A stretch of 64,000 nt of DNA from Pseudomonadota bacterium (lineage in GTDB: Bacteria; Pseudomonadota; Gammaproteobacteria; Burkholderiales; Methylophilaceae). The notes below the pieces were generated by a model. That model saw nothing but the letters and a program-made list of their open reading frames with translations. It was not told the DNA's origin and made no database searches. Below, one piece after another: positions 1 through 64,000 of this stretch (position 1 is the first letter of the stretch; every line of letters starts with the position of its first letter). Location of the stretch: contig JAGVMP010000015.1 of the NCBI GenBank assembly GCA_020053735.1, positions 12,708-76,707 of the forward strand, in the 5' to 3' direction. The translations under genes were made by a program, and so were the position numbers.

Positions 1-63
1 TATTGATAATTAACAATTTATACTGTTTTTTGCAACAATAAGCTAAATTAAGGCTTTAATGGC

Positions 64-101
64 ATGCCCTGGAAGCCGCATGGATATTGCCTTGCAGGGC
101 A
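64..101. repeat. Family A palindrome (short form)
   Basis: tgccctg..gcatggatattg..cagggca. Confidence 0.85.
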
Positions 102-113
102 GCTGTTTTTTAC

Positions 114-371
114 TTAATTACGGTGTCTTAACTTTAATGCTAATACCATGCACGCCAACAGTAGCGTGACAATATTGGCCAAAAGCACAGGCCAGCTGCC
201 AATTTTAAAACCATAAATAATCCAACCCAATACGCCTGCAGTAAACAGGCTGTACATGGGCAGAGAAACGCCGGACAAATCGCGCGTTTTCCATGAGTGA
301 TACGCCTGTGGCACAAAGGCAAACGTAGTTAAAAAAGCCGAGAAATAGCCAATTATTTCTATGTTATTCAT
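114..371 (-). CDS. SemiSWEET/PQ-loop family small transporter
   Basis: 85 aa, three hydrophobic helices, FVPQ motif, 'KTRDLSGVSL' loop typical of SemiSWEET. Confidence 0.85.
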   Translation of the reverse strand: MNNIEIIGYFSAFLTTFAFVPQAYHSWKTRDLSGVSLPMYSLFTAGVLGWIIYGFKIGSWPVLLANIVTLLLACMVLALKLRHRN

Positions 372-441
372 ACTTAAGTTCTCTAAAATAGTTTTCTAAT
401 ATCATTCGCCAAAGTTTTCGTTTAAAAATACAAAGCTTTAA

Positions 442-527
442 GTCAGACGAGGCGCGCAATGACGACGTGTACGTTTGTGTACACGAGGTACGATTTGATT
501 AAGTACCGTATAACAATGTATGACGAC
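442..527 (+). repeat. Family B repeat (GTAC-loop-GTAC core)
   Basis: gtcagacgaggc..gtgtac/gtacac gagg..acaatgtatgac. Confidence 0.7.
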
Positions 528-539
528 AAGATTTGTATT

Positions 540-1346
540 TTAATTATGGAAAGCAATCCAGTCAGTATGTATCTTATCCCAATCTTGCAGCGCCAAGCCA
601 TGCGCATTAAACAATTCACGAATTTGTACTGAATCCCACATTAATACATCTTCTAAAATGGGCACCAACACACTCACCGCGTTGTCGCTAAGCACGGTTC
701 TATTGGCTATGCGGCCGATTGATTTAGTTTCCGACACCGCGATAGTATGCCCATCGCGACTATTCACATCGTGCATTACGTATAAATCTGAACTGCCATC
801 GCCTATGTAAATCACGCGATCAGAACTCATTTGCAATTTTTGCTCGATTGTTTCCAATACCGCCACTTTGCCATTACCTGCTGGCACGTGGTTAATCGCG
901 CAAATCTCGCCTGTATCGGTATCAAACTCAAGTTCAGAGCCAAATATATGTTCTGGCGGCACGATATTCTCTAAGGCAGAGCGCACCACTAGGGCAGGCC
1001 CTGCCGAAATCACATAAAAATCAAAGCGGTAGCCATCTATGCCAGCACTCAAAATCTCGGTGAGTAGCTTTACATTATCTTTTAACCGCACGCACTTGCC
1101 AGCCTCCACTAGGTGCTCACGCCTCACCCCACGAAAAGCAGGATCATGTCGCAGCAAATACGCCAGCTCTGCGCCCTGCTTCACTAGATTAGTGCGTGCC
1201 AGTCCCGCTACTTTATCTTCAAAATTACTTATACCCAACATCTCAGCCAACACATGGCCAGAATCATTAAAACTCAAGGTTTGGTCAAAATCGCTCGCGA
1301 CTAAATAGTCTACTGTTGCTTCTGTCCTAGTACTCGTCATCTTCAT
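540..1346 (-). CDS. HAD-superfamily hydrolase (phosphatase-like)
   Basis: Motif I 'SDFDQT', motif IV 'GDGSSD'; likely start at ATG 1346 or 1340 rather than the ORF-track start 1430. Confidence 0.75.
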
Positions 1347-1663
1347 TAATTGCGCCTTTAACATGCAACAACTATAAGCGTGCATAAGTCGTGCCAGTTT
1401 AAATTTAATTGCCAAATCTATTGCAAACACCCCGTAGATGTTGGCTTGCAGACTAGTTTAATGATGAAATTTGACTAAGTGATGACAACGATTGTGATTG
1501 TAAAATGAGTTAAAACGGTGCGTTTATGCAATTAAACAATACTTTATAAGTATCCGATTAACTATAATAAAAATAAAGCGTTATGAAGTAATATGCTGGT
1601 GCGAAAAACGTACATAATCAAACCAATGTTGGCACTTTATTTCTACTGGTAGAAACTTGACAA

Positions 1664-2506
1664 ATGAACTTGAAGATAAAAAATACTCGGTTATATAGCA
1701 AGGCTTTGCTGTTAGTTATTGTGTGCTTCAGTGCCGAATTCAGCCATGCCAATACCATTGAAAATGAAACTGACAGCGCACTTGTGAATAAACGCAGTGC
1801 AGGCTGTGGAATAACTCAAGTGGGTACTGGAAAATTTATGCAGATGAAAATCCGCGTGCTTGATCAAGACCGCAAATACCATCTGCTTGTTCCAACCAAT
1901 TACGACCCCAATCGGGCATATCCGCTCATTTTTCGCTGGCACGGCGCGGGTGGCAATGGTCTTCGTGGTGGCCTAGGCATTGAATACAGCGCTAAGGACA
2001 ACGCCATTGTGGTTAGCGCAGCTGCGATGGGTAAATATTGGCGCATCTATAGTGACTCCATTGATTTACACTTATTCGACAGCATGCTCGATACAATCTC
2101 AAGTCAGTATTGTATTGATCGCAACCGTATTTTTAGCTATGGCTTCAGTGTTGGGGGCACATTTAGCAACCTGCTCGCCTGCGAGCGAGGTGATGTGTTG
2201 CGCGCGAGCGCTACTATTGCGAGTGGTTTTGCGGGCGGTAACTGCAAGGGTAAAGTAGCCACTTGGTTACTTCACGACCAAAACGACGATGCGGTACCAA
2301 TAGCAAAGGGAGAGGCTGTCCGTGAACGGGCAGTTGCAACAAATGGCTGCTCTACAAACACTATCGAAGAAGCTAATGGCTGTCTGCGTTATCAGGGCTG
2401 CGATGCAGCGCCAGTGGTTTGGTGCGAGTCAAAAGGATTTGGCCACAATATTCGTGGCGACTATGCACCAGCGCAAGTATGGAAATTTTTTCAAAGCTTG
2501 CCCTGA
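1664..2506 (+). CDS. Secreted alpha/beta-hydrolase, PHB depolymerase/CE1 esterase-like
   Basis: Signal peptide, 'SAGCG', 'PLIFRWHG', nucleophile elbow GFSVGG, 'HDQND' acid, C-terminal 'GH'. Confidence 0.7.
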   Translation: MNLKIKNTRLYSKALLLVIVCFSAEFSHANTIENETDSALVNKRSAGCGITQVGTGKFMQMKIRVLDQDRKYHLLVPTNYDPNRAYPLIFRWHGAGGNGLRGGLGIEYSAKDNAIVVSAAAMGKYWRIYSDSIDLHLFDSMLDTISSQYCIDRNRIFSYGFSVGGTFSNLLACERGDVLRASATIASGFAGGNCKGKVATWLLHDQNDDAVPIAKGEAVRERAVATNGCSTNTIEEANGCLRYQGCDAAPVVWCESKGFGHNIRGDYAPAQVWKFFQSLP

Positions 2507-2560
2507 TGTCGGGTAGTGAAATTAAAACGTTTTTACATCTTTAATTACTAAAAGTCATTG

Positions 2561-2592
2561 GCCTGCAGACCAATATCCATGCGGGTTGCGGA
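2561..2592. repeat. Family A palindrome (short form)
   Basis: gcctgcagaccaatatccatgcgggttgcgga. Confidence 0.85.
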
Positions 2593-2634
2593 GGAATAAG
2601 TTTTCATTTGTAAAGTGAGGCAACCTCACCAAAG

Positions 2635-3558
2635 TCAGGTGTCAAGTGATTCGTTCCACTCGGAGCCCAGCACCCAGCTAAGCGCAGACATGCGGCCGCT
2701 CAGCAAACCCCATTCGAAATCATCCCAACCTAGATTCTTTTTACCAAACTTCTGTTCGATTCGTCTTGCTGCCTTTTTCGCTGTAACCAAAATTTCTTCT
2801 TGATCAGGGCTGAGAGTTTCTTCACCAGTGGCGAGTCTACGCAGCCAATTCTGGTGGCGATTCCACCAAATCTTGTCCCATAACTCGCTGTATTCCTTGA
2901 GAATTGCCGCATCATTACGACGAAGTACCATTGGCCAATATTCACCGTCTTCTTCGTCTGATGGGATCCACTCAACCATGTCCCCATCATCGTTGTAACC
3001 GATTCGGTGGCCATTGGGCCCGATTTCACCTGACTTAAAGGGTTCGTTCGTTTGCGACACATTACGCTGAATGTCGCGCACTGGATGCAGCGCTAAAAAT
3101 TCTCGGTTCAGTTTGCGCAACTGTAGAACGAGGTCGTGTTCAAACCGCCTGATTTCTATACCTTCTTCCTGCAACCTTAGTTCGCCAAGACCTCGAATTA
3201 TATAGTTCGGGTCAAGTGTACCGATAACGACACGTTTTAGTTTTCGCTCGATAACCCTGTCGGAACATGATATCTTTGGATGGTTCCTGTGCGTACATGG
3301 CTCTAGTGTTGAAAAAAGCGTGGCACCCTCTAAGTCAACACCTTGCAGCTTGCGCTCTAATAATGTGTATTCGGCATGTTCACCTGCTTTTAACTCACCA
3401 CGATACGCTGCAGCTAATACTATGCCATCTCGTGCCACAACGGCGCCTACCTTTGGCGATACTTTATTCTCTTCACTTACACATTTAGCGGCAAGCTCGA
3501 TGGCCAGTTGCATCAATTCCCGCTCGCTGTAAGCCATATCAGGGGCAATCACCGTCAT
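2635..3558 (-). CDS. RibD-like zinc-dependent deaminase domain fused to an uncharacterised C-terminal domain
   Basis: 'VGAVV', HAE and '[15 protein letters not shown]' deaminase motifs; no RibD reductase domain; ATGA overlap with glmM stop. Confidence 0.75.
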
Positions 3559-4916
3559 GTAGCTACAGTCTTTACTACTTCCGCAATTTCCTCCGCCAAT
3601 TTTTGCACCAGCTTTGCATCTTGGCCTTCTACCATCACGCGGATTTTTGGCTCGGTACCTGATGCGCGTAGCAACACACGTCCTGTACCCTTTAACTCAG
3701 CTTCGGCACTTTTAACCGCTTCTTGAAGCTGTGGCATACTCAAATCTAATTTCGCTTGGTTTGCTTTAGGTTGATATGTCACGTTAATCAGCACTTGCGG
3801 GTACAGCACCAGCTCTGCGCGCATTTGGGTGAGCGTTTTGCCACTTTGTTTTAACGCATGCAGCACTTGCAACGCTGCGATAATCGCATCGCCACTGGTG
3901 TGCTTGTCTAGTGTGAGAATATGCCCAGAATTTTCGCCACCCAGCTTCCAATTTCTTTCATTCAACAGTTCTAGCACATATCGATCGCCCACGTTAGCGC
4001 GCGCAAACGGAATTTGGTGTTTTGCCAGTGCATGCTCAAGCGCCAAGTTTGTCATTAAAGTACCCGCAACGCCGCCTTTTAACTTACCTTTGGCATATAA
4101 ACCCAACGCAATAATATATAAAAGCTGGTCGCCATCGAGCAGATTGCCGCCGGCATCCACCATCATCACGCGGTCGCCATCACCATCAAAGGCAATGCCT
4201 AAATCGGCTTGATGTTCCACTACCGCTTTTTGTAAGGCTTGCGGATGGGTGGAGCCGACTTGCTCGTTAATATTCAAGCCATCGGGTTTGTTGCCAATCG
4301 CAATAATTTCTGCGCCAAGCTCGTGAAACACATCGGGTGCCACATGGTAAGTGGCACCGTGCGCACAATCCAGCACAATTTTTAGGCCGCGTAAGTCAAG
4401 GTTGCTGGGAAAGGTGCTTTTGCAAAACTCCACATAGCGCCCAGCAGCAGCATCAATACGCCTTGCTTTGCCTAACTTGGCCGATTCCATCACTTGCATC
4501 GGTTTGTCTAGCTCAGCCTCAATCGCATGCTCAATGGCATCTGGCAGCTTTGCGCCTTCAGCCGAAAAAAACTTAATGCCGTTATCATAATACGGGTTGT
4601 GTGAGGCAGAAATGACGATGCCCGCCTGCGCGCGCAAAGCACGCGTGAGATAGGCGACAGCTGGTGTAGGCATCGGGCCTACCAGCAACACATCAACCCC
4701 TGCCGCAGACAGGCCTGCCTCTAATGCGGCCTCAAACATATAGCCTGAAATACGTGTATCTTTGCCAATCAGCACTGCGGGGCGTTTTGTTTTTGAATCT
4801 GCCGAAGCAAGCACACGGCCTGCCGCATAGCCCAAACGCATCACAAAATCTGGCGTAATGGGGTGCTCGCCTACTTTGCCGCGAATGCCATCGGTACCGA
4901 AATATTGTTTGCTCAT
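3555..4916 (-). CDS. glmM: Phosphoglucosamine mutase
   Basis: 'YFGTDGIRG', 'ISASHNP', 'FDGDGDR', 'RASGTEP'; start set at MSKQ (4916). Confidence 0.97.
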
Positions 4917-4983
4917 ATTTATATTATCCAAAACTTCTTTAAATTTATCTTACTTAGTAAACCGTTACGAGCTACATCAATAC

Positions 4984-5085
4984 AAGGCGCACGGCACACA
5001 GGAACCAGAATGTACGAATAGGTACATGAGGATTCCGAGTACAATTTTAATTAAAAGCCTGCAACACCCAAGTGATGCGGCGCAG
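4984..5085 (+). repeat. Family B repeat
   Basis: aaggcgcacgg..atgtac gaatag gtacat gaggattccgagtac. Confidence 0.8.
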
Positions 5086-5090
5086 TAGGT

Positions 5091-5912
5091 TTACATTATG
5101 GCAGAAACGACTTTGAGTGCTTCTACTGTTGCCTTTACATCATGCACCCGCAGTATTTTAGCACCCTTCATTGCGGCTATCACGCTTGCCGCGATGCTAG
5201 CGTAAAGCCGCGCGTCAACATCATTGCCCGTCATTTGTCCCAATACAGATTTGCGCGACAGCCCCACCAGCAACGGCTGGCCTAAATCTGCGAAACTTTC
5301 CAGATTTTGCAGTAGCGTAATGTTATGTTCGCGTGTTTTGCCAAAGCCAAAACCTGGATCAAGTAAAATAGTATATTCCCCGCAACCCGCATGTATGCTT
5401 GCTTGCAGGCGTGTCTTTAAAAAGGCTTTTATATCATTTATTACATCATTATATTGCGGATTTTGCTGCATGGTCTGCGGTGTGCCCTGCATGTGCATCA
5501 GGCATACGCCTACGTTCGAACTTGCAATAATTTCAACAGCGCCTACTTCTTGCAGCGCACGCACGTCATTTACCATGCTAGCACCAGCTTTAATCGCGGC
5601 TTGCATCACGGCGGGCTTGTAAGTGTCGATAGAAATAGGAATGCTCACCTGCTTTACTAGGGCCTCAATCACTGGAATGACGCGATCCAGCTCTTCTTGC
5701 AGGCTGACAGGCGTAGCGTTGGGGCGGGTGGATTCGCCACCAATATCCAAAATGCTAGCGCCCTCATCAGCTAATTTAAGTGCGTGCGCAACAGCTAAAT
5801 TGGTTTGCGAGAATTTGCCGCCATCAGAGAATGAATCAGGCGTGACATTGACAATACCCATGACTTTGGGGCTTGCTAAATCAAGCTGGAAATTACCGCA
5901 GTTGAAAATCAT
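5091..5912 (-). CDS. folP: Dihydropteroate synthase
   Basis: 'MGIVNVTPDSFSDGG', 'DIGGESTRP', 'DPGFGFGK', 'GLSRKS', 'LRVHDV'. Confidence 0.97.
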   Translation of the reverse strand: MIFNCGNFQLDLASPKVMGIVNVTPDSFSDGGKFSQTNLAVAHALKLADEGASILDIGGESTRPNATPVSLQEELDRVIPVIEALVKQVSIPISIDTYKPAVMQAAIKAGASMVNDVRALQEVGAVEIIASSNVGVCLMHMQGTPQTMQQNPQYNDVINDIKAFLKTRLQASIHAGCGEYTILLDPGFGFGKTREHNITLLQNLESFADLGQPLLVGLSRKSVLGQMTGNDVDARLYASIAASVIAAMKGAKILRVHDVKATVEALKVVSAIM

Positions 5913-5930
5913 AGCTGATTATACTATAGC

Positions 5931-6026
5931 CGTCATTGCGAGGAGTGAAGCGACAAAGCAATCCATATTGAAGGTATAAAAACACTGGATTGCCACGCCC
6001 AAGTTGAAACTTAGTCTCGCAATGAC
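5931..6026. repeat. Family C (CGTC-tagged REP-like) inverted doublet
   Basis: cgtcattgcgag..gcaatcc ... ggattgcc..ctcgcaatgac. Confidence 0.85.
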
Positions 6027-6030
6027 CAAT

Positions 6031-6060
6031 AAATAAGGGCTAATAAATTAGCCCTTATTT
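6031..6060. terminator. Intrinsic terminator after ftsH
   Basis: Perfect IR aaataagggctaat/attagcccttattt. Confidence 0.8.
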
Positions 6061-6076
6061 TAACACCTTTTTAATG

Positions 6077-7966
6077 CTAACTTTTAGCTGTGGGTTGTGG
6101 CACAGGTGTAGCGCTATTACCAGCTGAGCCAGTATCACTCGGCTTTACCTTTGGCTGGCGCGGTTTAGGTGCACGTACTGGAATGCCCGCCATAATATCG
6201 TTAATTTGGTCGGCGTCAATGGTTTCATATTCCATCAGCGCCGCTGTCATTGCTTCAACTTTATCACGGTTATCTTCTAGTAATTTACGTGCAATTCCAT
6301 ATTGCTCATCCAAAATACGACGGATTTCTGCATCCACTTTTTGCTGCGTGGCCTCAGAAACGGTTTTACTACTCATGCTACCAAAAAATGAATCTTGCTC
6401 ATCGCCCGCGTATACCATGGTGCCCAGCGCATCACTCATACCGTATTTAGTCACCATCGCGCGCGCAAGCTTGGTGGCGCGTTCAAAGTCATTGCTGGCA
6501 CCAGTACTCATTTGATGCATAAAGATTTCTTCGGCAATACGACCGCCAAATAAAATCGAGATTTCTTCCAGCATTTTGTCTTTATAGTTACTAATGCGAT
6601 CAAACTCAGGCAGTTGCCAAGTTAAACCTAGCGCCCAACCACGCGGCATAATGGTGACTTTATGCACAGGATCTGCTTTTGGTAACAACTTCGCCACCAC
6701 GGCATGGCCAGATTCGTGATAAGCCGTGTTACGACGCTCTTCTTCACGCATGACCATACTTTTTCTTTCTGGACCCATGTAGATTTTATCTTTTGCGTCT
6801 TCAAAATCTTCCATGTCTACCGTGCGTTTGCTACGGCGCGCGGCAAATAAAGCAGCCTCATTCACCAAGTTGGCTAAATCTGCACCACTAAAACCAGGCG
6901 TACCACGCGCGATAATATCGGCTTTCACATCTGGGTCAATTGGCACTTTACGCATATGTACCAATAAGATTTGTTCGCGGCCTTTAATATCAGGCAAGCC
7001 CACCATCACTTGGCGGTCAAAACGACCAGGGCGCAATAAAGCTTTATCTAATACGTCGGCACGGTTGGTTGCCGCAATAATAATTACGCCTGAGCTGGCT
7101 TCAAAACCATCCATCTCCACCAATAATTGGTTAAGCGTTTGTTCGCGTTCATCGTTGCCGCCGCCAGTACCCGCACCACGGCTACGGCCCACGGCATCGA
7201 TTTCATCAATAAAGATAATGCAAGGTGAGTTCTTTTTAGCGGTTTCAAACATATCGCGCACGCGCGCCGCACCCACACCGACAAACATTTCAACGAAATC
7301 AGAGCCTGAGATTGAGAAGAATGGCACTTTCGCTTCACCCGCAATGGCACGTGCAAGTAAGGTTTTACCAGTACCCGGAGGGCCTACAAGCAACACACCG
7401 CGCGGAATACGACCACCTAATTTTTGGAACTTAGCCGGCTCTTTTAAAAAGTCGACTAACTCAGTCACTTCTTCTTTAGCTTCATCACAACCAGCCACAT
7501 CGGCAAAAGTGGTTTGATTTGAACTTTCGTCTAATTGACGCGCTTTACTTTTACCGAATGAGAAAGGGCCACCACCTTTGCCGCCGCCTTGCATTTGGCG
7601 CATAAAGAAAATCCATACACCAATGAGTAGAATCATTGGGAACCATGACATGAAAATATCCATCAACAATGAGCGTTGTTGTTCTGGTTTAGCCTCAACC
7701 TGCACATTGTATTTGAGCAAATCGTTCACCATCCACAAATCATTCGGCGCGTAGGTGCTGAACTCTTTGCCATCTTGCGTTTTGCCACGCACGACGCGGC
7801 CGTCAATTTGCACACTGGCAATACGGCCATCTTTCACTTCTTGCATAAATTGTGAGTATTTAACCTGGCTATCTGCTTTACCTTGACCAGAAAACTGGTT
7901 AAACACGGTCATCAGCACTAGCGCCACCACCAACCAAATTGCAATACTTTTTGCGATGTTATTCAA
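6077..7966 (-). CDS. ftsH: ATP-dependent zinc metalloprotease FtsH
   Basis: Two TM helices, Walker [12 protein letters not shown] 'ALLRPGRFD', HESGH zinc site; TTG start. Confidence 0.98.
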
Positions 7967-8106
7967 AGCCTGTTCCTTATAAAACGCACGTTGTTTTACT
8001 ACTTAATCTGTTACTTAAATTCTAAACCTATTCAGACTGAATATGACAGGTTTATTTTTTTACCATCTCTTAAACTATTTTTTACCTAGGTTATTTTTTA
8101 CCTGGG

Positions 8107-8724
8107 CTACTTTTTACCAAGGCCAAGCAAATACACTTCGCTACTGCGGTCGCGCGATGCTTTTGGCTTACGCGTGACGACTTTATCAAACTGTAGCCGC
8201 ATCGTTTTTACCATGTCATCAAAACCAGCGCCGATAAATACCTTGACCAAAAAATTGCCATTTGGTTTCAACCAAACCTTACTAAAATCCAGTGCCAATT
8301 CCGTCAAATACATGGCGCCTGCTTGGTCTACGTCACTAATGCCACTTATATTGGGCGCCATATCGGCAATTACAAGGTCTACCGGTTTATTATTTAGCTT
8401 AGTCTCCAACTGTTTAAGCACCGCTTCTTCGCGAAAATCCCCTTGGATAAAGTCCACACCTGCAATCGGATGCATGTCTAAAATATCCAGTGCTATGATT
8501 TTTCCTTGACCCTTTAGGCGCTGTACCGCCACTTGGCACCAACTGCCAGGCGTAGAGCCTAAATCGACAATGGTCATGCCCGGTTTGATGAGCTTGTCTT
8601 TGTCGTCAATCTCAGTCAGCTTATAGGCGGCGCGTGCGCGATAGCCTTCTTTTTGCGCGCGTTTCACAAATTCGTCATTCAGATGCTCTTGCATCCATGC
8701 TTTGCTGGTTTTTGAGACTTTCAA
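8107..8724 (-). CDS. rlmE: 23S rRNA Um2552 methyltransferase
   Basis: 'YRARAAYKL', 'DLGSTPGSW', 'SDMAP'-like 'ADMAPN', 'KASRDRSSEVY'; upstream of ftsH. Confidence 0.96.
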   Translation of the reverse strand: MKVSKTSKAWMQEHLNDEFVKRAQKEGYRARAAYKLTEIDDKDKLIKPGMTIVDLGSTPGSWCQVAVQRLKGQGKIIALDILDMHPIAGVDFIQGDFREEAVLKQLETKLNNKPVDLVIADMAPNISGISDVDQAGAMYLTELALDFSKVWLKPNGNFLVKVFIGAGFDDMVKTMRLQFDKVVTRKPKASRDRSSEVYLLGLGKK

Positions 8725-8758
8725 ATTAAAAATTGGCCTTCATGGTAAAATATGGGTT

Positions 8759-9067
8759 ATGAAACTAAACACCAAACAAATAGCGCATTTACGCGGCTTA
8801 GCGCATAGCTTAAACCCTGTGGTGATGATAGGCAACAACGGGCTGACCGACAATATTATCAAGGAAATTGAGCTTAATTTAAACGCGCATGAGTTGATTA
8901 AAATTCAAGTGGCGGGCGAGGACCGCGATGCGCGCAAAGCCATCTATGTTGAAATTTGCAGCAAAACCAACGCGGTTGCGGTGCATCACATCGGCAAGCA
9001 GCTGGTCGTTTATCGTGCCAGTGAAACAGTGAAAGAAAAAGCGAAAATTCACATTCCTAAACTATAA
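8759..9067 (+). CDS. yhbY: CRM-domain ribosome assembly RNA-binding protein
   Basis: 'LRGLAHSLNPVVMIG', 'HELIKI', 'IGKQLVVYR'; divergent from rlmE; ATG at 8759. Confidence 0.92.
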   Translation: MKLNTKQIAHLRGLAHSLNPVVMIGNNGLTDNIIKEIELNLNAHELIKIQVAGEDRDARKAIYVEICSKTNAVAVHHIGKQLVVYRASETVKEKAKIHIPKL

Positions 9068-9071
9068 AAAA

Positions 9072-9229
9072 CATGCCCTGCAAACCAATATCCATGCGGC
9101 CTATCAGGCATGAATAACCAGCTTTGACGTGTAAATAACCAACTTTTAGTTGGTATATTTCACGGGCAAGCCAAATACTGGCTTAGCTGGTATATTCTGC
9201 GGGGACAACCCTTGCGGTTGCAGAGCATG
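9072..9229. repeat. Family A long form with nested hairpin modules
   Basis: catgccctgca..gcagagcatg termini; internal duplicated hairpin. Confidence 0.85.
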
Positions 9230-9258
9230 CCTTTTGATGTTGATTTAAAAAGTGCTTT

Positions 9259-9696
9259 TTATCTAACTTTTAAAACCAGCACAAAACCTAGTAAGCACTC
9301 TACCAAATACGCCACGCTCGCCACGCCGTGCCAAGCTTTAAATCGGTTGGCAAATACACTTTGCATCACATCATTCGGCAGTGCATCCGTTTTTAATTGC
9401 GCGAGTATTGGTTGAATACCAAAATGTCCCGCCAGAATCAGCAGCAGCATAAAAAATACCGCCCAAAAAAAGCCTTGCTTCAAGCTAGCAGTGCCGTAAT
9501 CCAGCAAACGCTGAACGAGCAAATAAAACGCACTAACTGCGCCAATATAACTGACCATAGTAAACAGTTTACCTGCCAAGCTGCCTGCTAATTGTTTATC
9601 CTGCAAGCTGTCAAACAGCACATAAGCGGTAAGCCCTGTCATCCACAATGCGCCTACCCACAGCGTAACAACGATTAAATTTAGGCGCGATAGCAT
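9259..9696 (-). CDS. DUF4149-like membrane protein
   Basis: Four hydrophobic helices, 'AGSLAGKLF', 'FKAWHG'; typical neighbour of greA in betaproteobacteria. Confidence 0.7.
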   Translation of the reverse strand: MLSRLNLIVVTLWVGALWMTGLTAYVLFDSLQDKQLAGSLAGKLFTMVSYIGAVSAFYLLVQRLLDYGTASLKQGFFWAVFFMLLLILAGHFGIQPILAQLKTDALPNDVMQSVFANRFKAWHGVASVAYLVECLLGFVLVLKVR

Positions 9697-9714
9697 GATT
9701 TAAAATAGTACGGT

Positions 9715-10197
9715 TTAGATGTAACTAACTTCGAGCACTTCAAGCTCTTTAATACCGCCAGGTGATTGCACTTCTGCAATTTCACCTTCTGACTTGCCAA
9801 TTAAAGCGCGTGCAATCGGCGAACCAACTGAAACTTTACCGCCTTTAATATCCGCTTCATCTTCACCGACAATTTGGTAGGTTTTGGCTTCGCCTGAGTC
9901 TAAATCTTCAAATCTAACCGTTGCACCAAATACCACACGGCCCTCAGCGTTTAAAGTGGCTGGATCGATAACCTGTAAGTTAGAAAGTTTTGATTCTAGC
10001 TCGGCAATGCGACCTTCGATAAAGCTTTGTTTTTCTTTAGCCGCTTCATATTCAGCATTCTCTGATAAATCGCCCTGCGCGCGCGCCTCGGCAATGGCCA
10101 AAATAACACTTGGTCTATCTTCACTGCGTAAGCGTTGTAGCTCCACCTTGAGCAACTCTGCGCCCTTAACGGTAACGGGGATTTGTCCTAATGCCAT
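9715..10197 (-). CDS. greA: Transcription elongation factor GreA
   Basis: 'AEARAQGDLSENAEY', 'SPIARALIGK'. Confidence 0.97.
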   Translation of the reverse strand: MALGQIPVTVKGAELLKVELQRLRSEDRPSVILAIAEARAQGDLSENAEYEAAKEKQSFIEGRIAELESKLSNLQVIDPATLNAEGRVVFGATVRFEDLDSGEAKTYQIVGEDEADIKGGKVSVGSPIARALIGKSEGEIAEVQSPGGIKELEVLEVSYI

Positions 10198-10221
10198 ACT
10201 TTATTGCCAATCTTTAATAGT

Positions 10222-10259
10222 AAAAAAATAAACCACACTCAGTGCGAGCGTGGTTTTTT
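10222..10259 (-). terminator. Intrinsic terminator between carB and greA
   Basis: aaaccac..gtggttt hairpin with T-run on the minus strand. Confidence 0.65.
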
Positions 10260-10281
10260 GTAAGTTAATAATGAGTGTATT

Positions 10282-13200
10282 TTATGTCAGCTTTTTATGC
10301 AAGTCTTGAATAGACTCTACTTGTAACTCTTGCATATGCGCCATACCGATACACGCAGCCTTCGCGCCAGCCAGCGTCGTGTAGTAAGTGACTTTGTTTT
10401 GTAATGCGCTACGGCGAATTTCGTAACTATCCGCCACCGCTTTTTTATCTTCGGTTACATTCACAATAAAGCTGATTTCGTGGTTCTTAATCATATCCAC
10501 CACGTGCGGCCTACCCTCTGCAACTTTATTCACGGGGGTTACAACCAGACCATATTCCTTCAACACGTTTGCAGTGCCCTTTGTTGCTACCAAAGAAAAC
10601 CCCAGTTTTGCTAAATCGTGTGCAATATCCACTACTTTTAGATGATCTTCATTGCGTACGCTAATAAAAGCACGCCCACCCTTAGGTAATTTTTCTGATG
10701 CGCCAAGTTGCGCTTTAACAAACGCTTCAGCAAATGTTGCGCCAACGCCCATCACTTCGCCTGTCGATTTCATTTCAGGACCAAGGATGGTATCAACACC
10801 CGGGAACTTGATAAACGGAAACACGGCTTCTTTCACTGAGTAATACGGTGGAATCACCTCTTTAGTGACGCCTTGTGATTTCAGACTTTGCCCCGCCATG
10901 CAACGCGCTGCAATTTTTGCCAGTTGCAAACCACAAGCTTTTGACACAAACGGCACTGTTCTTGATGCGCGCGGATTCACTTCTAGCACATAGACTGTTT
11001 CGCCTTGAATAGCAAACTGCACATTCATTAAGCCTTTAACGCCAAGCGCCAAGGCCATTTGCACGGTTTGTACGCGCAATACATCTTGCAGTTCTTTGCT
11101 TAGACTATAAGGCGGCAATGAACAAGCTGAGTCACCTGAGTGAACACCCGCTTGCTCTACGTGCTGCATAATGCCGCCTATCAGCACGTCCTCACCATCG
11201 CAAATCGCATCTACATCAATTTCTAGTGCGTCATTTAAAAAACGGTCTAGCAGCACAGGCGAATCGTTCGATACTTTCACCGCTTCGCGCATGTAGCGCT
11301 CTAATTGGCTTTGCTCATGCACAATTTCCATGGCACGACCGCCTAACACATAACTTGGGCGCACCACCAGTGGATATCCAATTTCATTGGCTGCAATAAG
11401 CGCCGCCTCTGGCGTACGCGCAGTGCGGTTTGGTGGTTGTTTTAAGCCTAAATCCTGCAGCATTTTTTGAAAGCGCTCACGGTCTTCAGCGCGGTCAATC
11501 GCATCTGGCGTGGTACCAATAATGGGCACACCTGCTTTTTCTAAACCTCTTGCCAATTTAAGTGGAGTTTGGCCGCCATACTGCACAATCACGCCCACTG
11601 GCTTTTCGATGTGCACAACTTCCAGCACATCCTCCAGTGTCACCGGCTCAAAATATAAACGGTCACTGGTGTCGTAATCGGTCGAAACGGTTTCAGGATT
11701 ACAGTTAACCATGATAGTTTCGTAACCGTCATCACGCATAGCAAACGCGGCATGCACGCAGCAATAATCAAACTCAATACCTTGGCCAATTCTATTTGGA
11801 CCGCCCCCCAGCACCATGATTTTTTTCTTATCTGTTGGTGCGGCTTCGCATACTTGCTCGTAGCTAGAATACATATATGCCGTATTGGTGGCGAACTCTG
11901 CCGCGCAAGTATCGACACGTTTATACACCGGGCGAATATTGTGTGCTTGGCGATAGGCGCGCACCGCGTGCTGGTCGGTTTCTAACAGCGTAGCCAATCT
12001 GCGGTCGCTAAATCCACAGCGTTTTAATTTGAACAGCGCATTCTTATCAAGATCGGCAATGTGTTTACCTTTTAATGAAGCTTCGCGCGCGATAATATCT
12101 TTAATTTGCGCCAGAAACCAAGGGTCAATTTTGCTGATATTAAATATCTGCTCAATGCTCATGCCCATTCTAAAGGCGTCGCCCACATACCAAATACGTT
12201 CTGGCCCAGGCTCGCCCATTTCTTTGGTAATACGGTCAATGTCATTACTGATTTCGTCTAGGCCATCTACGCCAACCTCAAGCCCACGCAAGGCTTTTTG
12301 GAATGACTCTTGGAAGGTACGGCCAATCGCCATCACTTCGCCCACCGACTTCATTTGCGTGGTGAGACGCGAATCTGCTTGCGGGAATTTTTCAAAAGCG
12401 AATCTTGGTATTTTAGTGACCACGTAATCAATGCTAGGCTCAAAGCTGGCTGGGGTTGCTCCACCCGTAATATCATTCTTCAATTCATCCAGTGTAAACC
12501 CCACCGCCAACTTAGCTGCCACCTTAGCAATCGGGAAGCCAGTGGCTTTTGAAGCCAACGCAGATGATCGCGACACACGTGGATTCATCTCAATCACAAT
12601 CATGCGGCCATTGTCTGGGTTAATGGCAAATTGCACATTAGAGCCGCCCGTATCGACGCCAATTTCGCGTAATACCGCCAAGCTGGCATTACGCATGATT
12701 TGATACTCTTTGTCCGTTAAGGTCTGTGCTGGTGCGACAGTGATTGAATCACCCGTGTGCACACCCATCGGGTCAAGGTTTTCAATTGAGCAGATGATGA
12801 TGCAGTTGTCCGCCTTGTCGCGCACCACTTCCATCTCATACTCTTTCCAGCCCAGCATCGACTCTTCAATCAATAGCTCTTTGGTGGGTGATGCGTCTAA
12901 GCCACGCTCGCAAATGGTGATGAATTCTTCGCGATTATAAGCAATGCCACCCCCACTACCGCCCATGGTGAACGAAGGGCGAATAATGGCTGGGTAGCCA
13001 ATACTGGCTTGCACTTGCAACGCTTCTTCCATGCTATGCGCAATGCTAGAACGTGCAGAATCCAAGCCAATTTTGGTCATCGCCTCTTTAAATTTTTGAC
13101 GATCTTCGGCTTTGTCGATAGCCTCTTTTGAAGCACCAATCATTTCCACCTTATATTTAGCCAGCACGCCGTACTTATCTAAATCCAAGGCACAGTTAAG

Positions 13201-13485
13201 CGCGGTTTGGCCGCCCATGGTGGGTAGCAAAGCATCGGGACGCTCTTTTGCAATGATTTTCTCGACTACTTTCCAAGTAATTGGCTCGATGTATGTCGCA
13301 TCTGCCATTTCTGGGTCGGTCATAATGGTGGCAGGGTTCGAGTTCACCAAAATCACACGGTAACCTTCTTCACGCAACGCTTTGCAGGCTTGTGCGCCCG
13401 AGTAATCAAACTCGCAGGCTTGGCCAATGACGATAGGCCCTGCACCAATAATGAGAATGGACTTAATATCTGTACGCTTGCCCAT
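10282..13485 (-). CDS. carB: Carbamoyl-phosphate synthase large subunit
   Basis: 1067 aa; '[18 protein letters not shown]', duplicated ATP-grasp domains, C-terminal MGS domain. Confidence 0.99.
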
Positions 13486-14633
13486 TAACTCGGCTTCCTT
13501 TGCTTCATCATTTCAATAAATTGGTCAAACAACTCACTCATTTCGGTGGGTCCTGGACTCGCTTCCGGGTGGCCTTGAAAGCTAAACGCAGGTTTATCAG
13601 TAAGCGCAATGCCTTGCAAGCTACCATCGAATAAAGACACATGGGTAATTTTCACATTGCTGGGCAAGGTTGCAGCATCGGCAGCAAAACCGTGGTTTTG
13701 GCTAGTAATGAACACGCGCTTGCTTGCTATCTCTTGCACGGGATGATTCGCACCATGGTGACCGAATTTCATCTTGAGTGTTTTGGCACCAGACGCCAGC
13801 GCCAACAATTGATGTCCCAAACAAATACCAAATGTTGGGATGCCCGTTTCCACCAAGATTTTAATGGCACTAATAGCGTAATCGCAAGGTTCAGGATCAC
13901 CTGGGCCATTCGATAAAAATATGCCATCTGGCTTATAGCTTAGCGCAACCTCTGCACTGGTTTGTGCTGGCAGCACGGTTACTTTACAGCCACGCGACAC
14001 CAGCATGCGTAAGATATTGCGCTTAACGCCATAATCAAAGGCAACCACATGATATTGTTGTGCGGGCGCTGCGGTAAAACCCTTGCCTAGCGTCCATTCC
14101 CCTTCAGCGAATTCGTAAGCCGTTTTACAGCTCACCACTTTGGCTAAATCCATGCCACTTAGTCCTGGAAAAGCTTGGGCATTTTGTAAAGCAATTTTTT
14201 CATCCACCTCGCCCGCCATAATGCAGCCTGCTTGCGCACCTTTTTCACGCAAATGCCGCGTCAGCGCTCGCGTATCAATATCAGCAATGGCAACAATATG
14301 ATTAGCTTTTAAATAATCACTTAAGTTTTGCGTGCTGCGGAAATTACTCTCCAGCAAAGGCAAATCGCGAATGATTAAACCCGCTGCATAGATTTTTCCC
14401 GATTCAACATCTTCAGCATTGATGCCAGTATTGCCGATATGCGGATAAGTGAGTGTAACGATTTGTTCGGTATAAGATGGATCCGTAAGAATTTCTTGAT
14501 AGCCAGTCATGCTGGTGTTAAATACCACCTCGCCGACAGTGTGCCCAGAGGCGCCAATTGCAATGCCTTTAAAAACAGTTCCATCTGCTAACACTAACAC
14601 TGCTGGAATTGCTTTTGGCACAGATTGTAACAC
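13485..14633 (-). CDS. carA: Carbamoyl-phosphate synthase small subunit
   Basis: 'GEVVFNT', 'LSNGPGDP', 'GICLGHQ', '[10 protein letters not shown]'; TAATG overlap with carB. Confidence 0.98.
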
Positions 14634-14693
14634 TGGTCACTCCTTAATTTTCGATGCGGCGCACATGGTTTAATAGGCAAAACTAGATGTGCA

Positions 14694-14768
14694 AAACGGG
14701 AGGAGCTTGTTGGACTCTTCCCGTTTCAGAATTGCCGAATTATAGCGGAATTTAGCTTAAGGTTCAAG
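14694..14768 (-). promoter_or_regulatory. sigma70-like carA promoter and 5' leader hairpin
   Basis: Minus strand TTGAAC (14767-14762), 17-nt spacer, TATAAT (14744-14739); hairpin AAACGGGA..TCCCGTTT then T-run at 14726-14693. Confidence 0.65.
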
Positions 14769-15398
14769 CTGGCTTTGTAGATTTAACAACTGCTTATCGT
14801 GTAAATGCCCTAACAAAACTTGTGCAAAAATCGCGCCAATCAATGCTAAAAGCATATCCCACTGCGTATCCCATATGTCGCCTTGCGTCCCCAAAAAGTC
14901 CTCTGCAGCCCCTCCCGCAGCCACTGCCACCCACCATTCGACAAACTCATAGCAGGCACTAATGCTTAGACAAATACAGCACACCACAAAAAATAACCAA
15001 GCACCAGTTTTGACAACAAAATTCCTGATTAAAATTTCGCGCGCAATGATGGCTGGCACAAAACCCTGTGCAAAATGCCCAATGCGGTCGTAATAATTCC
15101 TATCCAAATCAAATGTTTCTTTAAGCCAACTGAATACAGGCAACTCATTGATTGGAACCAAGGCATAAGTGTAATGACCGCCAATCATCAGAATAATGGC
15201 ATGGATGAGTATTAAAATGTACAACAGTCGCGTAAGCGGAAATTTTTGATGCGTAAAAAACAAAATTGGCAGCGCAATAATGACAGGCATCACTTCTAAC
15301 AACCAAGTGAAAAAATCATGTGGCTTAATGGCTGACCACACAAACACCACGGCAAATATGGACAACAAAGCACCAAAAAAACATACTTGCCGTGTCAT
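14757..15398 (-). CDS. DUF2238/YjdF-like inner membrane protein
   Basis: 'WLLEV.P', 'GGHYTYA', 'RNYYDRIGHFAQG', 'GTQGDIWDTQWDM'. Confidence 0.85.
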   Translation of the reverse strand: MTRQVCFFGALLSIFAVVFVWSAIKPHDFFTWLLEVMPVIIALPILFFTHQKFPLTRLLYILILIHAIILMIGGHYTYALVPINELPVFSWLKETFDLDRNYYDRIGHFAQGFVPAIIAREILIRNFVVKTGAWLFFVVCCICLSISACYEFVEWWVAVAAGGAAEDFLGTQGDIWDTQWDMLLALIGAIFAQVLLGHLHDKQLLNLQSQLEP

Positions 15399-15416
15399 AT
15401 TGCTACAAAAAAATTA

Positions 15417-16643
15417 TTAATCTGGCTGGTAAATTGCATAACAATTGCGCCCTTGACGCTTGGCTACGTACATGGCGTCGTCGGCATATTTAATTAGGTG
15501 GCTCGGGTTATCATCATGCTCAGGGTAAAGCGCTATGCCAATACTCACACCCACTTGCAAAGTTTTCCCAGCAATATCAAATGGCTTAGCAAGCTCACTA
15601 ATCACCTTTTCGGCTGTTGCGATTACCTGTTGTTCATCCTTAAGCTTGGGCAGCAAAATCACGAACTCATCACCACCAATGCGCGCCACTGTGTCTTCCG
15701 CGCGCAACAGGCTAGTCAAGCGATCAGCTACTTTTTTGAGCAGTTGATCGCCAATCACATGCCCGTACGTATCATTAATCACCTTAAAATAGTCCAAATC
15801 TAAAAACAGTACCGCAACGACATTCTGAGCACGACTTGCTTCTTTAAGCGCCTGTTGCATCCTATCTTCCAGCAAGCGGCGATTTGGTAGTCCAGTCAAA
15901 GCATCATTATTCGCCAGCTCAGACAGCGCAGATTGAGAATGGAATAGTTGCGCCAATAGTTTTTCGCGCTTTTTACTTTGAAAGATAAGTCCAGCCAGAA
16001 TCACTAAAAAGAACAAAGTAATCATAGTTGGCGCAATAATTTTTTTGTAGATTTGCTGATTCCAATTACTTACCGCCACATCTATACCCAGCATGACAAA
16101 GTTGGGCGTTTCGATTGTAGTAGTGAGTGGCACATGTGCGCTTACCCAAGTGCCCCAGCGATCCGTGACTGGCCCCTCAACCAACGACTTCCTAGTCTGC
16201 ATCCCTCGCTTTAATGCATCACTTGCCTCTACAAACACGTCTCCTAAATGTGAAATTTCTGACGGTGGTTGTGGGCTAGCATCCAATAAAAACTTTACCT
16301 GCAATTTATTTTTTTGATTTTGTACGTACAGCAAATAAATGAAATGGCAATTTCTATTGGCTTTACACGCGCTGTTTAATTGATGCTCTAATTGGGCTAA
16401 ATCGGTCTTATTGATATTATTCGGATTGGTGTTGAGCGTAGCTGCATGCGGCTGCCAATCTATGGATTGCTCGATGGTTTTTGCATAAGTAATTAAATTA
16501 TCACGCATTTCTTCATCTTGAGTTTTAGCAAGATAAAATATGTAGAACATACCTATCAGCAAGGTGAGAAAAAACAGGACTCTGTACCAATATTTGGCTT
16601 GGTTTTGTATGCGCTGAAATTTAATGAATTCGAACAGTTGCAA
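15417..16643 (-). CDS. Membrane-anchored diguanylate cyclase (GGDEF)
   Basis: Two TM helices around a periplasmic sensor; 'DALTGLPNRR', 'DLDYFKVINDTYGH', 'RIGGDEF'. Confidence 0.92.
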   Translation of the reverse strand: MQLFEFIKFQRIQNQAKYWYRVLFFLTLLIGMFYIFYLAKTQDEEMRDNLITYAKTIEQSIDWQPHAATLNTNPNNINKTDLAQLEHQLNSACKANRNCHFIYLLYVQNQKNKLQVKFLLDASPQPPSEISHLGDVFVEASDALKRGMQTRKSLVEGPVTDRWGTWVSAHVPLTTTIETPNFVMLGIDVAVSNWNQQIYKKIIAPTMITLFFLVILAGLIFQSKKREKLLAQLFHSQSALSELANNDALTGLPNRRLLEDRMQQALKEASRAQNVVAVLFLDLDYFKVINDTYGHVIGDQLLKKVADRLTSLLRAEDTVARIGGDEFVILLPKLKDEQQVIATAEKVISELAKPFDIAGKTLQVGVSIGIALYPEHDDNPSHLIKYADDAMYVAKRQGRNCYAIYQPD

Positions 16644-16682
16644 GGACTTGAGGATTTAACGTACTAATTTTTTAAATTGAGA

Positions 16683-17486
16683 TTATTTCAAACTCAATAC
16701 ATCGCGCATATCGAACAAACCTGACTTTTTGCTTTGCAAATACTTAGCTGCACGTAAAGCACCGAGTGCAAACGTTGCACGACTGCTGGCTTTGTGAGTG
16801 ATTTCCACGCGCTCGCCTATGCCAGCAAACACCACTGTGTGGTCTCCTACAACATCGCCACCGCGTAATGTGGCAAAGCCAATTTTGCCAGCCTCACGCT
16901 CACCAGTCACACCTTCGCGTGCATAGATAGCGCAATCTTTCAGATCTTGCCCTAAACCAGCTGCCGCCGCCTCGCCCAATCTTAAAGCCGTACCAGATGG
17001 CGCATCCACTTTATGGCGATGGTGCATTTCTACCACCTCAATATCGTAACCATCATTCAATACTTTAGCCGCTTGCTCAACCAAATCTAGCAGCAAAGTC
17101 ACGCCCACACTCATGTTAGGCGCAAACACAATCGCCACTTTTTTGGCAGCGGCTTCAATTTTGGCTTTTTGCTCTACAGTAAACCCCGTCGTACCAATCA
17201 CCTGTTTTACTTTGTATTGCTGGCAAATTTCTAAATAATCCAAACTTGCCTCAGGCCGCGTAAAATCAATCAGCACATCTGCGCCTTGCAGCGTTTCTGC
17301 AGCATCATCACTAATATATACGCCTGTGTTTTTGCCCACTGACTCACCAGCATCGCGACCAATACTGGCGCTACCAGTTCGGTCAAGCGCACCAAACAGT
17401 TGCAACTCAGCATCGTCAACCACACCTTGAATCAGCGCTTGACCCATGCGCCCACTGGCGCCTGCTATTACAATTTTTGTCGTCAT
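16683..17486 (-). CDS. dapB: 4-hydroxy-tetrahydrodipicolinate reductase
   Basis: 'GASGRMG', 'IDFTRP', '[15 protein letters not shown]'. Confidence 0.97.
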
Positions 17487-17519
17487 AATATTTTACTTAA
17501 AAATTTTAACTTAAAACCT

Positions 17520-18602
17520 TTAAAAACCAATCTTCTCTAACATGCGCTCAAAGTAGCCTGGCGCCTCTTCTGGCGGTAATGGTGCTTCTATTTTTTTTGG
17601 TTTAGCCACCGTTTTATTACTAGTAGCATCGCTTTTAATTTCGGCTTCTGGCGCCGCTTCAATTGGTGCTTGTAGGTTATTCAAATCTAGATTTCGATCC
17701 ATTCTGAAAATCAATGGCTCGCCTGCTTTGGCTGCCGGCATAGGCACAGGTGCTTTTGGCTCGTCAGCCTGCGGCGCTTCCACCTGCGGGGCCTCTATGA
17801 GTTGAGGCGTTTCTACAGGCTTTACTTTTTCCGCAGGCGCCGCTTCTGTCACGGGAGCTTCAATTACTGGTGCTGTAATGACAGGCGCTTCTACAGCTGG
17901 TGCGCTAGTCGCAGGCGCATCTAACTTTGGCGCTTCAACTACTGGAACATCAGTTGCTGGCACATCAACTGCAGGTGCATCAGGCGCCAGCACACCACCA
18001 ATTGGCACCGCTAATACAGATGGTACCTCTGTCGTTGGCGCTTCGCCAGCGGGTGCATCTGCACTGCTTGCTGGTGCATCGCCAGCAGGCGCTTGGATAT
18101 TGGCTTCTGGGGCATCAGTTTTTTCTCGCGCGGCGGGCAGCTTCTCATTTTCTTTTGCAGGCTCATCACTTTTCCAGAACTTCAGCTTCTCTGACCAGCT
18201 TTTTTCTTGTTTAGGTTTTGGTTCTACCGTAATGGTTTTCGCAACGCTCGACTCATTGCCAGTAGCCGCCCCAGCTGTGCCCTGTGGCACGACATCACCA
18301 CGTACCTTGGTCAGTAAATCTTTATCAAAATCCAAAATCACACGTCGCTGCTCGACAATTTTGCCTGCTTGACGCAATTGATAAAAATAATCCCAACGGT
18401 CTTTATGAAAGCTATCCACAATGAGTGGCGAGCCCATAATAAATTTGACCTGCGATTTAGTCATGCCAGGCCGCAATTGCAGTAGCATCTTAGAGGTGAC
18501 TACATTACCTTGCTGGATATCCATTTTAAATGGTTTTATGGTAGGAATAGTCGAACCGCAACCAGCCAACAAGAGGGAAAGAACGATTAAAAAATAGCGC
18601 AT
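17520..18602 (-). CDS. bamE: Outer membrane assembly lipoprotein BamE with long Pro/Ala/Glu-rich C-terminal extension
   Basis: Lipobox LLAGC, 'DIQQGN', 'PGMTKSQVKFIMGSP', 'RWDY'; dapB-bamE/fur synteny. Confidence 0.92.
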   Translation of the reverse strand: MRYFLIVLSLLLAGCGSTIPTIKPFKMDIQQGNVVTSKMLLQLRPGMTKSQVKFIMGSPLIVDSFHKDRWDYFYQLRQAGKIVEQRRVILDFDKDLLTKVRGDVVPQGTAGAATGNESSVAKTITVEPKPKQEKSWSEKLKFWKSDEPAKENEKLPAAREKTDAPEANIQAPAGDAPASSADAPAGEAPTTEVPSVLAVPIGGVLAPDAPAVDVPATDVPVVEAPKLDAPATSAPAVEAPVITAPVIEAPVTEAAPAEKVKPVETPQLIEAPQVEAPQADEPKAPVPMPAAKAGEPLIFRMDRNLDLNNLQAPIEAAPEAEIKSDATSNKTVAKPKKIEAPLPPEEAPGYFERMLEKIGF

Positions 18603-18743
18603 GAATTTATGGAGTTAAAGACTTATTACTAAATTGGCGTTAATATAACACGTCGGGACTTAGGCTAAAACCTTAATAGTGGTTTTAGTCGATTTAACCC
18701 TTCATTATTAGTCAAAACTTATTGGTAAAAAACGAGCAAAATT

Positions 18744-19169
18744 ATGCATGATCAAAAAGACTTAAAAAACGCTGGACTGAAGGCAACGTTGCCGCGGCTA
18801 AAGATTTTAGAGCTATTTGAAACCAGTAAAGAGCGCCATCTGTCAGCTGAAGATGTATATAAAATTTTAATCACCACCGGTGAGGATGTTGGCTTAGCAA
18901 CGGTGTATCGCGTACTCACACAATTTGAAGAGGCAGGGTTATTGTCGCGCCACCACTTTGAAAGTGGTAAGGCGGTATTTGAGCTAAACGAAGGCACGCA
19001 CCATGATCACATCGTATGCGTTAAATGTGGCCGTGTAGAAGAGTTTTACGACGAAGAAATTGAAAAGCGCCAAAAAGATGCAGCAGAATCGCGCGGCTTT
19101 GTCATGCAAGAACATTCGCTGATGATTTATGGCTTGTGCGCTAAACAACCTTGCGGCCCAAAAAGGTAA
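18744..19169 (+). CDS. fur: Ferric uptake regulator
   Basis: '[12 protein letters not shown]', 'GLATVYRVL', 'HHDHIVC'. Confidence 0.98.
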
Positions 19170-19296
19170 TTACGCAAAAAGATAGGCAAGCAGCATTTTT
19201 AGCGTGTCTTCTTGATGGGGAAGTAGAACGTTTGATTAAGTAAAATCTAAACAAAAAAGTAATAACAATTATAATTTTTTTGAAAGGTTTAACAAG

Positions 19297-20898
19297 GTGC
19301 TTAACATGTTTAAACAATATTCTTCCATGGTTGCATCCTTAGTTCCAAAGGTAGTCAATTATTCTTTTGCGTTTGTTTTAGCCGCCACCCTCGCCGCTTG
19401 TGGCACCAACCCTGTTACCAAGAAAAAAGAATTTCAATTCGTTTCGCAAGATAAAGAAATCGCCATTGGCAAAGAAAACTACTCGCCTGCGCGCCAATCA
19501 CAAGGCGGCGATTATATTATCGATCCCGAACTCACCGCCTATGTGCAAAGCGTCGGCAATCGTCTAGCCAAAGTATCCGATCGCCCCGATTTACCTTATG
19601 AATTTGCAGTGTTAAACGATTCTGTGCCCAACGCTTGGGCAATGCCAGGCGGCAAAATCGCCTTTAATCGTGGCTTATTGTACGAGTTGAATAGTGAGGC
19701 TGAATTAGCAGCTGTGATGGGGCACGAGATTGTGCATGCGGCGGCGCGCCACGGTGCTAAAAACATGGAACGCGGCATCTTTATGCAAGGCGCAATGATT
19801 GCAGTGGGCATTGGCACGGCCAATACTGATTACGCCAATTTGGCCGTGGGTGCTTCGCAACTTGGTGCGCAATTAATCGGCAGTAAATATGGGCGCGATG
19901 CTGAAAGCGAATCTGATTATTACGGCATGCTATACATGAAAAAAGCGGGTTATGACCCTGCCGCCGCGGTGACCCTACAAGAAACTTTTGTACGCTTAAG
20001 CAAAGATCGTAAAAGTGATTTTATTACCGGCTTGTTTGCTAGCCACCCACCCTCCCAAGAACGCGTCGATGCCAACAAAGTCACCTTAGCCAAAATTGGT
20101 GCTGGCGGCGAGATGGGTAAAGAAGCTTATGCGCAAAAAGTGGGTAAACTCAAAGCCACCCAGCCCGCTTACAAAGCCTATGATGATGCCATTGCCGCGC
20201 TGAAGAAAAATGACACCGCCACTGCCACCACCTTGGCACAAAAAGCCATTGCGGGCGAGCCTCGCGAACCGCGCTTTCAAGAATTATTGGGCGACATTGC
20301 GCTGAGCCAAAAGAAAAACCAAGAGTCACTAGTTTATTACGACAAAGCCATTAAAATACAGCCCGATTACTTTAAACCGCACGTGCAAAGTGGCATTGCG
20401 CTGTATAACATGGGCAAAAAAGCGGAAGCCGAGCCATTTTTAAAACGCGCCAATGAACTGCTGCCCACCGCGCCCGGTCATGCGCTGCTAGGCGATATTG
20501 CCGAAGGTCGTGGCGATATTGACGGCGCCTTAAAACATTATCAAATTGCCGCCACTTCAAATTCTGAGATTGGAAAACAAGCCAACGAACATGCGGTTAA
20601 AATTGATTTGCCGCGCAACCCTGCTAAATATATTCGCAGCGGCGCGCAGGCAGATAATAGTGGCAACTTATTTGCGGTGGTAGAAAACGGCACTAGCTTG
20701 CCTGTTGGTCGCGTGCAAGTACGCGTGGTGAAATACGATGCACAAACAGGCCGCGCTATTGGGCAAAGCCAACCGTTAATTATCAACGGCGTACAACCTG
20801 GCAAACGCAACCAAATAGCGGTTGGTGAACGCGTAAAAACCGCGCAAGAAGCGCAGTTGTACAAGGTGGTGGTGGAAGCGGCGGAGTTGGTTAAATAA
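19297..20898 (+). CDS. M48-family metalloprotease lipoprotein with TPR repeats (BepA-like)
   Basis: Lipobox LAACG, 'PNAWAMPGG', HEIVH zinc motif, 'ESESD', 'ASHP', C-terminal TPR-like helices. Confidence 0.88.
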   Translation: MLNMFKQYSSMVASLVPKVVNYSFAFVLAATLAACGTNPVTKKKEFQFVSQDKEIAIGKENYSPARQSQGGDYIIDPELTAYVQSVGNRLAKVSDRPDLPYEFAVLNDSVPNAWAMPGGKIAFNRGLLYELNSEAELAAVMGHEIVHAAARHGAKNMERGIFMQGAMIAVGIGTANTDYANLAVGASQLGAQLIGSKYGRDAESESDYYGMLYMKKAGYDPAAAVTLQETFVRLSKDRKSDFITGLFASHPPSQERVDANKVTLAKIGAGGEMGKEAYAQKVGKLKATQPAYKAYDDAIAALKKNDTATATTLAQKAIAGEPREPRFQELLGDIALSQKKNQESLVYYDKAIKIQPDYFKPHVQSGIALYNMGKKAEAEPFLKRANELLPTAPGHALLGDIAEGRGDIDGALKHYQIAATSNSEIGKQANEHAVKIDLPRNPAKYIRSGAQADNSGNLFAVVENGTSLPVGRVQVRVVKYDAQTGRAIGQSQPLIINGVQPGKRNQIAVGERVKTAQEAQLYKVVVEAAELVK

Positions 20899-20940
20899 TG
20901 TACATTAAGTTTAATTAGATATTTTTTACTTTAGACTCGA

Positions 20941-21507
20941 ATGACAACAGATCTGCCACTACAATCAATTGCAGCTATAGCCACTGTAGTTGCTGCATTG
21001 ATTACAGGAGCCATTTCCTTTGTAAATTTAGTCTTAACAAAGGAACAAAAAACCTCAGAATTTAGGCAAGCTTGGGTTGATGGCCTTAGGAATGATTTAG
21101 CCAGTTTCTTCGCTGCAGCACGAGTATTTGCTAGAGCAGTAGAAAAAGCTATTTTAGACAATGATTCGAAAGCACTTGCCCAAAGAGAAAGCGATCTCCG
21201 TCATCAGGCTGCAGATACCCACTGCAAAATCAAGCTCCGTTTAAATCCTGATGAAGAGGAGCACAAAGAATTATTACGCCTGATTGATCGAGCAATCACC
21301 GAGCAGAACACTATGCTTACCCAAAAAACGGATATCACAGAAACAATTAGAGCCATTGATATAGCAACTGAATACGCCCGTCCTATTTTGAAAAAAGAAT
21401 GGGTACGGGTAAAAGAGGGCGAATCCTCATTTCAAGTGGCGCGTAATTTAGCATTTATCGTTGTGGTAGTGTCAATTATCCTTATAGTCTTTGTTCTAAG
21501 ATCCTAG
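20941..21507 (+). CDS. Hypothetical protein with N- and C-terminal TM helices
   Basis: 188 aa ORF; hydrophobic termini, helical middle 'KEQKTSEFRQAWVDGLR'. Confidence 0.7.
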   Translation: MTTDLPLQSIAAIATVVAALITGAISFVNLVLTKEQKTSEFRQAWVDGLRNDLASFFAAARVFARAVEKAILDNDSKALAQRESDLRHQAADTHCKIKLRLNPDEEEHKELLRLIDRAITEQNTMLTQKTDITETIRAIDIATEYARPILKKEWVRVKEGESSFQVARNLAFIVVVVSIILIVFVLRS

Positions 21508-21577
21508 CATCTCTTTAGCATGACTTCGTATGGTCTAAGCCCACATAGGGCACAATAACTGAAAGGCATTGCGCCAG

Positions 21578-21976
21578 ATGCAGGAAATTATTAAGTTATT
21601 ACTTTTAATATCATTTCCATTAATTTCAGGCTGTGCCGACTTAACTGATGCTGCAACGCGTTTTGCTTACGATATTGAGACGGGTGAAAGCCGCTTAGGT
21701 AAGTCTGATGGCGACAATTACAGCATTCAACACAAAACACCCTCAAAAGCAGATGAATGCACTGGGGCATACAAAGTGCAATTAGATAAAGTTGGTGCGT
21801 TTATTATTTGGTGCTACGACACTGCTGGCAACACTGTATCTAGCCATAGCACTAGTTACCATGCGCGTTTTATCGATACGCCGCAAACTTACCTATTAGA
21901 TAAACCTGCAGGCTCGACGCTGACGGTTGATTTGGAAAGGCGCGCTGGCCGCGCTGTTGTTACTAATGTTCGATAA
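21578..21976 (+). CDS. Hypothetical lipoprotein (paralog 1)
   Basis: Lipobox LISGC; 'DAATRFAY'; ATG at 21578 (ORF track starts at TTG 21569). Confidence 0.7.
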   Translation: MQEIIKLLLLISFPLISGCADLTDAATRFAYDIETGESRLGKSDGDNYSIQHKTPSKADECTGAYKVQLDKVGAFIIWCYDTAGNTVSSHSTSYHARFIDTPQTYLLDKPAGSTLTVDLERRAGRAVVTNVR

Positions 21977-21979
21977 TGC

Positions 21980-22405
21980 ATGAAAGTTGATATGAAATAT
22001 CTCACCATATTAATTGCAGCAGCCACATTATTGACGGGTTGCGAGTACACCATTAGTGATGCTGCCACGCGCGTGCGTTATGCTTTTCAAAAAGCAGAAA
22101 TTACCAGCTTTTTTCTATCTGAAAATGACACCACCACCATCACCGTAGCGCCAGACCATTGGCCAGAAGGCTGTAAAAAAGGGGAAGGTTATCAGTTGAT
22201 ATTAATGCCTTACAAAGGCAATAAGCAAGTAGCCAGTGGCGACATTGTGGTTGATTGCTTTGGAGAAAATGGCTACCACACAGGCTTTGGCTCTAAGGAT
22301 ATTGTTATTGCGCAAGAAATGACTATAAAAAAGAAATCGGGCGAAAAAGTACAGATTACCTTGCGCAAATCACATTCTGCCCTAGAAATTATTGAATTGA
22401 AGTAA
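21980..22405 (+). CDS. Hypothetical lipoprotein (paralog 2)
   Basis: Lipobox LLTGC; 'DAATRVRY'; 3 bp after the previous gene. Confidence 0.7.
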   Translation: MKVDMKYLTILIAAATLLTGCEYTISDAATRVRYAFQKAEITSFFLSENDTTTITVAPDHWPEGCKKGEGYQLILMPYKGNKQVASGDIVVDCFGENGYHTGFGSKDIVIAQEMTIKKKSGEKVQITLRKSHSALEIIELK

Positions 22406-22423
22406 GTAAAAATGAAGAAATAT

Positions 22424-22462
22424 ATGCCCTGCGAGGCAATATCCATGAGCCTTACAGGGCAC
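22424..22462. repeat. Family A palindrome (short form)
   Basis: atgccctgcgaggcaatatccatgagccttacagggca. Confidence 0.85.
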
Positions 22463-22482
22463 ACTTTTTAAGCCAGTAGGTT

Positions 22483-22682
22483 GGGGAAGACCCTGCGATC
22501 TTATGAGTGCTGAAAGCGCGAGTTCCGCAGCCGACACTCAGATGCGGCGCTAAGACCGAAGGGAGCCAGTATTTGGCTTCCCCACTTTGCTAAGCCACTA
22601 AAGTGGCTAGCAAAGTGTGACGGCAGCGGGGTAGCCTTTTCTTTCCCCTATTTCTTTTGGCTAAGCAAAAGAAATAGGGTCG
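22483..22682 (+). repeat. Family D structured repeat
   Basis: gcgagttccgcagccg .. cctatttcttttg/caaaagaaatagg. Confidence 0.75.
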
Positions 22683-22715
22683 CTAACAAAACGAAAAAAT
22701 ACTTTACTAAAAACT

Positions 22716-22778
22716 AGATTGCTTTGCTTCACTCGCAATGACAAATCAAAATGGATTCCCGCTTTCGCGGGAATGACG
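22716..22778 (-). repeat. Family C tandem units
   Basis: gattgctttgcttcactcgcaatgac plus ggattcccgctttcgcgggaatgacg. Confidence 0.85.
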
Positions 22779-22788
22779 GTGCGGAAGT

Positions 22789-24477
22789 TTAAACCCCCAA
22801 CATCTCTTTGGCATGTTCACGCGTAGTGTCAGTAATTTGAATACCTCCCAACATGCGGGCAATTTCTTCCACCCGTTCGGTTTGGCTTAAGGGTTGAATA
22901 TGACTTAACGTTGCGCCATTGACTTGTGTTTTGCTGACTTGTAAATGCTGTGCAGCTTGCGCGGCGACTTGCGGTAAATGGGTAATCACTAACACTTGGC
23001 GTTCTGCACCGAGTTGTTTCAGCAGTTGCCCTACTACCTCGGCCACACCACCGCCTATGCCCACATCCACCTCATCAAAAATCATACAATCCACATTTTT
23101 ACGATTCGCGCTGCCTTGAGATGCCCCCTGGCCATCGCCAAGTGAATTCAAAGCTAAGGTAACGTGTAGCGCCAAACTGATTCTTGAGAGTTCGCCTCCA
23201 GAAGCCACTTTATTCAATGGGCGCGGCTCCACACCCGCATGCCCTGCCACTAAAAATTCTACGGTTTCTAAACCATTACTTGTCGCCTCACAAGCATTTA
23301 AGGCGACATCAAATCGTCCACCGCTTAATGAAAGGCGCTGCATTTCTGCACTGATTCTTTGGCTTAATGTTTTTGCCGCTTGCTGGCGGTTGCTGCTTAA
23401 TTGTTTAGCTGAAGCTTGATAAGTCGCATAGGCTTCTGCCTCTAGTTTAGCCAGCGCACCATCGTTTGCGAATGTTTCCAGCTGCGCCATCCGCGTTAAA
23501 TCTGCGCTTAGTAAATCAGGCAACTCTTCTGGCTTACTACGGTATTTTCGTGCTGTGTTGTGCACTGCTTGAATGCGATTCTCAACCTCGTTCAGTCGCG
23601 CTGGATCTAACTCTGCACGTTGTAAATAACGGTTTAAACTACGTGAGGCTTCTTCTAACTGGATGATGGCAGAATCCACCTCCTCTGCCGCTTCTTTCAA
23701 TTGCGCATCAAATTCTACTAAGCCAACAAGCTTAGCTTGCACTTGCGCCAACATACTAATGACTGCAGGTTCATTCTCGTCTAAAGCTGCAATACAAGCC
23801 TCTAAACCGCTTAGCAAGCTGGCGCCGTTGGCTAGTTTATGATGCTCGGCCTGCAAATCTTCCCATTCGCTAACCTCAAAATTGAGTTGTTTTAGCTCGC
23901 GCGTTTTATCGCGCAATTCTGCCAGTTCATCCGCATAAGCCGCTGCATTTTTTTCAACCTCTATGCGCTGACGATGTAAATCTACCCAAGTTTTATATTG
24001 CTTGGTGACTTGGCTTGCCAAATCAAGATGTTGTGCAAATTCATCTAAAATTTGGCGCTGTGTATTGATTTTAAGCAGCGAGTGATGCGCGTTTTGGCTA
24101 TAAATATCCACCAATAATTCGCCCAACGCGTTTAGCTGACCAATGGTGACTGCGACGCCGTTAATAAAACCGCGACTGCGGCCATCCGCATAAATAACAC
24201 GCCTGAGAACCAATATTGGTGCGGCCTCCAGGGCAGCTCCTTCAAGCCAAATAGAAGCACTTTCGTTATTTGAAAATGTAGCACTGATATCTGCGCGTTC
24301 CGCACCTGCGCGAATCACGGCACCATCGTTGCGCTCACCCAAGGCCAATGAAAGCGCATCAATCAAGATAGACTTGCCCGCGCCCGTTTCGCCAGTGAGC
24401 GTGGTAAAGCCGCCCGAAAATTCTAGGTCAAGCGTTTCGACAATAATAAAATCACGGATGGATAATGTTTGTAACAT
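22789..24477 (-). CDS. recN: DNA repair protein RecN
   Basis: Walker A 'TGETGAGKS', signature 'ASGGELSR', Walker B 'FDEVD', 'ITHLPQVAA'. Confidence 0.97.
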   Translation of the reverse strand: MLQTLSIRDFIIVETLDLEFSGGFTTLTGETGAGKSILIDALSLALGERNDGAVIRAGAERADISATFSNNESASIWLEGAALEAAPILVLRRVIYADGRSRGFINGVAVTIGQLNALGELLVDIYSQNAHHSLLKINTQRQILDEFAQHLDLASQVTKQYKTWVDLHRQRIEVEKNAAAYADELAELRDKTRELKQLNFEVSEWEDLQAEHHKLANGASLLSGLEACIAALDENEPAVISMLAQVQAKLVGLVEFDAQLKEAAEEVDSAIIQLEEASRSLNRYLQRAELDPARLNEVENRIQAVHNTARKYRSKPEELPDLLSADLTRMAQLETFANDGALAKLEAEAYATYQASAKQLSSNRQQAAKTLSQRISAEMQRLSLSGGRFDVALNACEATSNGLETVEFLVAGHAGVEPRPLNKVASGGELSRISLALHVTLALNSLGDGQGASQGSANRKNVDCMIFDEVDVGIGGGVAEVVGQLLKQLGAERQVLVITHLPQVAAQAAQHLQVSKTQVNGATLSHIQPLSQTERVEEIARMLGGIQITDTTREHAKEMLGV

Positions 24478-24501
24478 AACTAAACTTAAAATCTTTCAAT
24501 T

Positions 24502-24599
24502 CCGTCATTCCCGCGCAGGCGGGAATCCATTGTAAATGGTAACTTTTTCTGGATTCCGTGGTTCGCCATTAAAACCAATGGCTCCCGTCGGAATGACGG
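24502..24599. repeat. Family C inverted doublet
   Basis: ccgtcattcccgcgcaggcgggaatcc ... ggattccg..cggaatgacgg. Confidence 0.85.
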
Positions 24600-24684
24600 G
24601 GTGTAATGTTATTTGGTTGGTAAAATATATATGGTTTTGTAAGCGCATATAAACTTTATTTATTTTTGTTAAGAATCGAAAATG

Positions 24685-24745
24685 ACAAGGCAACAAGGCG
24701 AAGACAGTGCAAATGGTACGGCGAGCTCGCAGTCAACAAAGTCAG
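24685..24745 (+). repeat. Family B repeat (degenerate)
   Basis: aaggc..gaagacagtgc..gtacggcgag..aacaaagtc. Confidence 0.55.
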
Positions 24746-24766
24746 TTTTGAATGTTAGCAAAAATG

Positions 24767-25657
24767 TTAACCCCAGTTTAACTTGATACGTAACATCTCG
24801 AAGTAGCAATACTCACTTGGGTGCAGCAAGGTTACTTTTTGCGCGGCGCGGCGCACGACAATTTTATCGCCAGCTTCTAAATCTAGCTGAAATTGGCCAT
24901 CAAAACTCACATATGCAGAATCTATTTGCACCAAGCTTACTTCGATTTTGCTATCTGCACTGACCGTGATTGGCCGATTACTCAAGGTGTGTGGGCTAAT
25001 AGGCACCAGCGCAATGGCATCGACATTGGGGTGCAAAATAGGTCCGCCAGCAGACAAAGAATAGGCGGTGGTGCCAGTGGGTGTGCTGATAATCAAGCCA
25101 TCGCCACGTTGTTTGTGCACAAATTTTCCGTCTATTTCTACTTCTAACTCTATCAGACGCAAGCCGCTTTTTACCACCACATCATTCAACGCCAAACCTG
25201 AATAAACTTGCTTGCCTGCACGCTGCACACTGGCTTGCAGCAACATACGCGTTTCAGTGGTGTGCGCACCTGCTAATATTCGATCAATCACAATCAGCAT
25301 GTCTTCTGCGCGTAAATCGGTGAGAAAACCAAAGCGACCACGATTGATACCTACCAAGGGAATGTTGTCACCTATGAGGCTACGCGCCACGCTAAGCATA
25401 GTGCCATCGCCGCCCATCACAATCGCTAAATCTACTTTTTTTCCAATATCTTCTAGGCTGGCGGTATGAAAACCAGTAAGTTCAGCATGTTGCGCAGTGT
25501 TATGCTCTAGCCAAACATCAATATTTTTAGCGCGTAAATGACGTGCCAAATCAGCCAAATCAGTTTGCATTTGCTGCAAGGCAGCCGCATTCATGTATTT
25601 GCCAATGATGCCGATTGAAGCAAAGGCGGTCGAAGTAGTTTGCACAGTTGTTTGCAC
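24767..25657 (-). CDS. nadK: NAD kinase
   Basis: 'GGDGTML', 'GRFGFLT', 'LNDVV', 'TPTGTTAYSLSAGG'. Confidence 0.96.
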   Translation of the reverse strand: MQTTVQTTSTAFASIGIIGKYMNAAALQQMQTDLADLARHLRAKNIDVWLEHNTAQHAELTGFHTASLEDIGKKVDLAIVMGGDGTMLSVARSLIGDNIPLVGINRGRFGFLTDLRAEDMLIVIDRILAGAHTTETRMLLQASVQRAGKQVYSGLALNDVVVKSGLRLIELEVEIDGKFVHKQRGDGLIISTPTGTTAYSLSAGGPILHPNVDAIALVPISPHTLSNRPITVSADSKIEVSLVQIDSAYVSFDGQFQLDLEAGDKIVVRRAAQKVTLLHPSEYCYFEMLRIKLNWG

Positions 25658-25786
25658 GGTTGTTTTAATGCATGAATTAAATCACAGATGCGCTAACCTG
25701 AGAAGCAAATCCAGCTATTCTGTCTGCACTAATTCAGGCAAAATAGCGTCATACTTATTTCACGCATTAATGATATCGACGATTGC

Positions 25787-26800
25787 ATGGATAAACGCGC
25801 GCAAATCTTACTTAAAACCTTGGTAGAACATTACATTAGTGATGGTCAGCCCATTGGCTCGCGCACCCTCTTGCAGCACAGTGGCTTGGATGTAAGCCCT
25901 GCAACGATTCGGAATGTGATGAGCGATTTGGAGCACTTGGGCTTTATCGCCAGCCCGCACACATCAGCCGGACGCATCCCCACACAAAAAGGTTACCGCC
26001 TGTTTGTGGATACCTTGCTGACCGTGCAACCGCTAGAAACCAAAGCGGTAAACCAGTTAAGAAGCGGCTTAAGCTCACCCAACCAAAACGAGCTGATTAA
26101 CAGTGCAGCCGATATGCTGTCACAACTCACCCAGTTTGCTGGTTTGGTAATGATACCCAAGCGTAAAGCTTTAAGTTTCAAGCATTTAGAGTTTCTACCG
26201 CTGACCGAAAAAAGGATATTAGTCATCATCGTCACCAGTGACGGCAACGTGCAAAACCGCATCATTTTGAGTGAAAAGCCATACTCAGCCAGTGAACTCA
26301 CTCAGGCTAGCAACTATTTTAATGCCAATTTTTCTGGCCAAACCTTTGATGAGGTGCAGCAAAAACTGCATACCGAACTCAAACAAATGCAAACAGATAT
26401 GAACGTGTTGATGAACGCCGCCCTGCAGGCCAATATCCATGCGGGTGATGGCAATGGTGTTGTGATAGCGGGTGAACGTAACTTACTGAATATTGACGAA
26501 CTTTCTACCAATGTGAATAGCCTACGCAAATTGTTCGAGATTTTTGAGCGCAGAACCTCGTTGATGCAACTTTTGGACAACAGCCAGCACGCAGAAGGTA
26601 TCCAAATTTTTATCGGTGGCGAAAGTGGTTATCTTCCGTTAGATGAATGCAGCATGGTGACCGCGCCGTATGAGGCCGATGGTCAAGTCGTCGGCACACT
26701 AGGTGTAATAGGTCCGACTAGAATGGCCTATGAACGGGTGATACCGATTGTAGATGTCACAGCAAAATTACTATCAAACGCTCTGAGTTCAGGTGCTTAA
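25787..26800 (+). CDS. hrcA: Heat-inducible transcription repressor HrcA
   Basis: 'PIGSRTL', 'SPATIRNVMSDLE', 'PHTSAGRIPT', 'GVIGPTRMAY'. Confidence 0.97.
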   Translation: MDKRAQILLKTLVEHYISDGQPIGSRTLLQHSGLDVSPATIRNVMSDLEHLGFIASPHTSAGRIPTQKGYRLFVDTLLTVQPLETKAVNQLRSGLSSPNQNELINSAADMLSQLTQFAGLVMIPKRKALSFKHLEFLPLTEKRILVIIVTSDGNVQNRIILSEKPYSASELTQASNYFNANFSGQTFDEVQQKLHTELKQMQTDMNVLMNAALQANIHAGDGNGVVIAGERNLLNIDELSTNVNSLRKLFEIFERRTSLMQLLDNSQHAEGIQIFIGGESGYLPLDECSMVTAPYEADGQVVGTLGVIGPTRMAYERVIPIVDVTAKLLSNALSSGA

Positions 26801-26806
26801 GTGCTT

Positions 26807-26892
26807 ACGCCTTCACATCACGTCGTTACGCGGTACTCGTCCCCTCGACGTACTAGGTGTACAGTCTCGGGTTCTACGTTCCGTGCGCCTTG
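26807..26892 (-). repeat. Family B repeat
   Basis: Reverse complement aaggcgcacggaacg..gtac..gtac..gagg..gagtaccgcgtaacg. Confidence 0.8.
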
Positions 26893-26975
26893 TGCTGTTT
26901 TGCCTCAGCTGCTTAATCATACTGAATCAATATTTTCAAATGCATATTTTTAAAATTCATATTGCTAAGAAAGAC

Positions 26976-27055
26976 AAGGCGCGAGTTCAAAAATTGGACG
27001 CGCATATGTTTTATATGTAAGGATAATTTTTGGATGAGTAACGCAGTATTTCGAC
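26976..27055 (+). repeat. Family B variant
   Basis: aaggcgcgag..catat gtttt atatg taaggat..gagtaacgcagta. Confidence 0.6.
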
Positions 27056-27084
27056 GGAATATGAATTTTTAAAGGTATAGATTT

Positions 27085-28206
27085 ATGGCGTATTACAACC
27101 CAGAACCACCCTACACCCACGGCGACCAACTGAAAGTCGGCATTTTACTGGCTAATCTTGGTACGCCAGATGCGCCCACTGCAAAGGCTTTGCGGCCGTA
27201 TCTAAAACAGTTTTTAAGTGACACTAGAGTTGTAGAAATTCCGCGTGTCATTTGGTGGTTTATTTTAAACTGCATTATTTTGGTGATTCGCCCAAAAAAA
27301 TCAGCCGCAAAATATGCGCAAGTGTGGATGCCAGACGGCTCGCCTTTGATGGTGTACGCACAGCGTCAAACAAAAATGCTGCAAGGTTTTTTAGGCCAAA
27401 AAATCAACTCGCCGTTTGCGGTGGAATTAGGTATGAGCTACGGCAACCCCAGCATGAAATCTGCCATTGAAAAATTAAAAGCACAGCACTGTGACCGCAT
27501 TTTGGTGTTACCCGTGTTTCCACAGTACGCTGCCAGCAGCACGGCTGCCGCGCTGGATGCGGTATGGAAAGTGTTGCTGAAAATGCGCAATGTGCCAGGT
27601 ATACGCACCGTGCGCGGCTATCATGACCACCCCGCCTACATCACCGCACTAGAAAAAAGTGTACTCAAGCATTGGGAAATTAATGGTAGACCTGATTTTG
27701 CCACAGGCGAAAAATTGGTGATGAGCTTTCACGGGGTGCCAAAAGTGCATTTAACCAAAGGCGACCCTTACCACTGCACTTGCCAAAAAACTGCGCGTCT
27801 ACTGGCGGAAAGTTTAGGGTTAAGTAAAGGCCAGTACTTGGTGGCGTTTCAATCACGCTTTGGCAAACAGGAATGGCTGAAGCCTTATCTGGCAAGCACT
27901 TTAGAAACGTTAGGCAAGGCTAAAACAAAACGCATTGATGTGATTTGCCCAGGTTTTAGCAGTGATTGCTTGGAAACACTGGAAGAAATTGCCATGGAAG
28001 GTAAACATATCTTTCAAAGCAATGGCGGCGGCGATTACCAATATATTCCTGCGTTGAACGACAACGACGCATGGATACACGCACTTACTCAAATTGCACT
28101 AGAAAACTTGCACGGTTGGGTGAGTAGTGATTGGAATGCGCAAACAGCTAAAATTGAAAATGCGGCAACTAAAGCCAATGCGCAAGCTTTGGGCGCTAGC
28201 CAATAA
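27085..28206 (+). CDS. hemH: Ferrochelatase
   Basis: 'NLGTPDAP', 'SFHGVP', 'FQSRFG', 'WLKPY', 'SDCLETLEEI'. Confidence 0.97.
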   Translation: MAYYNPEPPYTHGDQLKVGILLANLGTPDAPTAKALRPYLKQFLSDTRVVEIPRVIWWFILNCIILVIRPKKSAAKYAQVWMPDGSPLMVYAQRQTKMLQGFLGQKINSPFAVELGMSYGNPSMKSAIEKLKAQHCDRILVLPVFPQYAASSTAAALDAVWKVLLKMRNVPGIRTVRGYHDHPAYITALEKSVLKHWEINGRPDFATGEKLVMSFHGVPKVHLTKGDPYHCTCQKTARLLAESLGLSKGQYLVAFQSRFGKQEWLKPYLASTLETLGKAKTKRIDVICPGFSSDCLETLEEIAMEGKHIFQSNGGGDYQYIPALNDNDAWIHALTQIALENLHGWVSSDWNAQTAKIENAATKANAQALGASQ

Positions 28207-28277
28207 GCGTTATAATGCATGGCAATATTGCTTTATTCATGAGGGCTTTTATCAATGCATTATTTGGGTTGCAGTAT

Positions 28278-28358
28278 AAGGCGCACGGAACGCAGAAGCC
28301 GAGATGTACGCAGTTGTACATCGAGGCTACGAGTACCGCGTAACGCAGTAATGCGCCC
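28278..28358 (+). repeat. Family B repeat
   Basis: aaggcgcacggaacgcagaagccgagatgtacgcagttgtacatcgaggctacgagtaccgcgtaacgcag. Confidence 0.85.
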
Positions 28359-28388
28359 AAAGAATATATTGAGAGAAGTGCCCGAATT

Positions 28389-29390
28389 ATGATTGTGATT
28401 ACTGGCGGAGCCGGCATGATAGGTAGCATCATCGCTTGGCACCTCAACACCAAACTTGGTCGCAATGACTTGGTGATTGTTGACCACATCACGCATGAAG
28501 CGCAATGGCAAAACCTGGTGCATCGGCAATATGCTGAATATTTAGACAAAGACCAGTTATTTGACTTTTTAGAAGGTAACGATGACGTCAACGCCGTCAT
28601 CCACATGGGAGCGATTAGCGCAACCACCGAGCGCGATTTTAATAGGCTGGTTGAAGCGAATATTCATTACAGCCAAGACTTATGGGCGTGGTGCACTGAA
28701 CATCAAGTGCCGTTTTTTTTCGCCAGCTCGGCCGCCACTTATGGTGACGGTAGCTTAGGCTATGACGATGCAAGCGTTGACAAGCTACGTCCACTTAATG
28801 GCTACGGCTATTCGAAACACTTTTTTGACCAATGGGCGTTAAAACAACTGCCTGAGAACTCTCCTCCAGCGTGGGCGGGCTTCAAGTTTTTTAATGTGTA
28901 TGGCCCTAACGAATACCATAAAGAGCGCATGGCCAGCGTGGCTTTTCACACCTTCAACCAATTTAGCCAAACTGGCGCGATGAAGTTATTTAAAGGCACT
29001 GACAATATAAAAGGCTCTGGAGTAGGCGTAAAAGATGGTGAACAGCAACGTGATTTTGTTTATGTTAAAGACGCTGCATCCATCGTGGCGTATTTTTTTA
29101 GCGCAGCCTTAACGAATAAGCCTGCACCGAGTGGCATTTACAATATTGGCACAGGCAAAGCACGCAGCTTTAAAGATTTGGCGACTAATGTCATGACAAG
29201 CATGGGCAAGACACCCAACATTGAATACATTGATATGCCCTTGGATTTGCAGGGAAAGTACCAATATTATACTCAAGCGCCAATGGCAAAAATTCGTGCG
29301 GCTGGTTATAAATCCCCTATGACCAGCTTAGAAGACGGCGTTAAAGATTATGTGCAGAATTACCTGATGCAAGATGACCCTTACTGTTAA
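28389..29390 (+). CDS. hldD: ADP-L-glycero-D-manno-heptose 6-epimerase
   Basis: 'TGGAGMIGS', 'HMGAISATT', 'YGYSK', 'FFNVYGPNEYHK', 'KYQYYTQA'. Confidence 0.93.
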   Translation: MIVITGGAGMIGSIIAWHLNTKLGRNDLVIVDHITHEAQWQNLVHRQYAEYLDKDQLFDFLEGNDDVNAVIHMGAISATTERDFNRLVEANIHYSQDLWAWCTEHQVPFFFASSAATYGDGSLGYDDASVDKLRPLNGYGYSKHFFDQWALKQLPENSPPAWAGFKFFNVYGPNEYHKERMASVAFHTFNQFSQTGAMKLFKGTDNIKGSGVGVKDGEQQRDFVYVKDAASIVAYFFSAALTNKPAPSGIYNIGTGKARSFKDLATNVMTSMGKTPNIEYIDMPLDLQGKYQYYTQAPMAKIRAAGYKSPMTSLEDGVKDYVQNYLMQDDPYC

Positions 29391-29430
29391 TGACATGCAT
29401 CATAAAATTCAGCTTCTTAAGATGCAGTAC

Positions 29431-29523
29431 AAGGCGTACAGCTTTTAAATTGAAGGTCTGCAGAAGCCGAAACAGTATGTTTTATACGGTGAGGTTGCGA
29501 GCACCGCGCAACGCTGTAATGCG
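29431..29523 (+). repeat. Family B repeat
   Basis: aaggcg..gcagaagccga..gtat gtttt atac..gaggttgcgagcaccgcgcaacgctg. Confidence 0.75.
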
Positions 29524-29531
29524 ATTAAGAA

Positions 29532-30107
29532 ATGGATTTTAAAATGAAATATATTGAATATTTAAAAGGCGAACACACTGCCCATATGGCTATGTATGAA
29601 AGTTTGCCAAGCTTATTTACGCAAATTTCAGACGTCGGTATTTTGCTGCAACAATGCATCAAAAACGGCGGAAAAATTTTGATTTGCGGTAACGGCGGCA
29701 GTGCAGCTGATAGCCAGCATATTGCGGCAGAGATTGTCGGCCGATTTAAAAAAGAACGTAAAGGGTTGCCTGCTATCGCGCTCACCACCGACACTTCCAT
29801 CCTCACCTCTGTTGGCAACGATTACGGTTACGATTACATTTTTGCGCGGCAAGTAGAGGCGCTATGCACACCTAAAGACTTGTTGATTGGTATCACCACT
29901 TCGGGTAACAGCGCCAACGTGGTACGCGCAATTGAAGCTGCCAATGAAATCGGCGCAACTACCATTGGCTTAACGGGCGGCAGCGGCGGAAAAATGAATG
30001 GATTATGCACACACAACATTATCGCGCCTAGTAATGTGACCGCACGCGTGCAAGAGGCACACATATTTATTGGGCATTGTCTTTGTGAAATTTTAGAATC
30101 TGACTAA
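29532..30107 (+). CDS. gmhA: Phosphoheptose isomerase
   Basis: '[12 protein letters not shown]', 'TTSGNS', 'RVQEAH'. Confidence 0.96.
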
Positions 30108-30136
30108 TGAATACCTCAAAAACCTACTACACAACT

Positions 30137-30216
30137 CATCTGCATCGTTACGCGGTGCTCGCAAGCTCCCTGTACAACCCCGTACTATCTCGCTTTCTGT
30201 GCTCCGTGCGCCTTGC
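30137..30216 (-). repeat. Family B repeat
   Basis: Reverse complement aaggcgcacggagcacag..gtac..gtac..gcgagcaccgcgtaacg. Confidence 0.8.
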
Positions 30217-30255
30217 ATATAGGCCGCTCGCAACGGTTTTATAAAGTATTCATTT

Positions 30256-31725
30256 ATGCCACAAACGCTAATTAATACCGTCAAACAATTTGGTAGCAAA
30301 ACTTTAGGCTCTGCCAAACAACACGCACTCGTCATTGGCGATGTGATGTTAGACCGCTATTTAATGGGTGAAGTTGGTCGCATTTCGCCTGAAGCACCGG
30401 TGCCTGTGGTGCTGATTAAAAGTGAAGAGGTACGCGCTGGTGGTGCATCCAATGTGGCTGCCAACTTGGCACTTTTAGGGATTAGTACACGCTTGGTGGG
30501 CTGTGTTGGGGTAGATGCCGAAGCAAATACTTTAAGCAATCTCATCAAGGCCAGCGGTGTTAAGGCCAATTTAATTGCCAGCAAAGTACGCCCCACCATC
30601 GCTAAAACGCGTATTTTAGGCGGCCATCAACAAATGTTGCGGCTAGATCAAGAAGACAGTGCAAGTTTTTCTGAGTTAGAAACCATCAGCTTATTACAAG
30701 TGCTTAAAGTAGAGCTGGCTGAAAAGCCGAGTGTGGTGGTCTTGTCCGATTACGCCAAAGGCTTGCTCAACGAAACGATTTGTCAGCAAATAATCAGCCA
30801 ATGCCAATCACACAAAATTCCTGTTTTAGTGGATCCAAAAGGTACAGACTACAGTAAATATAAAGGGGCAACCGCACTTACCCCCAATAAGAAAGAAGCT
30901 GCAGAGGCCTGCCATACCAACAGCCAAGACACGGACTTAATCAGCAAAGTCACAGCACTAAAAACCAAACTAGATTTGAGCTTTATGGCGGTCACCCGTG
31001 GTGAAGAAGGCATTAGCCTCATTGAAAAAGCTGCACACCACATACCTGCCACTGCACAAAAAGTGTTTGATGTTTCTGGTGCGGGCGACACGGTGATTGC
31101 AACGCTAGCTGCTGGGTTAATGCATGATTTAACACCAATACAAAGCTTGGAGTTGGCCAATATTGCCGCTGGCGTGGTGGTAGGCAAAGTAGGCACTGTG
31201 CCGATTACGCGCGCTGACTTACTAGAAGCGCTCACCGCCAAACAAGGGAATGAGCAAGCACATAAAATTTGCGATTTAGCTGAATTAAATTCAAAAGTGA
31301 ACGCTTGGAAGCAAGCCAAGCAAAAAATCGTGTTTACCAATGGCTGCTTTGATTTGCTGCATGCTGGCCATGTGACATATCTTGAAGCTGCAAAAAAACG
31401 CGGTGATAAATTGATACTTGGCTTAAATACTGATCGATCAGTCAGCGCGATAAAAGGCCCTAGCAGACCAGTGGTACATGAGAATGACCGCGCGCGCGTG
31501 CTGGCCGCGCTTGAAAGTGTGGATGCCGTGATTTTGTTTGACGAAGATACGCCGCTCAAATTGATTAAAGCACTCAAGCCAGACATCATCGCCAAAGGTA
31601 GCGATTACACTGCAAGCCAAGTGGTTGGTGGCAAAGAGGTGCAAAGCTGGGGTGGCGAAATTGCGCTAATTGAATTGGTAGAAGGCCGAAGCACCAGCAA
31701 TATTATTCGTAAACTGAATACGTAA
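30256..31725 (+). CDS. hldE: Bifunctional heptose-7-P kinase / heptose-1-P adenylyltransferase
   Basis: 'GRISPEAPVPV', 'DVSGAGDTV', 'NGCFDLLHAGH', 'STSNII'. Confidence 0.96.
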   Translation: MPQTLINTVKQFGSKTLGSAKQHALVIGDVMLDRYLMGEVGRISPEAPVPVVLIKSEEVRAGGASNVAANLALLGISTRLVGCVGVDAEANTLSNLIKASGVKANLIASKVRPTIAKTRILGGHQQMLRLDQEDSASFSELETISLLQVLKVELAEKPSVVVLSDYAKGLLNETICQQIISQCQSHKIPVLVDPKGTDYSKYKGATALTPNKKEAAEACHTNSQDTDLISKVTALKTKLDLSFMAVTRGEEGISLIEKAAHHIPATAQKVFDVSGAGDTVIATLAAGLMHDLTPIQSLELANIAAGVVVGKVGTVPITRADLLEALTAKQGNEQAHKICDLAELNSKVNAWKQAKQKIVFTNGCFDLLHAGHVTYLEAAKKRGDKLILGLNTDRSVSAIKGPSRPVVHENDRARVLAALESVDAVILFDEDTPLKLIKALKPDIIAKGSDYTASQVVGGKEVQSWGGEIALIELVEGRSTSNIIRKLNT

Positions 31726-32750
31726 TGGCTGACAAAATTCTAGTCCTTGGTCCAGCGTGGGTAGGCGATATGGTACTGGCACAAAGCCTATTTAAAACGC
31801 TCAAACTCAACCGACCTGATTGCATTATTGACGTTGCTGCTCCCGCGTGGACATTGCCTTTACTAGAGCGTATGCCAGAAGTTTCTGGCAAGATTGCTCT
31901 GCCATTTAAACATGGCGAACTGGCTTTTTGGCAGCGCATTCAATTTGGCAAAAGCTTAAAAAATGCAGGTTACAGTCAAGCAATCATTCTCACCAACTCG
32001 TTTAAATCAGCTTTGCTGCCTTGGGCGGCCAGCATAGCAAAACGCACCAGCTTTTTAGGTGAAATGCGCTACGGTTTAATTAACGATATCCGCCCACTTG
32101 ATAAAACCAAGCTCAAAAAAACGGTAGAACGGTTTGTGACACTAGGTTTAGATAAAGATGTATCTTTGCCAAAAACCATTCCAAACCCATACTTAAACAG
32201 TGCCCCAGAAGCCGCATGGATATTGGCTTACAGGCTAGGTGTTTTGGATAATAAGAGTAAAGTGCTGGGCATTTGCCCAGGTGCAGAGTACGGTGAGGCC
32301 AAACGCTGGCCAGCCGAATACTATGCCGAAGTAGCCAATGATGCACTCAAAAAGGGTTGGCAAGTGTTATTGTTTGGGTCAGATAAAGACATGCCAGTAA
32401 CCACTCAAATCAACCAGCTTACGCAAAATAAATGTGTTGATTTAGGTGGCAAAACTAAACTGGGCGAAGCGATAGATTTGATGTCGATTTGCGATACCGT
32501 GATTAGCAACGACTCTGGTTTGATGCATGTGGCCGCCGCGCTAAGTAATGAAACTAGCGCAAAAAAACTCATCGCCATATTTGGCAGCAGCGACCCTTAC
32601 CACACGCCACCTATGCAGCCAGATGCAGTGATAGAATATTTAGGCTTAAGTTGCAGCCCTTGCTTTAAGCGTGAGTGCCCGCTTAAAGATGAGGCGCATT
32701 TAGCTTGCTTAAAAAATATCACGCCGCAGTTGATTGCCACTAAAATTTAG
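31725..32750 (+). CDS. waaF: LPS heptosyltransferase II
   Basis: 'PAWVGDMV', 'PGAEYGEAKRWP', 'NDSGLMHVAAA'. Confidence 0.94.
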   Translation: MADKILVLGPAWVGDMVLAQSLFKTLKLNRPDCIIDVAAPAWTLPLLERMPEVSGKIALPFKHGELAFWQRIQFGKSLKNAGYSQAIILTNSFKSALLPWAASIAKRTSFLGEMRYGLINDIRPLDKTKLKKTVERFVTLGLDKDVSLPKTIPNPYLNSAPEAAWILAYRLGVLDNKSKVLGICPGAEYGEAKRWPAEYYAEVANDALKKGWQVLLFGSDKDMPVTTQINQLTQNKCVDLGGKTKLGEAIDLMSICDTVISNDSGLMHVAAALSNETSAKKLIAIFGSSDPYHTPPMQPDAVIEYLGLSCSPCFKRECPLKDEAHLACLKNITPQLIATKI

Positions 32751-32765
32751 TTCTGAATTTAAACC

Positions 32766-34301
32766 ATGCAATTTATTATCCCTAATTTTTTCAACAAAAT
32801 AGAGTCAGTTGCACCAAAAAAACTTTTTTTGATTGTGGTGCTGGCGAGCATGCTGCTGGCTGGCTGGATGCAATATATTCAACATGGTTGGATTAACCCA
32901 GATACGGTACTGTATTTCGAGCAAGCGCGCTTAATTGCCTTAGGTGACTGGGCTGGTGCGATTCAAGTGTTCAATTGGCCGCTGTATGGCGCGTGCATTG
33001 CAGCAGTACATAAAATCACCAGCTTAGGTATTCATCAATCGGCTCAAGTACTGAATATGCTATTTTTTGGCATTGCTACAGCCAGCTTTTTAACCATTAT
33101 TCAATTGGCTGGTGGCGGTACACGCGTCATGCTAGCAGGCACACTATTGCTGTTTGGTGGGCAATATTTAGTGGGTGACGTGCTGGAAATGTTGATGCGC
33201 GACGAAGGGTTTTGGGCGTTTTACTTAAGTGGCTTAGTGTTTTTTATACGCTATGTGCAGCACAATAAACTAAACGATGCGTTGCTGTGGCAGGTATGCA
33301 TCATGATTGCCACCCTATTCCGCATTGAAGCCATTTGCTATTTAATTGGCTTGCCACTTTGCTTGCTGTTGATGCGTGAGCTTAGCTGGAATAATCGCTT
33401 ACTGCGCATACTAAACACCTATTCAGTTGCTATTTTTGCGCTGATTGTGATTGCTGCAACAATTACTATTAGTGAGAATTTAAGTATGCGCAATTTTGGT
33501 CGTCTGCAAGAAGTGTTTTCGTTGAATCTATATCAAGAATTTACACTTAAACTTTTCACTCAAGCGCAAATCATGTCTAGTCAGGTGCTGGGGAAATACC
33601 TAGAAGAATTTGCAGTGATAGGTTTATTATTGACTTTCATTTATATAATAATAGTAAAAACAATCTCTGCCACTGGCATATTTGCTGCAGTTTTTGCTGG
33701 GCTTGCGCTAAAAAATCATGGTACAAATATAGAGACGAAAGCCTATTTTGTGCTGAAAACTACTGCATTTGTCGCACTTATTAGCATGGCGCTAATTATC
33801 GTCAAGGTATTTGTGCTGTCTGGCCGCTATGTGGCTGGCTTAAGCTGGGTATTGCTGGTACTTGGTGCCTTTTATTTTGCAGCGCTGTTGGCAAGCAATC
33901 AGAAAAGAATAGCCCTCATTACCTCGCTTGTGGTGATTGCGCTTTGTCTTGGATTTGTAAAAAACATCTTGCCGAAACGCCAGGGTTATAACTACATGCA
34001 AGAGGCGGTGGCTTGGCTAAGTAAAAATAATACCCAAAACCTGCCAGTGTTCTATGATGAAAAGCGATTACGTTATTATGCAAGTGCACCATTTACAAAC
34101 GATTCAGATGACTGGGAATCTCTTTCAAAGAAATTTCAATCTGCGTCAATACATCACTATGGCTACTTAATGCTACGTCACTCCAGCAAGTATCCAGAAA
34201 GAAAACAATACTTAAAAGACCATTTGCCAAGCTATCAAGAAATTGCCAGCTTTAATTCCGTTAAGTCTAAAAATAGTATTGTTATTTATCAACGTAAGTA
34301 A
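32766..34301 (+). CDS. Polytopic membrane protein, probable GT-C fold glycosyltransferase
   Basis: About 11-12 hydrophobic segments; acidic first-loop motif 'INPDTVLY'; soluble C-terminal domain; inside LPS operon. Confidence 0.55.
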   Translation: MQFIIPNFFNKIESVAPKKLFLIVVLASMLLAGWMQYIQHGWINPDTVLYFEQARLIALGDWAGAIQVFNWPLYGACIAAVHKITSLGIHQSAQVLNMLFFGIATASFLTIIQLAGGGTRVMLAGTLLLFGGQYLVGDVLEMLMRDEGFWAFYLSGLVFFIRYVQHNKLNDALLWQVCIMIATLFRIEAICYLIGLPLCLLLMRELSWNNRLLRILNTYSVAIFALIVIAATITISENLSMRNFGRLQEVFSLNLYQEFTLKLFTQAQIMSSQVLGKYLEEFAVIGLLLTFIYIIIVKTISATGIFAAVFAGLALKNHGTNIETKAYFVLKTTAFVALISMALIIVKVFVLSGRYVAGLSWVLLVLGAFYFAALLASNQKRIALITSLVVIALCLGFVKNILPKRQGYNYMQEAVAWLSKNNTQNLPVFYDEKRLRYYASAPFTNDSDDWESLSKKFQSASIHHYGYLMLRHSSKYPERKQYLKDHLPSYQEIASFNSVKSKNSIVIYQRK

Positions 34302-34351
34302 CTTAAAATACTGCACTGATTGCGCTACGACATCCCTTAGAAAGATATTTT

Positions 34352-35293
34352 ATGCAGGTACTATGCCCAATTTGTAACCAACCATCCACTTACAATTTTA
34401 GTAGCCGAGATTTAATGTTTAATCATTATGATAGGTATGATTACCATTGCTGCACTAGCTGTGATTTTACATTTCAGCACCCCTTGCCCACTACAGAACA
34501 GATTGGCTCTTTTTATCCCGATGAATATGAAGTCTACGAAGAACAATCTCGCTTAAAAAAAGTAAGTGGTCTTAGAAAGTCTGTTTTAAAAAAATATTAC
34601 GGTTACAGCCACTTAAATACCAGCGCATTCAATGATTTTATTTGCTTTATTCCTAAGTTATTTAATAATAACTTTGAGATTCATTTCAGTTCAAATGGGA
34701 AAGTACTGGATGTCGGATGTGGAAATGGGCGTTATCTAGATGGCATGAAAAAACTAGGCTGGCTAGTAAAAGGCGTGGAGTTTAACGAGAGCGCGGTACG
34801 CGTATGTAATCTCTCTGGTTTAGATGTACATCATGGAGATTTACTTTCCGCAAACTTTGATACTGATAGTTTTGACGTCATCAATGTCAGTCATGTAATT
34901 GAGCATGTTCCTAATCCGAAAGAGTTCTTCGCTGAGCTTTCACGAGTACTGAAAAAAAATGGTACGCTTATTATCAAAACACCCAACAGTCAGGCTCTAG
35001 GCAGAAGATTATTTAGTATTAATTGGTACGCAAACGATGTGCCAAGGCATATTTATTTATTCTCTGAAAAAAATTTTAATGTTCTGGCAAATGCTAGCAG
35101 TTTAAAAGTCCAACAATTACGAACTCGCACTACCCCAAAAATCATCTTAAACAGCATTGATTATGTTGTAGCCAATAATTCTAAACCATCAAAAAAGGTT
35201 AAGTGGATGAGATTCATTGCAAGATTATATGTGCTATTTGCGCAATATAAAAAAAGAGGCGATGAAATATTTGCTGTTTTTACTAAACACTAA
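34352..35293 (+). CDS. Class I SAM-dependent methyltransferase with N-terminal Cys cluster
   Basis: 'CPIC...CTSC', 'VLDVGCGNG', 'SHVIEHVPNP'. Confidence 0.85.
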   Translation: MQVLCPICNQPSTYNFSSRDLMFNHYDRYDYHCCTSCDFTFQHPLPTTEQIGSFYPDEYEVYEEQSRLKKVSGLRKSVLKKYYGYSHLNTSAFNDFICFIPKLFNNNFEIHFSSNGKVLDVGCGNGRYLDGMKKLGWLVKGVEFNESAVRVCNLSGLDVHHGDLLSANFDTDSFDVINVSHVIEHVPNPKEFFAELSRVLKKNGTLIIKTPNSQALGRRLFSINWYANDVPRHIYLFSEKNFNVLANASSLKVQQLRTRTTPKIILNSIDYVVANNSKPSKKVKWMRFIARLYVLFAQYKKRGDEIFAVFTKH

Positions 35294-35299
35294 ACAGAC

Positions 35300-36280
35300 A
35301 TGTCTAAAAAAATTCTGTTTATCTCAAAAGGTCAATATACTTCCTCCACACGCTATCGTGCTATGCAGTATTTCCCGAGTTTTATCGATAATGGTTGGCA
35401 GCCTACTCACATCACCATTTCAGGTGGGGCTATCCCAGTTTTAAAAACATTTATTGCTGCGATAAATGCCGATGTGATTGTTTTATTGCGTAAAACTTTT
35501 CCATTCCCTATATTTTGGATATTACGTCAATTATCAAAAAAGTTAATTTTTGATTTCGATGATGCCATTTTCGTTAATACTAATGGCTCACACTCCAAAA
35601 CTAGAATGAATCGCTTCAAAACTACTGTTGCCAGTTGTGACTATATTTTCGCGGGTAATCAATATTTAGCTGACGAGGCAAAAAAATATAATAGTGCAGT
35701 AGCAGTAATTCCCACCTCTTTAGAAATAAGTAAATATGATTTATCTTGTCAAAAAGATGATGCGATTTTTGAGCTAGTGTGGATTGGCAGTACATCTACC
35801 AAAAAATATATTACAGAAATTATTCCAGCACTTGAAAAAGCGGCACAAACTATTCCAAATTTGCAGCTTAAAATTATTGCTGATTTCGAGCTAGCAAGCC
35901 CAATACTTAACATTAAAAATGTTGCTTGGACAGAACATGATGAAGCAATAGAGTTGTGTAAGGCCGACGTAGGGCTAGCGCCTATGCCTGAAAATAACTG
36001 GACAAAAGGTAAGTGCGCGCTAAAAGTGTTGCAGTATATGGCGACAGGCCTACCTGTAATATCATCTGCGGCAGGCGTCAATGCTTACGTTGTCGAAAAT
36101 GGGGTTAGTGGATACCTGGCCTATGACAACAGTGAATGGTGTGAGTTAGTCATTCAAATAAATAAAGAAAAATCTATTTTGAAGCAGATGGGAATACTTG
36201 GCAAAGAACGCGCCTATAAAGAATTTTCTATCAATGTGGTTTTTCAAAAGATGTTAAAAATATTAACCCAAAAAGATTAG
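35300..36280 (+). CDS. GT4-family glycosyltransferase
   Basis: 'FDFDDAI', 'WIGS', 'KCALKVLQYMATGLPVI'. Confidence 0.88.
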   Translation: MSKKILFISKGQYTSSTRYRAMQYFPSFIDNGWQPTHITISGGAIPVLKTFIAAINADVIVLLRKTFPFPIFWILRQLSKKLIFDFDDAIFVNTNGSHSKTRMNRFKTTVASCDYIFAGNQYLADEAKKYNSAVAVIPTSLEISKYDLSCQKDDAIFELVWIGSTSTKKYITEIIPALEKAAQTIPNLQLKIIADFELASPILNIKNVAWTEHDEAIELCKADVGLAPMPENNWTKGKCALKVLQYMATGLPVISSAAGVNAYVVENGVSGYLAYDNSEWCELVIQINKEKSILKQMGILGKERAYKEFSINVVFQKMLKILTQKD

Positions 36281-36379
36281 GTAGTCTTAACACAACTTTA
36301 AATTCAGACAATAAAGCAACAAAATTTACACACAAGCTTTCAAACAAAGCGCTTCACTACCTTTTGTAATCATCGCACA

Positions 36380-37078
36380 CTAGAGCATTCTGTTTTGAAT
36401 ATCTTTCAATCTTATATCCGCTTTTCTACAATTTGCTTGGTAGCCATCAACCAGTGCTTGAATCTCTCTATAGCCAAAAACAAATTTAATTTCAAGATCT
36501 CGCCAAAATCGTGAAAAGTTTTTTAATCTTCTTCGGCTATCTAATGACCAAGGAAATATTGTCATATCAGCAATATCAATCAAACCCATTCTTTTTTCAG
36601 ATGTCAGTACGATATTACCAAGATGCAGGCCTCTGAAATAAATTCCCTTTTCGTGTACCTCTGCTATAAAAGCGCCTAAGTCTTTAGATAGTGCAATACT
36701 AATGTTTCTTGAGCGCAAAATATCAAGGATGGTATCCCCATACAATGGCTCGTAAACTACCGCTGTTTTATTAGAATTTTGTATATGATACAGCTGCTTA
36801 ACTTTAACAGTAGGAATCCCTAACTTAGCAATACGTTCTGCGTTTCTACAAAACATTCTTGCGTAAGAGTATACATGCGCGATACTAAACAGGCGTTTAA
36901 CACGAAAGATTTTGATGAAATCACCATTGGCAAGTTTTGCAACTTTGATGCCATACTGATCTTGCTCAAAGATAGCCTCTGCATTCGCAAGCCAGCGATT
37001 TAACTCCACCTGAGTCAGCAACTCACTTTTTTGGTATGAATACCCGAAAGTACATGCAACTTGCATTGTGACAATCAT
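36380..37078 (-). CDS. LPS kinase-like protein (Kdo/WaaP family; 'toluene tolerance'-type)
   Basis: 'FIKIFR', 'HEKGIYFRGLHLGNI', 'LIDIAD' kinase-fold motifs. Confidence 0.7.
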   Translation of the reverse strand: MIVTMQVACTFGYSYQKSELLTQVELNRWLANAEAIFEQDQYGIKVAKLANGDFIKIFRVKRLFSIAHVYSYARMFCRNAERIAKLGIPTVKVKQLYHIQNSNKTAVVYEPLYGDTILDILRSRNISIALSKDLGAFIAEVHEKGIYFRGLHLGNIVLTSEKRMGLIDIADMTIFPWSLDSRRRLKNFSRFWRDLEIKFVFGYREIQALVDGYQANCRKADIRLKDIQNRML

Positions 37079-37098
37079 GACAAATTTATTACAACAGA

Positions 37099-38112
37099 TT
37101 ATAGCTTATAGTATTTTTTATACCAAATCGAAAATTTTTCTATCCCAGTTTTCAAGTCTGTGTTTGGTTTAAACCCTACCCACGCCTCTAGTGCGCTAGT
37201 GTCGGCATAAGTCGCTTTTACATCCCCTGCTTGTATGGGTAAAAATTCTTTTTGCGCTTTTCTGTCCAACGCATCCTCTAAAAAACCGATAAAATCGAGT
37301 AGTTTTTCAGGATGATTATTCCCAATATTGAACAGTCTGTAAGGCGCATGGATATTGCCTCCCAGAGCATCGATTTGAGGCATTATAAGTTTGGCTGGTG
37401 GTTTATGTAGCACACGAATGACAGCTTCGACAATGTCGTCGATATAAGTAAAATCGCGCATCATATCGCCATAATTAAACACTTTAATTGGCTTATTGTT
37501 GAGAATAGCATCTGCAAATAAAAATGGCGCCATATCTGGCCTGCCCCATGGCCCATACACAGTAAAGAAGCGTAATCCAGTCGTTGGGATACCATACAGA
37601 TGGCTGTAGGTATGTGCCATCAATTCATTGGCTTTTTTCGTTGCTGCATACAAACTCACGGGGTGATCGACATTATCTGTCTCAGAAAATGGCAATTTAG
37701 TATTGCCGCCGTATACGCTAGATGAGCTTGCATACACCAAATGTTGCGGTTTAATCGCGCGGCACGCCTCTAGCACATTGGTAAACGCAACGATGTTGCT
37801 GCTGATATATGCATGTGGATTTTCGAGCGAGTAACGCACCCCCGCTTGCGCCGCGAGATGAATGACGCTATCTGGATTTTCACCTACAAATAATCGAGCT
37901 GTTGCAAGCTGCTCAGCTAAATCAAGCTTAACAAATTTAAAGTTTTTGGCATTTGGGTGCGCTTGAATGGTTTCAAGTCGCGCTTCTTTTAAACTTAGGT
38001 CGTAATAATCATTCATATTATCGACTCCAACCACGACGTCACCACGTGTCAACAACTGAAGCGCTGTATGAAACCCAATAAATCCTGCTACCCCTGTTAA
38101 TAATACTTTCAT
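37099..38112 (-). CDS. UDP-glucuronate 4-epimerase
   Basis: 'TGVAGFIG', '[11 protein letters not shown]', 'YAATKKANE', '[10 protein letters not shown]'; follows ugd. Confidence 0.88.
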
Positions 38113-38118
38113 TGCAAT

Positions 38119-39447
38119 TTATTTGGTCAAGCGCCCGATTGCGTGGTATTCAATACCAGCATTTTTTACTACGGCAGGATCATAAATATTACGGCCATCA
38201 AAAATAATATTTGATTTAAGCTTCCTTTTTATCTGACTAAAGTCTTGGCTTCTAAATTCCTTCCACTCAGTCACAATCACCAAGGCATCTGCATTATCCA
38301 AAGCTTGGCTTGGGCTTTCAGCATAACTTAACCCTTTTATACCATTCAATATGCGCTTGGTTTCTTGCATGGCAACTGGGTCGTAAGCCGTTACCGTAGC
38401 CCCTGCTGCCAGCAGATCAGCAATTAGCACACGACTAGAAGCCTCACGCATATCGTCCGTATTAGGTTTAAATGCCAAACCCCATACTGCAAAATGTTTA
38501 TCAGCCAAGTTTTCACCAAAATATTTTTTAATTTTTTTGGTTAATACTTGTTTTTGAGCATCATTGGCCGCTTCAACCGCATTCAGCACTTTTAAATCAT
38601 AAGCATTATTTTTACCTGTGCTAATCAGCGCTTTCACATCCTTAGGAAAACAGGATCCACCATAACCACAACCTGGGTACAAAAAGTCATAACCAATGCG
38701 CGGATCAGAGCCTATACCTTTGCGTACAGATTCAATATCTGCGCCTAAGAGTTCAGCCAAATTAGCAAGTTCATTCATAAAGCTAATGCGTGTCGCCAAC
38801 ATTGCATTAGCGGCATATTTAGTAAGTTCTGCGGAACGCAAATCCATCATAACTAAACGCTCGTGATTGCGCTGAAATGGCGCATAAAGCGTGCGCATTA
38901 CTTTTATACTTTGCTCATCTTCAGCGCCAATAATAATGCGATCTGGACGCATAAAATCTTCTACTGCTGCACCTTCTTTTAAAAATTCTGGGTTGGACAC
39001 CACACTAAAATCTATTGTCTTACTGCGCGCTAGAAGTTCTTCCGCAATCGCTTCTTTTACTTTATCCGCAGTGCCTACTGGCACAGTAGATTTATCTACC
39101 ACCACTTTATAACCAGTCATGTACTTGCCAATATTTCTTGCTGCGGCAACCACATACTGCAAGTCAGCAGAGCCGTCTTCATCAGGTGGCGTTCCAACTG
39201 CAATAAATTGCACATCGCCAAACGCAACCGATTGCTCAATATTTGTCGTAAATTTTAGTCGTCCAGCGGCTACATTACGGCGCACCATCTCGAGCAAACC
39301 AGGCTCATGAATAGGAATGCCACCATTTTCCAAAATTTTAATCTTTGCAGGGTCAACATCCAAGCAAAGTACATGATTGCCTACTTCAGCCAAGCAAGCA
39401 CCTGACACTAAGCCAACATAGCCTGTCCCGATTATAGCCACTTTCAT
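38119..39447 (-). CDS. ugd: UDP-glucose 6-dehydrogenase
   Basis: 'GTGYVGL', 'SNPEFLKEG', '[10 protein letters not shown]', '[10 protein letters not shown]'. Confidence 0.95.
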
Positions 39448-39469
39448 TGGAGTTCAATCCTGTCTGTAT

Positions 39470-40900
39470 TTAATTTGGACATATTGAACCAATACCATAG
39501 ACGATAAGTTTTTTCTTCTTTTTAAGGTAGGGTTCAAATACTTTCATTTGGCAATCTGCGTTTTCAGCAACTTTATTATGATATTTTCCCTCGCTTAATA
39601 CCAGTGCGCCTTGGCCTGCATTCTTTAACTGTGTTAATTCGTCTAATGATATCGTTTTAATTGGCATATTTGCATAGTAAATTAAACGCATATCAAGCGC
39701 TCCAAAAGTGTAAAGTTGCTTAACTGGTGTTGTGCTAGACCAAGCTTGAAATTGTGAAAATACAGACACTCGGTAATCAAATATTTTCGATTCGATAAAC
39801 ATATAAAATCCCGCAAAAATCATTAGTAAAATCAAGCCTAAACTTAATATGATCCATTTAACTTGTACTTTGCAGGATTCAAAAATATGCGCAAGTTGAA
39901 TCGCCAATAAAATAATAATAATAGGATAAATAGGTAACAAATATTTAGCATGTTTGTTACTGAATATTGAAAAAATAATGATGGGCAGTACACAAGCTGT
40001 AAGCAATATTAAAAAATCAGGATTGCTTTTATGCGCCATCCATAAGCGCTTAGGCTGATATAAAAATAGCGCTATCAGCAATAAAAAGTCTGTGGCTAAC
40101 CAAGCAATATAACTTAAAAGTGGTTTGGCTACGACATCGCTTAACATTTTGTTTAACATGTCACGTTCTGCGATGGTTGCCCAAATATCTGAGCCTAATT
40201 TAGACATTACTGCAACATACCAAGACAAAGCAATGACCATAAATATAAGCCAGCCAATTTTATTGGTAAGCACTTCTTTAACTTGTTGATTTTTTGTCCA
40301 CACTACAATCACTAACAGCGGCGCTGTTACAAAGATCATCGCCACTGGACCTTTAGTCAGTACTGCCAAAGCGAGTAAAGCATAACTTAGGTAAATCCAA
40401 TAGGGCTTGGCTTGATCTTGCACATACTGAATTGCCGATAATAACGCCCCAAAACACAAAGCGGTTAACAACATCTCAATTTCTACTCTACGCGCTAACA
40501 TGGCAAAGCCTACATTTACAATCAATAATTGAATTGCAAATAAGGCAGCCCAATCACCAAAATGTTTTTTTGTATAAAAATATACCATGCTAGCAACTGA
40601 TGTGGCAGCGATTGCGGATGGAAGGCGTAATGTCCATTCATTGACTTGTCCAAGCAACGTGGACATAACCAATGAACACCAATATAAGAGTGGTGGCTTT
40701 GTCAGGTATAACTCACCATTTTGTGTAGGAAGCAGCCAATTACCGCTAGTGAACATCTCTTTAACGGCTAGAGCGCGTCGCCCCTCATTTAAGGACATTA
40801 ACTGCAAGCTACCCAAGCCCCAAAATAAGACTAAAACCCCCAATACAATTGTAGTTATGAGTAGATACTGATGATTTTTTGCTGAAGGTAACTTCATCAA
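39470..40900 (-). CDS. ArnT/Rgt-like GT-C glycosyltransferase (lipid-carrier dependent)
   Basis: 'NEGRRA..VKEM', 'KPPLLYW', 'LRLPSA', 'LTKGP'. Confidence 0.85.
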   Translation of the reverse strand: MMKLPSAKNHQYLLITTIVLGVLVLFWGLGSLQLMSLNEGRRALAVKEMFTSGNWLLPTQNGELYLTKPPLLYWCSLVMSTLLGQVNEWTLRLPSAIAATSVASMVYFYTKKHFGDWAALFAIQLLIVNVGFAMLARRVEIEMLLTALCFGALLSAIQYVQDQAKPYWIYLSYALLALAVLTKGPVAMIFVTAPLLVIVVWTKNQQVKEVLTNKIGWLIFMVIALSWYVAVMSKLGSDIWATIAERDMLNKMLSDVVAKPLLSYIAWLATDFLLLIALFLYQPKRLWMAHKSNPDFLILLTACVLPIIIFSIFSNKHAKYLLPIYPIIIILLAIQLAHIFESCKVQVKWIILSLGLILLMIFAGFYMFIESKIFDYRVSVFSQFQAWSSTTPVKQLYTFGALDMRLIYYANMPIKTISLDELTQLKNAGQGALVLSEGKYHNKVAENADCQMKVFEPYLKKKKKLIVYGIGSICPN

Positions 40901-41244
40901 AGCTTGCTTTGATTACGCTTGATCAGCATTAAATTGCGCGTATACACAACCGTACCTGGCAACTGACCCAGAATAATGACAGGGTCTAGCTTATGTAAAC
41001 CATAGGCTAGCACCACCAATCCGCCAATTAAACTTAAGTACCAAAAGCTAATCGGTATTAAACTTTTGCCATGTTTTTCGCTATGTATCCATTGCACAAT
41101 AAACCGTGCCATAAACAAGCATTGACCTAACAGGCCTATCCCCAGCCATATTAATTCGATGCTTGGCATGCCAACAATATAGGCATTTAACGCATTGATG
41201 ATATGCGAAAAATACAAACCAATACCATCATTAACTATTTGCAT
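40897..41244 (-). CDS. Lipid A biosynthesis N-terminal (LAB_N) domain membrane protein
   Basis: 'GLLGQCLFMARFIVQWIHSEK', 'FWYLSLIGG', 'DPVIILGQ'. Confidence 0.88.
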   Translation of the reverse strand: MQIVNDGIGLYFSHIINALNAYIVGMPSIELIWLGIGLLGQCLFMARFIVQWIHSEKHGKSLIPISFWYLSLIGGLVVLAYGLHKLDPVIILGQLPGTVVYTRNLMLIKRNQSKL

Positions 41245-41246
41245 GG

Positions 41247-41990
41247 CTAGTCAGCTATATCTACAATAATTTCAGGCACTTTAGTTTCAGGTACTTTCGC
41301 GCGGCGTTGCAACCAAGCGACACCAAACAAATCGAAAATACCTACTAGCAACCTATCAATCGTACCGTAGTTAGATTTTCCATGTGCACGATTACGATGA
41401 CTTACAGGGATTGAGAGAGTTTTCCCGCCACGCCGTTTAATAAGGGCAGGCAAAAAACGATGCATGTGATCAAAATATGGCAAGTCTAAAAAGGCTTCTC
41501 GACTAAATAATTTCAACCCGCAGCCCGTGTCTGGCGTATTGTCATTGAGCATTTTTGAACGCACTGTATTCGCAATAACTGAAGAGATTCTTTTAATCCA
41601 AGTATCACGACGGCTAGCACGCCGATTGCCTCCAACCAAATCTACACCATCCTCTAAAGCTGCCATTAACTTCAAAATATCCGCAGGATCATTTTGCCCA
41701 TCGCCATCTAATGTTGCAACCCAATCATATTGAGCATACTTAACGCCAGTTCTCACCGCAGTACTTTGTCCACAGCTTTTTAAATGCTGCACAATTTTTA
41801 ATTGTGGGTACTGTTGCGCTAAGGCCGACAGACTTGCAAAAGTCGCATCTGTACTACCATCGTCCACATAAATAATTTCATGCACTATACTTTGCAAGGC
41901 ACTATCTATCTCAGCAATCAAGCTAGCCACATTATCTTGCTCATTTCTCACTGGCACCACAACAGATAACGCTTTTAAATGTATGGTCAT
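41247..41990 (-). CDS. Polyprenyl-phosphate glycosyltransferase (GT2, RgtE/ArnC-like)
   Basis: 'VDDGSTD', 'LDGDGQNDP', 'DTGCGLKLF', 'FDHMHRFLPAL'. Confidence 0.88.
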   Translation of the reverse strand: MTIHLKALSVVVPVRNEQDNVASLIAEIDSALQSIVHEIIYVDDGSTDATFASLSALAQQYPQLKIVQHLKSCGQSTAVRTGVKYAQYDWVATLDGDGQNDPADILKLMAALEDGVDLVGGNRRASRRDTWIKRISSVIANTVRSKMLNDNTPDTGCGLKLFSREAFLDLPYFDHMHRFLPALIKRRGGKTLSIPVSHRNRAHGKSNYGTIDRLLVGIFDLFGVAWLQRRAKVPETKVPEIIVDIAD

Positions 41991-41991
41991 C

Positions 41992-42672
41992 TTAATTCCC
42001 TAACAGCTCTTCTATATTTTTAACTACCGCTATTGTATTTTTTTGACAATAGCTTTGCCAGTCTTTAACTTCTGTCCAATCACTTAAAAACAAAAAATCC
42101 AGCCCTGCCTTTTTGGCAGCTTGATAATCGTATTTACTATCTCCTAAAAATAATGCGGGTAACTGAATATTACCATTGGCAATCTCACGCGCAAGTACGT
42201 CCTCCTTTTGATCTGGTCCACCAAAAATGCCCGCTTCAAATAGCTGGGCTAGGTTGTAACTATCTATATTCCGACGGGGGAAAATCCTTCTTAATTCAGC
42301 CTGATCACCTCCAGAGAGAAGCATCCATGTGGCTTGCGGCGTTGCTACTTTTAGCGCTGGTAATGCAGGTGCAATTTCACATTGCATCAAACTTTTATCT
42401 AAAATGTCTTCAAATGCTTCTAGGTATTTCTGCACTATTTCAGTTGTAATCGGTTGTTTTACAATCTCTTTTAAGTAATACTCAATTTTTCCATTACGCG
42501 GAAAACTGCCTTTGGTGACGTGGTGATGCACAAACGCTTGCGCTTCAGCATCACTACCGCCATTGCGTTTAGCCACGTCAAAGTAAGCCTGTACTTTTGC
42601 TTTGTTGCTATTAAGCACCACGCCATCGCAATCAAACACTATGGTTTTGTATTTTGCCAAATTTAAATTCAA
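41992..42672 (-). CDS. HAD-family hydrolase
   Basis: 'VFDCDGVV', 'GDSKYD'. Confidence 0.8.
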   Translation of the reverse strand: MNLNLAKYKTIVFDCDGVVLNSNKAKVQAYFDVAKRNGGSDAEAQAFVHHHVTKGSFPRNGKIEYYLKEIVKQPITTEIVQKYLEAFEDILDKSLMQCEIAPALPALKVATPQATWMLLSGGDQAELRRIFPRRNIDSYNLAQLFEAGIFGGPDQKEDVLAREIANGNIQLPALFLGDSKYDYQAAKKAGLDFLFLSDWTEVKDWQSYCQKNTIAVVKNIEELLGN

Positions 42673-42709
42673 TGCTAAATCTCAATCAATAAATGCGAGA
42701 AAAAATATC

Positions 42710-42746
42710 TGCTCTGCAAGCCAATATCCATGAGGCTTGCAGAGCA
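42710..42746. repeat. Family A palindrome (short form)
   Basis: Perfect 13-bp arms tgctctgcaagcc/ggcttgcagagca around aatatccatga. Confidence 0.9.
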
Positions 42747-42787
42747 TCAAAATGATGTTATATAAAAATCACGTTGCGTAAACAAAA

Positions 42788-42810
42788 AAAGGCTGTTATT
42801 AACAGCCTTT
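42788..42810 (-). terminator. Terminator after eda
   Basis: aaaggctgtt/aacagccttt IR with A-run (minus-strand U-tail). Confidence 0.75.
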
Positions 42811-42830
42811 ATTGTAGCTTAAAATTTAGC

Positions 42831-43457
42831 TTACGCTGGCTGAATGGCGCTCGCTTGTTTAGCCAATTTAGTAATATGCGCCCAATCTTTACGTGCCACT
42901 GCATCGGCTGGGGTCAGCCAAGTTCCACCACACACTACCACGTTGGGCAACGCCAGAAACTGTGGCGCACTTTCAACTGTGACGCCACCAGTGGGGCAAA
43001 ATTTCACATCACCAAATGGCCCTGCGAAACCTTTTAATAAGTTAATGCCACCAACTGCTACAGCTGGGAACAATTTTAAGAAGAAGTAATCATCTGCATT
43101 TGCAGTCATAATCTCACTGCCTGTTGAAACACCAGGCAACAAACTTAAGCCAATCTTGCGAGAAAATAAGCCAAGCTCACTTGTATAGCCTGGGCTTACC
43201 GCAAATTTGCAACCTACATCGAGTGAGTTTTGTGCATCTTTTAAATTGCGTACCGTGCCGCTGCCCATAATCGCATCTGGCACGTGCTTGGCAATTTGCT
43301 CCATGGCTTGTAGCGCGCAGCTTGAGCGCAGGGTGACTTCTAACACACGAATACCGCCCTCAAGCAGTGCTTCTGCCATCGGCACAGCATCTTCTACTTT
43401 GTTGATGACGATAACGGGAATGACAGGGCCCTGCTTAGCTAAATCTAATGTGTTCAT
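42831..43457 (-). CDS. eda: KDPG aldolase
   Basis: 'LEVTLR', 'GSGTV', 'KLFPA', 'FCPTGGV'. Confidence 0.96.
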   Translation of the reverse strand: MNTLDLAKQGPVIPVIVINKVEDAVPMAEALLEGGIRVLEVTLRSSCALQAMEQIAKHVPDAIMGSGTVRNLKDAQNSLDVGCKFAVSPGYTSELGLFSRKIGLSLLPGVSTGSEIMTANADDYFFLKLFPAVAVGGINLLKGFAGPFGDVKFCPTGGVTVESAPQFLALPNVVVCGGTWLTPADAVARKDWAHITKLAKQASAIQPA

Positions 43458-43514
43458 GTTTAAGTTTTTACCTAAATTAAATAGTTGGAATAATAATGAT
43501 ATTTAAATTTAAAT

Positions 43515-43542
43515 TGGATTCCCGCCTGCGCGGGAATGACGG
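43515..43542 (-). repeat. Family C single unit
   Basis: tggattcccgcctgcgcgggaatgacgg. Confidence 0.85.
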
Positions 43543-43559
43543 AATGAGAAATACTTGAA

Positions 43560-43661
43560 TTCGGTTTCAAAACACATTGAGACGAGGCATTTGGCCGTAG
43601 ACAGTACGTTTTTGTACGGCAAGGCCAAATAACAAAGTATCAATGTTGTTTTCAAACCGAA
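43560..43661 (+). repeat. Family B repeat with long imperfect terminal IR
   Basis: ttcggtttcaaaacacattga..gacgaggc..gtagacagtac..gtacg..acaaagta..tcaatgttgttttcaaaccgaa. Confidence 0.8.
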
Positions 43662-45476
43662 CTACAGCCAAGTGATGGCGCCTTCTTCGGCTGACAGTAC
43701 GTTGCGCCGCATCCCTCCAAACAACTCACGCCCTAAACCATGCGAGTTATTTTGACGCTTAATGTCAGAAAGCTCTTCTACTTCACGCTCGGCCCATTCA
43801 TCTTCATCTACCAGCACATTCACCATACCTACCGTGGCGTTTAAACGAATAATGTCGCCAGTTCTTACCTTAGCTAACGGGCCGCCTGCAGAGGCTTCTG
43901 GCGTTAAATGAATCGCTGCTGGAATTTTACCTGAAGCGCCGCTCATACGACCATCGGTGACTATCGCCACCATAAAGCCTTTATTTTGTAATACAGCAAG
44001 AGGTGGCGTGAGTTTATGTAACTCTGGCATGCCGTTGGCTTTTGGACCCTGGAAACGCACCACAGCCACAAAATCGCGCTCTAGCTCACCGCGGTCAAAC
44101 GCCTCTAATAGCTCTTCTTGTGCGTCGAACACTATCGCAGGAGCTTCGATAATGTGCCTATCTTCTGGCACCGCAGAAATTTTAATGACACTACGACCTA
44201 AGTTGCCTTTAAGCAAGCGTAGACCACCGGATTCGTTAAATGGAAAAGCTGCTGTGCGCACGATGGTTTCATCTGTACTTTCTTTTGGCAAGTCTTTCCA
44301 AACCAATGTGTTATTTTCATTCACTGGCAATTTGCCGTAATCGCGCAAGCCACCATAGGCTACGGTAAATACATCTGGATACATATAACCTGCATCGATG
44401 AGCTCACGAATCACAAATGCTGGTCCACCTGCCGCCTGAAATTCATTCACATCTGCTTTGCCATTTGGATAAACGCTTGCCAACAATGGCGTTGTTTTAG
44501 CCAAGTGATAGAAATCTGTCCAATCAATCATAATGCCAGCCGCGCGCGCCACTGCCACCCAATGAATGAGGTGATTTGTAGAGCCGCCCGTTGCTAGTAG
44601 CGCCACCATGGCATTCACAATCACGTGTTCATCCACCAGCTTACCAATAGGTGTAAACTGCGCTTGCTTGGTATTTGCCAGCACCATTTTCACAGCTTCT
44701 CGTGTCAGCAGTTCGCGCAAGCCATCATGTGGATGCACAAATGCCGCACCTGGCACATGCAAGCCCATCGCTTCTAGCAGCATTTGGTTACTATTGGCGG
44801 TGCCATAAAAAGTACAAGTGCCCGCGCCATGATAAGCGGCAGATTCACTGGCTAACAACTCATCGCGACCAACTAGGCCTTGCGCATATTTTTCGCGCAC
44901 TTTGCTTTTTGCTGTGTTATCTAAGCCAGTAGACATCGGCCCAGCGGGCACAAACACGCAGGGCAAATGGCCAAAATGCAATGCACCTATTAACAAACCT
45001 GGCACGATTTTATCGCACACACCTAGCAACAAGGCAGCGTCAAACACATCATGCGAAAGCGCAATAGCAGTGCCCATGGCAATATTATCGCGGCTAAACA
45101 GTGACATTTCCATGCCTGGCTCGCCTTGCGTAATCCCATCACACATCGCTGGTACGCCGCCTGCCACTTGCACGGTGGCACCGTGTTTGTGTGCTTCATC
45201 GCGTAAAATTTCTGGATAATTAGCATATGGCTGATGCGCAGAAAGCATCTCGTTATAAGCAGTCACAATGCCAATATTGGTGGCTTTTTCTGCAAAAATA
45301 CGTAATTTATCACTGGCTGGCATGGCGGCAAACGCATGTGCCACATTGGCGCAGCCCAAACGATCAGCACCCTTTTTACGATTCAGCATCGCATCTACAC
45401 GATGCAGATAAGCACTGCGTGTTGGGCGACTTTTTTCGATGATGCGTTCGGTGACTTCTACGTGTGATTGTTTCAT
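43662..45476 (-). CDS. edd: 6-phosphogluconate dehydratase
   Basis: 'CANVAHAFA', 'MLSAHQPY', 'AMCDGITQG', '[11 protein letters not shown]', '[10 protein letters not shown]'. Confidence 0.97.
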
Positions 45477-45593
45477 AAGGGTATCTTCAAAAATCTACTG
45501 CCTAAAATAAACTGCACTAGCCTGATTATCGCTAAATACGGGGCATCCGTCAATTTAAACACCACTAAGATGTATGTAGATTTATTAACATAT

Positions 45594-45632
45594 CATGCCT
45601 GCAAACCGCATGGATATTGGCTTGCAGGCATG
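45594..45632. repeat. Family A palindrome (short form)
   Basis: catgcctgcaaacc-gcatggatatt-ggcttgcaggcatg. Confidence 0.9.
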
Positions 45633-45665
45633 CTATTTTAATAATTTGATGTTTTATTTTAGTGG

Positions 45666-47384
45666 TTATTTTTTAGTCACCAGTATGTCTTCAAGCATGA
45701 GATACTCTAAATCACAGCCGTAAAACATATTCAGCGCATCGGTCGGGCTACAAATCATGGGCTCACCGCGACGATTGAGGGAAGTATTCAGTACCACTGC
45801 GTTGCCGCGCAATTTCTCTAAATGCTCAATCAATTCGTAATAACGCGGATTGGTCTCACGTGTCACCACTTGCGCACGCGCCGTGCCATCTTCATGTACC
45901 ACTTCAGGGATACGCGAATTCCACGCGGGGTTTACATCAAATGTAAACGTCATATAGGGTGCAGGATGATTCGTTTGCAGAATATCCTCCGCCACCGTAT
46001 CTAACATACTCGGGCAGAATGGACGCCAGCGTTCACGGTATTTAATTTGTGCGTTAATGCGATCCGCCACACCAGCGTAACTCGGGTCACCCAAAATACT
46101 GCGGCAGCCAAGTGAGCGCGGGCCAAACTCCATGCGGCCTTGAAACCATGCTAGCGGATTGCCAGCAGCTAACAATTCAGCCGCTTTTTGTGGGAAATTT
46201 TCAACTTTTGTGAAAATTGGCTTATTCGGGTGCGCCTCGCACGCAGCCACACATTCGGCACTGGTAAAACTGGGGCCAAGGTAAGCATGTTGCATCTTGT
46301 AGATAGTTTCACCTTCCAGATGCGCAGCATAAGTCGCCGCACCTAAGCTGGTGCCGTTGTCACCAGACGCGGGCTGCACGAACAGTTCTTTGACATGCGG
46401 CATGGCGATAATACGTTGATTTAATTTAACATTCAGTGCAACACCGCCCGCCATCGCCACTTTGCCCGTTTCCTTAATGATATCACCCAAATAATAGGCT
46501 ATCATTTGCAGGGCTAAATCTTCCAGCAGCTTTTGCACACTGGCAGCATAGTGAATATACGGGTCATCAATCTCATCGCCGCTACGTTTTGGCCCCAGCC
46601 AGTCGATGAGTTTTTGCGTAAAGTAAAAACCTTTACCGTCTTCTTTATAGCGCCGCAAACCAACTACATTGACATAGTCGGTATTGACAATCAGTTCGCC
46701 GTTTTCAAACTTAGCCAAACGGCTAAAATCGTATTTGCTAGCGTCGCCAAAAGGCGCCATGCCCATTACTTTAAATTCGCCATCCAGCATATCAAAACCC
46801 AAAAACTCGGTAAGGGCGCCGTATAAGCCGCCTAATGAATCAGGGTCGTAAAACTCTTTAATTTTGTGGATTTTGCCATGCTCGCCATAGCCAAAAAAGG
46901 TGGTCGCGTATTCGCCTTTACCATCGATACCAACGATGGCCGTTTTTTCAGTAAATCCGCTTAAATGATATGCGCTAGAGGCATGCGCTAAGTGATGCTC
47001 AACCGGTACGAACTTGGCCTTAGTTAAGCCTAGATCTTGCATCAATTTTAATGATTTATCACGGTTGCGGCGAAAGCGCCGATTACCATTAAATATGGCG
47101 TCTAAAGCGCGATCTGGCGCATACCAATAACGTTTGGCATAATGCCAGCGCGCGCTGGTCGAAAGTGGAATTTCCGCATACGGAAATGCGACAATATCAA
47201 CATCTTCTGGCTTAACACCCGCTTGTTTTAGACAGAATTGAGCGGCTTCATAAGGGAATTTATTTTTGGCGTGTTTGTCGCGAATAAAGCGCTCTTCTTC
47301 CGCCGCTGCAATAATTTTTCCATCAATTAAAATTGCGGCCGAGGCATCATGCCCCAACGCGCCCGAAAGACCTAATGTAATCAT
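45666..47384 (-). CDS. Carbamoyltransferase (NodU/CmcH family)
   Basis: 'HDASAA', 'EEERF', 'EHHLAHASSAY', 'GGVALN', 'EFGPRSLG.RSIL', 'LNTSLN'; start at MITLG (47384). Confidence 0.92.
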   Translation of the reverse strand: MITLGLSGALGHDASAAILIDGKIIAAAEEERFIRDKHAKNKFPYEAAQFCLKQAGVKPEDVDIVAFPYAEIPLSTSARWHYAKRYWYAPDRALDAIFNGNRRFRRNRDKSLKLMQDLGLTKAKFVPVEHHLAHASSAYHLSGFTEKTAIVGIDGKGEYATTFFGYGEHGKIHKIKEFYDPDSLGGLYGALTEFLGFDMLDGEFKVMGMAPFGDASKYDFSRLAKFENGELIVNTDYVNVVGLRRYKEDGKGFYFTQKLIDWLGPKRSGDEIDDPYIHYAASVQKLLEDLALQMIAYYLGDIIKETGKVAMAGGVALNVKLNQRIIAMPHVKELFVQPASGDNGTSLGAATYAAHLEGETIYKMQHAYLGPSFTSAECVAACEAHPNKPIFTKVENFPQKAAELLAAGNPLAWFQGRMEFGPRSLGCRSILGDPSYAGVADRINAQIKYRERWRPFCPSMLDTVAEDILQTNHPAPYMTFTFDVNPAWNSRIPEVVHEDGTARAQVVTRETNPRYYELIEHLEKLRGNAVVLNTSLNRRGEPMICSPTDALNMFYGCDLEYLMLEDILVTKK

Positions 47385-47394
47385 CCTAATACAC

Positions 47395-48927
47395 TCATTC
47401 ACTCATCTCTTTATTAGCATAGATCCCCGCTTTAATTAAAATTGCGGGGTCGGGATAAATCACTTTAAATGTTTTCACGAACGCATTATACAGGGCTGGC
47501 TCATTCTGCCAATTTTGCATAAAACGATGCAAATCTTTTAAATGCGCAACACTGCTGGTGAAATGAGTGCGGTGTTGGCGCATGCTATCTAAATCTATCA
47601 GCAATGGCTGCGCACCTTGCATTTTGATGTTGGTGGCTTTCATATCGCCATGCGAAATATGCAGCAGATAAAGTTTGTAAAAAAGCGTTGCAATATTTTT
47701 TACTGCCTCAGCGCGCTGGGATTTATTTTGTGTTTGAGCAAAATATTGGGCAACATCGGGTGCATCAGTATATTCTGCTAAAAAATAAGCTTTGCCTCTA
47801 AACACTCCCAAACTACGATGCTCGATGAGCGCAATTGGCTTTGCTGTTGCAATCTTCAATATTTTAAGCCGATGTGCATTCGCCCATGACGCCGCAGCAC
47901 GGCTTTGACGAAAGGCGCGACTGATGCCATGCCAAAAGTTTTTGATGTTATAGCGCTTAATGACTATCTTTTTATCATCCATTTCTACAAGCGCGACTGT
48001 GCAAGTGTTGCTATTTTTAAGTAGATTCTGAGTACCAATTAACGCATCTAAATCCTCAGTAAAGTCGGTATTTTCCGCATCGCTGGAAGCCAATATCCAT
48101 GCGCCTTTCATGCATGAATAACCAGCTTTAGCTGGTATATTCTGCGGGGACGACCCCTGCGGTTGCAGAGCATACTTTTTCACATCTGTGCACTGCCGAA
48201 AAACTTTTTTATCTGCATAGGCAGATGCTGCCTTGATACGATGTCGCTCAGATAAACGGCTGATATCTGAAGCTACAAGCTCAACACTAGGGTTCGCCAT
48301 GTGATATTGCATTAAAAGTTTAGGCATCCATGCTAAAACCTCGAGCACATCAAATTTGGACAAAAGAACGGCAAAATTTGATGAAGCTTGTTGGTAAGAA
48401 ATAACATCGTATTGGCGAATACCATCGCCATCAATGCTATAAAGTTGCTGACCATCAAACAAAAAGTTTTTAAGATATAAATCTGTTTGCATTAAACGCG
48501 CATGGTGATGCTGACCAAGCGTCTGAGCAAGCATAGAGGCCAACTCTAATCGTTGTGACGCATTACGCTGCACCCATACTGATTCGACATTCTGACTATG
48601 AGGGATAGCTTCAAATATCAATATTTCTGTATCATCAAGCGTGTCAATAAGCAATAATTTTGAAGTGGCGATACTTGCGGCAATGAGTGCGTCCACACCT
48701 TGTTTATCTCTTTGTGCATAGCGCTTAGCGCCATTGCCAATAAACAACTTAGCATACACCGCCTGCCCTTTCCAAACACCTCGGCACACCAAACGCTTAT
48801 TGGCTACTCGACGTACCACTTGCTCCACTATAAGCGCGTCACCATTACTTAGCCAAAGCGAAAATGTTTGATTCTCATCATTTGATAACGCAGACAAATT
48901 GTTTAGCAAAGCGAATTGATCTGCCAT
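47395..48927 (-). CDS. Two-domain LPS kinase (Kdo/WaaP family)
   Basis: Two kinase-like halves ('QTDLYLKNFL..IDGD' and 'HGDMKATNI..IDLD'); start MADQ overlaps upstream stop (TAATG). Confidence 0.8.
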   Translation of the reverse strand: MADQFALLNNLSALSNDENQTFSLWLSNGDALIVEQVVRRVANKRLVCRGVWKGQAVYAKLFIGNGAKRYAQRDKQGVDALIAASIATSKLLLIDTLDDTEILIFEAIPHSQNVESVWVQRNASQRLELASMLAQTLGQHHHARLMQTDLYLKNFLFDGQQLYSIDGDGIRQYDVISYQQASSNFAVLLSKFDVLEVLAWMPKLLMQYHMANPSVELVASDISRLSERHRIKAASAYADKKVFRQCTDVKKYALQPQGSSPQNIPAKAGYSCMKGAWILASSDAENTDFTEDLDALIGTQNLLKNSNTCTVALVEMDDKKIVIKRYNIKNFWHGISRAFRQSRAAASWANAHRLKILKIATAKPIALIEHRSLGVFRGKAYFLAEYTDAPDVAQYFAQTQNKSQRAEAVKNIATLFYKLYLLHISHGDMKATNIKMQGAQPLLIDLDSMRQHRTHFTSSVAHLKDLHRFMQNWQNEPALYNAFVKTFKVIYPDPAILIKAGIYANKEMSE

Positions 48928-50471
48928 TACTTGGATACTATCTTCCATAATGCCCAGCGGCCAATTTGCTTTTCCTGCATCACAACTCCATTTTCTAGTA
49001 CGGGCTTATCTTTGCTCAATAGCCATAATGTTTTATTTACCACCAATAACTGTTCTAGCTGCTTCCCACCCAAAGGCTGGATGGGGCGATTAGCATAAAA
49101 TGACACTGCCCCATCTCCAGGCTTGGCTTGATATAAAGGCTTAGCTTGATAGAGCGCTTGAGACGAAGTTGAATCAATAGCAACTGATTGCACTAGCTGC
49201 TTAATGTCGTCTTTTTCTGTGTCTTTAGTGATGTACTGCTCCGCAAATAAATAAATAAACGTTGCAAATACTGCCGCTAATAAAACAGGTGTCTGAGGAG
49301 CGGGAATATTCAACTCACGTTTTAACAACCAAGGACCAAGCAATAATAAGGGCCAAATCAGAACGGTTGGCAAGCTCAACACATGCGTCAAGCCTTGCTT
49401 ACGTATTCCGACCACAAACAACGCAATCACAGCAATCGCTAATAAGCAAAAAATGACGCGGTTAAATTGATAAAACCTGCCTTGCGCCACTTGTAAATAA
49501 TAGCCGATAAGAATCGCAATCGATGGTAAAAAAAGTAAGGCATATTGCGTTTGTTTGTTAACAGTAAACGTGAGCAACACGAATACGACTAGCAACCAAA
49601 TAATAGAGAAATGCACAACCTTAGGTAACGGTCGATGTTGATACAACCATATACCCGCAGGGACCAACAGCAAACTCCATGGTGCAAAAAACTCTACAGC
49701 ATGCGCTAAATACCAGTAAATCGGCTGCTGATGTGTGCCAGATACAAACGTTTCATCTACCTGACGCGATACAAATTGTTGCGCCACATCTGGCATACTG
49801 ATTAAAATCCATGCATACCATGCAAATGCGCTGACTAAAAAAATCATTATCCCAGTTGGGTTAATGATTGCTTTAACCGTGTGCAATTGTTTAGTCGCAA
49901 ACGCGTAACCCAACACAGTCATTAATGGAATGGCAATGCCCGCAGGGCCTTTTGTCAAAAAACCAAGCCCTAATGCCAGCATGAACAAATAAACTGTTTT
50001 TTTGTTTGGTGACTCAAAAAGCTTGAACCCAGCAAAGCAAGCTAGAGAGACAAAAAACAATAACGTAGCATCCGCCTCAGCACTTCTAAAATAGCGCATC
50101 CCTAAGAAGCTTGTACACATCACCAACACAGCATTCGCTGCGGCTTGAATATTTAAGGTATCTTTTAACCAAATAAACAACAAGCAAGCTGAAAGTAATG
50201 CAAACAAAAGAGAAGGCACGCGTGCTGCCGCCTCACTCACACCAAATAATTTATAGCTAAGCGCAGTCGTCCAATAGGTCAACGGCGGTTTTTGTAAGCG
50301 TAGCTCGCCATTATAGTGTGGCACCACCCAATCATTACGCACCACCATTTCACGTGCGGTCTCAGCTATTCGAGCCTCTTGTATTTTATCAATAGCGCGA
50401 CCCGCTGAGCCAAACAACAAACCAATCAATATAACACTTAACAATCCGACGCTAATTTTCAGCATATACAC
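48927..50471 (-). CDS. Second ArnT-like GT-C glycosyltransferase
   Basis: 'QEARIAETAREM', 'KPPLTYW', 'ARVPS', 'LTKGP'. Confidence 0.85.
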   Translation of the reverse strand: MYMLKISVGLLSVILIGLLFGSAGRAIDKIQEARIAETAREMVVRNDWVVPHYNGELRLQKPPLTYWTTALSYKLFGVSEAAARVPSLLFALLSACLLFIWLKDTLNIQAAANAVLVMCTSFLGMRYFRSAEADATLLFFVSLACFAGFKLFESPNKKTVYLFMLALGLGFLTKGPAGIAIPLMTVLGYAFATKQLHTVKAIINPTGIMIFLVSAFAWYAWILISMPDVAQQFVSRQVDETFVSGTHQQPIYWYLAHAVEFFAPWSLLLVPAGIWLYQHRPLPKVVHFSIIWLLVVFVLLTFTVNKQTQYALLFLPSIAILIGYYLQVAQGRFYQFNRVIFCLLAIAVIALFVVGIRKQGLTHVLSLPTVLIWPLLLLGPWLLKRELNIPAPQTPVLLAAVFATFIYLFAEQYITKDTEKDDIKQLVQSVAIDSTSSQALYQAKPLYQAKPGDGAVSFYANRPIQPLGGKQLEQLLVVNKTLWLLSKDKPVLENGVVMQEKQIGRWALWKIVSK

Positions 50472-50560
50472 TCACTTATTTTCAACCTCACATCACAGAT
50501 TATATCAGCCCAGCCGAGGCTAGTCGCTAAGTATGGATGCGCTATGTTATGATTTTATAT

Positions 50561-51430
50561 ATGTTACAAGTCATTTTTAAGCCTCTTAAATACCTATCTC
50601 TAAAGACTATCCATCAATACGGAACGCTTATTGGTCAGTTAGTGTTTTTATTATCTCCACAAATAAAACATCTGGCTTATAACAACTTAAAGCAAAGCAG
50701 CCTGATTAATCAAAAAATGGACTTAAACAAAACAATCCAAATCAACGCTAGGGAATTTGGTAAGTCCATTGTAGAAAGTTTGGCAATGTGGCAAAAAAGT
50801 GAATCTGAGCTGATCTCTTTGGTAAAAAGCTGTTCAAACTGGCATATAGTTGAAGAGGCCTTAAATAAAGGCAAGGGGATTATTTTTCTTACGCCTCATT
50901 TAGGCTGCTTTGAAATTACTTCTATTTATTACGGCAATCAGCACCCCATTACTGTGTTATATCGTCCGCCAAAAATCAAGTGGTTAGAGCGCCTTATTCT
51001 TAATGGCCGTGAGCGCACTGGCGTGACGCTAGCAGCCGCCAATGCCAGTGGTGTGCGTAAACTATTGCAAGCACTAAAACGTGGTGAAGCGATTGGTATT
51101 TTGCCCGACCAGATCCCCGCAGCAGGGGAAGGCGAATGGGCAGATTTTTTTGGCAAACCTGCCTATACTATGAGTTTAGCCAGTAAGCTGGCAGAGAAAA
51201 CGGGTGCAACTGTGATTATGGGCTTTGGCGAGCGCTTAGCACACGGTGCAGGCTACGCGCTGCATTTAAGGAAAATAGACAGCATTGCCACGCCCGCCTT
51301 GCTGAATAAAGCGATTGAACAACAAATTGCCCAAAAACCTAGCCAATATTTGTGGAGTTACAACCGTTACAAAGTGAGAGGCCACGCACTTAAAAAACAT
51401 ACACTTAAAAAAACTCAGCAAGATAATTAG
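50561..51430 (+). CDS. lpxL: Lipid A late acyltransferase (LpxL/HtrB family)
   Basis: 'LTPHLGCFE', 'ILPDQ', 'FFGKPA', 'QYLWSYNRYK'; exact start uncertain (50537-50561). Confidence 0.75.
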   Translation: MLQVIFKPLKYLSLKTIHQYGTLIGQLVFLLSPQIKHLAYNNLKQSSLINQKMDLNKTIQINAREFGKSIVESLAMWQKSESELISLVKSCSNWHIVEEALNKGKGIIFLTPHLGCFEITSIYYGNQHPITVLYRPPKIKWLERLILNGRERTGVTLAAANASGVRKLLQALKRGEAIGILPDQIPAAGEGEWADFFGKPAYTMSLASKLAEKTGATVIMGFGERLAHGAGYALHLRKIDSIATPALLNKAIEQQIAQKPSQYLWSYNRYKVRGHALKKHTLKKTQQDN

Positions 51431-51448
51431 CTGGCTGTAGTAATAAGT

Positions 51449-52279
51449 CTAGTTAATTGCAGATTTTTCTTTGGCTAAACGCTGTTGAAATTTTGTGCTG
51501 TTAAACTTGGCAAATAACTTGTTCGCACGCGCCTCCACTTTTGCCCAAAAAGCAGCTGTTTGTGGTAAATAATGTTGCTTGAATATGCCTAAATCTTGGG
51601 CACCTAGATCTTGCGCACATAGGCCATTTTGCAACATCGAGAAATATAAACCGGCAATGTCTTTCATCACGGCATCACCATTCGGTGACTGATTTTGCAG
51701 CATGCGATGCAAATCGATTAAGTGCAAATCGTAATGATTGGCTGCAGCGTTTTGACGGCTTAGCACAAAATGGCATAGATAAAAATCGCGGTGACACAAA
51801 CCAGCACTGTGTAGTTTGCTGGCAATGTCAGCCACAGCCGTCTGCATTAAGCGTTTAGAATCTTCAAGCATAGGGTAAGACTGGCTATCCATCAGCATTT
51901 CTTCTAACGAGACAATGTCGCCCAAATCTTCCGTTAACACAAAAGATTGCATAGTTGCAGGGTTGCAACCGCGTTGGCCATAAGCCACCAATGGCGTGCT
52001 AGCAATACCTATCTCACTTAACTTTTGTAATGCGCGTACTTCAGTCATGGCGCCTAAAATCGGCAGTTTTAAGCTCAGCAGATTTTTAAAAACCTCACCC
52101 CAACCCACGCCAAAATGCTGTTTGATGAAGTAATATTTTCCGCCAAGCTCGGTACGCATGGTCTTGCGACCAGGTACATCGCGAAATGCCTTGCCTTGCA
52201 ACTGCATGCAAGCTTCAAACACATCGCCTTTTAGATGCGCTGAAATAGCTTCTGGCACATAAAGCACTTGCTTAACCAT
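51449..52279 (-). CDS. waaP: LPS core heptose kinase
   Basis: 'YFIKQH', 'CHRDFYLCHF', 'LIDLHR', 'KDIAGLYFS'; directly after waaG. Confidence 0.85.
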   Translation of the reverse strand: MVKQVLYVPEAISAHLKGDVFEACMQLQGKAFRDVPGRKTMRTELGGKYYFIKQHFGVGWGEVFKNLLSLKLPILGAMTEVRALQKLSEIGIASTPLVAYGQRGCNPATMQSFVLTEDLGDIVSLEEMLMDSQSYPMLEDSKRLMQTAVADIASKLHSAGLCHRDFYLCHFVLSRQNAAANHYDLHLIDLHRMLQNQSPNGDAVMKDIAGLYFSMLQNGLCAQDLGAQDLGIFKQHYLPQTAAFWAKVEARANKLFAKFNSTKFQQRLAKEKSAIN

Positions 52280-53435
52280 GTTGCCCTTTCTTGGATTGTG
52301 CTTTCTTAGCTTCTGGCCGCTTTTCACCAGCAAGCCGAATCAAAATTTCCGCTTCTGCACTGCCATCATTTTCTTGCATGATTTTTTGCGCTTGTTTTAA
52401 GCCGTTATCTGCCCACATTTGTTTGTGCTCGCTTGTGCGCATTTGCGCAAATAGCGCATTAAAATTGGCTTGCTCAAACGGCATTTCGCATACCAAGCCT
52501 GCATTAGCCTCACGCACATAATGTGCATAGCCGCAACTTGCAGTCACTAGCATTGGCGTGGCGCTGGCCATGCCTTCCAAAATCACTAGCCCGGTATTCT
52601 CACGGTAAGCTGGGTGAATACACACATCGGCGCCTTGCATCAGTTGCGGAATATCTGGCCGGCCTTTTGAAATCACGACGTTCTCAGCAACTCCCAAATT
52701 TTGCGCCAGCTTGGTAAATTGCCTAGGGTTGTCTTGGCCTACAGCGATCAAGCGGGTATTGGCGCGCAACGCATCGGGCAAAGCCTTTAACGCTAAAATT
52801 GCGCGATCCAAACCTTTCATGGCAAAGCCAGAGCCTGTCAGTAAATAGACGAAATCATTCGCAGCAAAATTAAATTGTTGCCGCAAATAAGCGCGTGCTT
52901 CTGCTTTGGGTTTTAATACAAAACGCTCGGGCAACAAACACGGTGGAATATAATGAAAGCGTCTGTCTTGCGTGCCATACCAGTGCTGGAAATGCGGTTT
53001 CTCAGCCAACGAAACGGCTAAAATCTCCGTAGCAGATTCGCCAGAAAACACCGCTTTTTCACAAGTAGCAAACCACTTAAAACGCGGCAAAAGCCGATAC
53101 AAAAAACTTCGCTGCTGGTGTGCGCGCTCAATAAAACAAGGGTCGGCGGCAAAGTGTGCATCCAAGCCTGCCATACGGTTATAGCCAAAAATATAATCGA
53201 AACTCTCTGTTTTTAAAAAAGTTGCCTCAATAAATTTTTGATAGCGCTGGTAATTGAATAGTCCTGTTTGCGGTAGCACATGCACTTCAATGCCAACTGG
53301 TGCTTCGCCCTGCCAGCTCATGGTAAACACTTCCACCGTGTGTCCACGTTTCAGCAGCTCATTCGCGGTGCGCAACATATCGCGCTGCATGCCACCGAAG
53401 GGAAAGTATTTAAATATAATAAAAGCAAATTTCAT
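52272..53435 (-). CDS. waaG: LPS core GT4 hexosyltransferase (WaaG/WapG-like)
   Basis: 'KYFPFGGMQRD', 'GSGFAMKGLDR', 'HPAYRENTG'; start MKFAF (53435). Confidence 0.85.
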   Translation of the reverse strand: MKFAFIIFKYFPFGGMQRDMLRTANELLKRGHTVEVFTMSWQGEAPVGIEVHVLPQTGLFNYQRYQKFIEATFLKTESFDYIFGYNRMAGLDAHFAADPCFIERAHQQRSFLYRLLPRFKWFATCEKAVFSGESATEILAVSLAEKPHFQHWYGTQDRRFHYIPPCLLPERFVLKPKAEARAYLRQQFNFAANDFVYLLTGSGFAMKGLDRAILALKALPDALRANTRLIAVGQDNPRQFTKLAQNLGVAENVVISKGRPDIPQLMQGADVCIHPAYRENTGLVILEGMASATPMLVTASCGYAHYVREANAGLVCEMPFEQANFNALFAQMRTSEHKQMWADNGLKQAQKIMQENDGSAEAEILIRLAGEKRPEAKKAQSKKGQHG

Positions 53436-53454
53436 AAAGCCCTCAGCACAGCGA

Positions 53455-53550
53455 CTGCGCTTGTGCATACTTTGTTAAAAATTGGCTCAAAATCCTCATG
53501 TATGGGCATATACATTCCAGTTTTTCGCCAATTTTTGCCTCGTCAGCACT
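53455..53550 (-). repeat. Family B repeat (hybrid subtype)
   Basis: Reverse complement gacgaggc..ggaatgtat..atacatgaggatt..aacaaagtat. Confidence 0.75.
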
Positions 53551-53599
53551 GCGCTCGTAACACTGTGCCAAGGCCTTTAATCGCATTTTATGCGAAAAT

Positions 53600-54577
53600 A
53601 TGACAATGAAACGAATTCTTCTTGTAAAAACCTCATCTTTGGGCGATGTCATCCACAATTTGCCGGTGGTAAACGATATTTTGCAGCATGCCCCACAAGC
53701 GCATATCGATTGGCTGGTAGAAGAGTCCTTTGCAGATATTCCACACTTACATACAGGCATAAGCCATGTATTTACGCTGGCTTTTCGGCGTTGGCGCAAG
53801 CAGCTATTCAACAAGAAAACTTGGCAAGAAATTGCTGCGTTTAAGCAATTAATCCAACAGAGTCATTACGATGCCATTATCGATACACAAGGTTTACTTA
53901 AAAGCGCCCTGGCCATGCATTACGCGCACGGCACAAAGCATGGTTACGATAAACAGTCCATCCGTGAGCCACTAGCGAGTTACTTTTACGATAAAACCTA
54001 TGCGATTTCTTATCAGCAGCATGCGGTCATGCGTAACCGTGCGCTGTGTGCGTTAAGTTTAGGCTATGAAACCCCAACCGATGCGCCTGATTACGGCATG
54101 CCCACAAAACGCATGGCTATTCATCCGCATACTAGTGATTTGCAGTCTGATTATATGATTGCCTTGCACGGCACCAGCCGTGATAGCAAGTTGTGGCCAG
54201 TTGAACATTGGGTAGCCTTAGGCAAGCAACTCGCGCTGCAAAACCTGAACATGGTGTTACCTTGGGCAAGCGGCGCTGAACATACACGTGCAAATTTAAT
54301 TTCTACTCAACTATCCAACGCTGTTGTATTGCCCAAGTTGAGCATCAGTGAACTTGCAGGCGTCATTGCCAATGCCAAAGCTGCTATTGGTGTAGATACT
54401 GGTTTATCACACCTTGCCGGCGCGCTCAATATTCCCACCGTCGCCATTTACACTGACACCAACCCTGCACTCACTGGCGTGGTGGCGGGCAAACTCGCAC
54501 CCGCCATCAACTTGGGCGGCATTCACCAAACACCCACTGTAGAGGACGTTTTAGGCGCTTTAAAACCCCATATTTAA
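53600..54577 (+). CDS. waaC: LPS heptosyltransferase I
   Basis: 'VKTSSLGDVIH', 'IDTQGLLKS', 'HAVMRNR', 'GVDTGLSHLA'. Confidence 0.94.
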   Translation: MTMKRILLVKTSSLGDVIHNLPVVNDILQHAPQAHIDWLVEESFADIPHLHTGISHVFTLAFRRWRKQLFNKKTWQEIAAFKQLIQQSHYDAIIDTQGLLKSALAMHYAHGTKHGYDKQSIREPLASYFYDKTYAISYQQHAVMRNRALCALSLGYETPTDAPDYGMPTKRMAIHPHTSDLQSDYMIALHGTSRDSKLWPVEHWVALGKQLALQNLNMVLPWASGAEHTRANLISTQLSNAVVLPKLSISELAGVIANAKAAIGVDTGLSHLAGALNIPTVAIYTDTNPALTGVVAGKLAPAINLGGIHQTPTVEDVLGALKPHI

Positions 54578-54593
54578 CTACGCCTTAATTTGT

Positions 54594-54689
54594 ATGCCCT
54601 GCAGAGCTCATGAATATTGGGTTTCACGCATGAATAACCAGCTTTAGCTGGTATATTCTGCGGGGACAACCCCTGCGGTTGCAGGGCAT
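54594..54689. repeat. Family A long form (96 bp)
   Basis: TIR atgccctgca/tgcagggcat; internal hairpins accagct/agctggt and gggg/cccc. Confidence 0.9.
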
Positions 54690-54741
54690 CATTTTATTCT
54701 CGACGCTATTTAAGCAGCTACAAACAAAATGCAAACCAGCT

Positions 54742-54769
54742 CTTGAAATCAACTTCACTATCCCCATTT
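54742..54769 (+). promoter_or_regulatory. sigma32 (RpoH) heat-shock promoter of grpE
   Basis: CTTGAAA-13 nt-CCCCATTT, matches consensus, about 50 bp before grpE. Confidence 0.8.
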
Positions 54770-54806
54770 TCTGTGTAGTGTTATTAAAAACATAACTAAA
54801 GATTTT

Positions 54807-55343
54807 TTGGGGAAACACATGCAAGCAGATGAAAACAATCAAGACCAAGACAAAAATCAGGCGCAAGAGGCGCAGCCAGAAGTAGCGACGGAGCAAACCG
54901 CCGAAGAAAAAATCACGGCACTGCAGGCTGCGCTAGAAGAAGCCAAAGCCAGCGTGCTGTATATTAAAGCAGAAGGTGAAAATATACGCCGCCGCGCTAT
55001 GGATGATATCGACAAAGCGCGTAAATTTGCACTAGAAAAATTCTCAAACGAATTACTGGCGGTAAAAGATAGTTTAGACGCCGCTTTAAACGTGGGCAAT
55101 GCCGATGTAGAAAGCTACAAAAATGGCGTAGAACTGACTGCAAAACAACTCAGCGCGGTGTTTGAGAAATTCAATATCGCAGAAGTAAATCCAGTGGGCG
55201 AGAAATTCGATCCGAATAAACACCAAGCGATTTCAATGCTAGAGAACAGTGGCGAGCCAAATACTGTGACCAGCGTGCTACAAAAAGGCTACATCCTGAA
55301 TGATCGCGTATTGAGGCCAGCGTTGGTGATGGTGGCAAAGTAA
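54807..55343 (+). CDS. grpE: Nucleotide exchange factor GrpE
   Basis: 'AEGENIRRR', 'FDPNKHQA', '[16 protein letters not shown]'; ATG at 54819 is an alternative start. Confidence 0.97.
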
Positions 55344-55389
55344 ACTGCAAAATAAAATTCGAAAAAATAGCCTTAGATTAAACAAGGCT

Positions 55390-55417
55390 ATTGAAAATAA
55401 CAAAACCACCCGCATTA
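55390..55417 (+). promoter_or_regulatory. Possible sigma32 promoter of dnaK
   Basis: ATTGAAA-13 nt-CCGCATTA, one or two mismatches to consensus. Confidence 0.45.
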
Positions 55418-55434
55418 TAGATTTATGCACAAGC

Positions 55435-55528
55435 ATTGTGTCGAGATAGTCAGACGCGAAGTGGTGGCGTAGACAGTACAAGCTAGTACGACAAGCCGCC
55501 ACGACAAAGTATGACTGATTGACACAAG
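55435..55528 (+). repeat. Family B repeat upstream of dnaK
   Basis: gtcagacg..gtagacagtac aagcta gtacgacaag..acaaagtatgac; flanking IR ttgtgtc/gacacaa. Confidence 0.8.
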
Positions 55529-55562
55529 GCGCTAGAAAATTTGAATTGAAAAGGAAATTGTA

Positions 55563-57485
55563 ATGGGAAAAATTATTGGTATAGATTTAGGTACAACAAA
55601 CTCTTGCGTCGCCGTGATGGAAGGTGGCAAGCCACGCGTGATTGAAAACGCCGAAGGCACACGCACCACGCCATCTATCATCGCTTATCAAGAAGATGGC
55701 GAAATTTTAGCGGGCGCGCCAGCTAAGCGCCAAGCAGTGACCAACCCGAAAAACACACTGTATGCGGTGAAACGCCTGATTGGTCGCCGTTTCGAAGAAA
55801 AAGAAGTACAAAAAGACATCAAGCTGATGCCTTACACCATTGCCAAAGCCGATAACGGTGACGCATGGGTAGAAGTGCGCGGCCAAAAAATGGCGCCGCC
55901 ACAAATCTCGGCTGAAGTTTTACGCAAAATGAAAAAAACCGCCGAAGATTATTTGGGCGAAGAAGTGACTGAAGCGGTGATTACCGTGCCGGCTTACTTT
56001 AACGACAGCCAACGCCAAGCCACTAAAGATGCGGGTCGTATTGCTGGTTTAGACGTAAAACGTATTATTAACGAGCCAACTGCGGCAGCGTTAGCCTTTG
56101 GTTTAGACAAACAAGAAGGTGACCGCAAAATTGCCGTGTATGACTTAGGCGGCGGTACGTTTGACGTATCGATTATCGAAATCTCCAGCATTGATGGCGA
56201 ACATCAATTTGAAGTGCTTTCGACCAATGGCGATACGTTCTTGGGTGGTGAAGACTTTGATAATCGCATTATCGACTTTTTGGCGGATGAATTTAAAAAA
56301 GAGAATGGCCTGGATTTACGCAACGATTTATTGGCGAAGCAACGCTTAAAAGAAGCGGCAGAAAAGGCCAAGATCGAATTATCTGGCGCAACGCAAACTG
56401 AGGTGAATTTACCTTACATTACTGCCGACGCCACTGGGCCGAAGCACTTGGTGGTGAAAATCACCCGCGCAAAATTAGAGTCTTTAGTAGACGATTTAAT
56501 CGAACGCACCATGGCGCCTTGTAAAATGGCGATTAAAGATGCGGGCGTAAAAATTGAAGATATTACTGACGTGATTTTGGTGGGTGGTCAAAGCCGTATG
56601 CCAAAAGTGCAAGAGAAAGTACAAGAAATTTTTGGTAAAGAGCCACGTAAAGACGTTAACCCAGATGAAGCGGTGGCTGTTGGCGCGGCGATTCAAGGTG
56701 GCGTGTTGCAAGGTGATGTAAAAGATGTGTTGTTGCTAGACGTAACGCCATTAAGCTTGGGCATTGAAACCATGGGCGGCGTGATGACGAAAATCATCAA
56801 GAAAAACACCACCATTCCCACCAAAGCGGCACAAACGTTTTCAACTGCGGAAGATAATCAAAACGCTGTGACGATTCAAGTATTACAAGGCGAGCGTGAA
56901 ATGGCATCGGCCAACAAGTCACTTGGCCAGTTTAATTTAAGCGATATTCCACCCGCACCGCGTGGCATGCCGCAAATTGAAGTAACGTTTGACATTGACG
57001 CCAACGGCATTATGCACGTAAGCGCCAAAGACAAAGCCACTGGCAAAGAAAACAAAATTACCATTAAAGCGAACTCTGGTTTATCTGAAGCAGAAATTCA
57101 GCAAATGGAAGAAGATGCCATTAAGTATGCAGATGAAGACAAAAAATACCGTGAGTTAGTGGATGCGCGTAACGCAGCTGACGGCATGGTGCACAGCGTG
57201 AAAAAATCACTGGCTGAGCATGGTGATAAGTTAGATGAAGCTGAAAAAACCGCTATTGAAACTGCATTGAAAGAGGTAGAGGAAGTGTTACAAAGCGACG
57301 ATAAAGACACGATTGTTGCCAAAACAAATACACTGACAGAAGCAGCGCAAAAACTTGGTGAAAAAGTGTACGCGGCAGAGCAAGCAGCCAACAATACGCA
57401 AAGTGCGCAGCCGTCTCAAGAAGGTGAAAAAACCGTAGATGGCGACGTAGTAGATGCTGAGTTTGAAGAAGTGAAAAAAGACTAA
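55563..57485 (+). CDS. dnaK: Chaperone DnaK
   Basis: 'GIDLGTTNS', 'VPAYFND', 'DLGGGTFD', C-terminal 'DAEFEEV'. Confidence 0.99.
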
Positions 57486-57516
57486 TGCTGAAAGCTAGCG
57501 CTTAACAAGCAGGACA

Positions 57517-57540
57517 AGAGCCACGACCATCGTGGCTTTT
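57517..57540 (+). terminator. Terminator hairpin after dnaK
   Basis: agagccacg/cgtggcttt plus T-run. Confidence 0.7.
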
Positions 57541-57604
57541 GTCTATGTCTAATTCAACATTTTGATTAAAGTAACTGTATAGACTTTAAGTAATTGGATA
57601 AAAC

Positions 57605-58729
57605 ATGGCGGCCACAAAAAGAGATTATTACGAAGTATTAGGCGTGAATAAAGATGCCTCCGAAGAAGAAATTAAAAAATCTTATCGCAAACTGGCGATG
57701 AAATATCACCCTGATCGCAATCCAGACAATCCGAAATCAGAAGCGCAATTTAAAGAGGCGAAAGAAGCCTATGAAATGCTGTCTGACGACCAAAAACGCG
57801 CAGCTTACGATCAATACGGCCATGCTGGTGTAGAGCAAGGCGCAGGTGCCGGTGGCTTTGGCGCGGCTGGTTTTGGTGATGCTTTCGGCGATATTTTCGG
57901 CGATATCTTTGGTGGTGGCCGCGCTGGCGGGCAACGTAATAACGTATACCGCGGTGCGGATTTACGCTACAACATGGAAATTAGCCTGGAAGACGCAGCT
58001 AAAGGTACTGAAACCAAAATCCGCATTCCAGTGCAAACCACTTGCGAAACCTGCAAAGGTAATGGCGCGCGCCCAGGCACACAGCCAGTCACTTGTACCA
58101 CCTGCGGCGGCCATGGCCAAGTACGCATGCAACAAGGATTTTTTTCGGTGCAACAAACCTGCCCGAAATGTCATGGCAACGGCAAAATGGTAAAAGAACC
58201 ATGCCCTACTTGTAGCGGCGCTGGACGTGTTAAACAGAACAAAACCTTGTCAGTTAAAATTCCTGCGGGCGTGGATGAAGGCGATAGAATTCGCTTAACG
58301 GGCGAAGGCGAAGCCGGTGTTAATGGTGGGCCAACTGGCGATTTGTATGTGGTGGTTCACCTGAAACAACATGAAATATTCCAACGTGATGGCGGAAATT
58401 TACATTGTGAAATGCCGATCAGCTTCACAACTGCAGCATTGGGCGGCGAGATAGAAGTGCCGACATTAGGCGGCTCTGCCAAAATGAAAATCCCAGCAGA
58501 AACCCAAACGGGCGGCGTATTCCGATTAAAAGGCAAAGGTATTAAACCGTTAAGGCAATCTGACCACGGCGATTTAATGGTGCATGTGGTGATAGAAACG
58601 CCAGTAAAACTGACCGAAAAACAAAAAGATTTACTGCGTGAATTTGACGTTAGCACCCAAGCCGATGCGGGCAAGCATAGTCCAAAAAACAAAAGCTGGG
58701 TAGATAAAGCGAAAGACTTTTTTGGGTAG
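57605..58729 (+). CDS. dnaJ: Chaperone DnaJ
   Basis: J-domain HPD, G/F region, four CxxCxGxG repeats. Confidence 0.99.
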
Positions 58730-58752
58730 ATAGTTAATTACTGTTTTTTATT

Positions 58753-59337
58753 TTAATCTTTTTGGGAGGCGTAAAATCGCCTCCCAATTTCATCTGCGAG
58801 TAGATCCGTCCAAATGCGAACATCAAATGAATCAAGATAGTTTGGCCAAGTAATATCTGCAAGTCCAAAATAAGTATTCATTAAATAAAGAATTCTTCGC
58901 AAAGGGCTATTTGCTGGCATGTCTCCACTATCAATCTTATCAAGTGAGGTTTCAAGTAATGACATTAGGACATAATACTCACCGTCATAATTACTGTTAG
59001 GCCAGATTTCATCTCCCACAATTTCAAATATGCTTTCTTTATTTAATCCTTCGACTATTCTTGGAACTGGGCGAAGGCCAGTTGGATTTACTTCTATCCA
59101 ATGTTTAATAAGTTTGATTTCCTCGTTTAGCCAATAAGCTTTACCATTGGCCTCGCCTGCATGTCCTGAGTTTCGGAAAGCTGAAATACGATAGGAAATT
59201 GCGGACTCTCGAAAAACTTTTGAGGCTTCCTCGTAATTTTTCTCCGCACTATGTTTCTCGGCAAGAACGAACAAGTCTTCGAGGGCTTGCTGGTCGCCTT
59301 TAGTAGAAAGACGAATAAGTTCTTGGTATTCCATCAA
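58753..59337 (-). CDS. Hypothetical helical protein
   Basis: 194 aa ORF with RBS-like GAGGAGGA upstream; AT-richer than flanks; no recognisable motif. Confidence 0.6.
   Translation of the reverse strand: MMEYQELIRLSTKGDQQALEDLFVLAEKHSAEKNYEEASKVFRESAISYRISAFRNSGHAGEANGKAYWLNEEIKLIKHWIEVNPTGLRPVPRIVEGLNKESIFEIVGDEIWPNSNYDGEYYVLMSLLETSLDKIDSGDMPANSPLRRILYLMNTYFGLADITWPNYLDSFDVRIWTDLLADEIGRRFYASQKD
58762..58787. terminator. Hairpin between dnaJ and the convergent ORF
   Basis: Perfect IR ttgggaggcg/cgcctcccaa; overlaps the last codons of ORF 58753-59337. Confidence 0.7.
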
Positions 59338-59417
59338 TTATCCTCCTCATGATATATTGACGCATCAACTGTACGCATGCAGTATGTGTCGGATTATACT
59401 TTAAGGATAATATTCGA

Positions 59418-59978
59418 ATGTTGAAGAAAATTCTAATAACCTTATTAACTATATACCTCATTGGCGCATTTGTTGATTACCTTGATCGTGAGGGTATTAA
59501 AAATGGACTGTGGAATAACTTAATTTGGCGAGATGGTGCACTGCCGCTTGTTTCATTGGCCAAAGGATTGTTGTGGCCAATTCATTTGATTTCTAATGCT
59601 CAACCAACAAAAATTTATTCTCAATCCACAAAAACTACTGCCATGCAATTTGTAGAAATACTTCACAACGCAAATAAATACCCCCTATGCAGTTCTAATG
59701 GATGTATTCAAGATATTACAGCAAAAGATAACACTGTAATTGCCACATATATATTGCCAAATATCTTTATAGAACTACCAAAAAATTTAACTGCGAACTC
59801 TGCCACAACGGCTGAAAAAATGAGACCGAGTGTACTTAGAGAAATTTGCGCTGAAATTCAACCTGACTTCCCCGACAAATCGATGAAATGGAAGTCCGAT
59901 TACTATTCGAGTGACCACCAGTTTGTTGCATCTATTTTAATGACATTGGATGAATGCCCAGTACATGGGGCGCAATAA
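59418..59978 (+). CDS. Hypothetical membrane-anchored/exported protein
   Basis: N-terminal hydrophobic helix, Cys-containing C-terminal domain; AAGGA RBS. Confidence 0.6.
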   Translation: MLKKILITLLTIYLIGAFVDYLDREGIKNGLWNNLIWRDGALPLVSLAKGLLWPIHLISNAQPTKIYSQSTKTTAMQFVEILHNANKYPLCSSNGCIQDITAKDNTVIATYILPNIFIELPKNLTANSATTAEKMRPSVLREICAEIQPDFPDKSMKWKSDYYSSDHQFVASILMTLDECPVHGAQ

Positions 59979-60000
59979 CTGAAAGACATTGCACCGAATG

Positions 60001-60232
60001 AGTCCCCTGCTGCCATGCCGAGCAACACAATCAAGTTGGGAGTTTTCGGCGAGGACTGTTTGAGTTCCGAACAAGCCTTGATTTGTGAGGCTTGTAAGGG
60101 CGAGTTCCGCAGCCGCCCGACTTGATGAGTAGCGCAGGGAAGCCGAAGGCCTTGGCAGGGGGTGTATTTTTCTTTGATTACTTTCTTTTGGACACTCAAA
60201 AGAAAGTGATTAGGTGTCGGGCTACCCCCGAC
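60001..60232 (+). repeat. Family D structured repeat
   Basis: gcgagttccgcagccg .. actttcttttg/caaaagaaagt. Confidence 0.75.
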
Positions 60233-60249
60233 TACACTCTGTGAAAGGC

Positions 60250-60366
60250 TGGATTCTTCACTACACTCAGAATGACAATTCAAAATGGATTCCCGCTTTC
60301 GCACCACAGGCACTCCGATTTACTAAGTGCTTAAGCACTTAGTAAAGTCGTATGCGGGAATGGCGG
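60250..60366 (-). repeat. Family C tandem units, second with an internal insertion
   Basis: ggattc..gaatgac plus ggattcccgctttcgc-[51 bp]-gcgggaatggcgg. Confidence 0.8.
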
Positions 60367-60378
60367 CTGTGTGAGCAT

Positions 60379-60417
60379 ATGCTCTGCAGACCAATATCCA
60401 TGCGGCTTGCAGGGCAT
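60379..60417. repeat. Family A palindrome (39 bp)
   Basis: atgctctgcagaccaatatccatgcggcttgcagggcat. Confidence 0.9.
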
Positions 60418-60441
60418 GATTTAAAAGAATCATTTAAAGCG

Positions 60442-60876
60442 TTATGTGCGCCAAGGATGTTTCGGCATATTGCAAACACCTGCAACATCGACACCCGCTT
60501 GTGCCACAATATGGTCGTTTTCAACCGAATCGCCACTCACGCCAATAGCACCAACCAGCATACCTTCGTTATCGACAATTGGCAGACCACCTGGGAAGGT
60601 GATTAAGCCATCGTTAGAGTGTTCAATGCCATAAAGTGGTTGACCTGGCAACGAGAGCTTACCGATTTCGCCTGAAGGCATGGCAAAATGGCAGGCTGTT
60701 TTTGCTTTTTTAATGGCAATATCAATGCTGCCTACCCAGGCGTCATCCATGCGGGTAAAGCTTTTTAGGTTGCCGCCTGAATCTAAAATGGCGATACACA
60801 TTTTTACGCCTATCTGTTTAGACTTCTCTACGGCTTTATCTACAATCTGTTGTGCGAGTTCATAACTTACGTGCAT
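60442..60876 (-). CDS. GlcG/HbpS-like heme-binding protein
   Basis: 'RMDDAW.GSIDIA..KA.TA', 'FPGGLPI', 'GAIGVSG'. Confidence 0.88.
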
Positions 60877-61196
60877 GTAACTTCCTTTATTGATGGGTAA
60901 TCCGATATGTTAGCACATTAGCCTAGGCACTTCTGTAGGCGGTTGTGAAGCTAAGCATGTTGATTGTATTCACTCAATATGACCTGCAGATGAACATGCA
61001 ACCCAAAGAACTTTTCAAGTAAATTAACTGTCGAAACTGTGCAATTCAAAACTTTGCAATAATGATTTATGTGGGTGGGCGTTGGTGCTTGCCATATGAG
61101 TTTAAAAGAGTGATGTGAGACTGAAACAATAATTTCTGCCTCTCTCCATTTGGCGGCATGCTACGCAACCTTTAATTAAGGTGCTAATGGAGGAGA

Positions 61197-61709
61197 ATGG
61201 TCATGAAACGCATGTATTTTTTAGTCCCCGGAATTGAAATCACCAAAAAAATTGTCGATGTACTTTTGCTGGCGCGGGTTGATCATCGCCACATTCATGT
61301 ATTAGGCAAGCGCGACACCCCACTGGAAGGCTTGCCAGAAGCGTCATTTCTGCAAAAAAGCGATTTTGTGCCTGCACTAGAACGCGGCATGATATTTGGC
61401 GGACTGACTGGCATTCTATTGGGAGCTTTTGTGATGGCGTTTCCAGGCGAGTTAGTACTGAGTGGCGGCACCATTTTAGCGACGTTCTTAATTGGTACTG
61501 GTCTTGGTGCATGGATATCAAGTATGGTAGGTAGCAGTATTGCTAATAGCCAAATTACGCAATTTGCGCCAGCCATTGAAAGTGGCAAGCTTTTGATGAT
61601 GGTAGATGTACCGCGCAGCCGTATCGAGAGCATTGAGCAGCTAGTTAAAGAGCGCTATCCTCAAGCCATATGCGAGGGAACTGAGCCCACTATGCCAGCT
61701 TTTCCTTGA
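61197..61709 (+). CDS. DUF1269-like membrane protein
   Basis: 'KRMYFL.P', 'LPEAS', glycine-rich TM hairpin, 'G.LLMMVDVP', 'GTEPTMPAFP'. Confidence 0.7.
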   Translation: MVMKRMYFLVPGIEITKKIVDVLLLARVDHRHIHVLGKRDTPLEGLPEASFLQKSDFVPALERGMIFGGLTGILLGAFVMAFPGELVLSGGTILATFLIGTGLGAWISSMVGSSIANSQITQFAPAIESGKLLMMVDVPRSRIESIEQLVKERYPQAICEGTEPTMPAFP

Positions 61710-61762
61710 ATTTTGCTGAAATAAATTGATAGGAAGCGATTTATAATACATGATTCACAAGG

Positions 61763-61848
61763 CATGCTCTGCGGACTAATACCCCAGGGCACCCTCTCTC
61801 AAACTCACTTCATGAGTTTGACTCACCTTGTATCCATGAGGGTTTCGC
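61763..61848. repeat. Family A copy interrupted by an insertion
   Basis: catgctctgcggactaata..[insert with aaactca/tgagttt hairpin]..tatccatgagggtttc. Confidence 0.6.
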
Positions 61849-62057
61849 ATTCGACTTAGTGCTTTCGCATTGAACTTAGCGCTTTAGCGCTTAGTGAAAT
61901 GGTGAAGACCTTTACGGTCTTAGCACTTAGCGAGAATGGTGATGCCAAGGACTGGTACAGGGCAAGTATTTTTGTTACATCTGCTTACCAATATTTAAGC
62001 CTAGCCTTACATTCCAGTTACATGCGTGCCATCAAGCTGTAACATCCACCACCTATA

Positions 62058-62444
62058 ATGAAATCTCTTTACAAAAGGAGTTTTAAAATTATGAATCAAA
62101 AGTTCATCAGCAATGTTTTTACTAGCACCTTACTGATTGGCGGCTTAGTTGTCTCTAGCTTACAGGCCAATGCAGCAGGTTTTCATGAAGGTTTAAACAA
62201 CAATGGCAAAACTATTTCATCTGCCAAATTTTACGAAGTGTTAGCCAAAACTAAAATGGATCATTTAGGCTACAATTTTGGTAAACCTGATGAAATACAA
62301 ACACTTAAAGACATTTCAGGCGCTAGCGTAGGTTCTGTTTGGGTGTATCGTGATGCCGTACAAAAAGATAACAGCAAGCAAGATGCTCACTTTGTGATTA
62401 TTGATGGCAAATTGCAATACGCCACTTTGTCTAACGCGTCATAA
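62058..62444 (+). CDS. Small secreted protein
   Basis: Signal peptide ending 'ANA'; 'FGKPD..VWVY' recalls a BamE/BLIP-like fold (weak). Confidence 0.65.
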   Translation: MKSLYKRSFKIMNQKFISNVFTSTLLIGGLVVSSLQANAAGFHEGLNNNGKTISSAKFYEVLAKTKMDHLGYNFGKPDEIQTLKDISGASVGSVWVYRDAVQKDNSKQDAHFVIIDGKLQYATLSNAS

Positions 62445-62487
62445 ATGTTCAATTAATCATTGTTAGGTAATAAATAACCTATCCCAG

Positions 62488-62514
62488 AACAGCCTGCATA
62501 TGTAGGCTGTTTTT
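62488..62514 (+). terminator. Terminator after the secreted-protein gene
   Basis: aacagcct/aggctgtt plus T-run. Confidence 0.75.
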
Positions 62515-62574
62515 GTTTGTGTCAGTTGAAAGTTACATTTGCATGAAAAATGTGACAGGAACACTAAATAAAAT

Positions 62575-62677
62575 ATGCCCTACAAGGCAATATCCATGCG
62601 GGTTTCAGAGCATATATTTTGGCGTATGAATAATGTGCATTTGCACATATATTCTACGGACAAGACCCTTGCGGTCT
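62575..62677. repeat. Family A long-form variant
   Basis: atgccctacaaggcaatatccatgcgggtttcagagcat plus module 2 with atgtgca/tgcacat stem. Confidence 0.85.
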
Positions 62678-62946
62678 TATGTTTCAATTAAACTATTTTG
62701 AATCGCAATTAACTCTGCATTTGCATCACTAAAGTCTTCATATTTTTTGCCGTTTGTTCTAGCATACCAATACTTACTGTTCCACGCATCACCTTCAATT
62801 TTATGTAATACCGCGTGTATCCAATTGGCCATTGGGTCTGAGTAATCTTGCGCAATATTGTGCGACTTGTCCCAATCCCCCTCCAGCGCGACCTGTACTG
62901 CAATTAATAATGCTGGCTTATTCATTCTCTGACTCAAAATAGCCAA
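62677..62946 (-). CDS. Conserved hypothetical protein
   Basis: 'GDWDKSH', 'WIHAVLHKIEGD.WN..YWY'. Confidence 0.65.
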   Translation of the reverse strand: MAILSQRMNKPALLIAVQVALEGDWDKSHNIAQDYSDPMANWIHAVLHKIEGDAWNSKYWYARTNGKKYEDFSDANAELIAIQNSLIET

Positions 62947-63169
62947 GTTTTTTACTTCTTGGTAGTGCTTTTAATTGCGCCTCGGCAACACTCGCGGTGG
63001 ATCTGTCTACATATAATTTTGAAGCAATGATTTTGATGGGTGGGTTGGCGCGGGTATAACGTGCGCCTTTACCAGACGAATGTGCGGCGAACCGCGCAGG
63101 CAAATCATTGGTAATGCCTGTGTAATAGGCGCCGTTATTACACTCTAGCAAGTATAAAACCCAAGACAT
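62918..63169 (-). CDS. GIY-YIG nuclease family protein (UPF0213-like)
   Basis: 'VLYLLEC...YYTGITNDL..RF..H..GKGARYT', 'AEAQLK'. Confidence 0.88.
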   Translation of the reverse strand: MSWVLYLLECNNGAYYTGITNDLPARFAAHSSGKGARYTRANPPIKIIASKLYVDRSTASVAEAQLKALPRSKKLGYFESENE

Positions 63170-63235
63170 ATTGTCAGATTAACTTAGGCTATATCAAAAT
63201 TTCATCAGCACAAATGAGAGCACGGGATAAAGTGC

Positions 63236-63310
63236 AAGGCGCAAGGCGCGCAGAAACCGGAATGTATGGGGTATACATGAGGATTGCGAGCACCGCGTAA
63301 CGTAGCAATT
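63236..63310 (+). repeat. Family B repeat
   Basis: aaggcgc x2..ggaatgtat..atacatgaggattgcgagcaccgcgtaacg. Confidence 0.8.
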
Positions 63311-63321
63311 TGCCCACGCCA

Positions 63322-63723
63322 TCATTTGGGGTATGAAATGCTACCTTTTTGGATAAACTCAATCTTATAACCATCTGGGTCTTCTACAAACGCAATAATA
63401 ATGGTGCCGTGTTTCATCGGCCCAGCTTCACGCACCACTTTGCCACCTTTGGCTTTTACCTCATCGCATGCGGCATAAGCATCATCCACCTCAAGCGCCA
63501 TGTGCCCATAGGCACCACCCATCTCGTAACTGGTTTTGCCGTAGTTATAGGTAAGCTCTAACACGGTATTGTCATACTCATTACCATAGCCCACAAAAGC
63601 CAGCGTAAATTCGCCGTCAGGGTAGTCGTGCTGCCGAATCAGCTTCATGCCGAGCACTTCGGTATAAAAGGCAATTGAGCGGTCTAAATCACCAACACGC
63701 AACATGGTGTGTAAAATTCTCAT
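63322..63723 (-). CDS. gloA: Lactoylglutathione lyase (glyoxalase I)
   Basis: '[15 protein letters not shown]', 'LELTYN', 'DPDGYKIE'; start MRIL (63723). Confidence 0.95.
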
Positions 63724-63727
63724 TTTT

Positions 63728-64000
<273 letters not shown>

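Follow-up and report, generated by a model that had tools for sequence, protein, structure and literature searches.

The minus-strand open reading frame at 2635..3558 of the window (the whole 64,000-nucleotide stretch of DNA that was analysed) encodes 307 amino acids plus a stop codon, and joins a RibD-like zinc deaminase to a C-terminal tail that is also found on unrelated enzymes. In our reading it probably acts in defence as a one-gene protein whose tail would regulate a nucleotide-directed deaminase. The gene, found in one Methylotenera strain, has been acquired horizontally, its deaminase looks intact, and in other bacteria its tail is attached to heads of RNase, NADase and DNase type; an anti-phage candidate is therefore the most likely reading, in preference to a riboflavin enzyme. 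A preliminary description of this DNA had proposed a candidate defence or toxin effector tied to the expression of glmM. The effector proposal is supported by the absence of the gene from the same slot in relatives, by a low RibD score, by the island locations of homologs and by the shared tail, whereas a functional coupling to glmM is not supported.

Domain organisation

The coding region is divided as follows, with amino acid (aa) positions counted from the translation.

2635..3558, minus strand: whole open reading frame (ORF), consisting of deaminase head, linker and conserved tail domain (full-length homologs, AF2 model)
3094..3558, minus strand: RibD-like CDA-fold zinc deaminase domain, aa 1-155 (Pfam PF00383, NCBIfam, PDB sequence and fold)
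3370..3378, minus strand: H61-A-E63 catalytic/zinc motif, invariant in 42/42 family members
3265..3300, minus strand: P87-C88...C98 zinc-ligand loop (C-x9-C) with invariant R91 and K95, 42/42 members
3205..3213, minus strand: D116-P-N118, aligned with the RibD DPN motif (42/42 members; 2b3z alignment)
3025..3093, minus strand: low-confidence linker, aa 156-178, where pLDDT drops to ~51-76
2917..3024, minus strand: tail sub-domain 1, a three-stranded beta-meander, aa ~179-214 (AF2 strands, conservation)
2638..2916, minus strand: tail sub-domain 2, a three-helix core, aa 215-307, a widely shared module (cluster search, fusions)

The AF2 model of the 307-aa protein has a mean pLDDT of 90, while the interface between head and tail is not confident, with a pTM of 0.57 despite that pLDDT. 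The C-terminal letters quoted in the preliminary description match the translation of 2635..3558 exactly, and the tail that it called Trp-rich contains 10 tryptophans in ~143 aa when counted from the translation.

The deaminase head

Pfam, NCBIfam, PDB and Foldseek searches agree with the original assignment of the N-terminal ~155 aa as a RibD-like zinc deaminase. Pfam places dCMP_cyt_deam_1 (PF00383) on aa 12-114 with an E-value of 6.5e-14 and 52.1 bits against a cut-off of 25, the N-terminal half of RibD aligns to aa 16-156 in NCBIfam, and the head matches the PDB sequence 2hxv over aa 15-151 (E 1.7e-19). The best Foldseek match of the AF2 model is 2b3z (E 2e-12); the modelled head has the CDA alpha/beta fold and superposes on RibD, TadA and dCMP deaminases with an rmsd of 2.1-2.4. 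Other Pfam families also score on the head, namely Inv-AAD at 38 bits and MafB19-deam at 30.7 bits (cut-off 27), the latter being overlaid by the stronger PF00383 match, and there is a weak NCBIfam match to TadA.

The head looks catalytically intact. It had been credited with motifs of the HAE/PCxxC type; the HAE motif is present as H61-A-E63, while a literal PCxxC is not, the zinc-ligand cysteines being spaced C-x9-C as in RibD, in a loop that aligns with the C74...C83 loop of RibG. The DPN motif, which has a ribose-binding role in RibG, is retained, as is H90, the equivalent of RibG H76. Residues N23, H42, H76, K79 and T80 of the RibG pocket are presumably substrate contacts. In the alignment the equivalents of N23, H42, K79 and T80 are replaced in the window protein, and for this reason the substrate is not readable from the sequence.

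Against the RibD equivalog model TIGR00326 the protein scores 67.8 where the cut-off is 156.35, with only model positions 1-134 aligned, and against NF008052 it scores 58.3 where the cut-off is 500 (NCBIfam). The RibD_C reductase domain is absent, since Pfam gives no match past aa 156 and the tail has an unrelated fold; the earlier statement that the reductase had been replaced by another domain is thereby borne out. No paralog or ribD was found within the window, and rib genes were never seen beside family members in a neighbour survey of 80 loci.

The tail domain and its exchangeable heads

The tail (aa ~179-307) is found in 987 clusters at 50% identity (E<=1e-3), and of 270 proteins with the domain that were checked, 212 end with it. 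The heads that it carries in other proteins are PIN_12, DUF4062, TIR_2, HNH_3 and radical SAM, and tail-alone proteins exist as well. We propose the tail-bearing proteins as a new family, defined by a C-terminal tail with the signature WxRH...DFEWG...SALxWVLGxEWxxLDT and by a swappable N-terminal head. The survey of domain fusions that had been suggested for this protein found exchangeable enzymatic heads on one tail, and the earlier statement that a similar segment is fused to PIN-like domains was correct: PIN_12/PF16289 proteins of ~340 aa share the C-terminal helical core.

Of the two sub-domains, the beta-meander has the motif GPNGxRIGY...GDxVEWIP...WP..LRRND, with strands at 185-188, 194-199 and 207-213, and the three-helix core has the motif WDKIWWNRH...DFEWG.. 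followed by further C-terminal letters. The beta-meander is present in the deaminase and DUF4062 fusions and absent from the PIN_12 fusions. In DUF4062 proteins of ~358 aa the tail is the one found in the window protein, with an identity of 57-74%, and the deaminase and DUF4062 fusions compared in this way come from different phyla.

No match to the tail was obtained from Pfam, NCBIfam, PHROGs or PADLOC. With the tail alone the best E-value in the PDB was 0.94 by Foldseek and 1.2 by profile search, and BFVD returned a single marginal match to the helical core, the 92-aa Siphoviridae protein A0A8S5R321 (E 5.5e-3, target TM 0.73), so that nothing in the PDB or BFVD fell below E 0.001. With neither fold nor sequence searches giving a confident match, its original designation as an unknown domain still applies. 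The tail is unusually conserved for a phage sensor, and such strong conservation fits a conserved ligand, a role in oligomerisation or a recent spread better than the recognition of a variable phage protein.

A more far-reaching reading, possible but in our judgement unlikely, is that the tail represents a previously undescribed portable control domain that would gate at least five unrelated enzymes on one highly conserved infection cue, the head defining a new branch of nucleotide-directed immunity and the tail-only proteins being decoys. The enzymes in question would be the deaminase, the PIN RNase, the TIR and DUF4062 NADases, the HNH nuclease and the radical-SAM protein. Instead of a phage protein that varies, the cue would be something like a nucleotide, a structure in nucleic acid or a factor of the host. 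As substrate the RibD-like head would have a ribosylated base distinct from dCTP and ATP, and the tail-only proteins of 93-126 aa on viral contigs would poison the switch.

The locus in Methylotenera

Around the gene the following features were located; for the last three no strand applies.

3555..3558, minus strand: ATGA start/stop overlap with glmM, read from the sequence
3555..4931, minus strand: glmM (phosphoglucosamine mutase), last gene of a conserved ftsH-folP-glmM block, listed for context and lying outside the system
2605..3561: segment inserted in this strain only, made up of the ORF and ~30 bp, flanked by sequence shared with relatives (blastn synteny)
2615..2629: short hairpin GTGAGG-CAA-CCTCAC, 5 nt past the stop codon, a weak feature read from the sequence and unscored by the terminator scan
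2550..2593: REP-like palindromic host repeat ('family A'), from the repeat search and terminator scan

The gene glmM ends GCT ACA TGA with the ATG of the ORF embedded there, which confirms the overlap of start and stop codons reported previously. Functional coupling to glmM, and with it to an essential operon, is not supported; the adjacency is unique to this strain and is not conserved. In three close Methylotenera relatives, in which glmM is 94-98% identical, synteny is kept and the gene is absent from the slot, which contains an unrelated ORF, small ORFs or nothing. The unrelated ORF, in the relative L081, encodes 299 aa and has no Pfam or PADLOC match. The synteny detected by blastn breaks at window 3562-3571 on one side and at 2604/2557 on the other, and the last 4-5 codons of glmM differ from those of the relatives. 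The link to glmM is incidental and strain-specific, and the adjacency results from a single-gene insertion of ~0.95 kb. Homologs that were universal at this locus and served riboflavin synthesis had been named as the outcome that would speak against a defence role, and the three relatives lacking the gene in this slot show that this is not the case.

The insertion has no compositional signature, the GC content of the ORF (0.47-0.49) being equal to that of its flanks. A scan found no promoter- or terminator-like site between glmM and the ORF, and nothing above shuffled expectation that could serve as the ORF's own promoter or terminator. No public sequencing run contained >5% of the words, and there was no near-identical RNA run among them. 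An exact search for the window protein in public assemblies gave no record.

The family A repeat reported to follow the ORF is real and corresponds to the REP-like palindrome, which occurs at least 14 times within the window and in either orientation. The sole terminator-like site after the ORF is formed by the REP stem and a T-run (minus-strand 2575-2556). A related REP copy lies at the equivalent place in L081 and none in a second relative, L082. We considered the repeat as part of a mobile unit and rejected this, as no copy of the strict core pattern occurs in eight foreign homolog loci. The neighbours of the window copy are housekeeping genes and not a defence island; the locus would illustrate how a gene of defence type can join a core operon as an ORF alone, unaccompanied by any recognisable mobility gene.

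Distribution and neighbourhoods of homologs

Full-length relatives, 60-89% identical, occur in ~116 of 185,579 species genomes, and are spread over Proteobacteria, Actinomycetota, Acidobacteriota, Verrucomicrobiota, Chloroflexota, Gemmatimonadota, Myxococcota and NC10. This is not a pattern of near-universal vertical inheritance, and genome comparison indicates that the gene is horizontally acquired, patchy and mobile. No conserved neighbour or partner gene was found over 80 loci. Among the closest foreign copies (L104, L106 and L107) nucleotide similarity covers the ORF and ends at the stop codon, extending in two of the three comparisons over a 5' leader of ~45-60 nt; between the window copy and these three it is confined to the ORF (3525..2635). 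The gene behaves as a single-gene unit.

Every homolog that was closely examined lies within an integrative/conjugative element (ICE) or adjoins defence genes. One of the closest directly follows a type I HsdR, one is beside ShosTA, a CAP12 TIR protein, putAbiC and an integrase, and nSTAND3/PDC-S73 and DUF4145 are also found next to closest homologs; the copies in the ShosTA and HsdR islands are 82-86% identical to the window ORF. Elsewhere, a homolog in a conjugative element is beside an MmeI-type enzyme, a TIR-BrxR protein and NucS-like genes, another is in a Pseudomonas ICE near HEPN genes, and a further one is in a small integrase island. The 150 nearest neighbours at 40 homolog loci, as a raw count, include a CBASS cyclase and phospholipase, pAgo with Aga nuclease, PDC-S06, PDC-M24A/B, AriA twice and a type IIG R-M enzyme, together with mobility genes (5 integrases, TrwC and a resolvase). 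The neighbourhood survey advised in the preliminary description thus places the closest homologs in defence and mobile islands.

Proposed function and alternative explanations

We propose a self-contained, horizontally mobile defence-type protein with the RibD-like zinc deaminase as its effector. The tail, a beta-meander with a three-helix bundle, would be a regulatory auxiliary domain that holds the enzyme quiet until an infection-associated cue switches it on, probably through ligand binding and a changed oligomeric state. The active deaminase would most likely convert a ribose-containing pyrimidine or purine nucleotide; its pocket, of RibD type, keeps the DPN motif and the basic loop residues. 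The nucleotide pool would be depleted or corrupted, and phage replication would stop in an abortive-infection-like manner. In Methylotenera the insertion falls precisely on the glmM stop codon, and transcription of the gene probably comes by read-through from ftsH-folP-glmM. What supports a defence role is the combination of an apparently intact enzyme, a non-housekeeping distribution, a single-gene unit, defence and mobile neighbours, a modular architecture and precedent. Speaking against it are the lack of a PADLOC match for protein and tail, the housekeeping surroundings of the window copy, the strong conservation of the tail and the low confidence of the modelled interface between head and tail.

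Four other explanations have been weighed against this one. The deaminase could belong to a defence protein that edits phage DNA or RNA (C-to-U or A-to-I) instead of free nucleotides, the damage being mutagenic or completed by uracil excision. The Inv-AAD and MafB19-deam scores and the weak TadA match are in keeping with this, as are the sister architectures with nucleic-acid-cutting heads (PIN_12, HNH) and a UDG-like gene, weakly matched in Pfam, that follows the homolog on the same strand in one locus. We nevertheless think editing rather improbable, given that the best sequence and fold matches are RibD deaminase domains, whose substrate is a ribosylated pyrimidine phosphate in free form, that the protein keeps DPN and the C-x9-C loop of RibD type, that no nucleic-acid-binding domain is recognisable in the protein, and that the UDG neighbour is single as well as weak. 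We hold it equally doubtful that the gene is a selfish fused toxin-antitoxin or addiction gene of mobile elements, in which the head would be a growth-arresting toxin and the tail its in-cis inhibitor, with no specific anti-phage role. Toxin-like heads, a single-unit gene carried on ICEs, plasmids and integrase islands, and tail-only proteins that could serve as free antidotes would all agree with such a gene. One small domain is unlikely to occlude five unrelated catalytic folds directly, however, the neighbours include many dedicated anti-phage systems and not mobility genes alone, and the copy in the window has been kept in a chromosome, where there is no element for it to stabilise.

An ordinary metabolic enzyme, that is, a stand-alone deaminase of the riboflavin pathway or of nucleotide salvage that has a regulatory tail and is expressed together with genes for the cell wall and for folate, seems very improbable. 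Its nearest characterised relatives are indeed RibD deaminase domains (35-39% identity), its start overlaps glmM translationally and its GC content equals that of the flanks. Yet the gene is missing from the equivalent slot in three close relatives, it is present in <0.1% of species genomes at high identity and dispersed over many phyla, it has neither a rib neighbour nor any conserved one, its RibD score is far under the cut-off with no reductase, and its tail is common to RNase, NADase and DNase heads. We give least weight of all, and very little, to a gene of phage origin serving the phage as a nucleotide-modifying or counter-defence moron. Two full-length and 17 partial or tail-related copies are on IMG/VR contigs, and the Siphoviridae protein found in BFVD resembles the helical core; those contigs, on the other hand, may be prophage or island calls, neither the window tail nor a stand-alone viral-contig query has a match in 50,697 sequenced phage genomes, and the majority of copies adjoin host defence genes, as cargo of chromosomes, ICEs or plasmids.

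A RibD-type deaminase acting as the effector of a defence protein would extend nucleotide-pool immunity beyond dCTP, dGTP, ATP and NAD. Confirmation would also provide a function for a widespread unannotated domain, with its 987 clusters, and for the C-terminal part of DUF4935 proteins, which has lacked an explanation. The exchange of heads in nature carries a prediction of its own, since one tail on five enzyme types should answer to one trigger.

Comparison with known systems

The window protein shares the CDA fold with the deaminase domains of RibD/RibG (2hxv, 2b3z, 4g3m), at the identity given above over ~150 aa, and keeps their HAE and PC-x(8-9)-C zinc site, DPN motif and H90. It differs from them in having no reductase, a sub-cut-off equivalog score, a horizontally scattered as opposed to universal distribution, and a family located outside rib operons.

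Its proposed outcome is like that of dCTP deaminase/AvcD, RADAR RdrB and Kongming KomA, in which nucleotide deamination on infection halts the phage. In AvcD a P-loop domain precedes the dCMP deaminase at the N-terminus, RdrB has the amidohydrolase fold and is an adenosine deaminase that requires RdrA, and Kongming is a multi-gene system; to our knowledge none of the three bears this tail. No PADLOC family matches the window protein at E<=1, AvcD/dCTP deaminase, RADAR and Kongming included. Pfam finds no P-loop domain in the protein, and there is no RdrA ATPase partner or other conserved neighbour. The polymorphic secreted deaminase toxins (MafB19, DddA-like) have their toxin at the C-terminus, behind a region for secretion or trafficking. 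By contrast, the deaminase of the window protein is N-terminal with a lead-in of 11 residues, and the 80 loci have no conserved downstream gene that would correspond to the immunity gene of those toxins. CapRel-type defence proteins are fused toxin-antitoxins, a single chain in which an N-terminal toxic enzyme is followed by a C-terminal domain that regulates it in cis and serves as sensor. The layout of the window protein is similar, although the domains are unrelated and its tail serves at least five enzyme folds.

Cosus (Brc24), an integron PIN12 cassette, is a validated single-gene, PIN12-annotated anti-phage protein and was considered as experimental support for the family of the window protein. 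Its sequence, which begins MDEIELDFGAITIDN and ends ...DWRSEYEDEEL, lacks the tail, and Cosus therefore gives no such support.

Proteins of the DUF4935/PIN_12 family (PF16289) have the C-terminal three-helix core in common with the window protein, in the form KVWYNRH...DFEWGxLNGKLSALRWVLGDEWDxLDT. They differ in having a PIN RNase head and no beta-meander, and their core is only 32-43% identical to the window tail. They are reported to be monocistronic, with an unassigned function and a C-terminal region that has no known structure match (Matelska et al. 2017, PMC5499597), and they occur on plasmids, including as cargo of a gamma-mobile-trio island.

A precedent in layout is Swarozyc/Evangelion, where a one-gene DUF4062 TIR-like NADase with a C-terminal auxiliary domain is proven to be anti-phage and the auxiliary domain is required; that of Swarozyc (KpSwz) is described as an HTH/winged-helix fold and binds the phage portal, and Eva01 has a 'short' auxiliary segment (bioRxiv 10.64898/2026.05.01.722283, 10.64898/2026.06.25.731849). 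These auxiliary domains were compared with the window tail by description only, and the descriptions differ. The head of the window protein is a deaminase and not DUF4062, which occurs only in the sister proteins that share its tail; in the one enterobacterial DUF4062 copy inspected, a Salmonella record from a plasmid collection, the match is limited to the head, and an IS3 element truncates the protein. As in Swarozyc/Evangelion, the window protein would combine an N-terminal effector and a C-terminal auxiliary domain in one polypeptide, and it has the same patchy, HGT-driven distribution in defence islands and on plasmids. If the defence role is confirmed, a deaminase-headed member would join these one-gene immune proteins of effector and auxiliary domain.

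Deaminase head and tail domain

The protein encoded at window 2635-3558 (minus strand, 307 aa) consists of a deaminase head (aa 1-155) and a tail domain (aa ~179-307) connected by a linker that is modelled with low confidence; its translation agrees with the protein end quoted in the preliminary description. Pfam dCMP_cyt_deam_1 covers aa 12-114 (E 6.5e-14). Among more specific matches the deaminase half of RibD ranks best, with PDB sequences 2hxv (E 1.7e-19) and 2b3z (E 9e-17). The AlphaFold2 model (mean pLDDT 90) fits RibD deaminase domains with E 2e-12, an rmsd of ~2.1-2.4 Å and 35-39% identity. The head carries H61-A-E63 and P87-C88-x9-C98, so the intact HAE and PC...C reported earlier stand, with the C-x9-C spacing of RibD rather than a literal PCxxC. 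These residues, together with R91, K95 and D116-P-N118, are unchanged in 42/42 aligned full-length relatives. Of the residues that we take to form the substrate pocket in B. subtilis RibG, DPN and H76 are kept in the alignment and N23, H42, K79 and T80 are substituted. Because the zinc and catalytic motifs and RibD-type residues are retained, the head looks like an active enzyme with a pocket fit for a ribosylated base. As already proposed, no reductase domain follows it; with this domain absent, and with NCBIfam TIGR00326 aligning to the head over model positions 1-134 at 67.8 bits against a cut-off of 156, the protein was rejected as a RibD.

The tail is an undescribed, widespread domain. 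It is predicted to form a three-stranded beta-meander (185-213) followed by three long helices (216-244, 253-271 and 280-296), the same fold in full-length and tail-only predictions, and its 10 tryptophans bear out the Trp-rich character noticed before. The tail has no match in Pfam, NCBIfam, PHROGs or PADLOC, nor in the PDB by fold (best E 0.94) or profile (best E 1.2), and the sole BFVD match is marginal, to a 92-aa siphovirus protein over the helices (E 5.5e-3). Searched exhaustively with HMMER, 1.84 billion representatives yielded 987 tail clusters at E<=1e-3, of which 68 reached E<=1e-30. In 212 of the 270 collected domain-bearing proteins the tail ends at the very last residue, with a conserved ...EWxxLDT terminus.

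Three tail-bearing proteins from the library of representatives (P0150, P0248 and P0173; 238-269 aa) contain two tandem tail copies without an enzymatic head, and these duplications hint at self-pairing of the domain. Predicted viral contigs from IMG/VR (L087:7989-8363, L094:7998-8279, L098:4935-5243 and L101:5079-5459) encode proteins of 93-126 aa that consist of the tail or its helical core alone, with no counterpart among 50,697 sequenced phages. Such proteins may act as decoys or inhibitors, or the contigs may be islands mis-called as viral.

Heads carried on the same tail

DUF4062 precedes the tail in ~358-aa proteins of Alphaproteobacteria, Planctomycetota and Acidobacteriota, among others, whose tails are 57-74% identical to that of the window protein. 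Further heads are TIR_2, HNH_3, radical SAM/DUF5131 and a sigma-70 region-4 HTH, and in P0124 the tail lies behind a membrane-spanning N-terminus. The PIN-like fusions mentioned in the preliminary description were recovered as PIN_12/DUF4935 proteins (E 1e-26; ~340 aa), which share only the helical core with the tail of the window protein. DUF4935 proteins are reported to be monocistronic, with a C-terminal region unlike any known structure (Matelska et al. 2017, PMC5499597). Cosus, a validated PIN12 cassette, lacks the tail and was discarded as support for the family. Several relatives of 380-490 aa (P0125, P0132, P0136, P0142, P0144 and others) have an extra variable region of ~100-190 aa before the deaminase, by eye resembling a winged helix in P0136 and, in P0142, carrying paired cysteines of the CxxC type that suggest a zinc ribbon; such regions could be the true specificity determinants.

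Distribution and neighbourhoods

Full-length relatives occur in ~116 of 185,579 species-representative genomes. At 60-80% identity, they are scattered over Burkholderiales, Pseudomonas, Verrucomicrobiota, Solirubrobacterales, Mycobacterium, Arthrobacter, Acidobacteriota, Chloroflexota, Gemmatimonadota, Myxococcota and NC10, which indicates horizontal spread. Clustering all ORFs of 80 loci revealed no conserved neighbour gene. The homologue copies examined closely are all cargo of mobile or defence regions.

Closely examined loci of homologues
L104, L105: nSTAND3 (PADLOC PDC-S73), DUF4145
L106: homologue immediately after type I HsdR
L107: complete ShosTA (ShosA 1e-73, ShosT 3e-53), CAP12 TIR, putAbiC, integrase
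L108-L110: Pseudomonas ICE, adjoining HEPN proteins
L111: Paraburkholderia relaxase/ParA region
L115, L116: small integrase island
L118: conjugative element with MmeI-type enzyme, TIR-BrxR protein and NucS-like gene

The 150 nearest neighbours of 40 loci include a CBASS cyclase with phospholipase effector, pAgo with a nuclease partner, PDC-S06, PDC-M24A/B, two AriA and a type IIG enzyme, as well as five integrases, AlpA, TrwC and a resolvase. As a plain count without a background model, this is suggestive of enrichment in defence and mobility genes. In L118 a gene with a weak UDG (uracil-DNA glycosylase) Pfam match (L118:9067-9693) directly follows the 316-aa family member in the same orientation, a single case. 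PIN_12-tail proteins are found on 41 plasmids, one of them as cargo of a gamma-mobile-trio island; elements of this class have been shown to carry many defence genes. A DUF4062-tail protein on a Methylocystis plasmid has an IS6 transposase and the toxin-antitoxin pair MqsRA as neighbours.

The site after glmM

The gene is the last of a co-directional run in a host that GlmM homologues identify as a Methylotenera species.

Genes of the run (window coordinates)
2635-3558, minus strand: deaminase-tail ORF, 307 aa
3555-4931, same direction: glmM
5091-5912, same direction: folP
6077-7966, same direction: ftsH

The start/stop overlap described earlier is present, the ATG being embedded in the glmM stop (ACATGA). 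Mechanical calling opens glmM at a TTG (458 aa; window 4917-4931); since database relatives and the database copy of this protein have 453 aa, translation probably begins five codons further on, at an ATG (MSKQYFG...). Co-transcription with glmM is likely, because a site scan found no promoter-like or terminator-like site between the two genes and, past the ORF, a terminator-like signal only in the stem of a REP-like repeat (2550-2593).

In three close relatives (L081, L082 and L083; GlmM 94-98% identical) greA...ftsJ-ftsH-folP-glmM and the downstream HAD/PQ-loop/PAP2 genes are all kept.

Content of the post-glmM slot in the relatives
L081:6363-7364: unrelated 299-aa ORF, no Pfam or PADLOC match
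L082:6363-6475: empty
L083:6363-6723: two small ORFs, 74 and 44 aa

In Methylotenera the cargo of this slot varies from strain to strain. Its content differs in all three relatives, and the coupling to glmM earlier proposed is an incidental adjacency. The 74-aa ORF of L083 has a weak glyoxalase/Ble-like match at its N-terminus, and L083 also lacks the esterase-like gene. By blastn, synteny with the relatives is lost at window 3562-3571 and 2604/2557, which leaves 2605-3561, the ORF plus ~30 bp, as the strain-specific segment; the last 4-5 glmM codons (K-T-V-A-T-stop; 3559-3575) are unlike those of the relatives (KKATE or KKVAE). ORF GC content is unremarkable against the flanks. At the nucleotide level the closest foreign copies resemble the window (80-83%) from 3525 to 2635, up to the stop codon. 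Between L104, L106 and L107 similarity begins 45-60 nt 5' of the ATG in two of three pairwise comparisons and again ends at the stop. As similarity is bounded by a short 5' leader and the stop codon, what is exchanged is in essence the gene alone, preceded by that leader. The leader shared by these copies (~45-60 nt; …GCATGGTAGAAAGC…GGAG…GC-ATGA) lies at L104:4160-4200, L106:4540-4577 and L107:7880-7918; the window junction may keep a few of its bases, in a similarity too short to call.

Intergenic repeats in the window
2550-2593, 9065-9108, 22416-22459, 26410-26453, 42701-42744, 60371-60414, 62567-62610: REP-like palindrome, core CTGCAgaCCAATATCCATGcGGcTTGCAG
65-109, 32201-32245, 45595-45639, others: REP-like palindrome, reverse copies
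9161-9234, 48106-48179, 54622-54695, 62618-62691: second family, 74 nt (…AGCTGGTATATTCTGCGGGGAC.ACCC.TGCGGTTGCAGAGCAT…)
22743-22779, 43506-43542, 60277-60313: third short repeat, hairpin GGATTCCCGC-TTTC-GCGGGAATGACGG, 3 copies

The family A repeat reported after the ORF is indeed there, as the first palindrome listed; it belongs to the host and recurs throughout its genome, at least 14 times within the window and in either orientation. In L081 a related copy occupies the same position and none is found in the empty L082 slot, so that REP and cargo coincide at this site. The 74-nt repeats often directly adjoin REP copies, which suggests a composite intergenic element.

Proposed mechanism and alternatives

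We lean, by a modest degree, towards a single-gene defence protein of abortive-infection type, in which a tail-gated deaminase alters the nucleotide pool. The tail would keep the deaminase inactive until an infection cue caused it to activate the enzyme, probably via ligand-dependent oligomerisation, and the activated deaminase would then alter a nucleotide pool. Weak points are that the neighbour evidence is a plain count, that the tail shows much stronger conservation than phage sensors usually do, and that no head-tail interface is predicted in the model (pTM 0.57). The preliminary description is upheld as to the observation and partly as to its reading: the gene stands as a defence candidate, its glmM coupling does not hold.

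That the deaminase instead edits nucleic acid seems unlikely to us; the UDG-like neighbour in L118 would fit a DNA C-to-U mechanism. We give the same low standing to a selfish fused toxin-antitoxin. A metabolic enzyme is a distinctly poorer candidate, and a gene serving phage is the least probable of all.

Comparison with known systems

No PADLOC match or conserved neighbour supports an AvcD/dCTP-deaminase or RADAR assignment, and a secreted polymorphic deaminase toxin was rejected on the N-terminal position of the deaminase and the lack of a conserved neighbour. Swarozyc and Evangelion are one-gene anti-phage systems in which a DUF4062 TIR-like NADase is followed by an auxiliary C-terminal domain that varies between proteins; this domain is indispensable, and that of Swarozyc binds the phage portal, switching the enzyme on (bioRxiv 10.64898/2026.05.01.722283, 10.64898/2026.06.25.731849). 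Membership of the window protein in this family is ruled out because it has no DUF4062 domain. Compared by the published descriptions, it has the same plan with another head, and the very same tail occurs in the auxiliary position of some DUF4062 proteins. The candidate would rest on an undescribed, widespread tail domain added to a known one-gene defence plan.

Follow-up and report, generated by a model that had tools for sequence, protein, structure and literature searches.

Rickettsia palindromic elements (RPEs), for which a CGTC tag has been described, and the catalogued intragenic GTAG/CGTC REPs are short, lineage-restricted palindromes that occur in intergenic DNA, preferentially downstream of coding regions, and in frame within functional, often housekeeping genes, where they form insertions of 20-50 residues (Di Nocera et al. 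2013, PMC3733652). The uptake sequences of the Pasteurellaceae (USS) and Neisseriaceae (DUS) have cores of 9-12 nt and lie in coding DNA with unchanged length and a frame bias, in poorly conserved protein segments; they are conserved in related species and form 3'-end hairpins when intergenic (Findlay & Redfield 2009, PMC2817400). REP/REPIN sequences, which go with RAYT transposases, are imperfect palindromes of 20-40 nt found in many copies at gene 3' ends, probably as ssDNA or RNA hairpins. HIP1 of cyanobacteria is an over-represented 8-bp perfect palindrome inside genes, where it leaves length unchanged and is conserved at orthologous positions. NTS/SRM repeats are multicopy hairpins in a betaproteobacterium that are the target of the Ssn GIY-YIG ssDNA nucleases (Chenal et al. 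2025, PMC11893778).

The palindromic repeat described here, family A, was analyzed in a 64-kb window, the whole stretch of Methylophilaceae DNA under study, and in related genomes. It resembles RPEs and intragenic REPs in all the respects listed above except two: most genic copies are equal-length replacements instead of insertions, and family A contains neither a GTAG nor a CGTC tag. It shares with USS/DUS every trait but the core, since its unit spans 39 nt and forms a hairpin whose asymmetric loop is conserved, and it differs also in its lower density and in changing blockwise, up to a 57-nt extra module (module B). Family A has the size, copy number, 3'-end positions and probable ssDNA or RNA hairpins of REP/REPIN sequences, but not their GTAG tetranucleotide or inverted doublet organization, and neither the window nor the sampled loci yielded a RAYT gene. 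Compared with HIP1, it is a stem-loop with a conserved loop and not a perfect 8-bp palindrome. True NTS-type repeats also occur in the window, as does a small GIY-YIG gene; family A fails the SRM search motif and is not consistently beside a GIY-YIG gene in other genomes. The first-pass annotation had suspected a selfish element in this lineage that is not known to be described for Methylophilaceae. Family A is restricted to one Methylotenera-related clade of that family, is missing from sister genera that have these genes, and was not described in any publication found by our literature search.

A hairpin family at gene 3' ends

A profile built from seven intergenic copies recovered 15 copies of family A in the window with nhmmer (E<0.01), nine intergenic and six genic and in frame, which bears out the original observation that one palindromic family is common to intergenic DNA and, in frame, to conserved genes. 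The consensus, ATGCCCTGCAAGCC-AATATCCATGC-GGCTTGCAGGGCAT, has a 13-bp stem and a conserved 11-nt loop, 39 nt in all, and none of its six frames contains a stop codon, as is true of 3% of composition-matched shuffles. The core CCAATATCCATGCG was found 15 times with ≤2 mismatches against 0.59 expected, and 0/100 shuffles reached that number. Family A is a true repeat family, far above chance. Its arms alone were not over-represented. Density was ~1 copy per 4 kb in the window, to which the census of the source genome was confined. The nine intergenic copies are as follows.

64..101, minus strand: short copy, folding as the family A hairpin, downstream of ORF 114-371(-); nhmmer E=3.8e-13
2559..2595, plus strand: short copy with convergent genes on either side; nhmmer E=4e-11
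9074..9234, plus strand: long composite of A left arm and core, expanded module B and A right arm; nhmmer
22425..22461, plus strand: short copy downstream of recN and of ORF 21980-22405; nhmmer E=2.4e-11; fold z-score -3.9; position kept in L122, L135 and L125
42710..42747, plus strand: short copy with a perfect 13-bp stem and 11-nt loop; dG -15.9, z -6.1; position kept in L122, L202 and L214
45597..45629, minus strand: short copy 37 nt downstream of the carbamoyltransferase gene; nhmmer E=1.7e-11; position kept in L121, L122, L198, L202 and L212
54594..54689, no strand assigned: long form 17 nt past the waaC stop, A core inverted relative to module B; fold z-score -5.3; position kept in L199 and L205
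60380..60417, plus strand: short copy; nhmmer E=7.9e-13
62576..62691, plus strand: A then a diverged module B, downstream of the GIY-YIG gene; nhmmer; 3' end overlaps candidate small ORF 62677-62946(-) by 15 nt

These copies sit at gene 3' ends, in positions retained in relatives, and fold with dG of -10 to -16 (z -4 to -6). The copy at 42710..42747 lies downstream of a separate canonical terminator (42810-42788). Protection of mRNA 3' ends and a protein-binding site are among the possible roles of the intergenic hairpin. No transposase was present in the window or between paired copies of sampled loci, and no target-site duplication was found at family A copies.

Genic copies and protein length

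Gene identities were assigned with NCBIfam and Pfam. Genic copies in the window, including two below the census threshold, are listed here.

5375..5409, minus strand: folP copy encoding RLQASIHAGCGE; nhmmer E=2.8e-4
18087..18108, minus strand: BamE-domain gene copy, core only, encoding EANIQAPAGD; nhmmer E=0.007
24202..24235, plus strand: recN copy, borderline and decayed, ALEAAPILVLRR in the antisense frame; nhmmer E=0.043
26420..26446, plus strand: hrcA copy, left arm and core, encoding AALQANIHAG; nhmmer E=6e-8
32201..32235, minus strand: waaF copy, antisense frame, encoding APEAAWILAYRL; nhmmer E=1.3e-8
37336..37369, minus strand: SDR sugar epimerase copy, 12-aa peptide; nhmmer E=3.4e-8
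48083..48179, plus strand: copy in the two-domain Kdo/WaaP LPS kinase gene (itself on the minus strand), long form (A and module B), encoding KKYALQPQGSSPQNIPAKAGYSCMKGAWILAS; nhmmer
54103..54121, minus strand: possible relic in waaC, RMAIHPH; nhmmer E=0.55, not significant alone

All peptides quoted in the first-pass annotation were found, and its gene list held for folP, hrcA, waaF, the epimerase and the two-domain kinase; waaC contained no significant copy (E=0.55), and the BamE-domain gene had been missed. In recN, a peptide similar to ALEAAPILVLRR occurred only in orthologues from the clade. A 2-mismatch core match in the carbamoyltransferase gene (46123) was rejected as chance because the peptide there is invariant across all orthologues.

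Length could be judged at 14 genic sites from the window and related genomes; the fifteenth, the BamE-domain copy, lies in a low-complexity protein tail and is not alignable. Eleven of the 14 differed by 0 to ±1 residue from orthologues or solved structures: waaF, hrcA, folP, the epimerase and the kinase short form, plus hldE, prmC, pth, trhO, fmt and trpD from related genomes. The folP copy aligns without gaps to DHPS 7L6P, and in the AlphaFold2 model RLQASIHAGCGE forms the C-terminal half of helix 157-174 and a turn; RLQASIHAGCRA is common in folP homologues at 81-92% identity. AALQANIHAG of hrcA equals in length the AALEASNKAADN of relatives, as APEAAWILAYRL of waaF does the outgroup NALATLQKLG, with no insertion relative to 1PSW. 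The epimerase showed a single 1-residue gap, upstream of the copy, against solved 5U4Q; its loop is 5-10 aa longer than that of close relatives, and the right arm of the element overlaps the conserved APYR motif. Equal length against solved structures was seen for PrmC, Pth, TrhO, Fmt and TrpD, and hldE carried equal-length copies in five relatives. In structured protein parts, genic copies overwrite ~13 codons and add none.

Length gains were confined to loops at the remaining three sites. The kinase long form is 19 aa longer than short-form orthologues owing to module B, and its AlphaFold2 model places the two A halves in the strands of a beta-hairpin (256-260 and 283-288) and module B in a disordered loop (264-279). 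At the waaC relic spot, orthologues of L205, L212, L203 and L214 have clear copies, read in the ..MDIGLQ.. frame and accompanied by a gain of +7 to +26 aa. RlmD contains a copy within an extra segment of ~34 aa. These three cases are what survives of the proposal that an RPE-like element inserts and adds peptides that remodel protein loops; the other judged sites and the missing CGTC tag speak against it. As a general account, in-frame insertion of an RPE- or MITE-like mobile palindrome, adding at least ~13 residues and persisting where the extra peptide is tolerated, is quite unlikely. The three gains coincide with the element, a 39-nt unit is a multiple of three with all frames open (the A+B unit of the kinase has one open frame only), and intragenic REPs and RPEs are already known (PMC3733652), but the zero net change at 11/14 sites, the lack of target-site duplications and tags, and the lack of a transposase in the window or sampled loci all count against insertion.

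In hldE, the change looks like that of a whole block. Matches to the element go from 13-19/39 to 33/39 in L130, with no intermediate in ~75 orthologues; the other four carriers score 21-33 bits. The hldE junctions have flanking microhomology of ~4 nt on one side only, which counts against conversion. Module B occurs in kinase homologues at 84% and 59% identity and is absent at 68%, and the variant loops TMNGTNGHAG (folP) and TISQTNGHAG (hrcA), from different genomes, are alike. Several targets had a pre-existing likeness to the element (AALEA in hrcA, APYR in the epimerase, RLQASIDAGV in folP, FIAxAS in the kinase), and ancestral-type target sites fell within the highest-ranking 0.1-9% of positions in their own gene.

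The main rival, which we nevertheless consider unlikely, is molecular drive of the uptake-sequence type, in which the DNA-uptake or recombination machinery of a putatively transformable lineage would prefer the element or its 21-nt core, and better-matching variants would be fixed more often, so that the motif builds up in genes in tolerated frames with length unchanged. The equal length, restricted frames and poorly conserved segments seen here are traits of USS/DUS in coding DNA (PMC2817400); silent sites of the motif are conserved across species, intergenic copies hold conserved 3'-end positions, and NTS/SRM-type repeats and a small GIY-YIG gene, a pairing tied to transformation in Neisseria (PMC11893778), share the window. 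Against such drive, what is conserved is no word of 9-12 nt but a hairpin of 39 nt whose stems are partly compensated, its arms show no excess by themselves, hldE jumped by ~15-20 substitutions without intermediates, and module B and the loop variants move blockwise. Density is also low compared with the roughly 1 per 1.2 kb of USS/DUS, a value that we derived by combining the PMC2817400 counts with genome sizes. Stepwise point mutation under drive, as for uptake sequences, could still be an alternative source of equal length if intermediates went unsampled.

Silent sites and reading frames

The 21-nt loop and inner stem were kept at synonymous positions, while other silent sites had largely diverged between species. 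The fraction of identical codons in waaF was 0.97 in the core and 0.52 in the rest of the gene. Across four genes it was 0.80-1.00 in the core and 0.52-0.55 elsewhere, a statistic inflated by choosing sequences that carry the element; the waaF comparison is less biased. Among 18 waaF orthologues, all 15 that retain the Ile use the ATA codon. To our knowledge, no such conservation of a core at silent sites across species has been reported for RPEs. Genic copies retain of the stem only the 5-bp inner part. Independent copies in long ORFs nearly always use two of the six stop-free frames, ALQANIHAAC, which the FolP model places in the C-terminal half of a helix, or the antisense ALQAAWILAC, a beta-strand in the kinase model.

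That the genic matches are common Ala/Leu-rich helices, arising by chance or protein-level convergence, has next to no probability left. Similar ancestral peptides were already present in FolP and the kinase, and synonymous-codon shuffles outscored whole-codon shuffles (means of 1.58 and 0.72 core matches), but the six genic matches exceeded the maximum in 200 shuffles of either kind (5 and 4, respectively). Exact 14-nt cores with arm matches recur in unrelated genes, and orthologues outside the clade do not have the sequence. Core shuffles, the nhmmer profile, waaF codon identity and the codon-shuffle controls effectively refute this explanation.

Silent-site conservation could come from purifying selection on a DNA-binding site instead of homogenization. 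In its full form, the loop and inner stem would be a putative binding site of a cellular protein (a nucleoid or chromosome-organization factor or an RNA-binding protein are candidates), regularly spaced and under purifying selection everywhere, genes included. We regard this as highly doubtful. It accords with the nucleotide-level conservation of genic copies and with intergenic copies that keep their position though the flanking intergenic DNA of relatives is not alignable. However, site subsets vary by relative (hldE, hrcA and waaC copies are present or absent), many copies decay (hrcA, epimerase, recN), sister genera manage the same genes without the family, and some genic copies are sense and others antisense to the mRNA, making an RNA role less likely. 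Silent sites also weigh on the insertion reading, as a decaying insert would not hold them fixed.

The explanation we favor, at about even odds, makes family A a set of REP-like hairpins whose sequence is written over existing codons from a template, in the manner of gene conversion, and is homogenized as DNA from then on. Conversion is read here from end states, since no donor-recipient event was caught between very close strains. Copying and overwriting would proceed by short-patch ectopic gene conversion or replication template switching, with the donor drawn from the numerous copies in the genome, and would favor sites with prior similarity to an arm or with codons for an amphipathic segment of the same sort. 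Genic copies would then evolve in concert with the family, which may account for silent-site conservation, for the recurrent gain of the 57-nt module B by a short copy already residing in the kinase gene, and for the similar longer-loop variants in folP and hrcA of different genomes. Selection would purge events that alter length or frame in structured regions, so that length gains would survive only in loops and linkers.

Family A between and within genes

Family A is a hairpin repeat of 39 nt found between genes and in frame inside them. Its 14-nt core, CCAATATCCATGCG, matched the window 15 times at ≤2 mismatches against 0.59 matches expected, and a profile built from seven intergenic copies returned 15 copies over both strands at a cut-off of E<0.01. 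Two sites missed that cut-off in the profile search of the window: recN holds a borderline copy, and waaC, where the first-pass annotation had placed a probable copy, shows no more than a non-significant trace; a nearby long copy starts 17 nt past the waaC stop codon. The consensus is ATGCCCTGCAAGCC-AATATCCATGC-GGCTTGCAGGGCAT. All nine intergenic copies sit 3′ of at least one flanking ORF. On folding, intergenic copies closed an 11-nt loop with a stem of 13–14 bp, at dG −10 to −16 kcal/mol and z −4 to −6; in genic copies the 5-bp inner stem alone remained, and their folding was no better than that of shuffles. Arm words resembling TGCCCTGCA numbered 41 in the window vs 25 expected. Judged from word positions, this excess appears explained by the elements themselves, and the arms were rejected as independent words of the DNA uptake sequence (DUS) kind. 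An Rfam scan of the window at gathering threshold found no known RNA family and none on family A, none of the RNA runs holds window sequence, and the DNA runs share ≤19% of sampled words. A literature search on Methylophilaceae with REP or uptake sequences found nothing relevant.

Host genes in the window, named via NCBIfam and Pfam
5091–5912, minus strand: folP
17520–18602, minus strand: BamE-domain protein with a long low-complexity tail
22789–24477, minus strand: recN
25787–26800, plus strand: hrcA
31725–32750, plus strand: waaF
37099–38112, minus strand: SDR sugar epimerase
47395–48948, minus strand: two-domain Kdo/WaaP-type kinase
53600–54577, plus strand: waaC

An in-frame palindromic repeat inside functional ORFs, as proposed in the first-pass annotation, was borne out by the six genic copies that reach significance in the window and by many others at related loci, and the peptides quoted there are all present in window proteins. 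Genic matches also exceeded codon-shuffled controls: six core matches were found, compared with means of 1.58 for shuffled synonymous codons and 0.72 for shuffled whole codons, and six was never attained in 200 trials of either control. Chance is excluded as the source of the genic copies. Since the motif AWFQGRMEFGPR does not vary in any orthologue, one further match, at 46123 in the carbamoyltransferase gene, was attributed to chance.

The BamE-domain lipoprotein carries a low-complexity C-terminal extension of ~260 aa, rich in Ala, Pro, Glu and Val, and tail length varies among its orthologues. The LPS kinase matches the Pfam Kdo/WaaP family in its C-terminal half only; AlphaFold2 confidently predicts a second, kinase-like alpha/beta domain in the N-terminal half (~250 aa), and the two-domain architecture is kept in Methylophilaceae and some Gammaproteobacteria.

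Family A stem-loops were never flagged as intrinsic terminators in the 20 kb scanned, and this role for their own genes was rejected. The sole terminator-like site inside an element in those 20 kb was a minor 6-bp stem (54671–54686) in the long copy after waaC, within module B, the extra segment of long-form copies. A separate canonical terminator (42810–42788) precedes the copy at 42710–42747, and T runs follow only some copies.

An exact 16-mer of the core found mostly Methylophilaceae and Methylotenera MAGs. The closest WaaF match was a Methylophilaceae MAG at 89% identity, with Methylotenera-like neighbours. Across 80 waaF-centred loci (1.29 Mb), family A occurred only in the roughly 20 genomes with WaaF ≥76% identical; none was seen at the loci of Methylotenera mobilis 13, Methylophilus and Methylobacillus. 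Intergenic copies were positionally kept in relatives downstream of recN, the KDPG aldolase gene, the carbamoyltransferase gene and waaC; the subset of genic sites carried differed between genomes.

Equal-length replacement and silent-site conservation

Replacement, not insertion, is the main result: residues encoded by the element fill as many positions as the ancestral ones. Length was judged at 14 genic sites from the window and related genomes (the BamE-tail copy lies outside this set), and 11 of the 14 showed zero net change, contrary to the earlier claim that the element is an insertion adding peptide relative to orthologues. In WaaF, PEAAWILASRLGI stands exactly where outgroups have NALATLQKLGV, the flanking anchors enclosing 38 residues in both; the E. 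coli protein (1PSW) is, if anything, longer here, by three residues. HrcA AALQANIHAGDG aligned gap-free with AALEASNKAADN. The FolP segment (orthologues taken from a protein search) aligned ungapped with solved DHPS structures and, in the AlphaFold2 model, is predicted to form the C-terminal half of helix 157–174 plus a turn. For the left part of the window, scanning genomes with carB had yielded distant taxa and no close relatives. The epimerase segment differed in length from 5U4Q by one residue; loop length here is variable among clade orthologues, the window version being ~5–10 residues longer than several. The hldE gene of the window has no element. In five relatives, hldE contains almost the whole 39-nt unit (up to 33/39 matches), which takes the place of ENAQLLSAIQAQLA at the same length, and no intermediates were seen among ~75 other orthologues. 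Independent copies from other genomes in PrmC, Pth, TrhO, Fmt and TrpD were likewise ungapped against solved structures, with ≤1 residue difference.

Net length gains were restricted to loops or linkers, namely the kinase long form (+19 aa), waaC of four relatives (+7 to +26 aa, in a third frame) and RlmD, whose copy lies inside an extra segment of roughly 34 aa. Pure insertion in the manner of Rickettsia palindromic elements (RPE) or MITEs fits these loop cases and explains only them, failing at the other sites. The kinase was also modelled with AlphaFold2 (pLDDT 87): each half of A is predicted to give one strand of a beta-hairpin (256–260 and 283–288), with module B as a disordered loop between them. 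A kinase homologue, P0193, has GQYPCGFQ at the same linker position, which is the element in sense frame 2; the variant frame points to repeated independent acquisitions at one tolerant site.

Long-form copies of family A in the window (n = 4)
9074–9234
48083–48179
54594–54689
62576–62691

Module B (~57–60 nt, two small hairpins) is placed between the core and the right arm in long forms, and was not found away from A in the window or 340 related loci. It is flanked on both sides by TGCGG, possibly a duplication, possibly part of the element; the arms of A are inverted repeats, and no target-site duplication was seen around A. A+B is open in one frame only, the one used in the kinase. Kinase homologues at 84% and 59% identity have module B, and those at 68% lack it. 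Relative to the copy at 48083–48179, the long copy after waaC (54594–54689) has its A core inverted with respect to B and its outer arms in place, which suggests either flipping of the loop within the inverted arms or an independent acquisition of B.

All six frames of the 39-nt consensus are open, as in only 3% of shuffles. Among independent family members retrieved by an exact 16-mer of the core, copies in long ORFs almost always used the sense frame ALQANIHAAC, a few of them using ALQAAWILAC, the antisense frame; use of any other frame was confined to short, probably spurious ORFs. Conservation extended to silent sites. In the waaF core, 97% of positions with the same amino acid used the same codon as the window across 18 clade orthologues, vs 52% in the rest of the gene, and all 15 orthologues keeping Ile at one site used the same ATA codon. 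Pairwise same-codon fractions in the core were 0.92 (waaF), 0.86 (hldE), 0.80 (hrcA) and 1.00 (epimerase), vs 0.52–0.55 elsewhere in the genes, values somewhat inflated because the sequences were chosen for carrying the element. The outer arms drift. A selected protein-binding site would account for such conservation, but would leave both the patchy presence among relatives and the decay at several sites unexplained.

Known repeat systems and other repeats in the window

In form and in its placement between genes, family A is like REP sequences; in its occupation of coding DNA it is like uptake sequences. The unusual part is that structured segments of many core genes are overwritten at equal length, with silent sites conserved. 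With RPE the family shares a palindromic repeat in frame inside functional ORFs, and this part of the RPE-like reading in the first-pass annotation stands. The part that falls is insertion: an RPE copy is an added peptide segment, whereas most family A copies are not, the exceptions being the kinase long form, waaC of relatives and RlmD. RPE are also tagged with CGTC at one end (Di Nocera 2013, PMC3733652), and no CGTC was found in the family A consensus or flanks. Like REP/REPIN sequences, family A is an imperfect palindrome of 20–40 nt with many copies, mostly downstream of genes, but the GTAG or CGTC tetranucleotide beside the stem (PMC3733652) is missing from all aligned copies. No RAYT (Y1 HUH) or other transposase was found among 32 distinct window ORFs scanned, and none was recognised between paired copies at seven loci on reading translated ORFs without a profile library.

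Uptake sequences (USS/DUS) occur in hundreds to thousands of copies per genome, at ~1 per kb and on both strands; family A, counted in the window, has 15 copies in 64 kb, on both strands. The likeness lies in the occupation of coding DNA without length change, in preferred frames and at poorly conserved positions. An uptake-sequence-like drive behind the genic copies would also give the observed pattern, accounting for equal length, frame bias and cross-species conservation (PMC2817400). Against it, the unit is 39 nt and structured, the density is lower, changes are block-wise and intermediates are missing.

A second repeat family, CGTCATTCCCGCG(N)GCGGGAATCCAT, is nearly identical to the Neisseria NTS/dRS3 element.

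NTS/dRS3-like repeats
22751–22778, minus strand: NTS/dRS3-like repeat
24503–24530, plus strand: NTS/dRS3-like repeat
43506–43545: NTS/dRS3-like repeat
60277–60313: partial NTS/dRS3-like repeat

The first two bracket recN in inverted orientation and match the search motif of SRM, hairpin repeats tied to Ssn GIY-YIG nucleases. The window also holds a small, single-domain GIY-YIG nuclease gene (62918–63169, minus strand, 83 aa), 77–95% conserved across Methylotenera in a fixed neighbourhood of rsmD, coaD, ferredoxin, glyoxalase, the GIY-YIG gene and an 80-aa ORF. NTS/SRM-type repeats and this gene recall the Ssn system of Neisseria (PMC11893778); its product may be an ssDNA nuclease of Ssn type, a candidate partner of the NTS-like repeats. 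Just downstream of the GIY-YIG operon there is a family A copy in the window and in one related locus (L117), and none in loci L342–L347. The degenerate, CGTC-containing SRM motif, HGTCWY..RNCYNB (PMC11893778), had no match to the family A consensus. A link between family A and Ssn is unsupported because this motif was not fitted and the adjacency was not seen in four further look-ups of 79–90% identical orthologues in other assemblies.

Further repeats
4954–5042, 26816–26897, 28272–28353, 29475–29520, 30141–30244 and 63264–63309, both orientations: third intergenic family, ~45–100 nt
43596–43645 and 55468–55517: 50-nt direct repeat pair, 72% identical
21543–21580 and 59963–60000: 38-nt direct repeat pair ACATRGGGCRCAATAACTGAAAGRCATTGC, 84% identical, each overlapping a gene boundary

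The third family contains ..AAGGCGCACGGAACGCAG.. and ..GCGAGCACCGCGYAACG.., is unrelated to family A and clusters around genes at 27–30 kb. Both 50-nt repeats begin with CGTAGACAGTAC and so may be a GTAG-tagged REP-like element.

Origin and meaning of the genic copies

Several sequence patterns suggest block-wise copying from other family members: the subsets of genic sites differ between genomes, module B is patchy across kinase homologues, longer-loop variants are alike in folP and hrcA, and one of the long copies between genes has its core inverted with respect to B. The five-codon-longer loop variants, from different genomes, read TMNGTNGHAG in folP and TISQTNGHAG in hrcA (DNA read for hrcA only). 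Targets also resemble the element, with hrcA AALEA similar to the left arm, epimerase APYR to the right arm, and folP RLQASIDAGV and kinase FIAxAS to the encoded peptide. Ancestral-type hldE and waaF sites matched the element at 13–19 of 39 positions, within the top 0.1–9% of positions in their own genes; element copies scored 33/39 in hldE (locus L130) and 27 and 31 in waaF (L122 and L119).

From these end states, we favour an origin by short-patch ectopic conversion or template switching, in which the donor would be one of the many copies. Selection would pass only length-neutral, frame-compatible outcomes in structured regions, and genic copies would remain in concerted evolution with the family. 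A bolder proposal, which we consider possible if rather doubtful, is that the clade harbours an undescribed DNA-level drive that places the 39-nt hairpin in coding sequence with no change of length and maintains its uniformity. This would be either an uptake- or recombination-signal system with a structured recognition sequence of unusual length, or homing-like nicking of near-cognate sites with other copies serving for their repair; in both cases, helices and strands of core enzymes (MutS, FolP, WaaF, HldE, Pth, PrmC) would be directly shaped by a selfish or signal sequence.

Short palindromes repeated inside genes have hitherto been read as tolerated insertions. Family A is mostly an equal-length replacement of structured segments, with conserved silent sites, in more than 12 housekeeping genes, and repeat families may therefore rewrite coding sequence by a conversion- or drive-like route, beyond insertion. 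Amino-acid change of this kind would be concerted and non-adaptive and would come with constraint on silent sites, neither of which standard protein-evolution models take into account; dN/dS and inference from alignments can be misled by such overwriting. The many orthologues that have the element, set beside those that lack it, offer a natural experiment in how much foreign sequence can be tolerated in a helix or beta-hairpin. If an uptake or homing mechanism is true, such systems would reach past Neisseriaceae and Pasteurellaceae.

Follow-up and report, generated by a model that had tools for sequence, protein, structure and literature searches.

The closest described relatives of the repeats analysed here are the REP, BIME and REPIN sequences of E. 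coli and Pseudomonas with their RAYT enzymes, which are likewise short, high-copy, mostly extragenic imperfect palindromes (PMC3333891, PMC3116915, PMC3733652). Positions in REP stems vary between copies with complementarity kept, and mismatches or bulges matter (PMC3333891); occasional copies are intragenic (PMC3733652). Binding and cleavage by RAYT require a conserved GTAG (or CGTC) at the 5' foot of the hairpin (PMC3333891, PMC3733652), and the CGTC-tagged REPs have no known mobilising enzyme (PMC3733652). The window, i.e. the whole stretch of 64,000 nucleotides of Methylophilaceae DNA under analysis, contains two kinds of palindromic repeat: family A, a 39-nt palindrome beginning ATGCCCTGCAAGCC, and a unit of about 60 nt. 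With REPs and REPINs they share stem variation with preserved complementarity, occurrence in mosaics with other motifs, some intragenic copies and the presence of RAYT in the genus. However, neither the unit, which begins G[G/A]CGTRTGAATAA, nor family A bears a GTAG or CGTC tag on either strand; in a REPIN system the cognate repeats flank the single-copy RAYT gene in inverted orientation, while the repeats at the RAYT loci examined here are of the GTAGGAGCG type and not family A or units; and the unit is made of two hairpins without being a REP doublet. To our knowledge, self-nesting in apical loops has not been described for REPs.

A second group to be considered is formed by IS200/IS605 elements and their PATE derivatives. 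As in these, the unit lacks terminal inverted repeats and has subterminal hairpins at both ends, and insertion seems to occur 3' of a short sequence resembling the element's own 3' end, with no obvious target duplication, a 2-bp TT duplication being nevertheless compatible with the junctions. IS200/IS605 ends carry similar hairpins and have a preference for the lagging-strand template; conversely, the hairpins of the unit are dissimilar, no strand bias was detected in a comparison of low power, no linked autonomous copy or TnpA was found, and the target seems to be a hairpin-borne T-run instead of a fixed tetra- or pentanucleotide. The features of end and target would be explained by the IS200/IS605 mechanism as summarised in PMC3333891. 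Homing of a mobile element into a palindromic repeat, its loop included, is known for IS1397 and ISKpn1, which enter the REP loop, and for ISPpu9 of the IS110 family (PMC1525189, PMC8450116); these are full-length, protein-coding insertion sequences, whereas the unit is a 60-nt non-coding sequence that also targets its own kind.

The Correia/NEMIS and NIME/dRS3 sequences of Neisseria are also miniature repeats found between genes in betaproteobacteria and come as long and short forms, and Correia-like and dRS3-like sequences are present in the window and in related contigs. Correia elements are characterized by 26-bp inverted ends (TATAGTGGATTAA..) and a TA duplication, both lacking in the unit and in family A. 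In several contigs (L169, L199, L212, L222) units are inserted inside Correia-like elements, and the two families are thus distinct. Rickettsia palindromic elements (RPE) are tolerated in frame in coding genes, as is here the case for a kinase linker, but they are unrelated in sequence and host, and intragenic units are a minority, tolerated in one stop-free frame only. Classical MITEs, mobilised by DDE enzymes, combine terminal inverted repeats with a target-site duplication of fixed length and differ from the unit, which has no terminal inverted repeats. Finally, group IIC introns and integron attC sites are similar in principle only, in that a hairpin or terminator structure is recognised and a variable paired core is combined with conserved boxes and extrahelical bases; the unit has no intron domains, its consensus lacks the RYYYAAC/GTTRRRY boxes and the window has no cassette or integrase context. 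The elements are best read as a variant of REP/MITE-like mobile DNA; literature searches found no prior description in Methylophilaceae or Methylotenera.

The two-hairpin unit and its copies in the window

The unit is 57-60 nt long and is composed, in this order, of G[G/A]CGTRTGAATAA, a variable stem, TATATTCYACGGRCAAG and hairpin 2 (AAGnnn-loop-nnnCTT). Hairpin 1, which corresponds to the "module-2 hairpin" of a first-pass annotation, is long and imperfect: CGTG-t-GAATA-a-[5-6 bp free stem]-TTTA loop-[stem']-ta-TATTC-CACG. A short linker, GG(A/G)C, precedes hairpin 2, which has 6 bp (AAGnnn-5 nt-nnnCTT) and is dissimilar to hairpin 1. The unit has no T-run of its own, and in the alignment its two ends (GGCGTG.. 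and ..TGGCTT) do not form an inverted repeat. The 3'-terminal CTT belongs to the stem of hairpin 2, where it pairs with the invariant AAG; hence it is internal to the unit and does not represent a duplication.

The window contains about 14 family-A hairpins and seven units. In the long forms at 9072, 48079 and 54594 a 57-nt B-type unit interrupts the 3' arm of the family-A palindrome (39 nt), to which the 11-nt inverted ends of these forms, ATGCCCTGCAA/TTGCAGGGCAT, belong. The flank pattern ATGAATAA-N10-40-TATATTCTRCGG occurs three times in the window against an expectation of 0.00. Family-A hairpins are often accompanied by an A-run or T-run, as in bidirectional terminators.

The first of the three, the 158 nt at 9072-9229, forms a nested ssDNA/RNA fold, with an outer stem and the module-2 stem around two inner hairpins (z = -6.1 as DNA, -5.7 as RNA of the + strand and -5.6 as RNA of the - strand); the energy of the RNA folds is -63 to -65 kcal/mol and none of 200 shuffles folds equally well. 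All its parts lie on the + strand. The 5' part of the family-A palindrome (9073-9099) includes the 5' arm ATGCCCTGCAAACC (9073-9086), the conserved loop AATATCCATGC (9087-9097) and the GG with which the 3' arm begins. The left half of a host B-type unit (..ATCAGGCATGAATAACCAGCTTT) follows at 9103-9125, recognised by analogy with 40 uninterrupted B units and with a start approximate to about 2 nt; its last bases are the TTT of the hairpin 1 apical loop. Then comes a complete nested unit of 59 nt (9126-9184; model R1, 79.8 bits, E 1e-14), with hairpin 1 at 9128-9164 (CGTG-t-AAATA-a-CCAAC..GTTGG-ta-TATTT-CACG, including ACCAACT-TTT-AGTTGGT at 9138-9154) and hairpin 2 at 9168-9184 (AAGCCA-AATAC-TGGCTT). 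The right half of the host (9185-9219) consists of AGCTGGTATATTC, TGCGGGGA and hairpin 2, CAACC-CTTGC-GGTT, and the rest of the family-A 3' arm (GCAGAGCAT, 9220-9228) forms the outer stem with 9073-9083.

The nested unit exactly interrupts the host between GAATAACCAGCTTT and AGCTGGTATATTC, in the TTTA loop of the first unit, and its excision in silico restores GAATAACCAGCTTTAGCTGGTATATTC, the sequence of uninterrupted copies. Metagenome contigs of other copies join exactly across the same gap, with 59/60 nt skipped and a 2-nt (TT) ambiguity. The first-pass annotation had described a second hairpin and AAGCCAAATACTGGCTT (9168-9184; reverse complement at 22565-22581) as inserted in the loop of the first: an insertion is indeed present, but not of two modules, since both hairpins belong to one 59-nt unit. 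The same nested form is found at the unrelated loci L131 and L157.

The long form at 48078-48173 (+) is simpler, with the A arm and loop at 48078-48102, a 57-nt B unit at 48108-48164 and the rest of the A arm at 48165-48173; its hairpin ACCAGCT-TT-AGCTGGT (48121-48136) is repeated at 54637-54652, in the long form at 54594-54689 (+), where the B unit covers 54624-54680 and the rest of the A arm 54681-54689. In the latter the A loop has the opposite orientation (TCATGAATATT, 54608-54618; core GCTCATGAATATTGG at 54605-54619), as already noticed. This requires no inversion mechanism: the A stem is palindromic, so that a unit can enter the 3' arm on either strand, and the orientation of the unit relative to the A loop is plus in 13 and minus in 10 of 40 copies, the other 17 being too degenerate to call. 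The copy at 62575-62678 (+) had been counted among the family-A long forms. It does contain the hairpin; however, the unit is not inside family A, but is free-standing (62621-62678; R1 80.8 bits), 7 nt (spacer ATATTTT) downstream of a complete family-A hairpin (62575-62613), with inner stem TGTGC/GCACA (ATGTGCA-TT-TGCACAT, 62633-62648) and hairpin 2 AAGACC/GGTCTT.

Two further copies are diverged. The doubly nested long form at 61764-61965 (+; R1 27 bits) has an A 5' arm, a hairpin element of 50 nt that occupies the A loop (61782-61831) and a diverged unit (61846-61865 and 61921-61956) whose TTT loop accommodates a second unit (61866-61920). The family D of the earlier annotation is a diverged unit on the - strand (22559-22623; R1 27.7 bits, E 7e-4), with a different hairpin-1 sequence and with the TTTA loop and hairpin 2 (CCAAATACTGG) unchanged.

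Covariation of the stems

It had been proposed from the few copies of the window that the stems vary in sequence and keep their pairing. An alignment of 74 distinct unit copies, obtained from 81 metagenome loci and the window with a search pattern that left the stem unconstrained, confirmed this decisively and revealed a covariation that greatly exceeds what the four window copies indicate. Of the hairpin 1 cells, 99.5% are paired, compared with just 23-42% in slid controls, and both sides vary in 7 of the 15 pairs of this hairpin; pair 20-32, for instance, is CG in 33 copies, AU in 29, UA in 11 and GC in one, and is never unpaired. The covariation score is 0.339, versus 0.122 for shuffles, none of which (0/500) scored as high. 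At least 18 different inner stems are perfectly complementary, and hairpin 2 covaries as well (CCA/TGG, ACC/GGT, CCC/GGG). Mismatches in hairpin 1 are G-T in 31 cases versus A-C in 13, and some G-U pairs are tolerated. Thus, in the module-2 hairpin it is decisively the pairing, rather than the sequence, that is conserved.

Selection on a folded ssDNA or RNA, the cause originally put forward, agrees with the conserved pairing, but it need not be the sole one, as correction of palindromes could contribute. Indeed, the elements may spread as proposed below and the covariation be a mechanical by-product of template switching, of mismatch correction within hairpins or of subfamily replacement by re-insertion. 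Template-switch correction of quasi-palindromes is established. At orthologous sites downstream of one conserved gene (L158, L163, L176, L177, L202, L216, L217) the unit scaffold is identical and the coding flank differs by about 10-25%, while the inner stems show 2-5 differences, each of them compensated, which is faster than expected from stepwise compensatory evolution. Nevertheless, the bulges (t, a, ta) and the outer stem are conserved in every copy, and indiscriminate palindrome correction would erase them; the outer pairs 10-42 and 12-41, adjacent to the bulges, covary too; and one-sided changes are rare, as fits a purifying loss of unpaired copies. We regard a purely mechanical origin of the covariation as unlikely, albeit the strongest of the alternatives.

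Target sites and genomic distribution

The position of the units follows a precise rule. The base preceding G[G/A]CGT is T in 74/74 aligned copies, usually within YTT or TTT, and in at least 23 of 79 non-redundant copies a host hairpin, interrupted after its TTT, has one half on either side of the unit; in 18 of these, the host closes with 6/6 pairs. Hosts include other units, GTAG REPs (L173, L189, L200, L203) and dRS3-like palindromes, and many are unrelated hairpins; comparison of the inner stems of nested units with those of their hosts gave no apparent relation. Other units come right after hairpin and T-run terminators, as at 62621. These observations support an architecture built by a process that recognises hairpins. 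The earlier idea of shuffled modules holds as far as such a process and its precise positions in loops, arms and terminators are concerned; what moves, though, is the whole 57-60-nt unit.

Natural filled and unfilled sites are available. At the site orthologous to 9072, the related strains L001 and L003 have the short A hairpin only; L149 lacks the short forms at 42699 and 45595, and different composites occupy the 62575 and 61860 sites in L137. One such site is intragenic: the long form at 48078-48173 lies antisense and in frame within an InaA/Kdo-kinase gene (47395-48948, - strand). In L239 and L240 this gene carries only the A hairpin, in frame; the window and L149 have exactly 57 nt (19 codons) in addition to it.

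Intergenic sites are between convergent genes in 31 cases and between divergent ones in 8. Units between co-directional genes show no bias (12 sense versus 15 antisense), and intragenic copies are all in the orientation with an open frame (13 versus 0 in the other), being in these 13 cases antisense to the mRNA. This pattern, with its convergent excess, lack of strand bias and open-frame intragenic copies, is a selfish-DNA signature. On the unit strand, 45 cases had a positive local GC skew and 34 a negative one (p = 0.31), a comparison of low power on 8-kb fragments. Genome matches were confined to Methylotenera or Methylophilaceae (33/33), and a scan of viral contigs with the 15-nt family-A core gave, among the matches listed, isolated hits that are probably due to chance.

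The distribution also bears on the proposal that units are structured RNAs, such as 3'-UTR stabilisers, terminator-associated hairpins or small RNAs, in which covariation would reflect selection on the RNA fold and spread would be secondary. The strong RNA folds (-63 to -65 kcal/mol, z about -5.6), the tolerated G-U pairs, the position of units chiefly downstream of genes or between convergent ones and the terminator-like A-run/T-run of many family-A hairpins are all in keeping with this. Nonetheless it is improbable, given the lack of preference between sense and antisense, the 13 intragenic copies antisense to mRNA and the lack of a T-run in the unit; moreover, precise self-nesting and entry into unrelated hairpins are a DNA-level behaviour. 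No Rfam match was obtained, even with E up to 10: Rfam 15 gave no window match at gathering score, and 9050-9250 only a chance miRNA match (E = 2.1). Among the RNA runs compared, the highest word share with this strain was 0.20, and none of the metatranscriptome contigs extended over the element. A promoter or terminator role was considered separately and rejected, as the consensus scan around 9072 was at chance level and the A-run/T-run flanks of family A are inconsistent with the direction of neighbouring genes.

Two other readings have a still lower probability. In the first one, units would be ordinary MITEs, moved as dsDNA by a DDE transposase that duplicates 2 bp (TT) of the target, and the preference for hairpins would reflect AT-rich or bent targets. 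Junctions can in fact be written as TT[element]TT and are compatible with such a duplication, Correia-like MITEs co-occur in the same genomes and the long forms have 11-nt inverted ends; but these ends belong to the family-A palindrome and not to the unit, whose termini are no inverted repeats and whose 3' CTT is engaged with the invariant AAG of hairpin 2, and no DDE transposase is seen in the window. This reading is very unlikely. Equally hard to sustain is an origin without transposition, in which dispersed repeats would undergo gene conversion and recombination, whether homologous or illegitimate, as has been suggested for BIME or NIME arrays: the left half of the 9072 composite diverges from L003 more than the right flank, near-identical from 9220 on, as in a segment exchange, whole stacks recur as blocks at separate loci (L171, L218 and L238; L131, L157 and window 9072) and incomplete outer units exist, but insertion always after the loop T-run, in hosts with unrelated stem sequences, and the clean gain of 57 nt within a coding sequence are left unexplained.

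Candidate enzymes and proposed mechanism

The window ORFs include no recognisable transposase. A phmmer search with two Y1 queries (IS200 TnpA and E. coli RAYT) over the 742 kb of window and loci had as its sole match a RAYT at L171, adjoining a unit stack, and no gene with hairpins 1 and 2 as its borders was seen in the same 742 kb. Y1 transposases, including RAYT genes, occur in Methylotenera, where RAYT homologues are found at a syntenic aroB-dgt-RAYT-porin locus. The suggestion that an HUH transposase of RAYT or IS200 type might be flanked by the ends of these repeats was not borne out: every RAYT locus examined (L171, L241-L252) is flanked by GTAG REPs or REPINs of the GTAGGAGCG type, units near these genes are inserts only and never termini, and family A likewise provides no terminus. 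No GTAG REP is present in the window or in 220 kb of MAG loci that carry units. RAYT was thus rejected as a demonstrated partner, its flanks in Methylotenera being GTAGGAGCG REPINs, and is retained as a candidate class.

The long forms are very probably nested insertions of a mobile-type miniature element. A small non-autonomous element would insert repeatedly, generating composite long forms, by entering immediately 3' of a T (usually YTT/TTT) displayed on or beside a hairpin. Units are seen at four kinds of site: in the TTTA apical loop of another unit (9126-9184), in loops of hairpins unrelated to them, at the GGCTT of the family-A 3' arm (9072, 48079, 54594) and in the T-run following a hairpin (62621). 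Hairpin 1 would have to fold for recognition, so that the free inner stem would keep its pairing through drift or turnover of its sequence. The likeliest chemistry would be a single-strand "peel and paste" by an HUH/Y1-type enzyme acting in trans, RAYT or IS200/IS605-like. Several features hint at a single-stranded, strand-specific substrate, namely the ends without inverted repeats, the target ending in YTT as does the element's own 3' end, as in IS200/IS605, the excess of G-T over A-C mismatches (31 to 13) and the presence of Y1 transposases in the genus. Units would be actively mobile and single-stranded DNA would be their substrate; the attribution of insertion to an HUH/Y1 enzyme is tentative. 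Taken as a whole, composite DNA from successive insertions of a small non-autonomous element, with HUH/Y1 chemistry as a candidate step, is the explanation that we favour and consider reasonably probable. Stacks with only the left half of the outer unit (L218, L238) are left unexplained by simple insertion, and the unlike hairpins 1 and 2 and, in a comparison of low power, the lack of GC-skew orientation bias speak against an IS200/IS605-like step.

A more speculative proposal is that the units exemplify an undescribed class of non-autonomous ssDNA elements, homing into the T-rich loops or tails of any extruded hairpin, among them REPs, terminators and their own hairpin 1, and forming "Russian-doll" stacks, possibly through a RAYT-derived enzyme that reads the bulged scaffold and ignores the free apical stem; we hold this to be possible but doubtful. 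If true, it would represent a natural system of structure-guided DNA insertion.

REPs, BIMEs and bacterial MITEs are abundant, and for many of them no mobilising enzyme or target rule is known. The unit offers an unusually clear rule, i.e. entry after a hairpin-displayed T-run, its own loop included; its covariation signature is clean, and filled and unfilled sites occur naturally, in one case within a gene. Which enzyme recognises the bulged hairpin scaffold and inserts DNA into hairpin loops thus becomes a testable question. Units can also fuse into coding sequences, adding peptide segments, and they mark intergenic hot spots with a turnover faster than that of the flanking genes. Metagenome assemblies of Methylophilaceae are broken by them, most related contigs ending at or near a unit, and in a sediment metagenome the depth of the repeat is hundreds of times that of the single-copy flanks.

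Architecture of the composite and of its two-hairpin unit

Folding of the 9072-9229 stretch, as DNA and as RNA and on either strand, reproduced the nested architecture described in the first-pass annotation, whose quoted hairpin and core sequences were all found in place. In the predicted fold an outer stem, CATGCCCTGCAA/TTGCAGAGCATG, encloses an inner one, GAATAACCAGCT/AGCTGGTATATTC, whose loop holds two more hairpins; z-scores lie between -5.6 and -6.1, and every one of 200 shuffles folds less well; the copy at 54594 has a z-score of -5.2. For the conserved flanks of the so-called module-2 hairpin, three occurrences were counted in the window, with none expected.

Homology unites three pieces of sequence as versions of one unit of 57-60 nt, namely the 59 nt nested at 9126-9184, the 62621-62678 element and the B portion of each long form. 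All three share hairpin 1, which is long and bulged (CGYR-t-RAATA-a-stem-loop-stem-ta-TATTY-YRCG), followed by a short linker and by hairpin 2, of 5-6 bp with a YTT end. The module-2 hairpin is therefore real and corresponds to hairpin 1 of this unit, and AAGCCAAATACTGGCTT, previously considered a further insertion at 9072, is indeed present, but as hairpin 2 of the nested unit and not as a separate module.

The short form of family A is a palindrome of about 39 nt, ATGCCCTGCAAGCC-AATATCCATGC-GGCTTGCAGGGCAT, with a conserved loop and variable, imperfect stems, found in about 14 copies on both strands of the window. The long forms (40 copies, taken from MAG loci and the window) consist of the family-A 5' arm and loop, then a right-hand part that hardly varies, TTTCACGCATGAATAA-CCAGCT-TY-AGCTGG-TATATTCTGCGGGGACAACCCTTGCGGTT, and then GCAGGGCAT. 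Their A loop has the plus orientation in 13 copies and the minus orientation in 10, the other 17 being too degenerate for a call; thus the "inverted core" reported at 54594 does exist, but it is a common state and not an exception. The simplest account is insertion of a 57-nt element, on either strand, into the palindromic stem of A, behind the GGCTT of its 3' arm.

Family-A-like cores are also found within long ORFs for a waaF-like heptosyltransferase, a BamE low-complexity tail, HrcA, RecN and an epimerase (32201-32245, 18078-18122, 26422-26446, 24188-24235 and 37333-37377), possibly as in-frame insertions, chance or degenerate matches; W-I-L (TGGATATTGG) recurs in their translations. Two core matches 88 nt apart are present at 641-743 of an IMG/VR contig classed as viral (L079).

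The window has a G+C content of 44% and ordinary housekeeping genes (ftsH, folP, glmM, carAB, greA, dapB, fur, recN, LPS-core genes, grpE-dnaK-dnaJ), with no transposase-like protein among its translations; amid the LPS-core genes, 841 nt at 51430-52272 lack any ORF of at least 70 aa. An exact scan for TATATTCTGCGGGGACNACCC, with one genome per species, returned 33 loci, all from Methylotenera or Methylophilaceae MAGs, indicating that the family is lineage-restricted.

Covariation of the stems

A metagenome collection was scanned with a pattern in which the flanks were fixed and 13-17 nt left free; the 81 loci returned, together with the window and MAG loci, gave 87 matches and 74 distinct sequences, which form the alignment A4. 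At least 18 different inner stems are present, all complementary (CCAGC, CCAAC, TGCGC, TGAGC, TGTGC, TCCGC, TCTGC, GGCAA, TGGGA, TTTGC and others). In hairpin 1, 99.5% of cells are paired and 7 of the 15 pairs show two-sided changes: pair 19-33 is GC in 39 and CG in 33 sequences, and pair 20-32 is CG in 33, AU in 29, UA in 11, GC in one and never unpaired. The whole-structure covariation score is 0.339, versus 0.122 ± 0.007 after shuffling (0 of 500 shuffles reach the observed value), and sliding the partners by 1-3 columns lowers pairing to 23-42%. The outer pairs 10-42 and 12-41, left variable by the search pattern, covary from G-C to A-T. Covariation is also seen in hairpin 2, at pairs 52-63 and 54-61, whereas A4 shows no variation in the outer stem and the bulged bases. 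The proposal that the stems change in sequence and keep their pairing is thus confirmed, with significant covariation clearly present in this larger alignment.

Columns 6 and 47 of A4 (e.g. window 9127 and 9166) read GA..CACGGGCAAG in nearly all nested units and GG..CACGGACAAG in free-standing ones; either a functional contact or subfamily linkage may underlie this non-Watson-Crick co-variation of the first bases with the linker.

R1, a covariance model derived from A4, found four strong units in the window, at 62617-62682 (80.8 bits), 9122-9188 (79.8), 54621-54686 (57.8) and 48105-48170 (55.5), and two weaker ones, of which one lies on the minus strand at 22559-22623 (27.7 bits) and was formerly named family D, and the other lies at 61862-61925 (27.0 bits).

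As for the folded molecule, units between co-directional genes are sense in 12 cases and antisense in 15, convergent spacers hold 31 units versus 8 in divergent ones, and no Rfam family matches. Hairpin-1 mismatches are G-T in 31 cases versus A-C in 13, which hints weakly at folding of one particular strand. Together with the precise nesting, these data favour units that would act as a selfish element at the DNA level, with secondary transcript effects possible.

Nesting in hairpins and turnover

Once 9126-9184 is deleted, hairpin 1 becomes uninterrupted, and contigs of other copies join over exactly that gap; the same nested form recurs at unrelated loci (L131, L157). Nesting follows a rule and is not accidental: at least 23 of 79 non-redundant units have half of a host hairpin on each side, the break falling behind the T-run of the host's loop, and 18 of them show 6/6 closing pairs. 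The hosts are other units (inner stems CCAGC, TCTGC, TGAGC, TGTGC and TGCGC), GTAG-tagged REPs, GTAGGTCGGCC..GGCCGA (L173, L189, L200, L203), a dRS3-like palindrome (L213, L237) and others (L162, L170, L204). In further cases a unit comes after the T-run of a hairpin resembling a terminator (L181, L208, L230) or after a family-A hairpin with its T-run (window 62621; L126, L179, L190, L215, L228), or lies within Correia-like repeats (L169, L199, L212, L222). The base preceding G[G/A]CGT is T in 74 of 74 aligned copies, triple stacks occur (L192, L197, L218), and a structure-dependent insertion rule is well supported.

A second doubly nested family-A long form lies at 61764-61965. Its A loop carries, between AATA and TCCATGA, a 50-nt hairpin element (CCCCAGGG..CAAACTCAC-TTCA-TGAGTTTG..CCTTGT), also present in L125 and L128, and is followed by a diverged unit with another unit in its own loop.

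Orthologous sites differ in content. The yhbY/DUF4149 spacer holds a 158-nt composite in the window versus the short A hairpin alone in related, about 90% identical strains (L001, L003); L149 lacks, in its orthologous spacers, the short forms found at 42699 and 45595, and the composites at 62575 and 61860 are built differently in L137, with well-aligned flanks. The clearest case of apparent gain or loss is the long form at 48078-48173, antisense within an InaA/Kdo-kinase gene (47395-48948, minus strand), where it falls in the linker between the two domains of the protein. In most homologues the protein has about 19 residues fewer. The L239 and L240 orthologues contain an in-frame family-A hairpin alone, encoding ..SWILVC.., to which exactly 57 nt are added in the window and in L149 (84% identity at the protein level); the in-frame translation yields a 19-residue insert, QPQGSSPQNIPAKAGYSCM. 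By inspection, the unit sense strand has stops in all three frames and the B-unit antisense strand a single open frame, the one used in the kinase gene; a crude ORF census counted 13 antisense and no sense intragenic units.

Candidate enzyme and related repeats

A single Y1_Tnp gene was found adjoining a unit stack (L171), and many of its homologues are named Methylotenera RAYTs. The Methylotenera RAYT loci (L171, L241-L252) have a single RAYT gene, which in seven contexts occupies a conserved aroB-dgt-RAYT-(parE/phd)-porin site; its flanks are classical GTAGGAGCG..CGCGAA REPs/REPINs, whose inner stems vary by lineage. Units near it are inserts only, some within the flanking REPs (L252), and neither the window nor 220 kb of MAG loci with units contains GTAGGAGCG. 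With respect to the proposed HUH transposase bounded by unit ends, the gene found is a neighbour of units with REPs as its flanks, so that HUH-type mobilisation would be suggested purely by anatomy: the lack of inverted ends, a hairpin at each end, a target similar to the unit's own 3' end, and an apparent preference for sites single-stranded within an extruded hairpin. The E. coli TnpA-REP enzyme requires a GTAG tag and a stem mismatch and cuts between C and T, and in IS200/IS605 the cleavage sites are recognised through a guide located 5' to the foot of the hairpin (PMC3333891); the unit has conserved bulges and no GTAG.

In their mode of working, the units would come closest to REP/REPIN or IS200/IS605-derived miniature elements and, like BIMEs, they form mosaics. 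They fail the defining tests of REP-RAYT systems, being without the tag and not flanking a RAYT gene, and, without inverted ends, those of classical MITEs and Correia elements. REP loops are known homing sites for full-length insertion sequences (PMC1525189), and REPs inside genes have been described (PMC3733652). The observation itself is solid, and in the literature no account was found of a 60-nt non-coding element homing into hairpin loops, its own included, or of these repeats in Methylophilaceae.

Palindromes similar to Neisseria dRS3 (ATTCCCGC-N-GCGGGAAT) are present at 22755-22774, 43518-43537 and 60277-60313, with conserved flanks AAATGGATTCCCGC..GGGAATGACGG. More repeat families occur at 4978-5042, 28272-28352, 29475-29520, 63264-63309, 43596-43645 and 55468-55517; some of these resemble the Neisseria Correia core (..GCCGTAC..GTACTGTCT..).

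Follow-up and report, generated by a model that had tools for sequence, protein, structure and literature searches.

A probable translated copy of a short hairpin repeat in the UDP-glucuronate 4-epimerase gene of a Methylotenera-lineage bacterium

A 34-nucleotide (nt) segment inside a predicted sugar-epimerase gene of a Methylophilaceae bacterium closely matches a segment lying between two other genes of the same DNA, raising the question of how a dispersed repeat could come to be read as part of an enzyme. We addressed this question in the stretch of 64,000 nt that contains both (hereafter the window). Its own genome is absent from the species representatives, and the public sequencing runs contained related strains only, sharing at most 39% of words. 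A search for related loci with the neighboring ORF of 232 amino acids yielded a single relative, and distant homologs dominated the same search with the epimerase. Nearly all our comparison sequences are metagenome assemblies.

The host ORF, 37099-38112 on the minus strand, is intact, carries Pfam Epimerase/GDP_Man_Dehyd domains and possesses the Rossmann motif G7-x-x-G10-x-x-G13 and the catalytic Y155-AAT-K159. Full-length structure matches were obtained with 5U4Q (E 2e-132) and with UGAepi of B. cereus (6ZL6, E 1e-45), and the close homologs were named UDP-glucuronate 4-epimerase by JGI. Based on its motifs, domains, homologs and ugd neighbor, the ORF is thus predicted to encode a UDP-glucuronate 4-epimerase. 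The features of the locus, including the copy of the repeat family that we call Family A, are the following:

37099-38112, minus strand: predicted UDP-glucuronate 4-epimerase gene (extended SDR, 337 amino acids), host of the copy, assigned from Pfam and homologs
38119-39447, minus strand: UDP-glucose 6-dehydrogenase (ugd) gene, directly upstream of the epimerase gene
37333-37369, minus strand: Family A copy in the epimerase gene (54 bits; 31/34 match; contig pile-up)
37357-37369, minus strand: left arm of this copy, TGCTCTGGGAGGC
37346-37356, minus strand: loop of this copy, AATATCCATGC
37333-37345, minus strand: right arm of this copy, GCCTTACAGACTG

The original prediction held that the segment differs at only 3 of 34 positions from an intergenic copy at 22424, and the comparison confirmed it: the reverse complement of 37337-37370 (ATGCTCTGGGAGGCAATATCCATGCGCCTTACAG) and 22424-22457 (ATGCCCTGCGAGGCAATATCCATGAGCCTTACAG) are identical at 31 of 34 positions. 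These two are the only sites with three or fewer mismatches to the segment in the whole 64-kb window, and 100 shuffles gave an expectation of 0.00 chance matches. The 22424 copy is intergenic, lying 19 nt past the stop codon of ORF 21980-22405 (plus strand) and preceding recN (22789-24477, minus strand). The final 11 nt of the match (GCGCCTTACAG, coding for APYR) are ancestral coding sequence, and therefore only the first 23 nt constitute an independent match; 21 of these 23 are identical to the 22424 copy, for which we estimate a chance expectation of about 4e-6 in 128 kb. The bounds of the repeat were obtained in three independent ways: they were placed at 37325-37376 by a covariance model and at 37333-37377 by repeat finding, and metagenome contigs piled up on 37338-37377 only, at a depth of 48-70 and with unrelated flanks. 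The assignment of the segment to Family A, also part of the original prediction, was borne out by the epimerase copies of orthologs outside the training set of the model, which scored 42-48 bits (E about 1e-10 to 1e-12).

Family A is a REP-like hairpin repeat of about 39 nt, made of a 13-bp stem and a nearly invariant 11-nt loop; its consensus lacks GTAG, and its most conserved part is the loop core, with consensus CAATAT(C)CA(T)G. The window holds 14 clear copies, two to three weaker ones and one interrupted by a module (at least 16), corresponding to a density of about 1 per 4 kb, and about 6 of 17 copies lie in coding sequence. Exact 10-mer cores occur 12 times, in both orientations, against about 0.1 expected (our own estimate from the 10-mer length); every one of them is accompanied by at least one family arm, and isolated cores are not enriched. 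The intergenic copies sit just downstream of genes and form stable hairpins, folding at -18 to -25 kcal/mol (z -2.5 to -6.7). Those of the window are:

22418-22469, plus strand: closest intergenic copy, between convergent genes, with a strong hairpin (-20.2 kcal/mol, z -4.8; 60 bits)
57-108, minus strand: intergenic copy (61.6 bits)
2552-2603, plus strand: intergenic copy between convergent 3' ends (50 bits)
9067-9118, plus strand: intergenic copy, with a 74-nt D2 module nearby at 9161-9234 (repeat and model match)
42703-42754, plus strand: intergenic copy with a perfect 13-bp stem (-24.6 kcal/mol, z -6.7; 63 bits)
45587-45638, minus strand: intergenic copy downstream of a carbamoyltransferase gene (59.9 bits)
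54580-54705, minus strand: intergenic composite, a copy with a 57-nt D2 module in its left arm (repeat comparison)
60373-60424, plus strand: intergenic copy (-18.3 kcal/mol, z -2.5; 57 bits)
61762-61845, plus strand: intergenic copy with its loop split (AATA^TCCATG) by a 51-nt TA-flanked module (sequence comparison)
62569-62620, plus strand: intergenic copy, followed by a diverged D2-like module at 62618-62691 (55 bits)

RNAalifold predicted no structure from 14 copies, because the coding copies break pairs; pairs were counted instead on an explicit structure, where 74% of the stem cells are paired against 34-46% with the partner slid, some of the changes being compensatory. The terminator scan did not flag Family A either, since its 11-nt loop exceeds the limit of the scanner. 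Since a separate canonical terminator stands at 42788-42810 next to one of the copies, we rejected the idea that Family A is merely "the terminator". Nothing in the window, repeat copies included, reached the gathering score of any Rfam family, and a literature search for reports of palindromic repeats in Methylotenera returned none. Copies of the family abound in Methylotenera/Methylophilaceae assemblies: we recorded 85 model matches (palindromic copies being counted on both strands) in 49 loci, 42 of which came from a scan for the 17-nt core of Family A itself, with as many as 4 copies per 8 kb in some of the loci.

Within the epimerase, the copy codes for residues D248-L260 and contains the exact core AATATCCATG, its reading frame being GCC-CTG-CAA-GCC-AAT-ATC-CAT-GCG, translated as A-L-Q-A-N-I-H-A. 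About 9 of the 13 pairs of its hairpin are left, including one G-T, and it folds at -11.2 kcal/mol (z -1.0); compared with the z of -2.5 to -6.7 of the intergenic hairpins, this reads as a decayed copy. It is one among several coding copies, and besides the epimerase 4-6 ORFs of the window hold one, the cases of WaaF, HrcA, BamE and the Kdo-kinase-like protein being clear and those of RecN and FolP weaker:

32193-32244, minus strand: copy in reverse orientation in the heptosyltransferase II (WaaF, GT9) gene 31725-32750 (plus strand), 54 bits, translated as SAPEAAWILAYRLG
26412-26463, plus strand: copy (left arm and loop) in hrcA, 25787-26800 (plus strand), 43 bits, translated as AALQANIHAGDG
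18070-18121, minus strand: copy in the BamE ORF 17520-18602 (minus strand), within its long Ala/Pro-rich tail, 45.5 bits, translated as DAPEANIQAPAGD
48072-48185, plus strand: composite of a copy and a D2 module, in frame on the minus strand, 48 bits, translated as KKYALQPQGSSPQNIPAKAGYSCMKGAWILASSDA
24192-24243, plus strand: weaker Family A-like segment in recN, 25 bits (E 1e-5), translated as AALEAAPILVLRR
5368-5419, minus strand: weak, probably decayed segment in folP, 5091-5912 (minus strand), 19 bits (E 0.0014), translated as RLQASIHAGCGE

The composite at 48072-48185 separates the two halves of a Kdo/WaaP-kinase-like ORF of 517 amino acids (47395-48948, minus strand). The coding copies of the window share one frame per orientation, which the folP segment also follows, being in the frame of the other forward copies; with three more coding copies from other genomes, one frame is used by 7 of 8 forward and all 3 reverse copies. 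The coding copies have lost the hairpin, the 12 that were tested folding no better than shuffles.

The part of the epimerase that received the copy is in frame in 120 homologs (63-100% identity, nearly all 75-92%). A structure prediction run with 39 homologs, and of only moderate confidence, places it between helix 223-235 and strand 258-263, with residues 236-257 as coil and pLDDT below 50 at 242-254. The solved UGAepi of B. cereus (6ZL6) lacks this loop and the Klebsiella protein (5U4Q) has a different one. The host loop is thus predicted to be disordered and dispensable, as well as variable or absent in solved homologs. Its placement in a variable loop before YRLFNIGN, proposed in the original prediction, agrees with the sequences of other genera, which read D..(A/P)DPATSNAPYR there, as the prediction had anticipated, with the Arg of DPATSNAPYR coded by CGN. 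The form ...AL[QEG]xNIHAP[YC]R, a one-frame reading of the element, was found only in Methylotenera-clade orthologs (78-92% identity), reading ALEANIHAPCR, ALQANIHEPYR and similar, with DNA that fits the family consensus. NIHAPY in distant homologs would have spoken against this origin; no NIH was found at the position outside the Methylotenera clade, and an exact scan for the junction between gene and element returned Methylotenera/Methylophilaceae assemblies only.

Methylopumilus and some Methylotenera orthologs have a short, element-free loop. The nearest element-free Methylophilaceae orthologs (KPATPSTSTGAPYR) are 2-5 codons shorter than the simplest element-bearing forms, which are KPATPALEANIHAPCR and KPATPE(K/I/M)DAL..NIHAP(Y/C)R. 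From K to R, the loop of the window counts 23 residues against 14 in the element-free form, the greater length being due to extra residues upstream of the element. Given the small difference of 2-5 codons and the ancestral APYR under the right arm, the expectation of a replacement rather than a net insertion holds, the loop being 19 residues long against about 20 in other Betaproteobacteria. It calls for two refinements, in which the polarity of the change is taken from outgroups rather than from a rooted tree. APY(R) was apparently not delivered by the element, being ancestral sequence that the right arm overlaps, and the copy appears to be old, as it is common to orthologs down to about 80% identity, and not a recent event in this genome. 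No truly empty site was found in a very close relative.

The same orthologs record what happened to the loop afterwards. In about 27 of 120, the conserved aromatic Tyr is replaced by Cys, encoded by the TGC of the family consensus CTTGCAG; these orthologs are clearly element-bearing, with the sole exception of P0071, whose loop is decayed but element-like. Intermediate forms such as ALQANTSAPYR and ANTGAPYR are present and may have arisen by decay, by recombination or as stages of a gradual build-up. The N-I-H residues are well conserved among element-bearing orthologs, which could reflect a new structural role. A constraint at the DNA level on the loop core within the gene was considered and dropped, as the core is no more conserved than neighboring conserved codons. 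The epimerase copies also undergo the same secondary events as other Family A copies. One ortholog (P0074) has the same arrangement as the composite at 54580-54705, with the 57-nt D2 module at the same position, and another (P0006) has, also at the same position, the 51-nt-module composite found in the window at 61755-61850. The latter module, with its TA flanks, looks MITE-like.

Taken together, our results indicate that the segment is very likely a true copy, and a translated one, of a REP-like hairpin repeat of the Methylotenera lineage, probably gained by replacement and carried as a tolerated passenger. We infer that it was acquired by templated replacement: an ancestor would have gained the copy on one or a few occasions, through ectopic gene conversion or the annealing of an element copy and not through cut-and-paste. 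Pre-existing similarity may have seeded the event, because the ancestral AATGCGCCTTAC resembles the CCATGCGGCTTGC of the element. Selection would have kept only the copies in one frame, whose Ala/Leu-rich residues are harmless and whose length is tolerated, and would have let, or made, the hairpin decay. The resulting passenger, presumably without a function of its own, may still exchange sequence with the family, and such ongoing exchange would account both for the toggling of residue 258 between Tyr and Cys and for the entry of the 57-nt and 51-nt modules.

Other origins were weighed against this one. A classical insertion followed by trimming, in which a REP/RAYT-like or MITE-like mobile hairpin enters the gene as Rickettsia palindromic elements (RPE) do and deletions then restore the length, is conceivable but in our judgment doubtful. 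Some ORFs do hold whole hairpins with co-varying arms (CCAG/CTGG in BamE, both arms in WaaF), the DAL class of orthologs exceeds the element-free form by about 5 codons, and real insertions of 27-57 nt occurred in this very epimerase loop, the 51-nt module being flanked by a TA repeat. However, no target-site duplication was found at the Family A copies and no transposase was seen in the 64-kb window; the copy in the WaaF gene of the window swaps 11-12 codons codon for codon, and the element-free WaaF of L204 is identical to it in length; the length of RecN is presumably unchanged with respect to E. coli RecN; and the fall of the right arm on the ancestral APYR codons would be a coincidence if insertion were random. 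Same-length replacement would also result if Family A were an uptake-signal-like or binding-site motif spread by molecular drive, through point mutation and a biased process. The one frame per orientation and the use of variable positions recall the behavior of USS/DUS (PMC2817400), no part of the element is better conserved than the loop core, graded intermediates exist in the epimerase and in HrcA, and similarity pre-existed at APYR and at AALEA. In HrcA, a left-arm-like AAL(E/Q)A is present in every ortholog, including those without NIH, and some "copies" may therefore have grown in place. We nevertheless regard such drive as improbable for the segment: no exact core in the window stands without a family arm, neither the stretches of 27-30 nt that match perfectly in unrelated genes (L087, L133) nor the composites containing 51-57-nt modules can be products of point mutation, each intergenic copy is one hairpin that carries the core in its loop and not a pair as for USS/DUS, and a copy every 4 kb or so is sparser than known uptake sequences.

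Far less probable still is a functional nucleic-acid structure in the gene, that is a hairpin serving pausing, attenuation toward the downstream gene or mRNA stabilization. The intergenic hairpins are indeed maintained by compensatory changes at gene ends, and the coding copies of orthologs preserve the loop core, but the weak fold of the epimerase copy, the result for all 12 coding copies tested, the synonymous change AAT to AAC in 2 of 8 orthologs and the absence of any Rfam gathering score in the window speak against it. As for a chance or convergent resemblance of the loop codons to the repeat, the ancestral origin of the last 11 nt of the match favors it, whereas the shuffles, the 21 of 23 non-ancestral positions shared with the 22424 copy, the scores of the held-out orthologs and the presence in orthologs of the family's own composite modules leave it a negligible probability, and we consider it ruled out.

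To our knowledge, in-frame palindromic repeats in housekeeping genes are peculiar to Rickettsia and a few other cases. The REP/BIME/NIME mosaics of E. coli, Pseudomonas and Neisseria are short imperfect palindromes present in high copy just after genes, and REPs are extragenic by definition. Family A resembles them as a short imperfect palindrome with many copies at gene ends, a stem kept by compensatory change and mosaics with other modules (A with the 57-nt D2, A with the 51-nt module); it differs in that the loop, and not the stem or a 5' GTAG, is its most conserved part, and in that it is not purely extragenic. RPEs, as they are presented in PMC10969869 (citing Ogata et al. 2000), lie both between genes and in frame in unrelated housekeeping genes, where their approximately 100-150 bp add some 30-50 residues. 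Set beside that account, Family A is likewise translated, sits in surface or variable regions that tolerate it and persists across species as it decays, but it is apparently unrelated to RPEs in sequence, its element is of about 39 nt, changes the length by 0-5 codons and overwrites codons, its host is a free-living methylotroph and not a reduced intracellular genome, and one protein loop received several different modules in different lineages. Family A represents an RPE-like colonization of coding DNA, although short and of a replacement type. Within coding regions, USS/DUS occupy preferred frames and poorly conserved residues without indels (Findlay and Redfield 2009, PMC2817400); Family A is similarly over-represented, in both orientations and with a frame bias, whereas its unit is a whole hairpin with arms, it forms composites with inserted modules and its density is lower. 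Intragenic ERIC and other small mobile sequences or MITEs are also occasionally found in frame within ORFs (PMC10969869); compared with MITEs, Family A is far shorter and lacks terminal inverted repeats with target duplication.

The case of Family A thus concerns free-living freshwater methylotrophs and a much shorter element, which overwrites rather than lengthens the protein and even imposes its own consensus, a Cys, on a conserved aromatic residue; the epimerase loop is moreover a repeated landing site for three different modules. Public Methylotenera assemblies, many in number, include element-free, filled, decayed and nested states, a natural series on which to test the mode of entry of such repeats into genes (insertion, conversion or drive) and the tolerance of proteins for them, and repeat-derived peptides such as ALQANIHA and EAAWILA are to be expected in annotation and alignment pipelines for Methylophilaceae. 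A more speculative proposal, which we put forward tentatively and think rather unlikely, is that Family A as a whole is the product of templated overwriting, by short-patch ectopic conversion or single-stranded hairpin annealing and possibly with recognition of the loop, in which partially similar DNA is swapped codon for codon and the loop core acts as a landing pad for modules. If true, dispersed repeats would have a way of remodeling protein loops, in free-living bacteria with large populations, that has not been described before.

The segment at 37337-37370, whose reverse complement reads ATGCTCTGGGAGGCAATATCCATGCGCCTTACAG, agrees with the sequence at 22424-22457 (+) at all but 3 of 34 positions, as stated in the original prediction. 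These are the only two sites in the window at three mismatches or fewer, and no match at this threshold was found in 100 dinucleotide-preserving shuffles. The copy at 22424 is intergenic, with an ORF at 21980-22405 (+) on one side and recN (22789-24477, -) on the other. The copy at 37337 lies inside a 337-amino-acid ORF (37099-38112, -) that belongs to the Pfam Epimerase/GDP_Man_Dehyd families and whose close homologues are named UDP-glucuronate 4-epimerase at JGI. A UDP-glucose 6-dehydrogenase gene is located directly upstream. The nearest solved structure is that of Klebsiella 5U4Q (E 2e-132), and the characterised UDP-glucuronate epimerase of B. cereus, 6ZL6, matches with an E-value of 1e-45. 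Directly downstream, a 232-amino-acid ORF (36380-37078, -) has no Pfam match and a single relative among species-representative genomes (91% identity, gene order shared); its ...GLHLGNIVL...DIAD... motifs suggest a small lipopolysaccharide-kinase-like protein. The organism itself is a Methylotenera-like member of the Methylophilaceae: its HrcA shares 88% identity with the M. versatilis protein, its nearest assembly is a Methylophilaceae MAG (~90%) and the GC content is 44%.

Seed-and-extend repeat finding combined with a fuzzy loop search revealed 14 clear copies of Family A, the REP-like hairpin repeat, in 64 kb. They align as AAAnAnCTGCCCTGCAAGCC-AATATCCATGC-GGCTTnCAGGGCATnnATTTT, with a (near-)invariant loop core C-AATAT-C-CA-T-G and more variable arms. 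When pairs are counted on an explicit structure (13-bp stem, 11-nt loop), 74% of the stem cells are paired, vs 34-46% in controls with the 3' partner slid; both-sided changes occur at 8 of the 13 pairs, and most copies have a mismatch at one position in the middle of the stem (columns 15/37). The intergenic copies, located ~30-150 nt from gene 3' ends, fold strongly (-18 to -25 kcal/mol, z -2.5 to -6.7). A covariance model derived from the alignment found all 14 copies again in the window and added weaker ones at 24192-24243 (25 bits), 5368-5419 (19 bits) and 4734-4792 (14.5 bits), while in an Rfam search of the window, repeat copies included, no family's gathering score was reached. The copy at 42703-42754 is not the terminator at its site, because a separate canonical intrinsic terminator (AAAGGCTGTTAATAACAGCCTTT, then TTTTG; 42788-42810, -) lies between it and the stop of the gene at 42831-43457 (-).

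A scan for exact 17-nt matches across species-representative genomes hit mostly Methylotenera/Methylophilaceae assemblies, the other scattered matches being of the kind expected by chance. On related loci, 42 of 49 of which were taken from that same scan, the model gave 85 matches in 49 loci (both strands of palindromic copies counted), with as many as four copies in 8 kb at some loci. Contigs from an unrelated metagenome pile up (depth 48-70) on 37338-37377 alone, their flanks being unrelated, and thus delimit the repeat independently. Our literature search for such repeats in Methylotenera turned up no paper.

The window holds two more dispersed repeats. One is a small palindrome, ...GGATTCCCGC(N4-6)GCGGGAATGACGG, with four copies near gene ends (22743-22779, 24499-24540, 43506-43545 and 60277-60313), two of which flank recN; it is reminiscent of the neisserial dRS3/RS-type ATTCCC..GGGAAT repeats. 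The other, with CGAGTACCGCGTAACG and AAGGCGCACGG motifs, occurs at 4954-5042, 26816-26897, 28272-28353, 29475-29520, 30141-30244 and 63264-63309, in both orientations around the genes at 27-30 kb, and forms inverted pairs around the ORFs 27085-28206 and 28389-29390.

The loop given for homologues as DPATS.APY in the original prediction was recovered in 80 homologues from other genera, which read ...D..(A/P)DPATSNAPYRVFNIGN over ~20 residues vs 19 in the window; NIH is present in none of the 80, so the case that would have overturned the prediction, distant homologues with NIHAPY at this position, does not arise. Of the 120 closest proteins listed, nearly all share 75-92% identity with the window epimerase, and the source names carried by a few of them are Methylotenera. 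Their majority peptide is (D)AL[QEG][AGT]NIHAP[YC]R; a minority, of 325-332 amino acids, read TPSTSTGAPYR, TPSANTGAPYR or AALNTSAPYR. Since one frame of the Family A consensus (GCC CTG CAA GCC AAT ATC CAT GCG GCT TGC AGG) translates as ALQANIHAACR, what most of these orthologues carry is the element itself. The DNA of twelve orthologues bears this out; P0112 reads CCTGCTCTAGAAGCCAATATCCATGCGCCTTGCAGGCTA and P0012 CCTGCGCTGCAAGCCAATATCCATGAGCCTTACAGGCTG, and in the element-free P0117 CCAAGCACTAGCACTGGT stands where the left arm and loop would be. Methylopumilus, an outgroup within the family, has a short loop without the element (KPATPEAGGNVPYR), which together with other outgroups indicates that the element-bearing state is derived. 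An exact scan for the element-gene junction matched Methylotenera/Methylophilaceae assemblies only. Throughout, the sequences used for comparison come mostly from metagenome assemblies.

The protein segment encoded by 37337-37370 begins at D248 and ends at residue 259. The AlphaFold2 model (mean pLDDT 70.8) places it across a coil (236-257, pLDDT <50 at 242-254) and a strand (258-263). As the whole loop is absent from 6ZL6 and is a low-pLDDT coil in the model, it is dispensable for the fold. The outgroup codons for N-A-P-Y-R (AAT GCG CCT TAC CGN) are already similar to the element's CC ATG CGG CTT GCA GG, so that the right arm of the "copy" falls on codons that are ancestral and conserved. In Methylotenera, the span from KPAT to APYR is 6 codons when element-free, 8 in the simplest element-bearing form and ~11 in the DAL class; from K to R, the window loop counts 23 residues where the element-free form has 14, the surplus lying upstream of the element. 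With the right arm on ancestral codons and only a slight change in length, the copy conforms to the replacement, rather than net insertion, initially proposed. Moreover, ~27 of 120 orthologues have Cys (APCR, TGC) for a conserved aromatic residue, TGC being the Family A consensus at the matching stem position. All but one of these are clearly element-bearing, the exception (P0071) having a decayed element-like loop; in many lineages, element sequence has therefore taken the place of a conserved codon. The window itself has TAC here.

Several other genes carry translated copies.

Coding copies of Family A outside the epimerase gene
WaaF heptosyltransferase, window, reverse orientation: SAPEAAWILAYRLG
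HrcA, window: AALQANIHAGDG
BamE Ala/Pro-rich tail, window: DAPEANIQAPAGD
517-amino-acid Kdo-kinase-like ORF, whole composite in frame: KKYALQPQGSSPQNIPAKAGYSCMKGAWILASSDA
RecN, window, weak: AALEAAPILVLRR
FolP, window, weak: RLQASIHAGCGE
DNA methyltransferase-like ORF, other Methylophilaceae genome: PALQANIHAAVEA
Acyltransferase, other Methylophilaceae genome: AALQANIHAVY
Lipoprotein, other Methylophilaceae genome: APEANTSAVAG

Relative to E. coli RecN, the window RecN would show no change in length. The frame is common to most copies: ALQANIHA is read in 7 of 8 forward copies and AAWILA in all three reverse ones, the arms reading GCC-CTG-CAA-GCC in the shared frame in both orientations; one coding copy in other Methylophilaceae genomes uses a different frame. 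By our own binomial estimate, in which the first copy fixes the frame, the chance of such sharing is <1e-3. Read directly, the consensus has no stop codon in any of six frames, and its two unused forward frames give Pro/Cys/Gly-rich peptides. Nearly all WaaF orthologues of at least 79% identity have PEAAWILA[S/C/Y]R, in which the variable residue follows the arm variant (TCC for S, TGC for C, TAC for Y); the element-free orthologue L204 (SKKNNALESLKRLGLT) is identical in length. AAL(E/Q)A is present in all HrcA orthologues and NIH in some only. None of the coding copies tested (12 of 12) folds better than shuffled sequence.

Some of these genes have further peculiarities. In many WaaF orthologues the repeat-derived PEAAWILASRLGV is directly followed by variable insertions of 4-12 residues, rich in Lys and Asn (alignment columns 197-212), and a second variable insertion (SNETSA and similar) precedes KKLIAIFGSS (columns 309-316). 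In the 517-amino-acid ORF (47395-48948, -), the Kdo/WaaP-kinase domain is confined to the C-terminal half (residues 312-492), the N-terminal half is kinase-like, and an in-frame composite of Family A and the D2 module (residues 257-291) joins the two; the ORF may have arisen when the repeat joined two neighbouring kinase genes. BamE (17520-18602, -; 360 amino acids) has its domain at residues 32-99 and a tail of ~260 residues rich in Ala, Pro, Glu and Val that holds the Family A copy. The gene calls of the HrcA homologues P0131, P0148, P0225 and P0177 have a ~35-residue N-terminal extension (MKYKADGAQK...), probably from starts mis-called through an upstream repeat or leader.

The epimerase copy also undergoes the secondary events of its family, and in this behaves like a Family A member. 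The P0074 epimerase has a 57-nt module between CTGCAA and CCCAATATCC, an arrangement found almost base for base in the intergenic composite at 54580-54705 (-); the module recurs at 9186-9217 and 48131-48162. In P0006 and P0115 the loop is split, AATA^TCCATG, by a 51-nt module with a TA repeat at each end, the intergenic counterpart being at 61762-61845. A 27-nt hairpin, CACTGGACTCAAGCATTCCAGTG, encoding TGLKHSSAG, lies in the left arm in P0035, P0040, P0044, P0051 and P0079 (L203 2240-2270) and is a third kind of secondary insertion in this protein loop. P0046 retains the left arm with a diverged loop (ALQANTSAPYR).

The epimerase segment is thus a genuine Family A copy, translated, old and decayed, and one of several coding copies with a common frame; a chance resemblance was excluded. 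A transposon-like insertion followed by trimming is a plausible origin, but it is weakened by three observations: WaaF was replaced codon for codon, the copy overlaps conserved codons, and duplications are lacking. Uptake sequences in coding DNA show a same-length, frame-biased, variable-site pattern (PMC2817400), which matches that seen here and fits an uptake-signal-like motif under molecular drive; perfect matches of 27-30 nt, the arms and the composites do not fit such a motif. The decay of the hairpin in the coding copy speaks against a functional hairpin within the epimerase gene.

Family A resembles the Rickettsia palindromic elements in being translated inside housekeeping genes (PMC10969869), but is not one of them, because it is ~39 nt rather than ~150 bp long, does not lengthen the protein by tens of residues and has another host. 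Between genes it is akin to REP/BIME-type mosaics; unlike them, its conserved part is the loop rather than the stem, and it is not strictly extragenic as REP are. We propose that the epimerase copy was acquired by templated replacement, seeded by pre-existing similarity, that selection would then have acted on frame and length, and that the copy may now be a passenger in its host gene.
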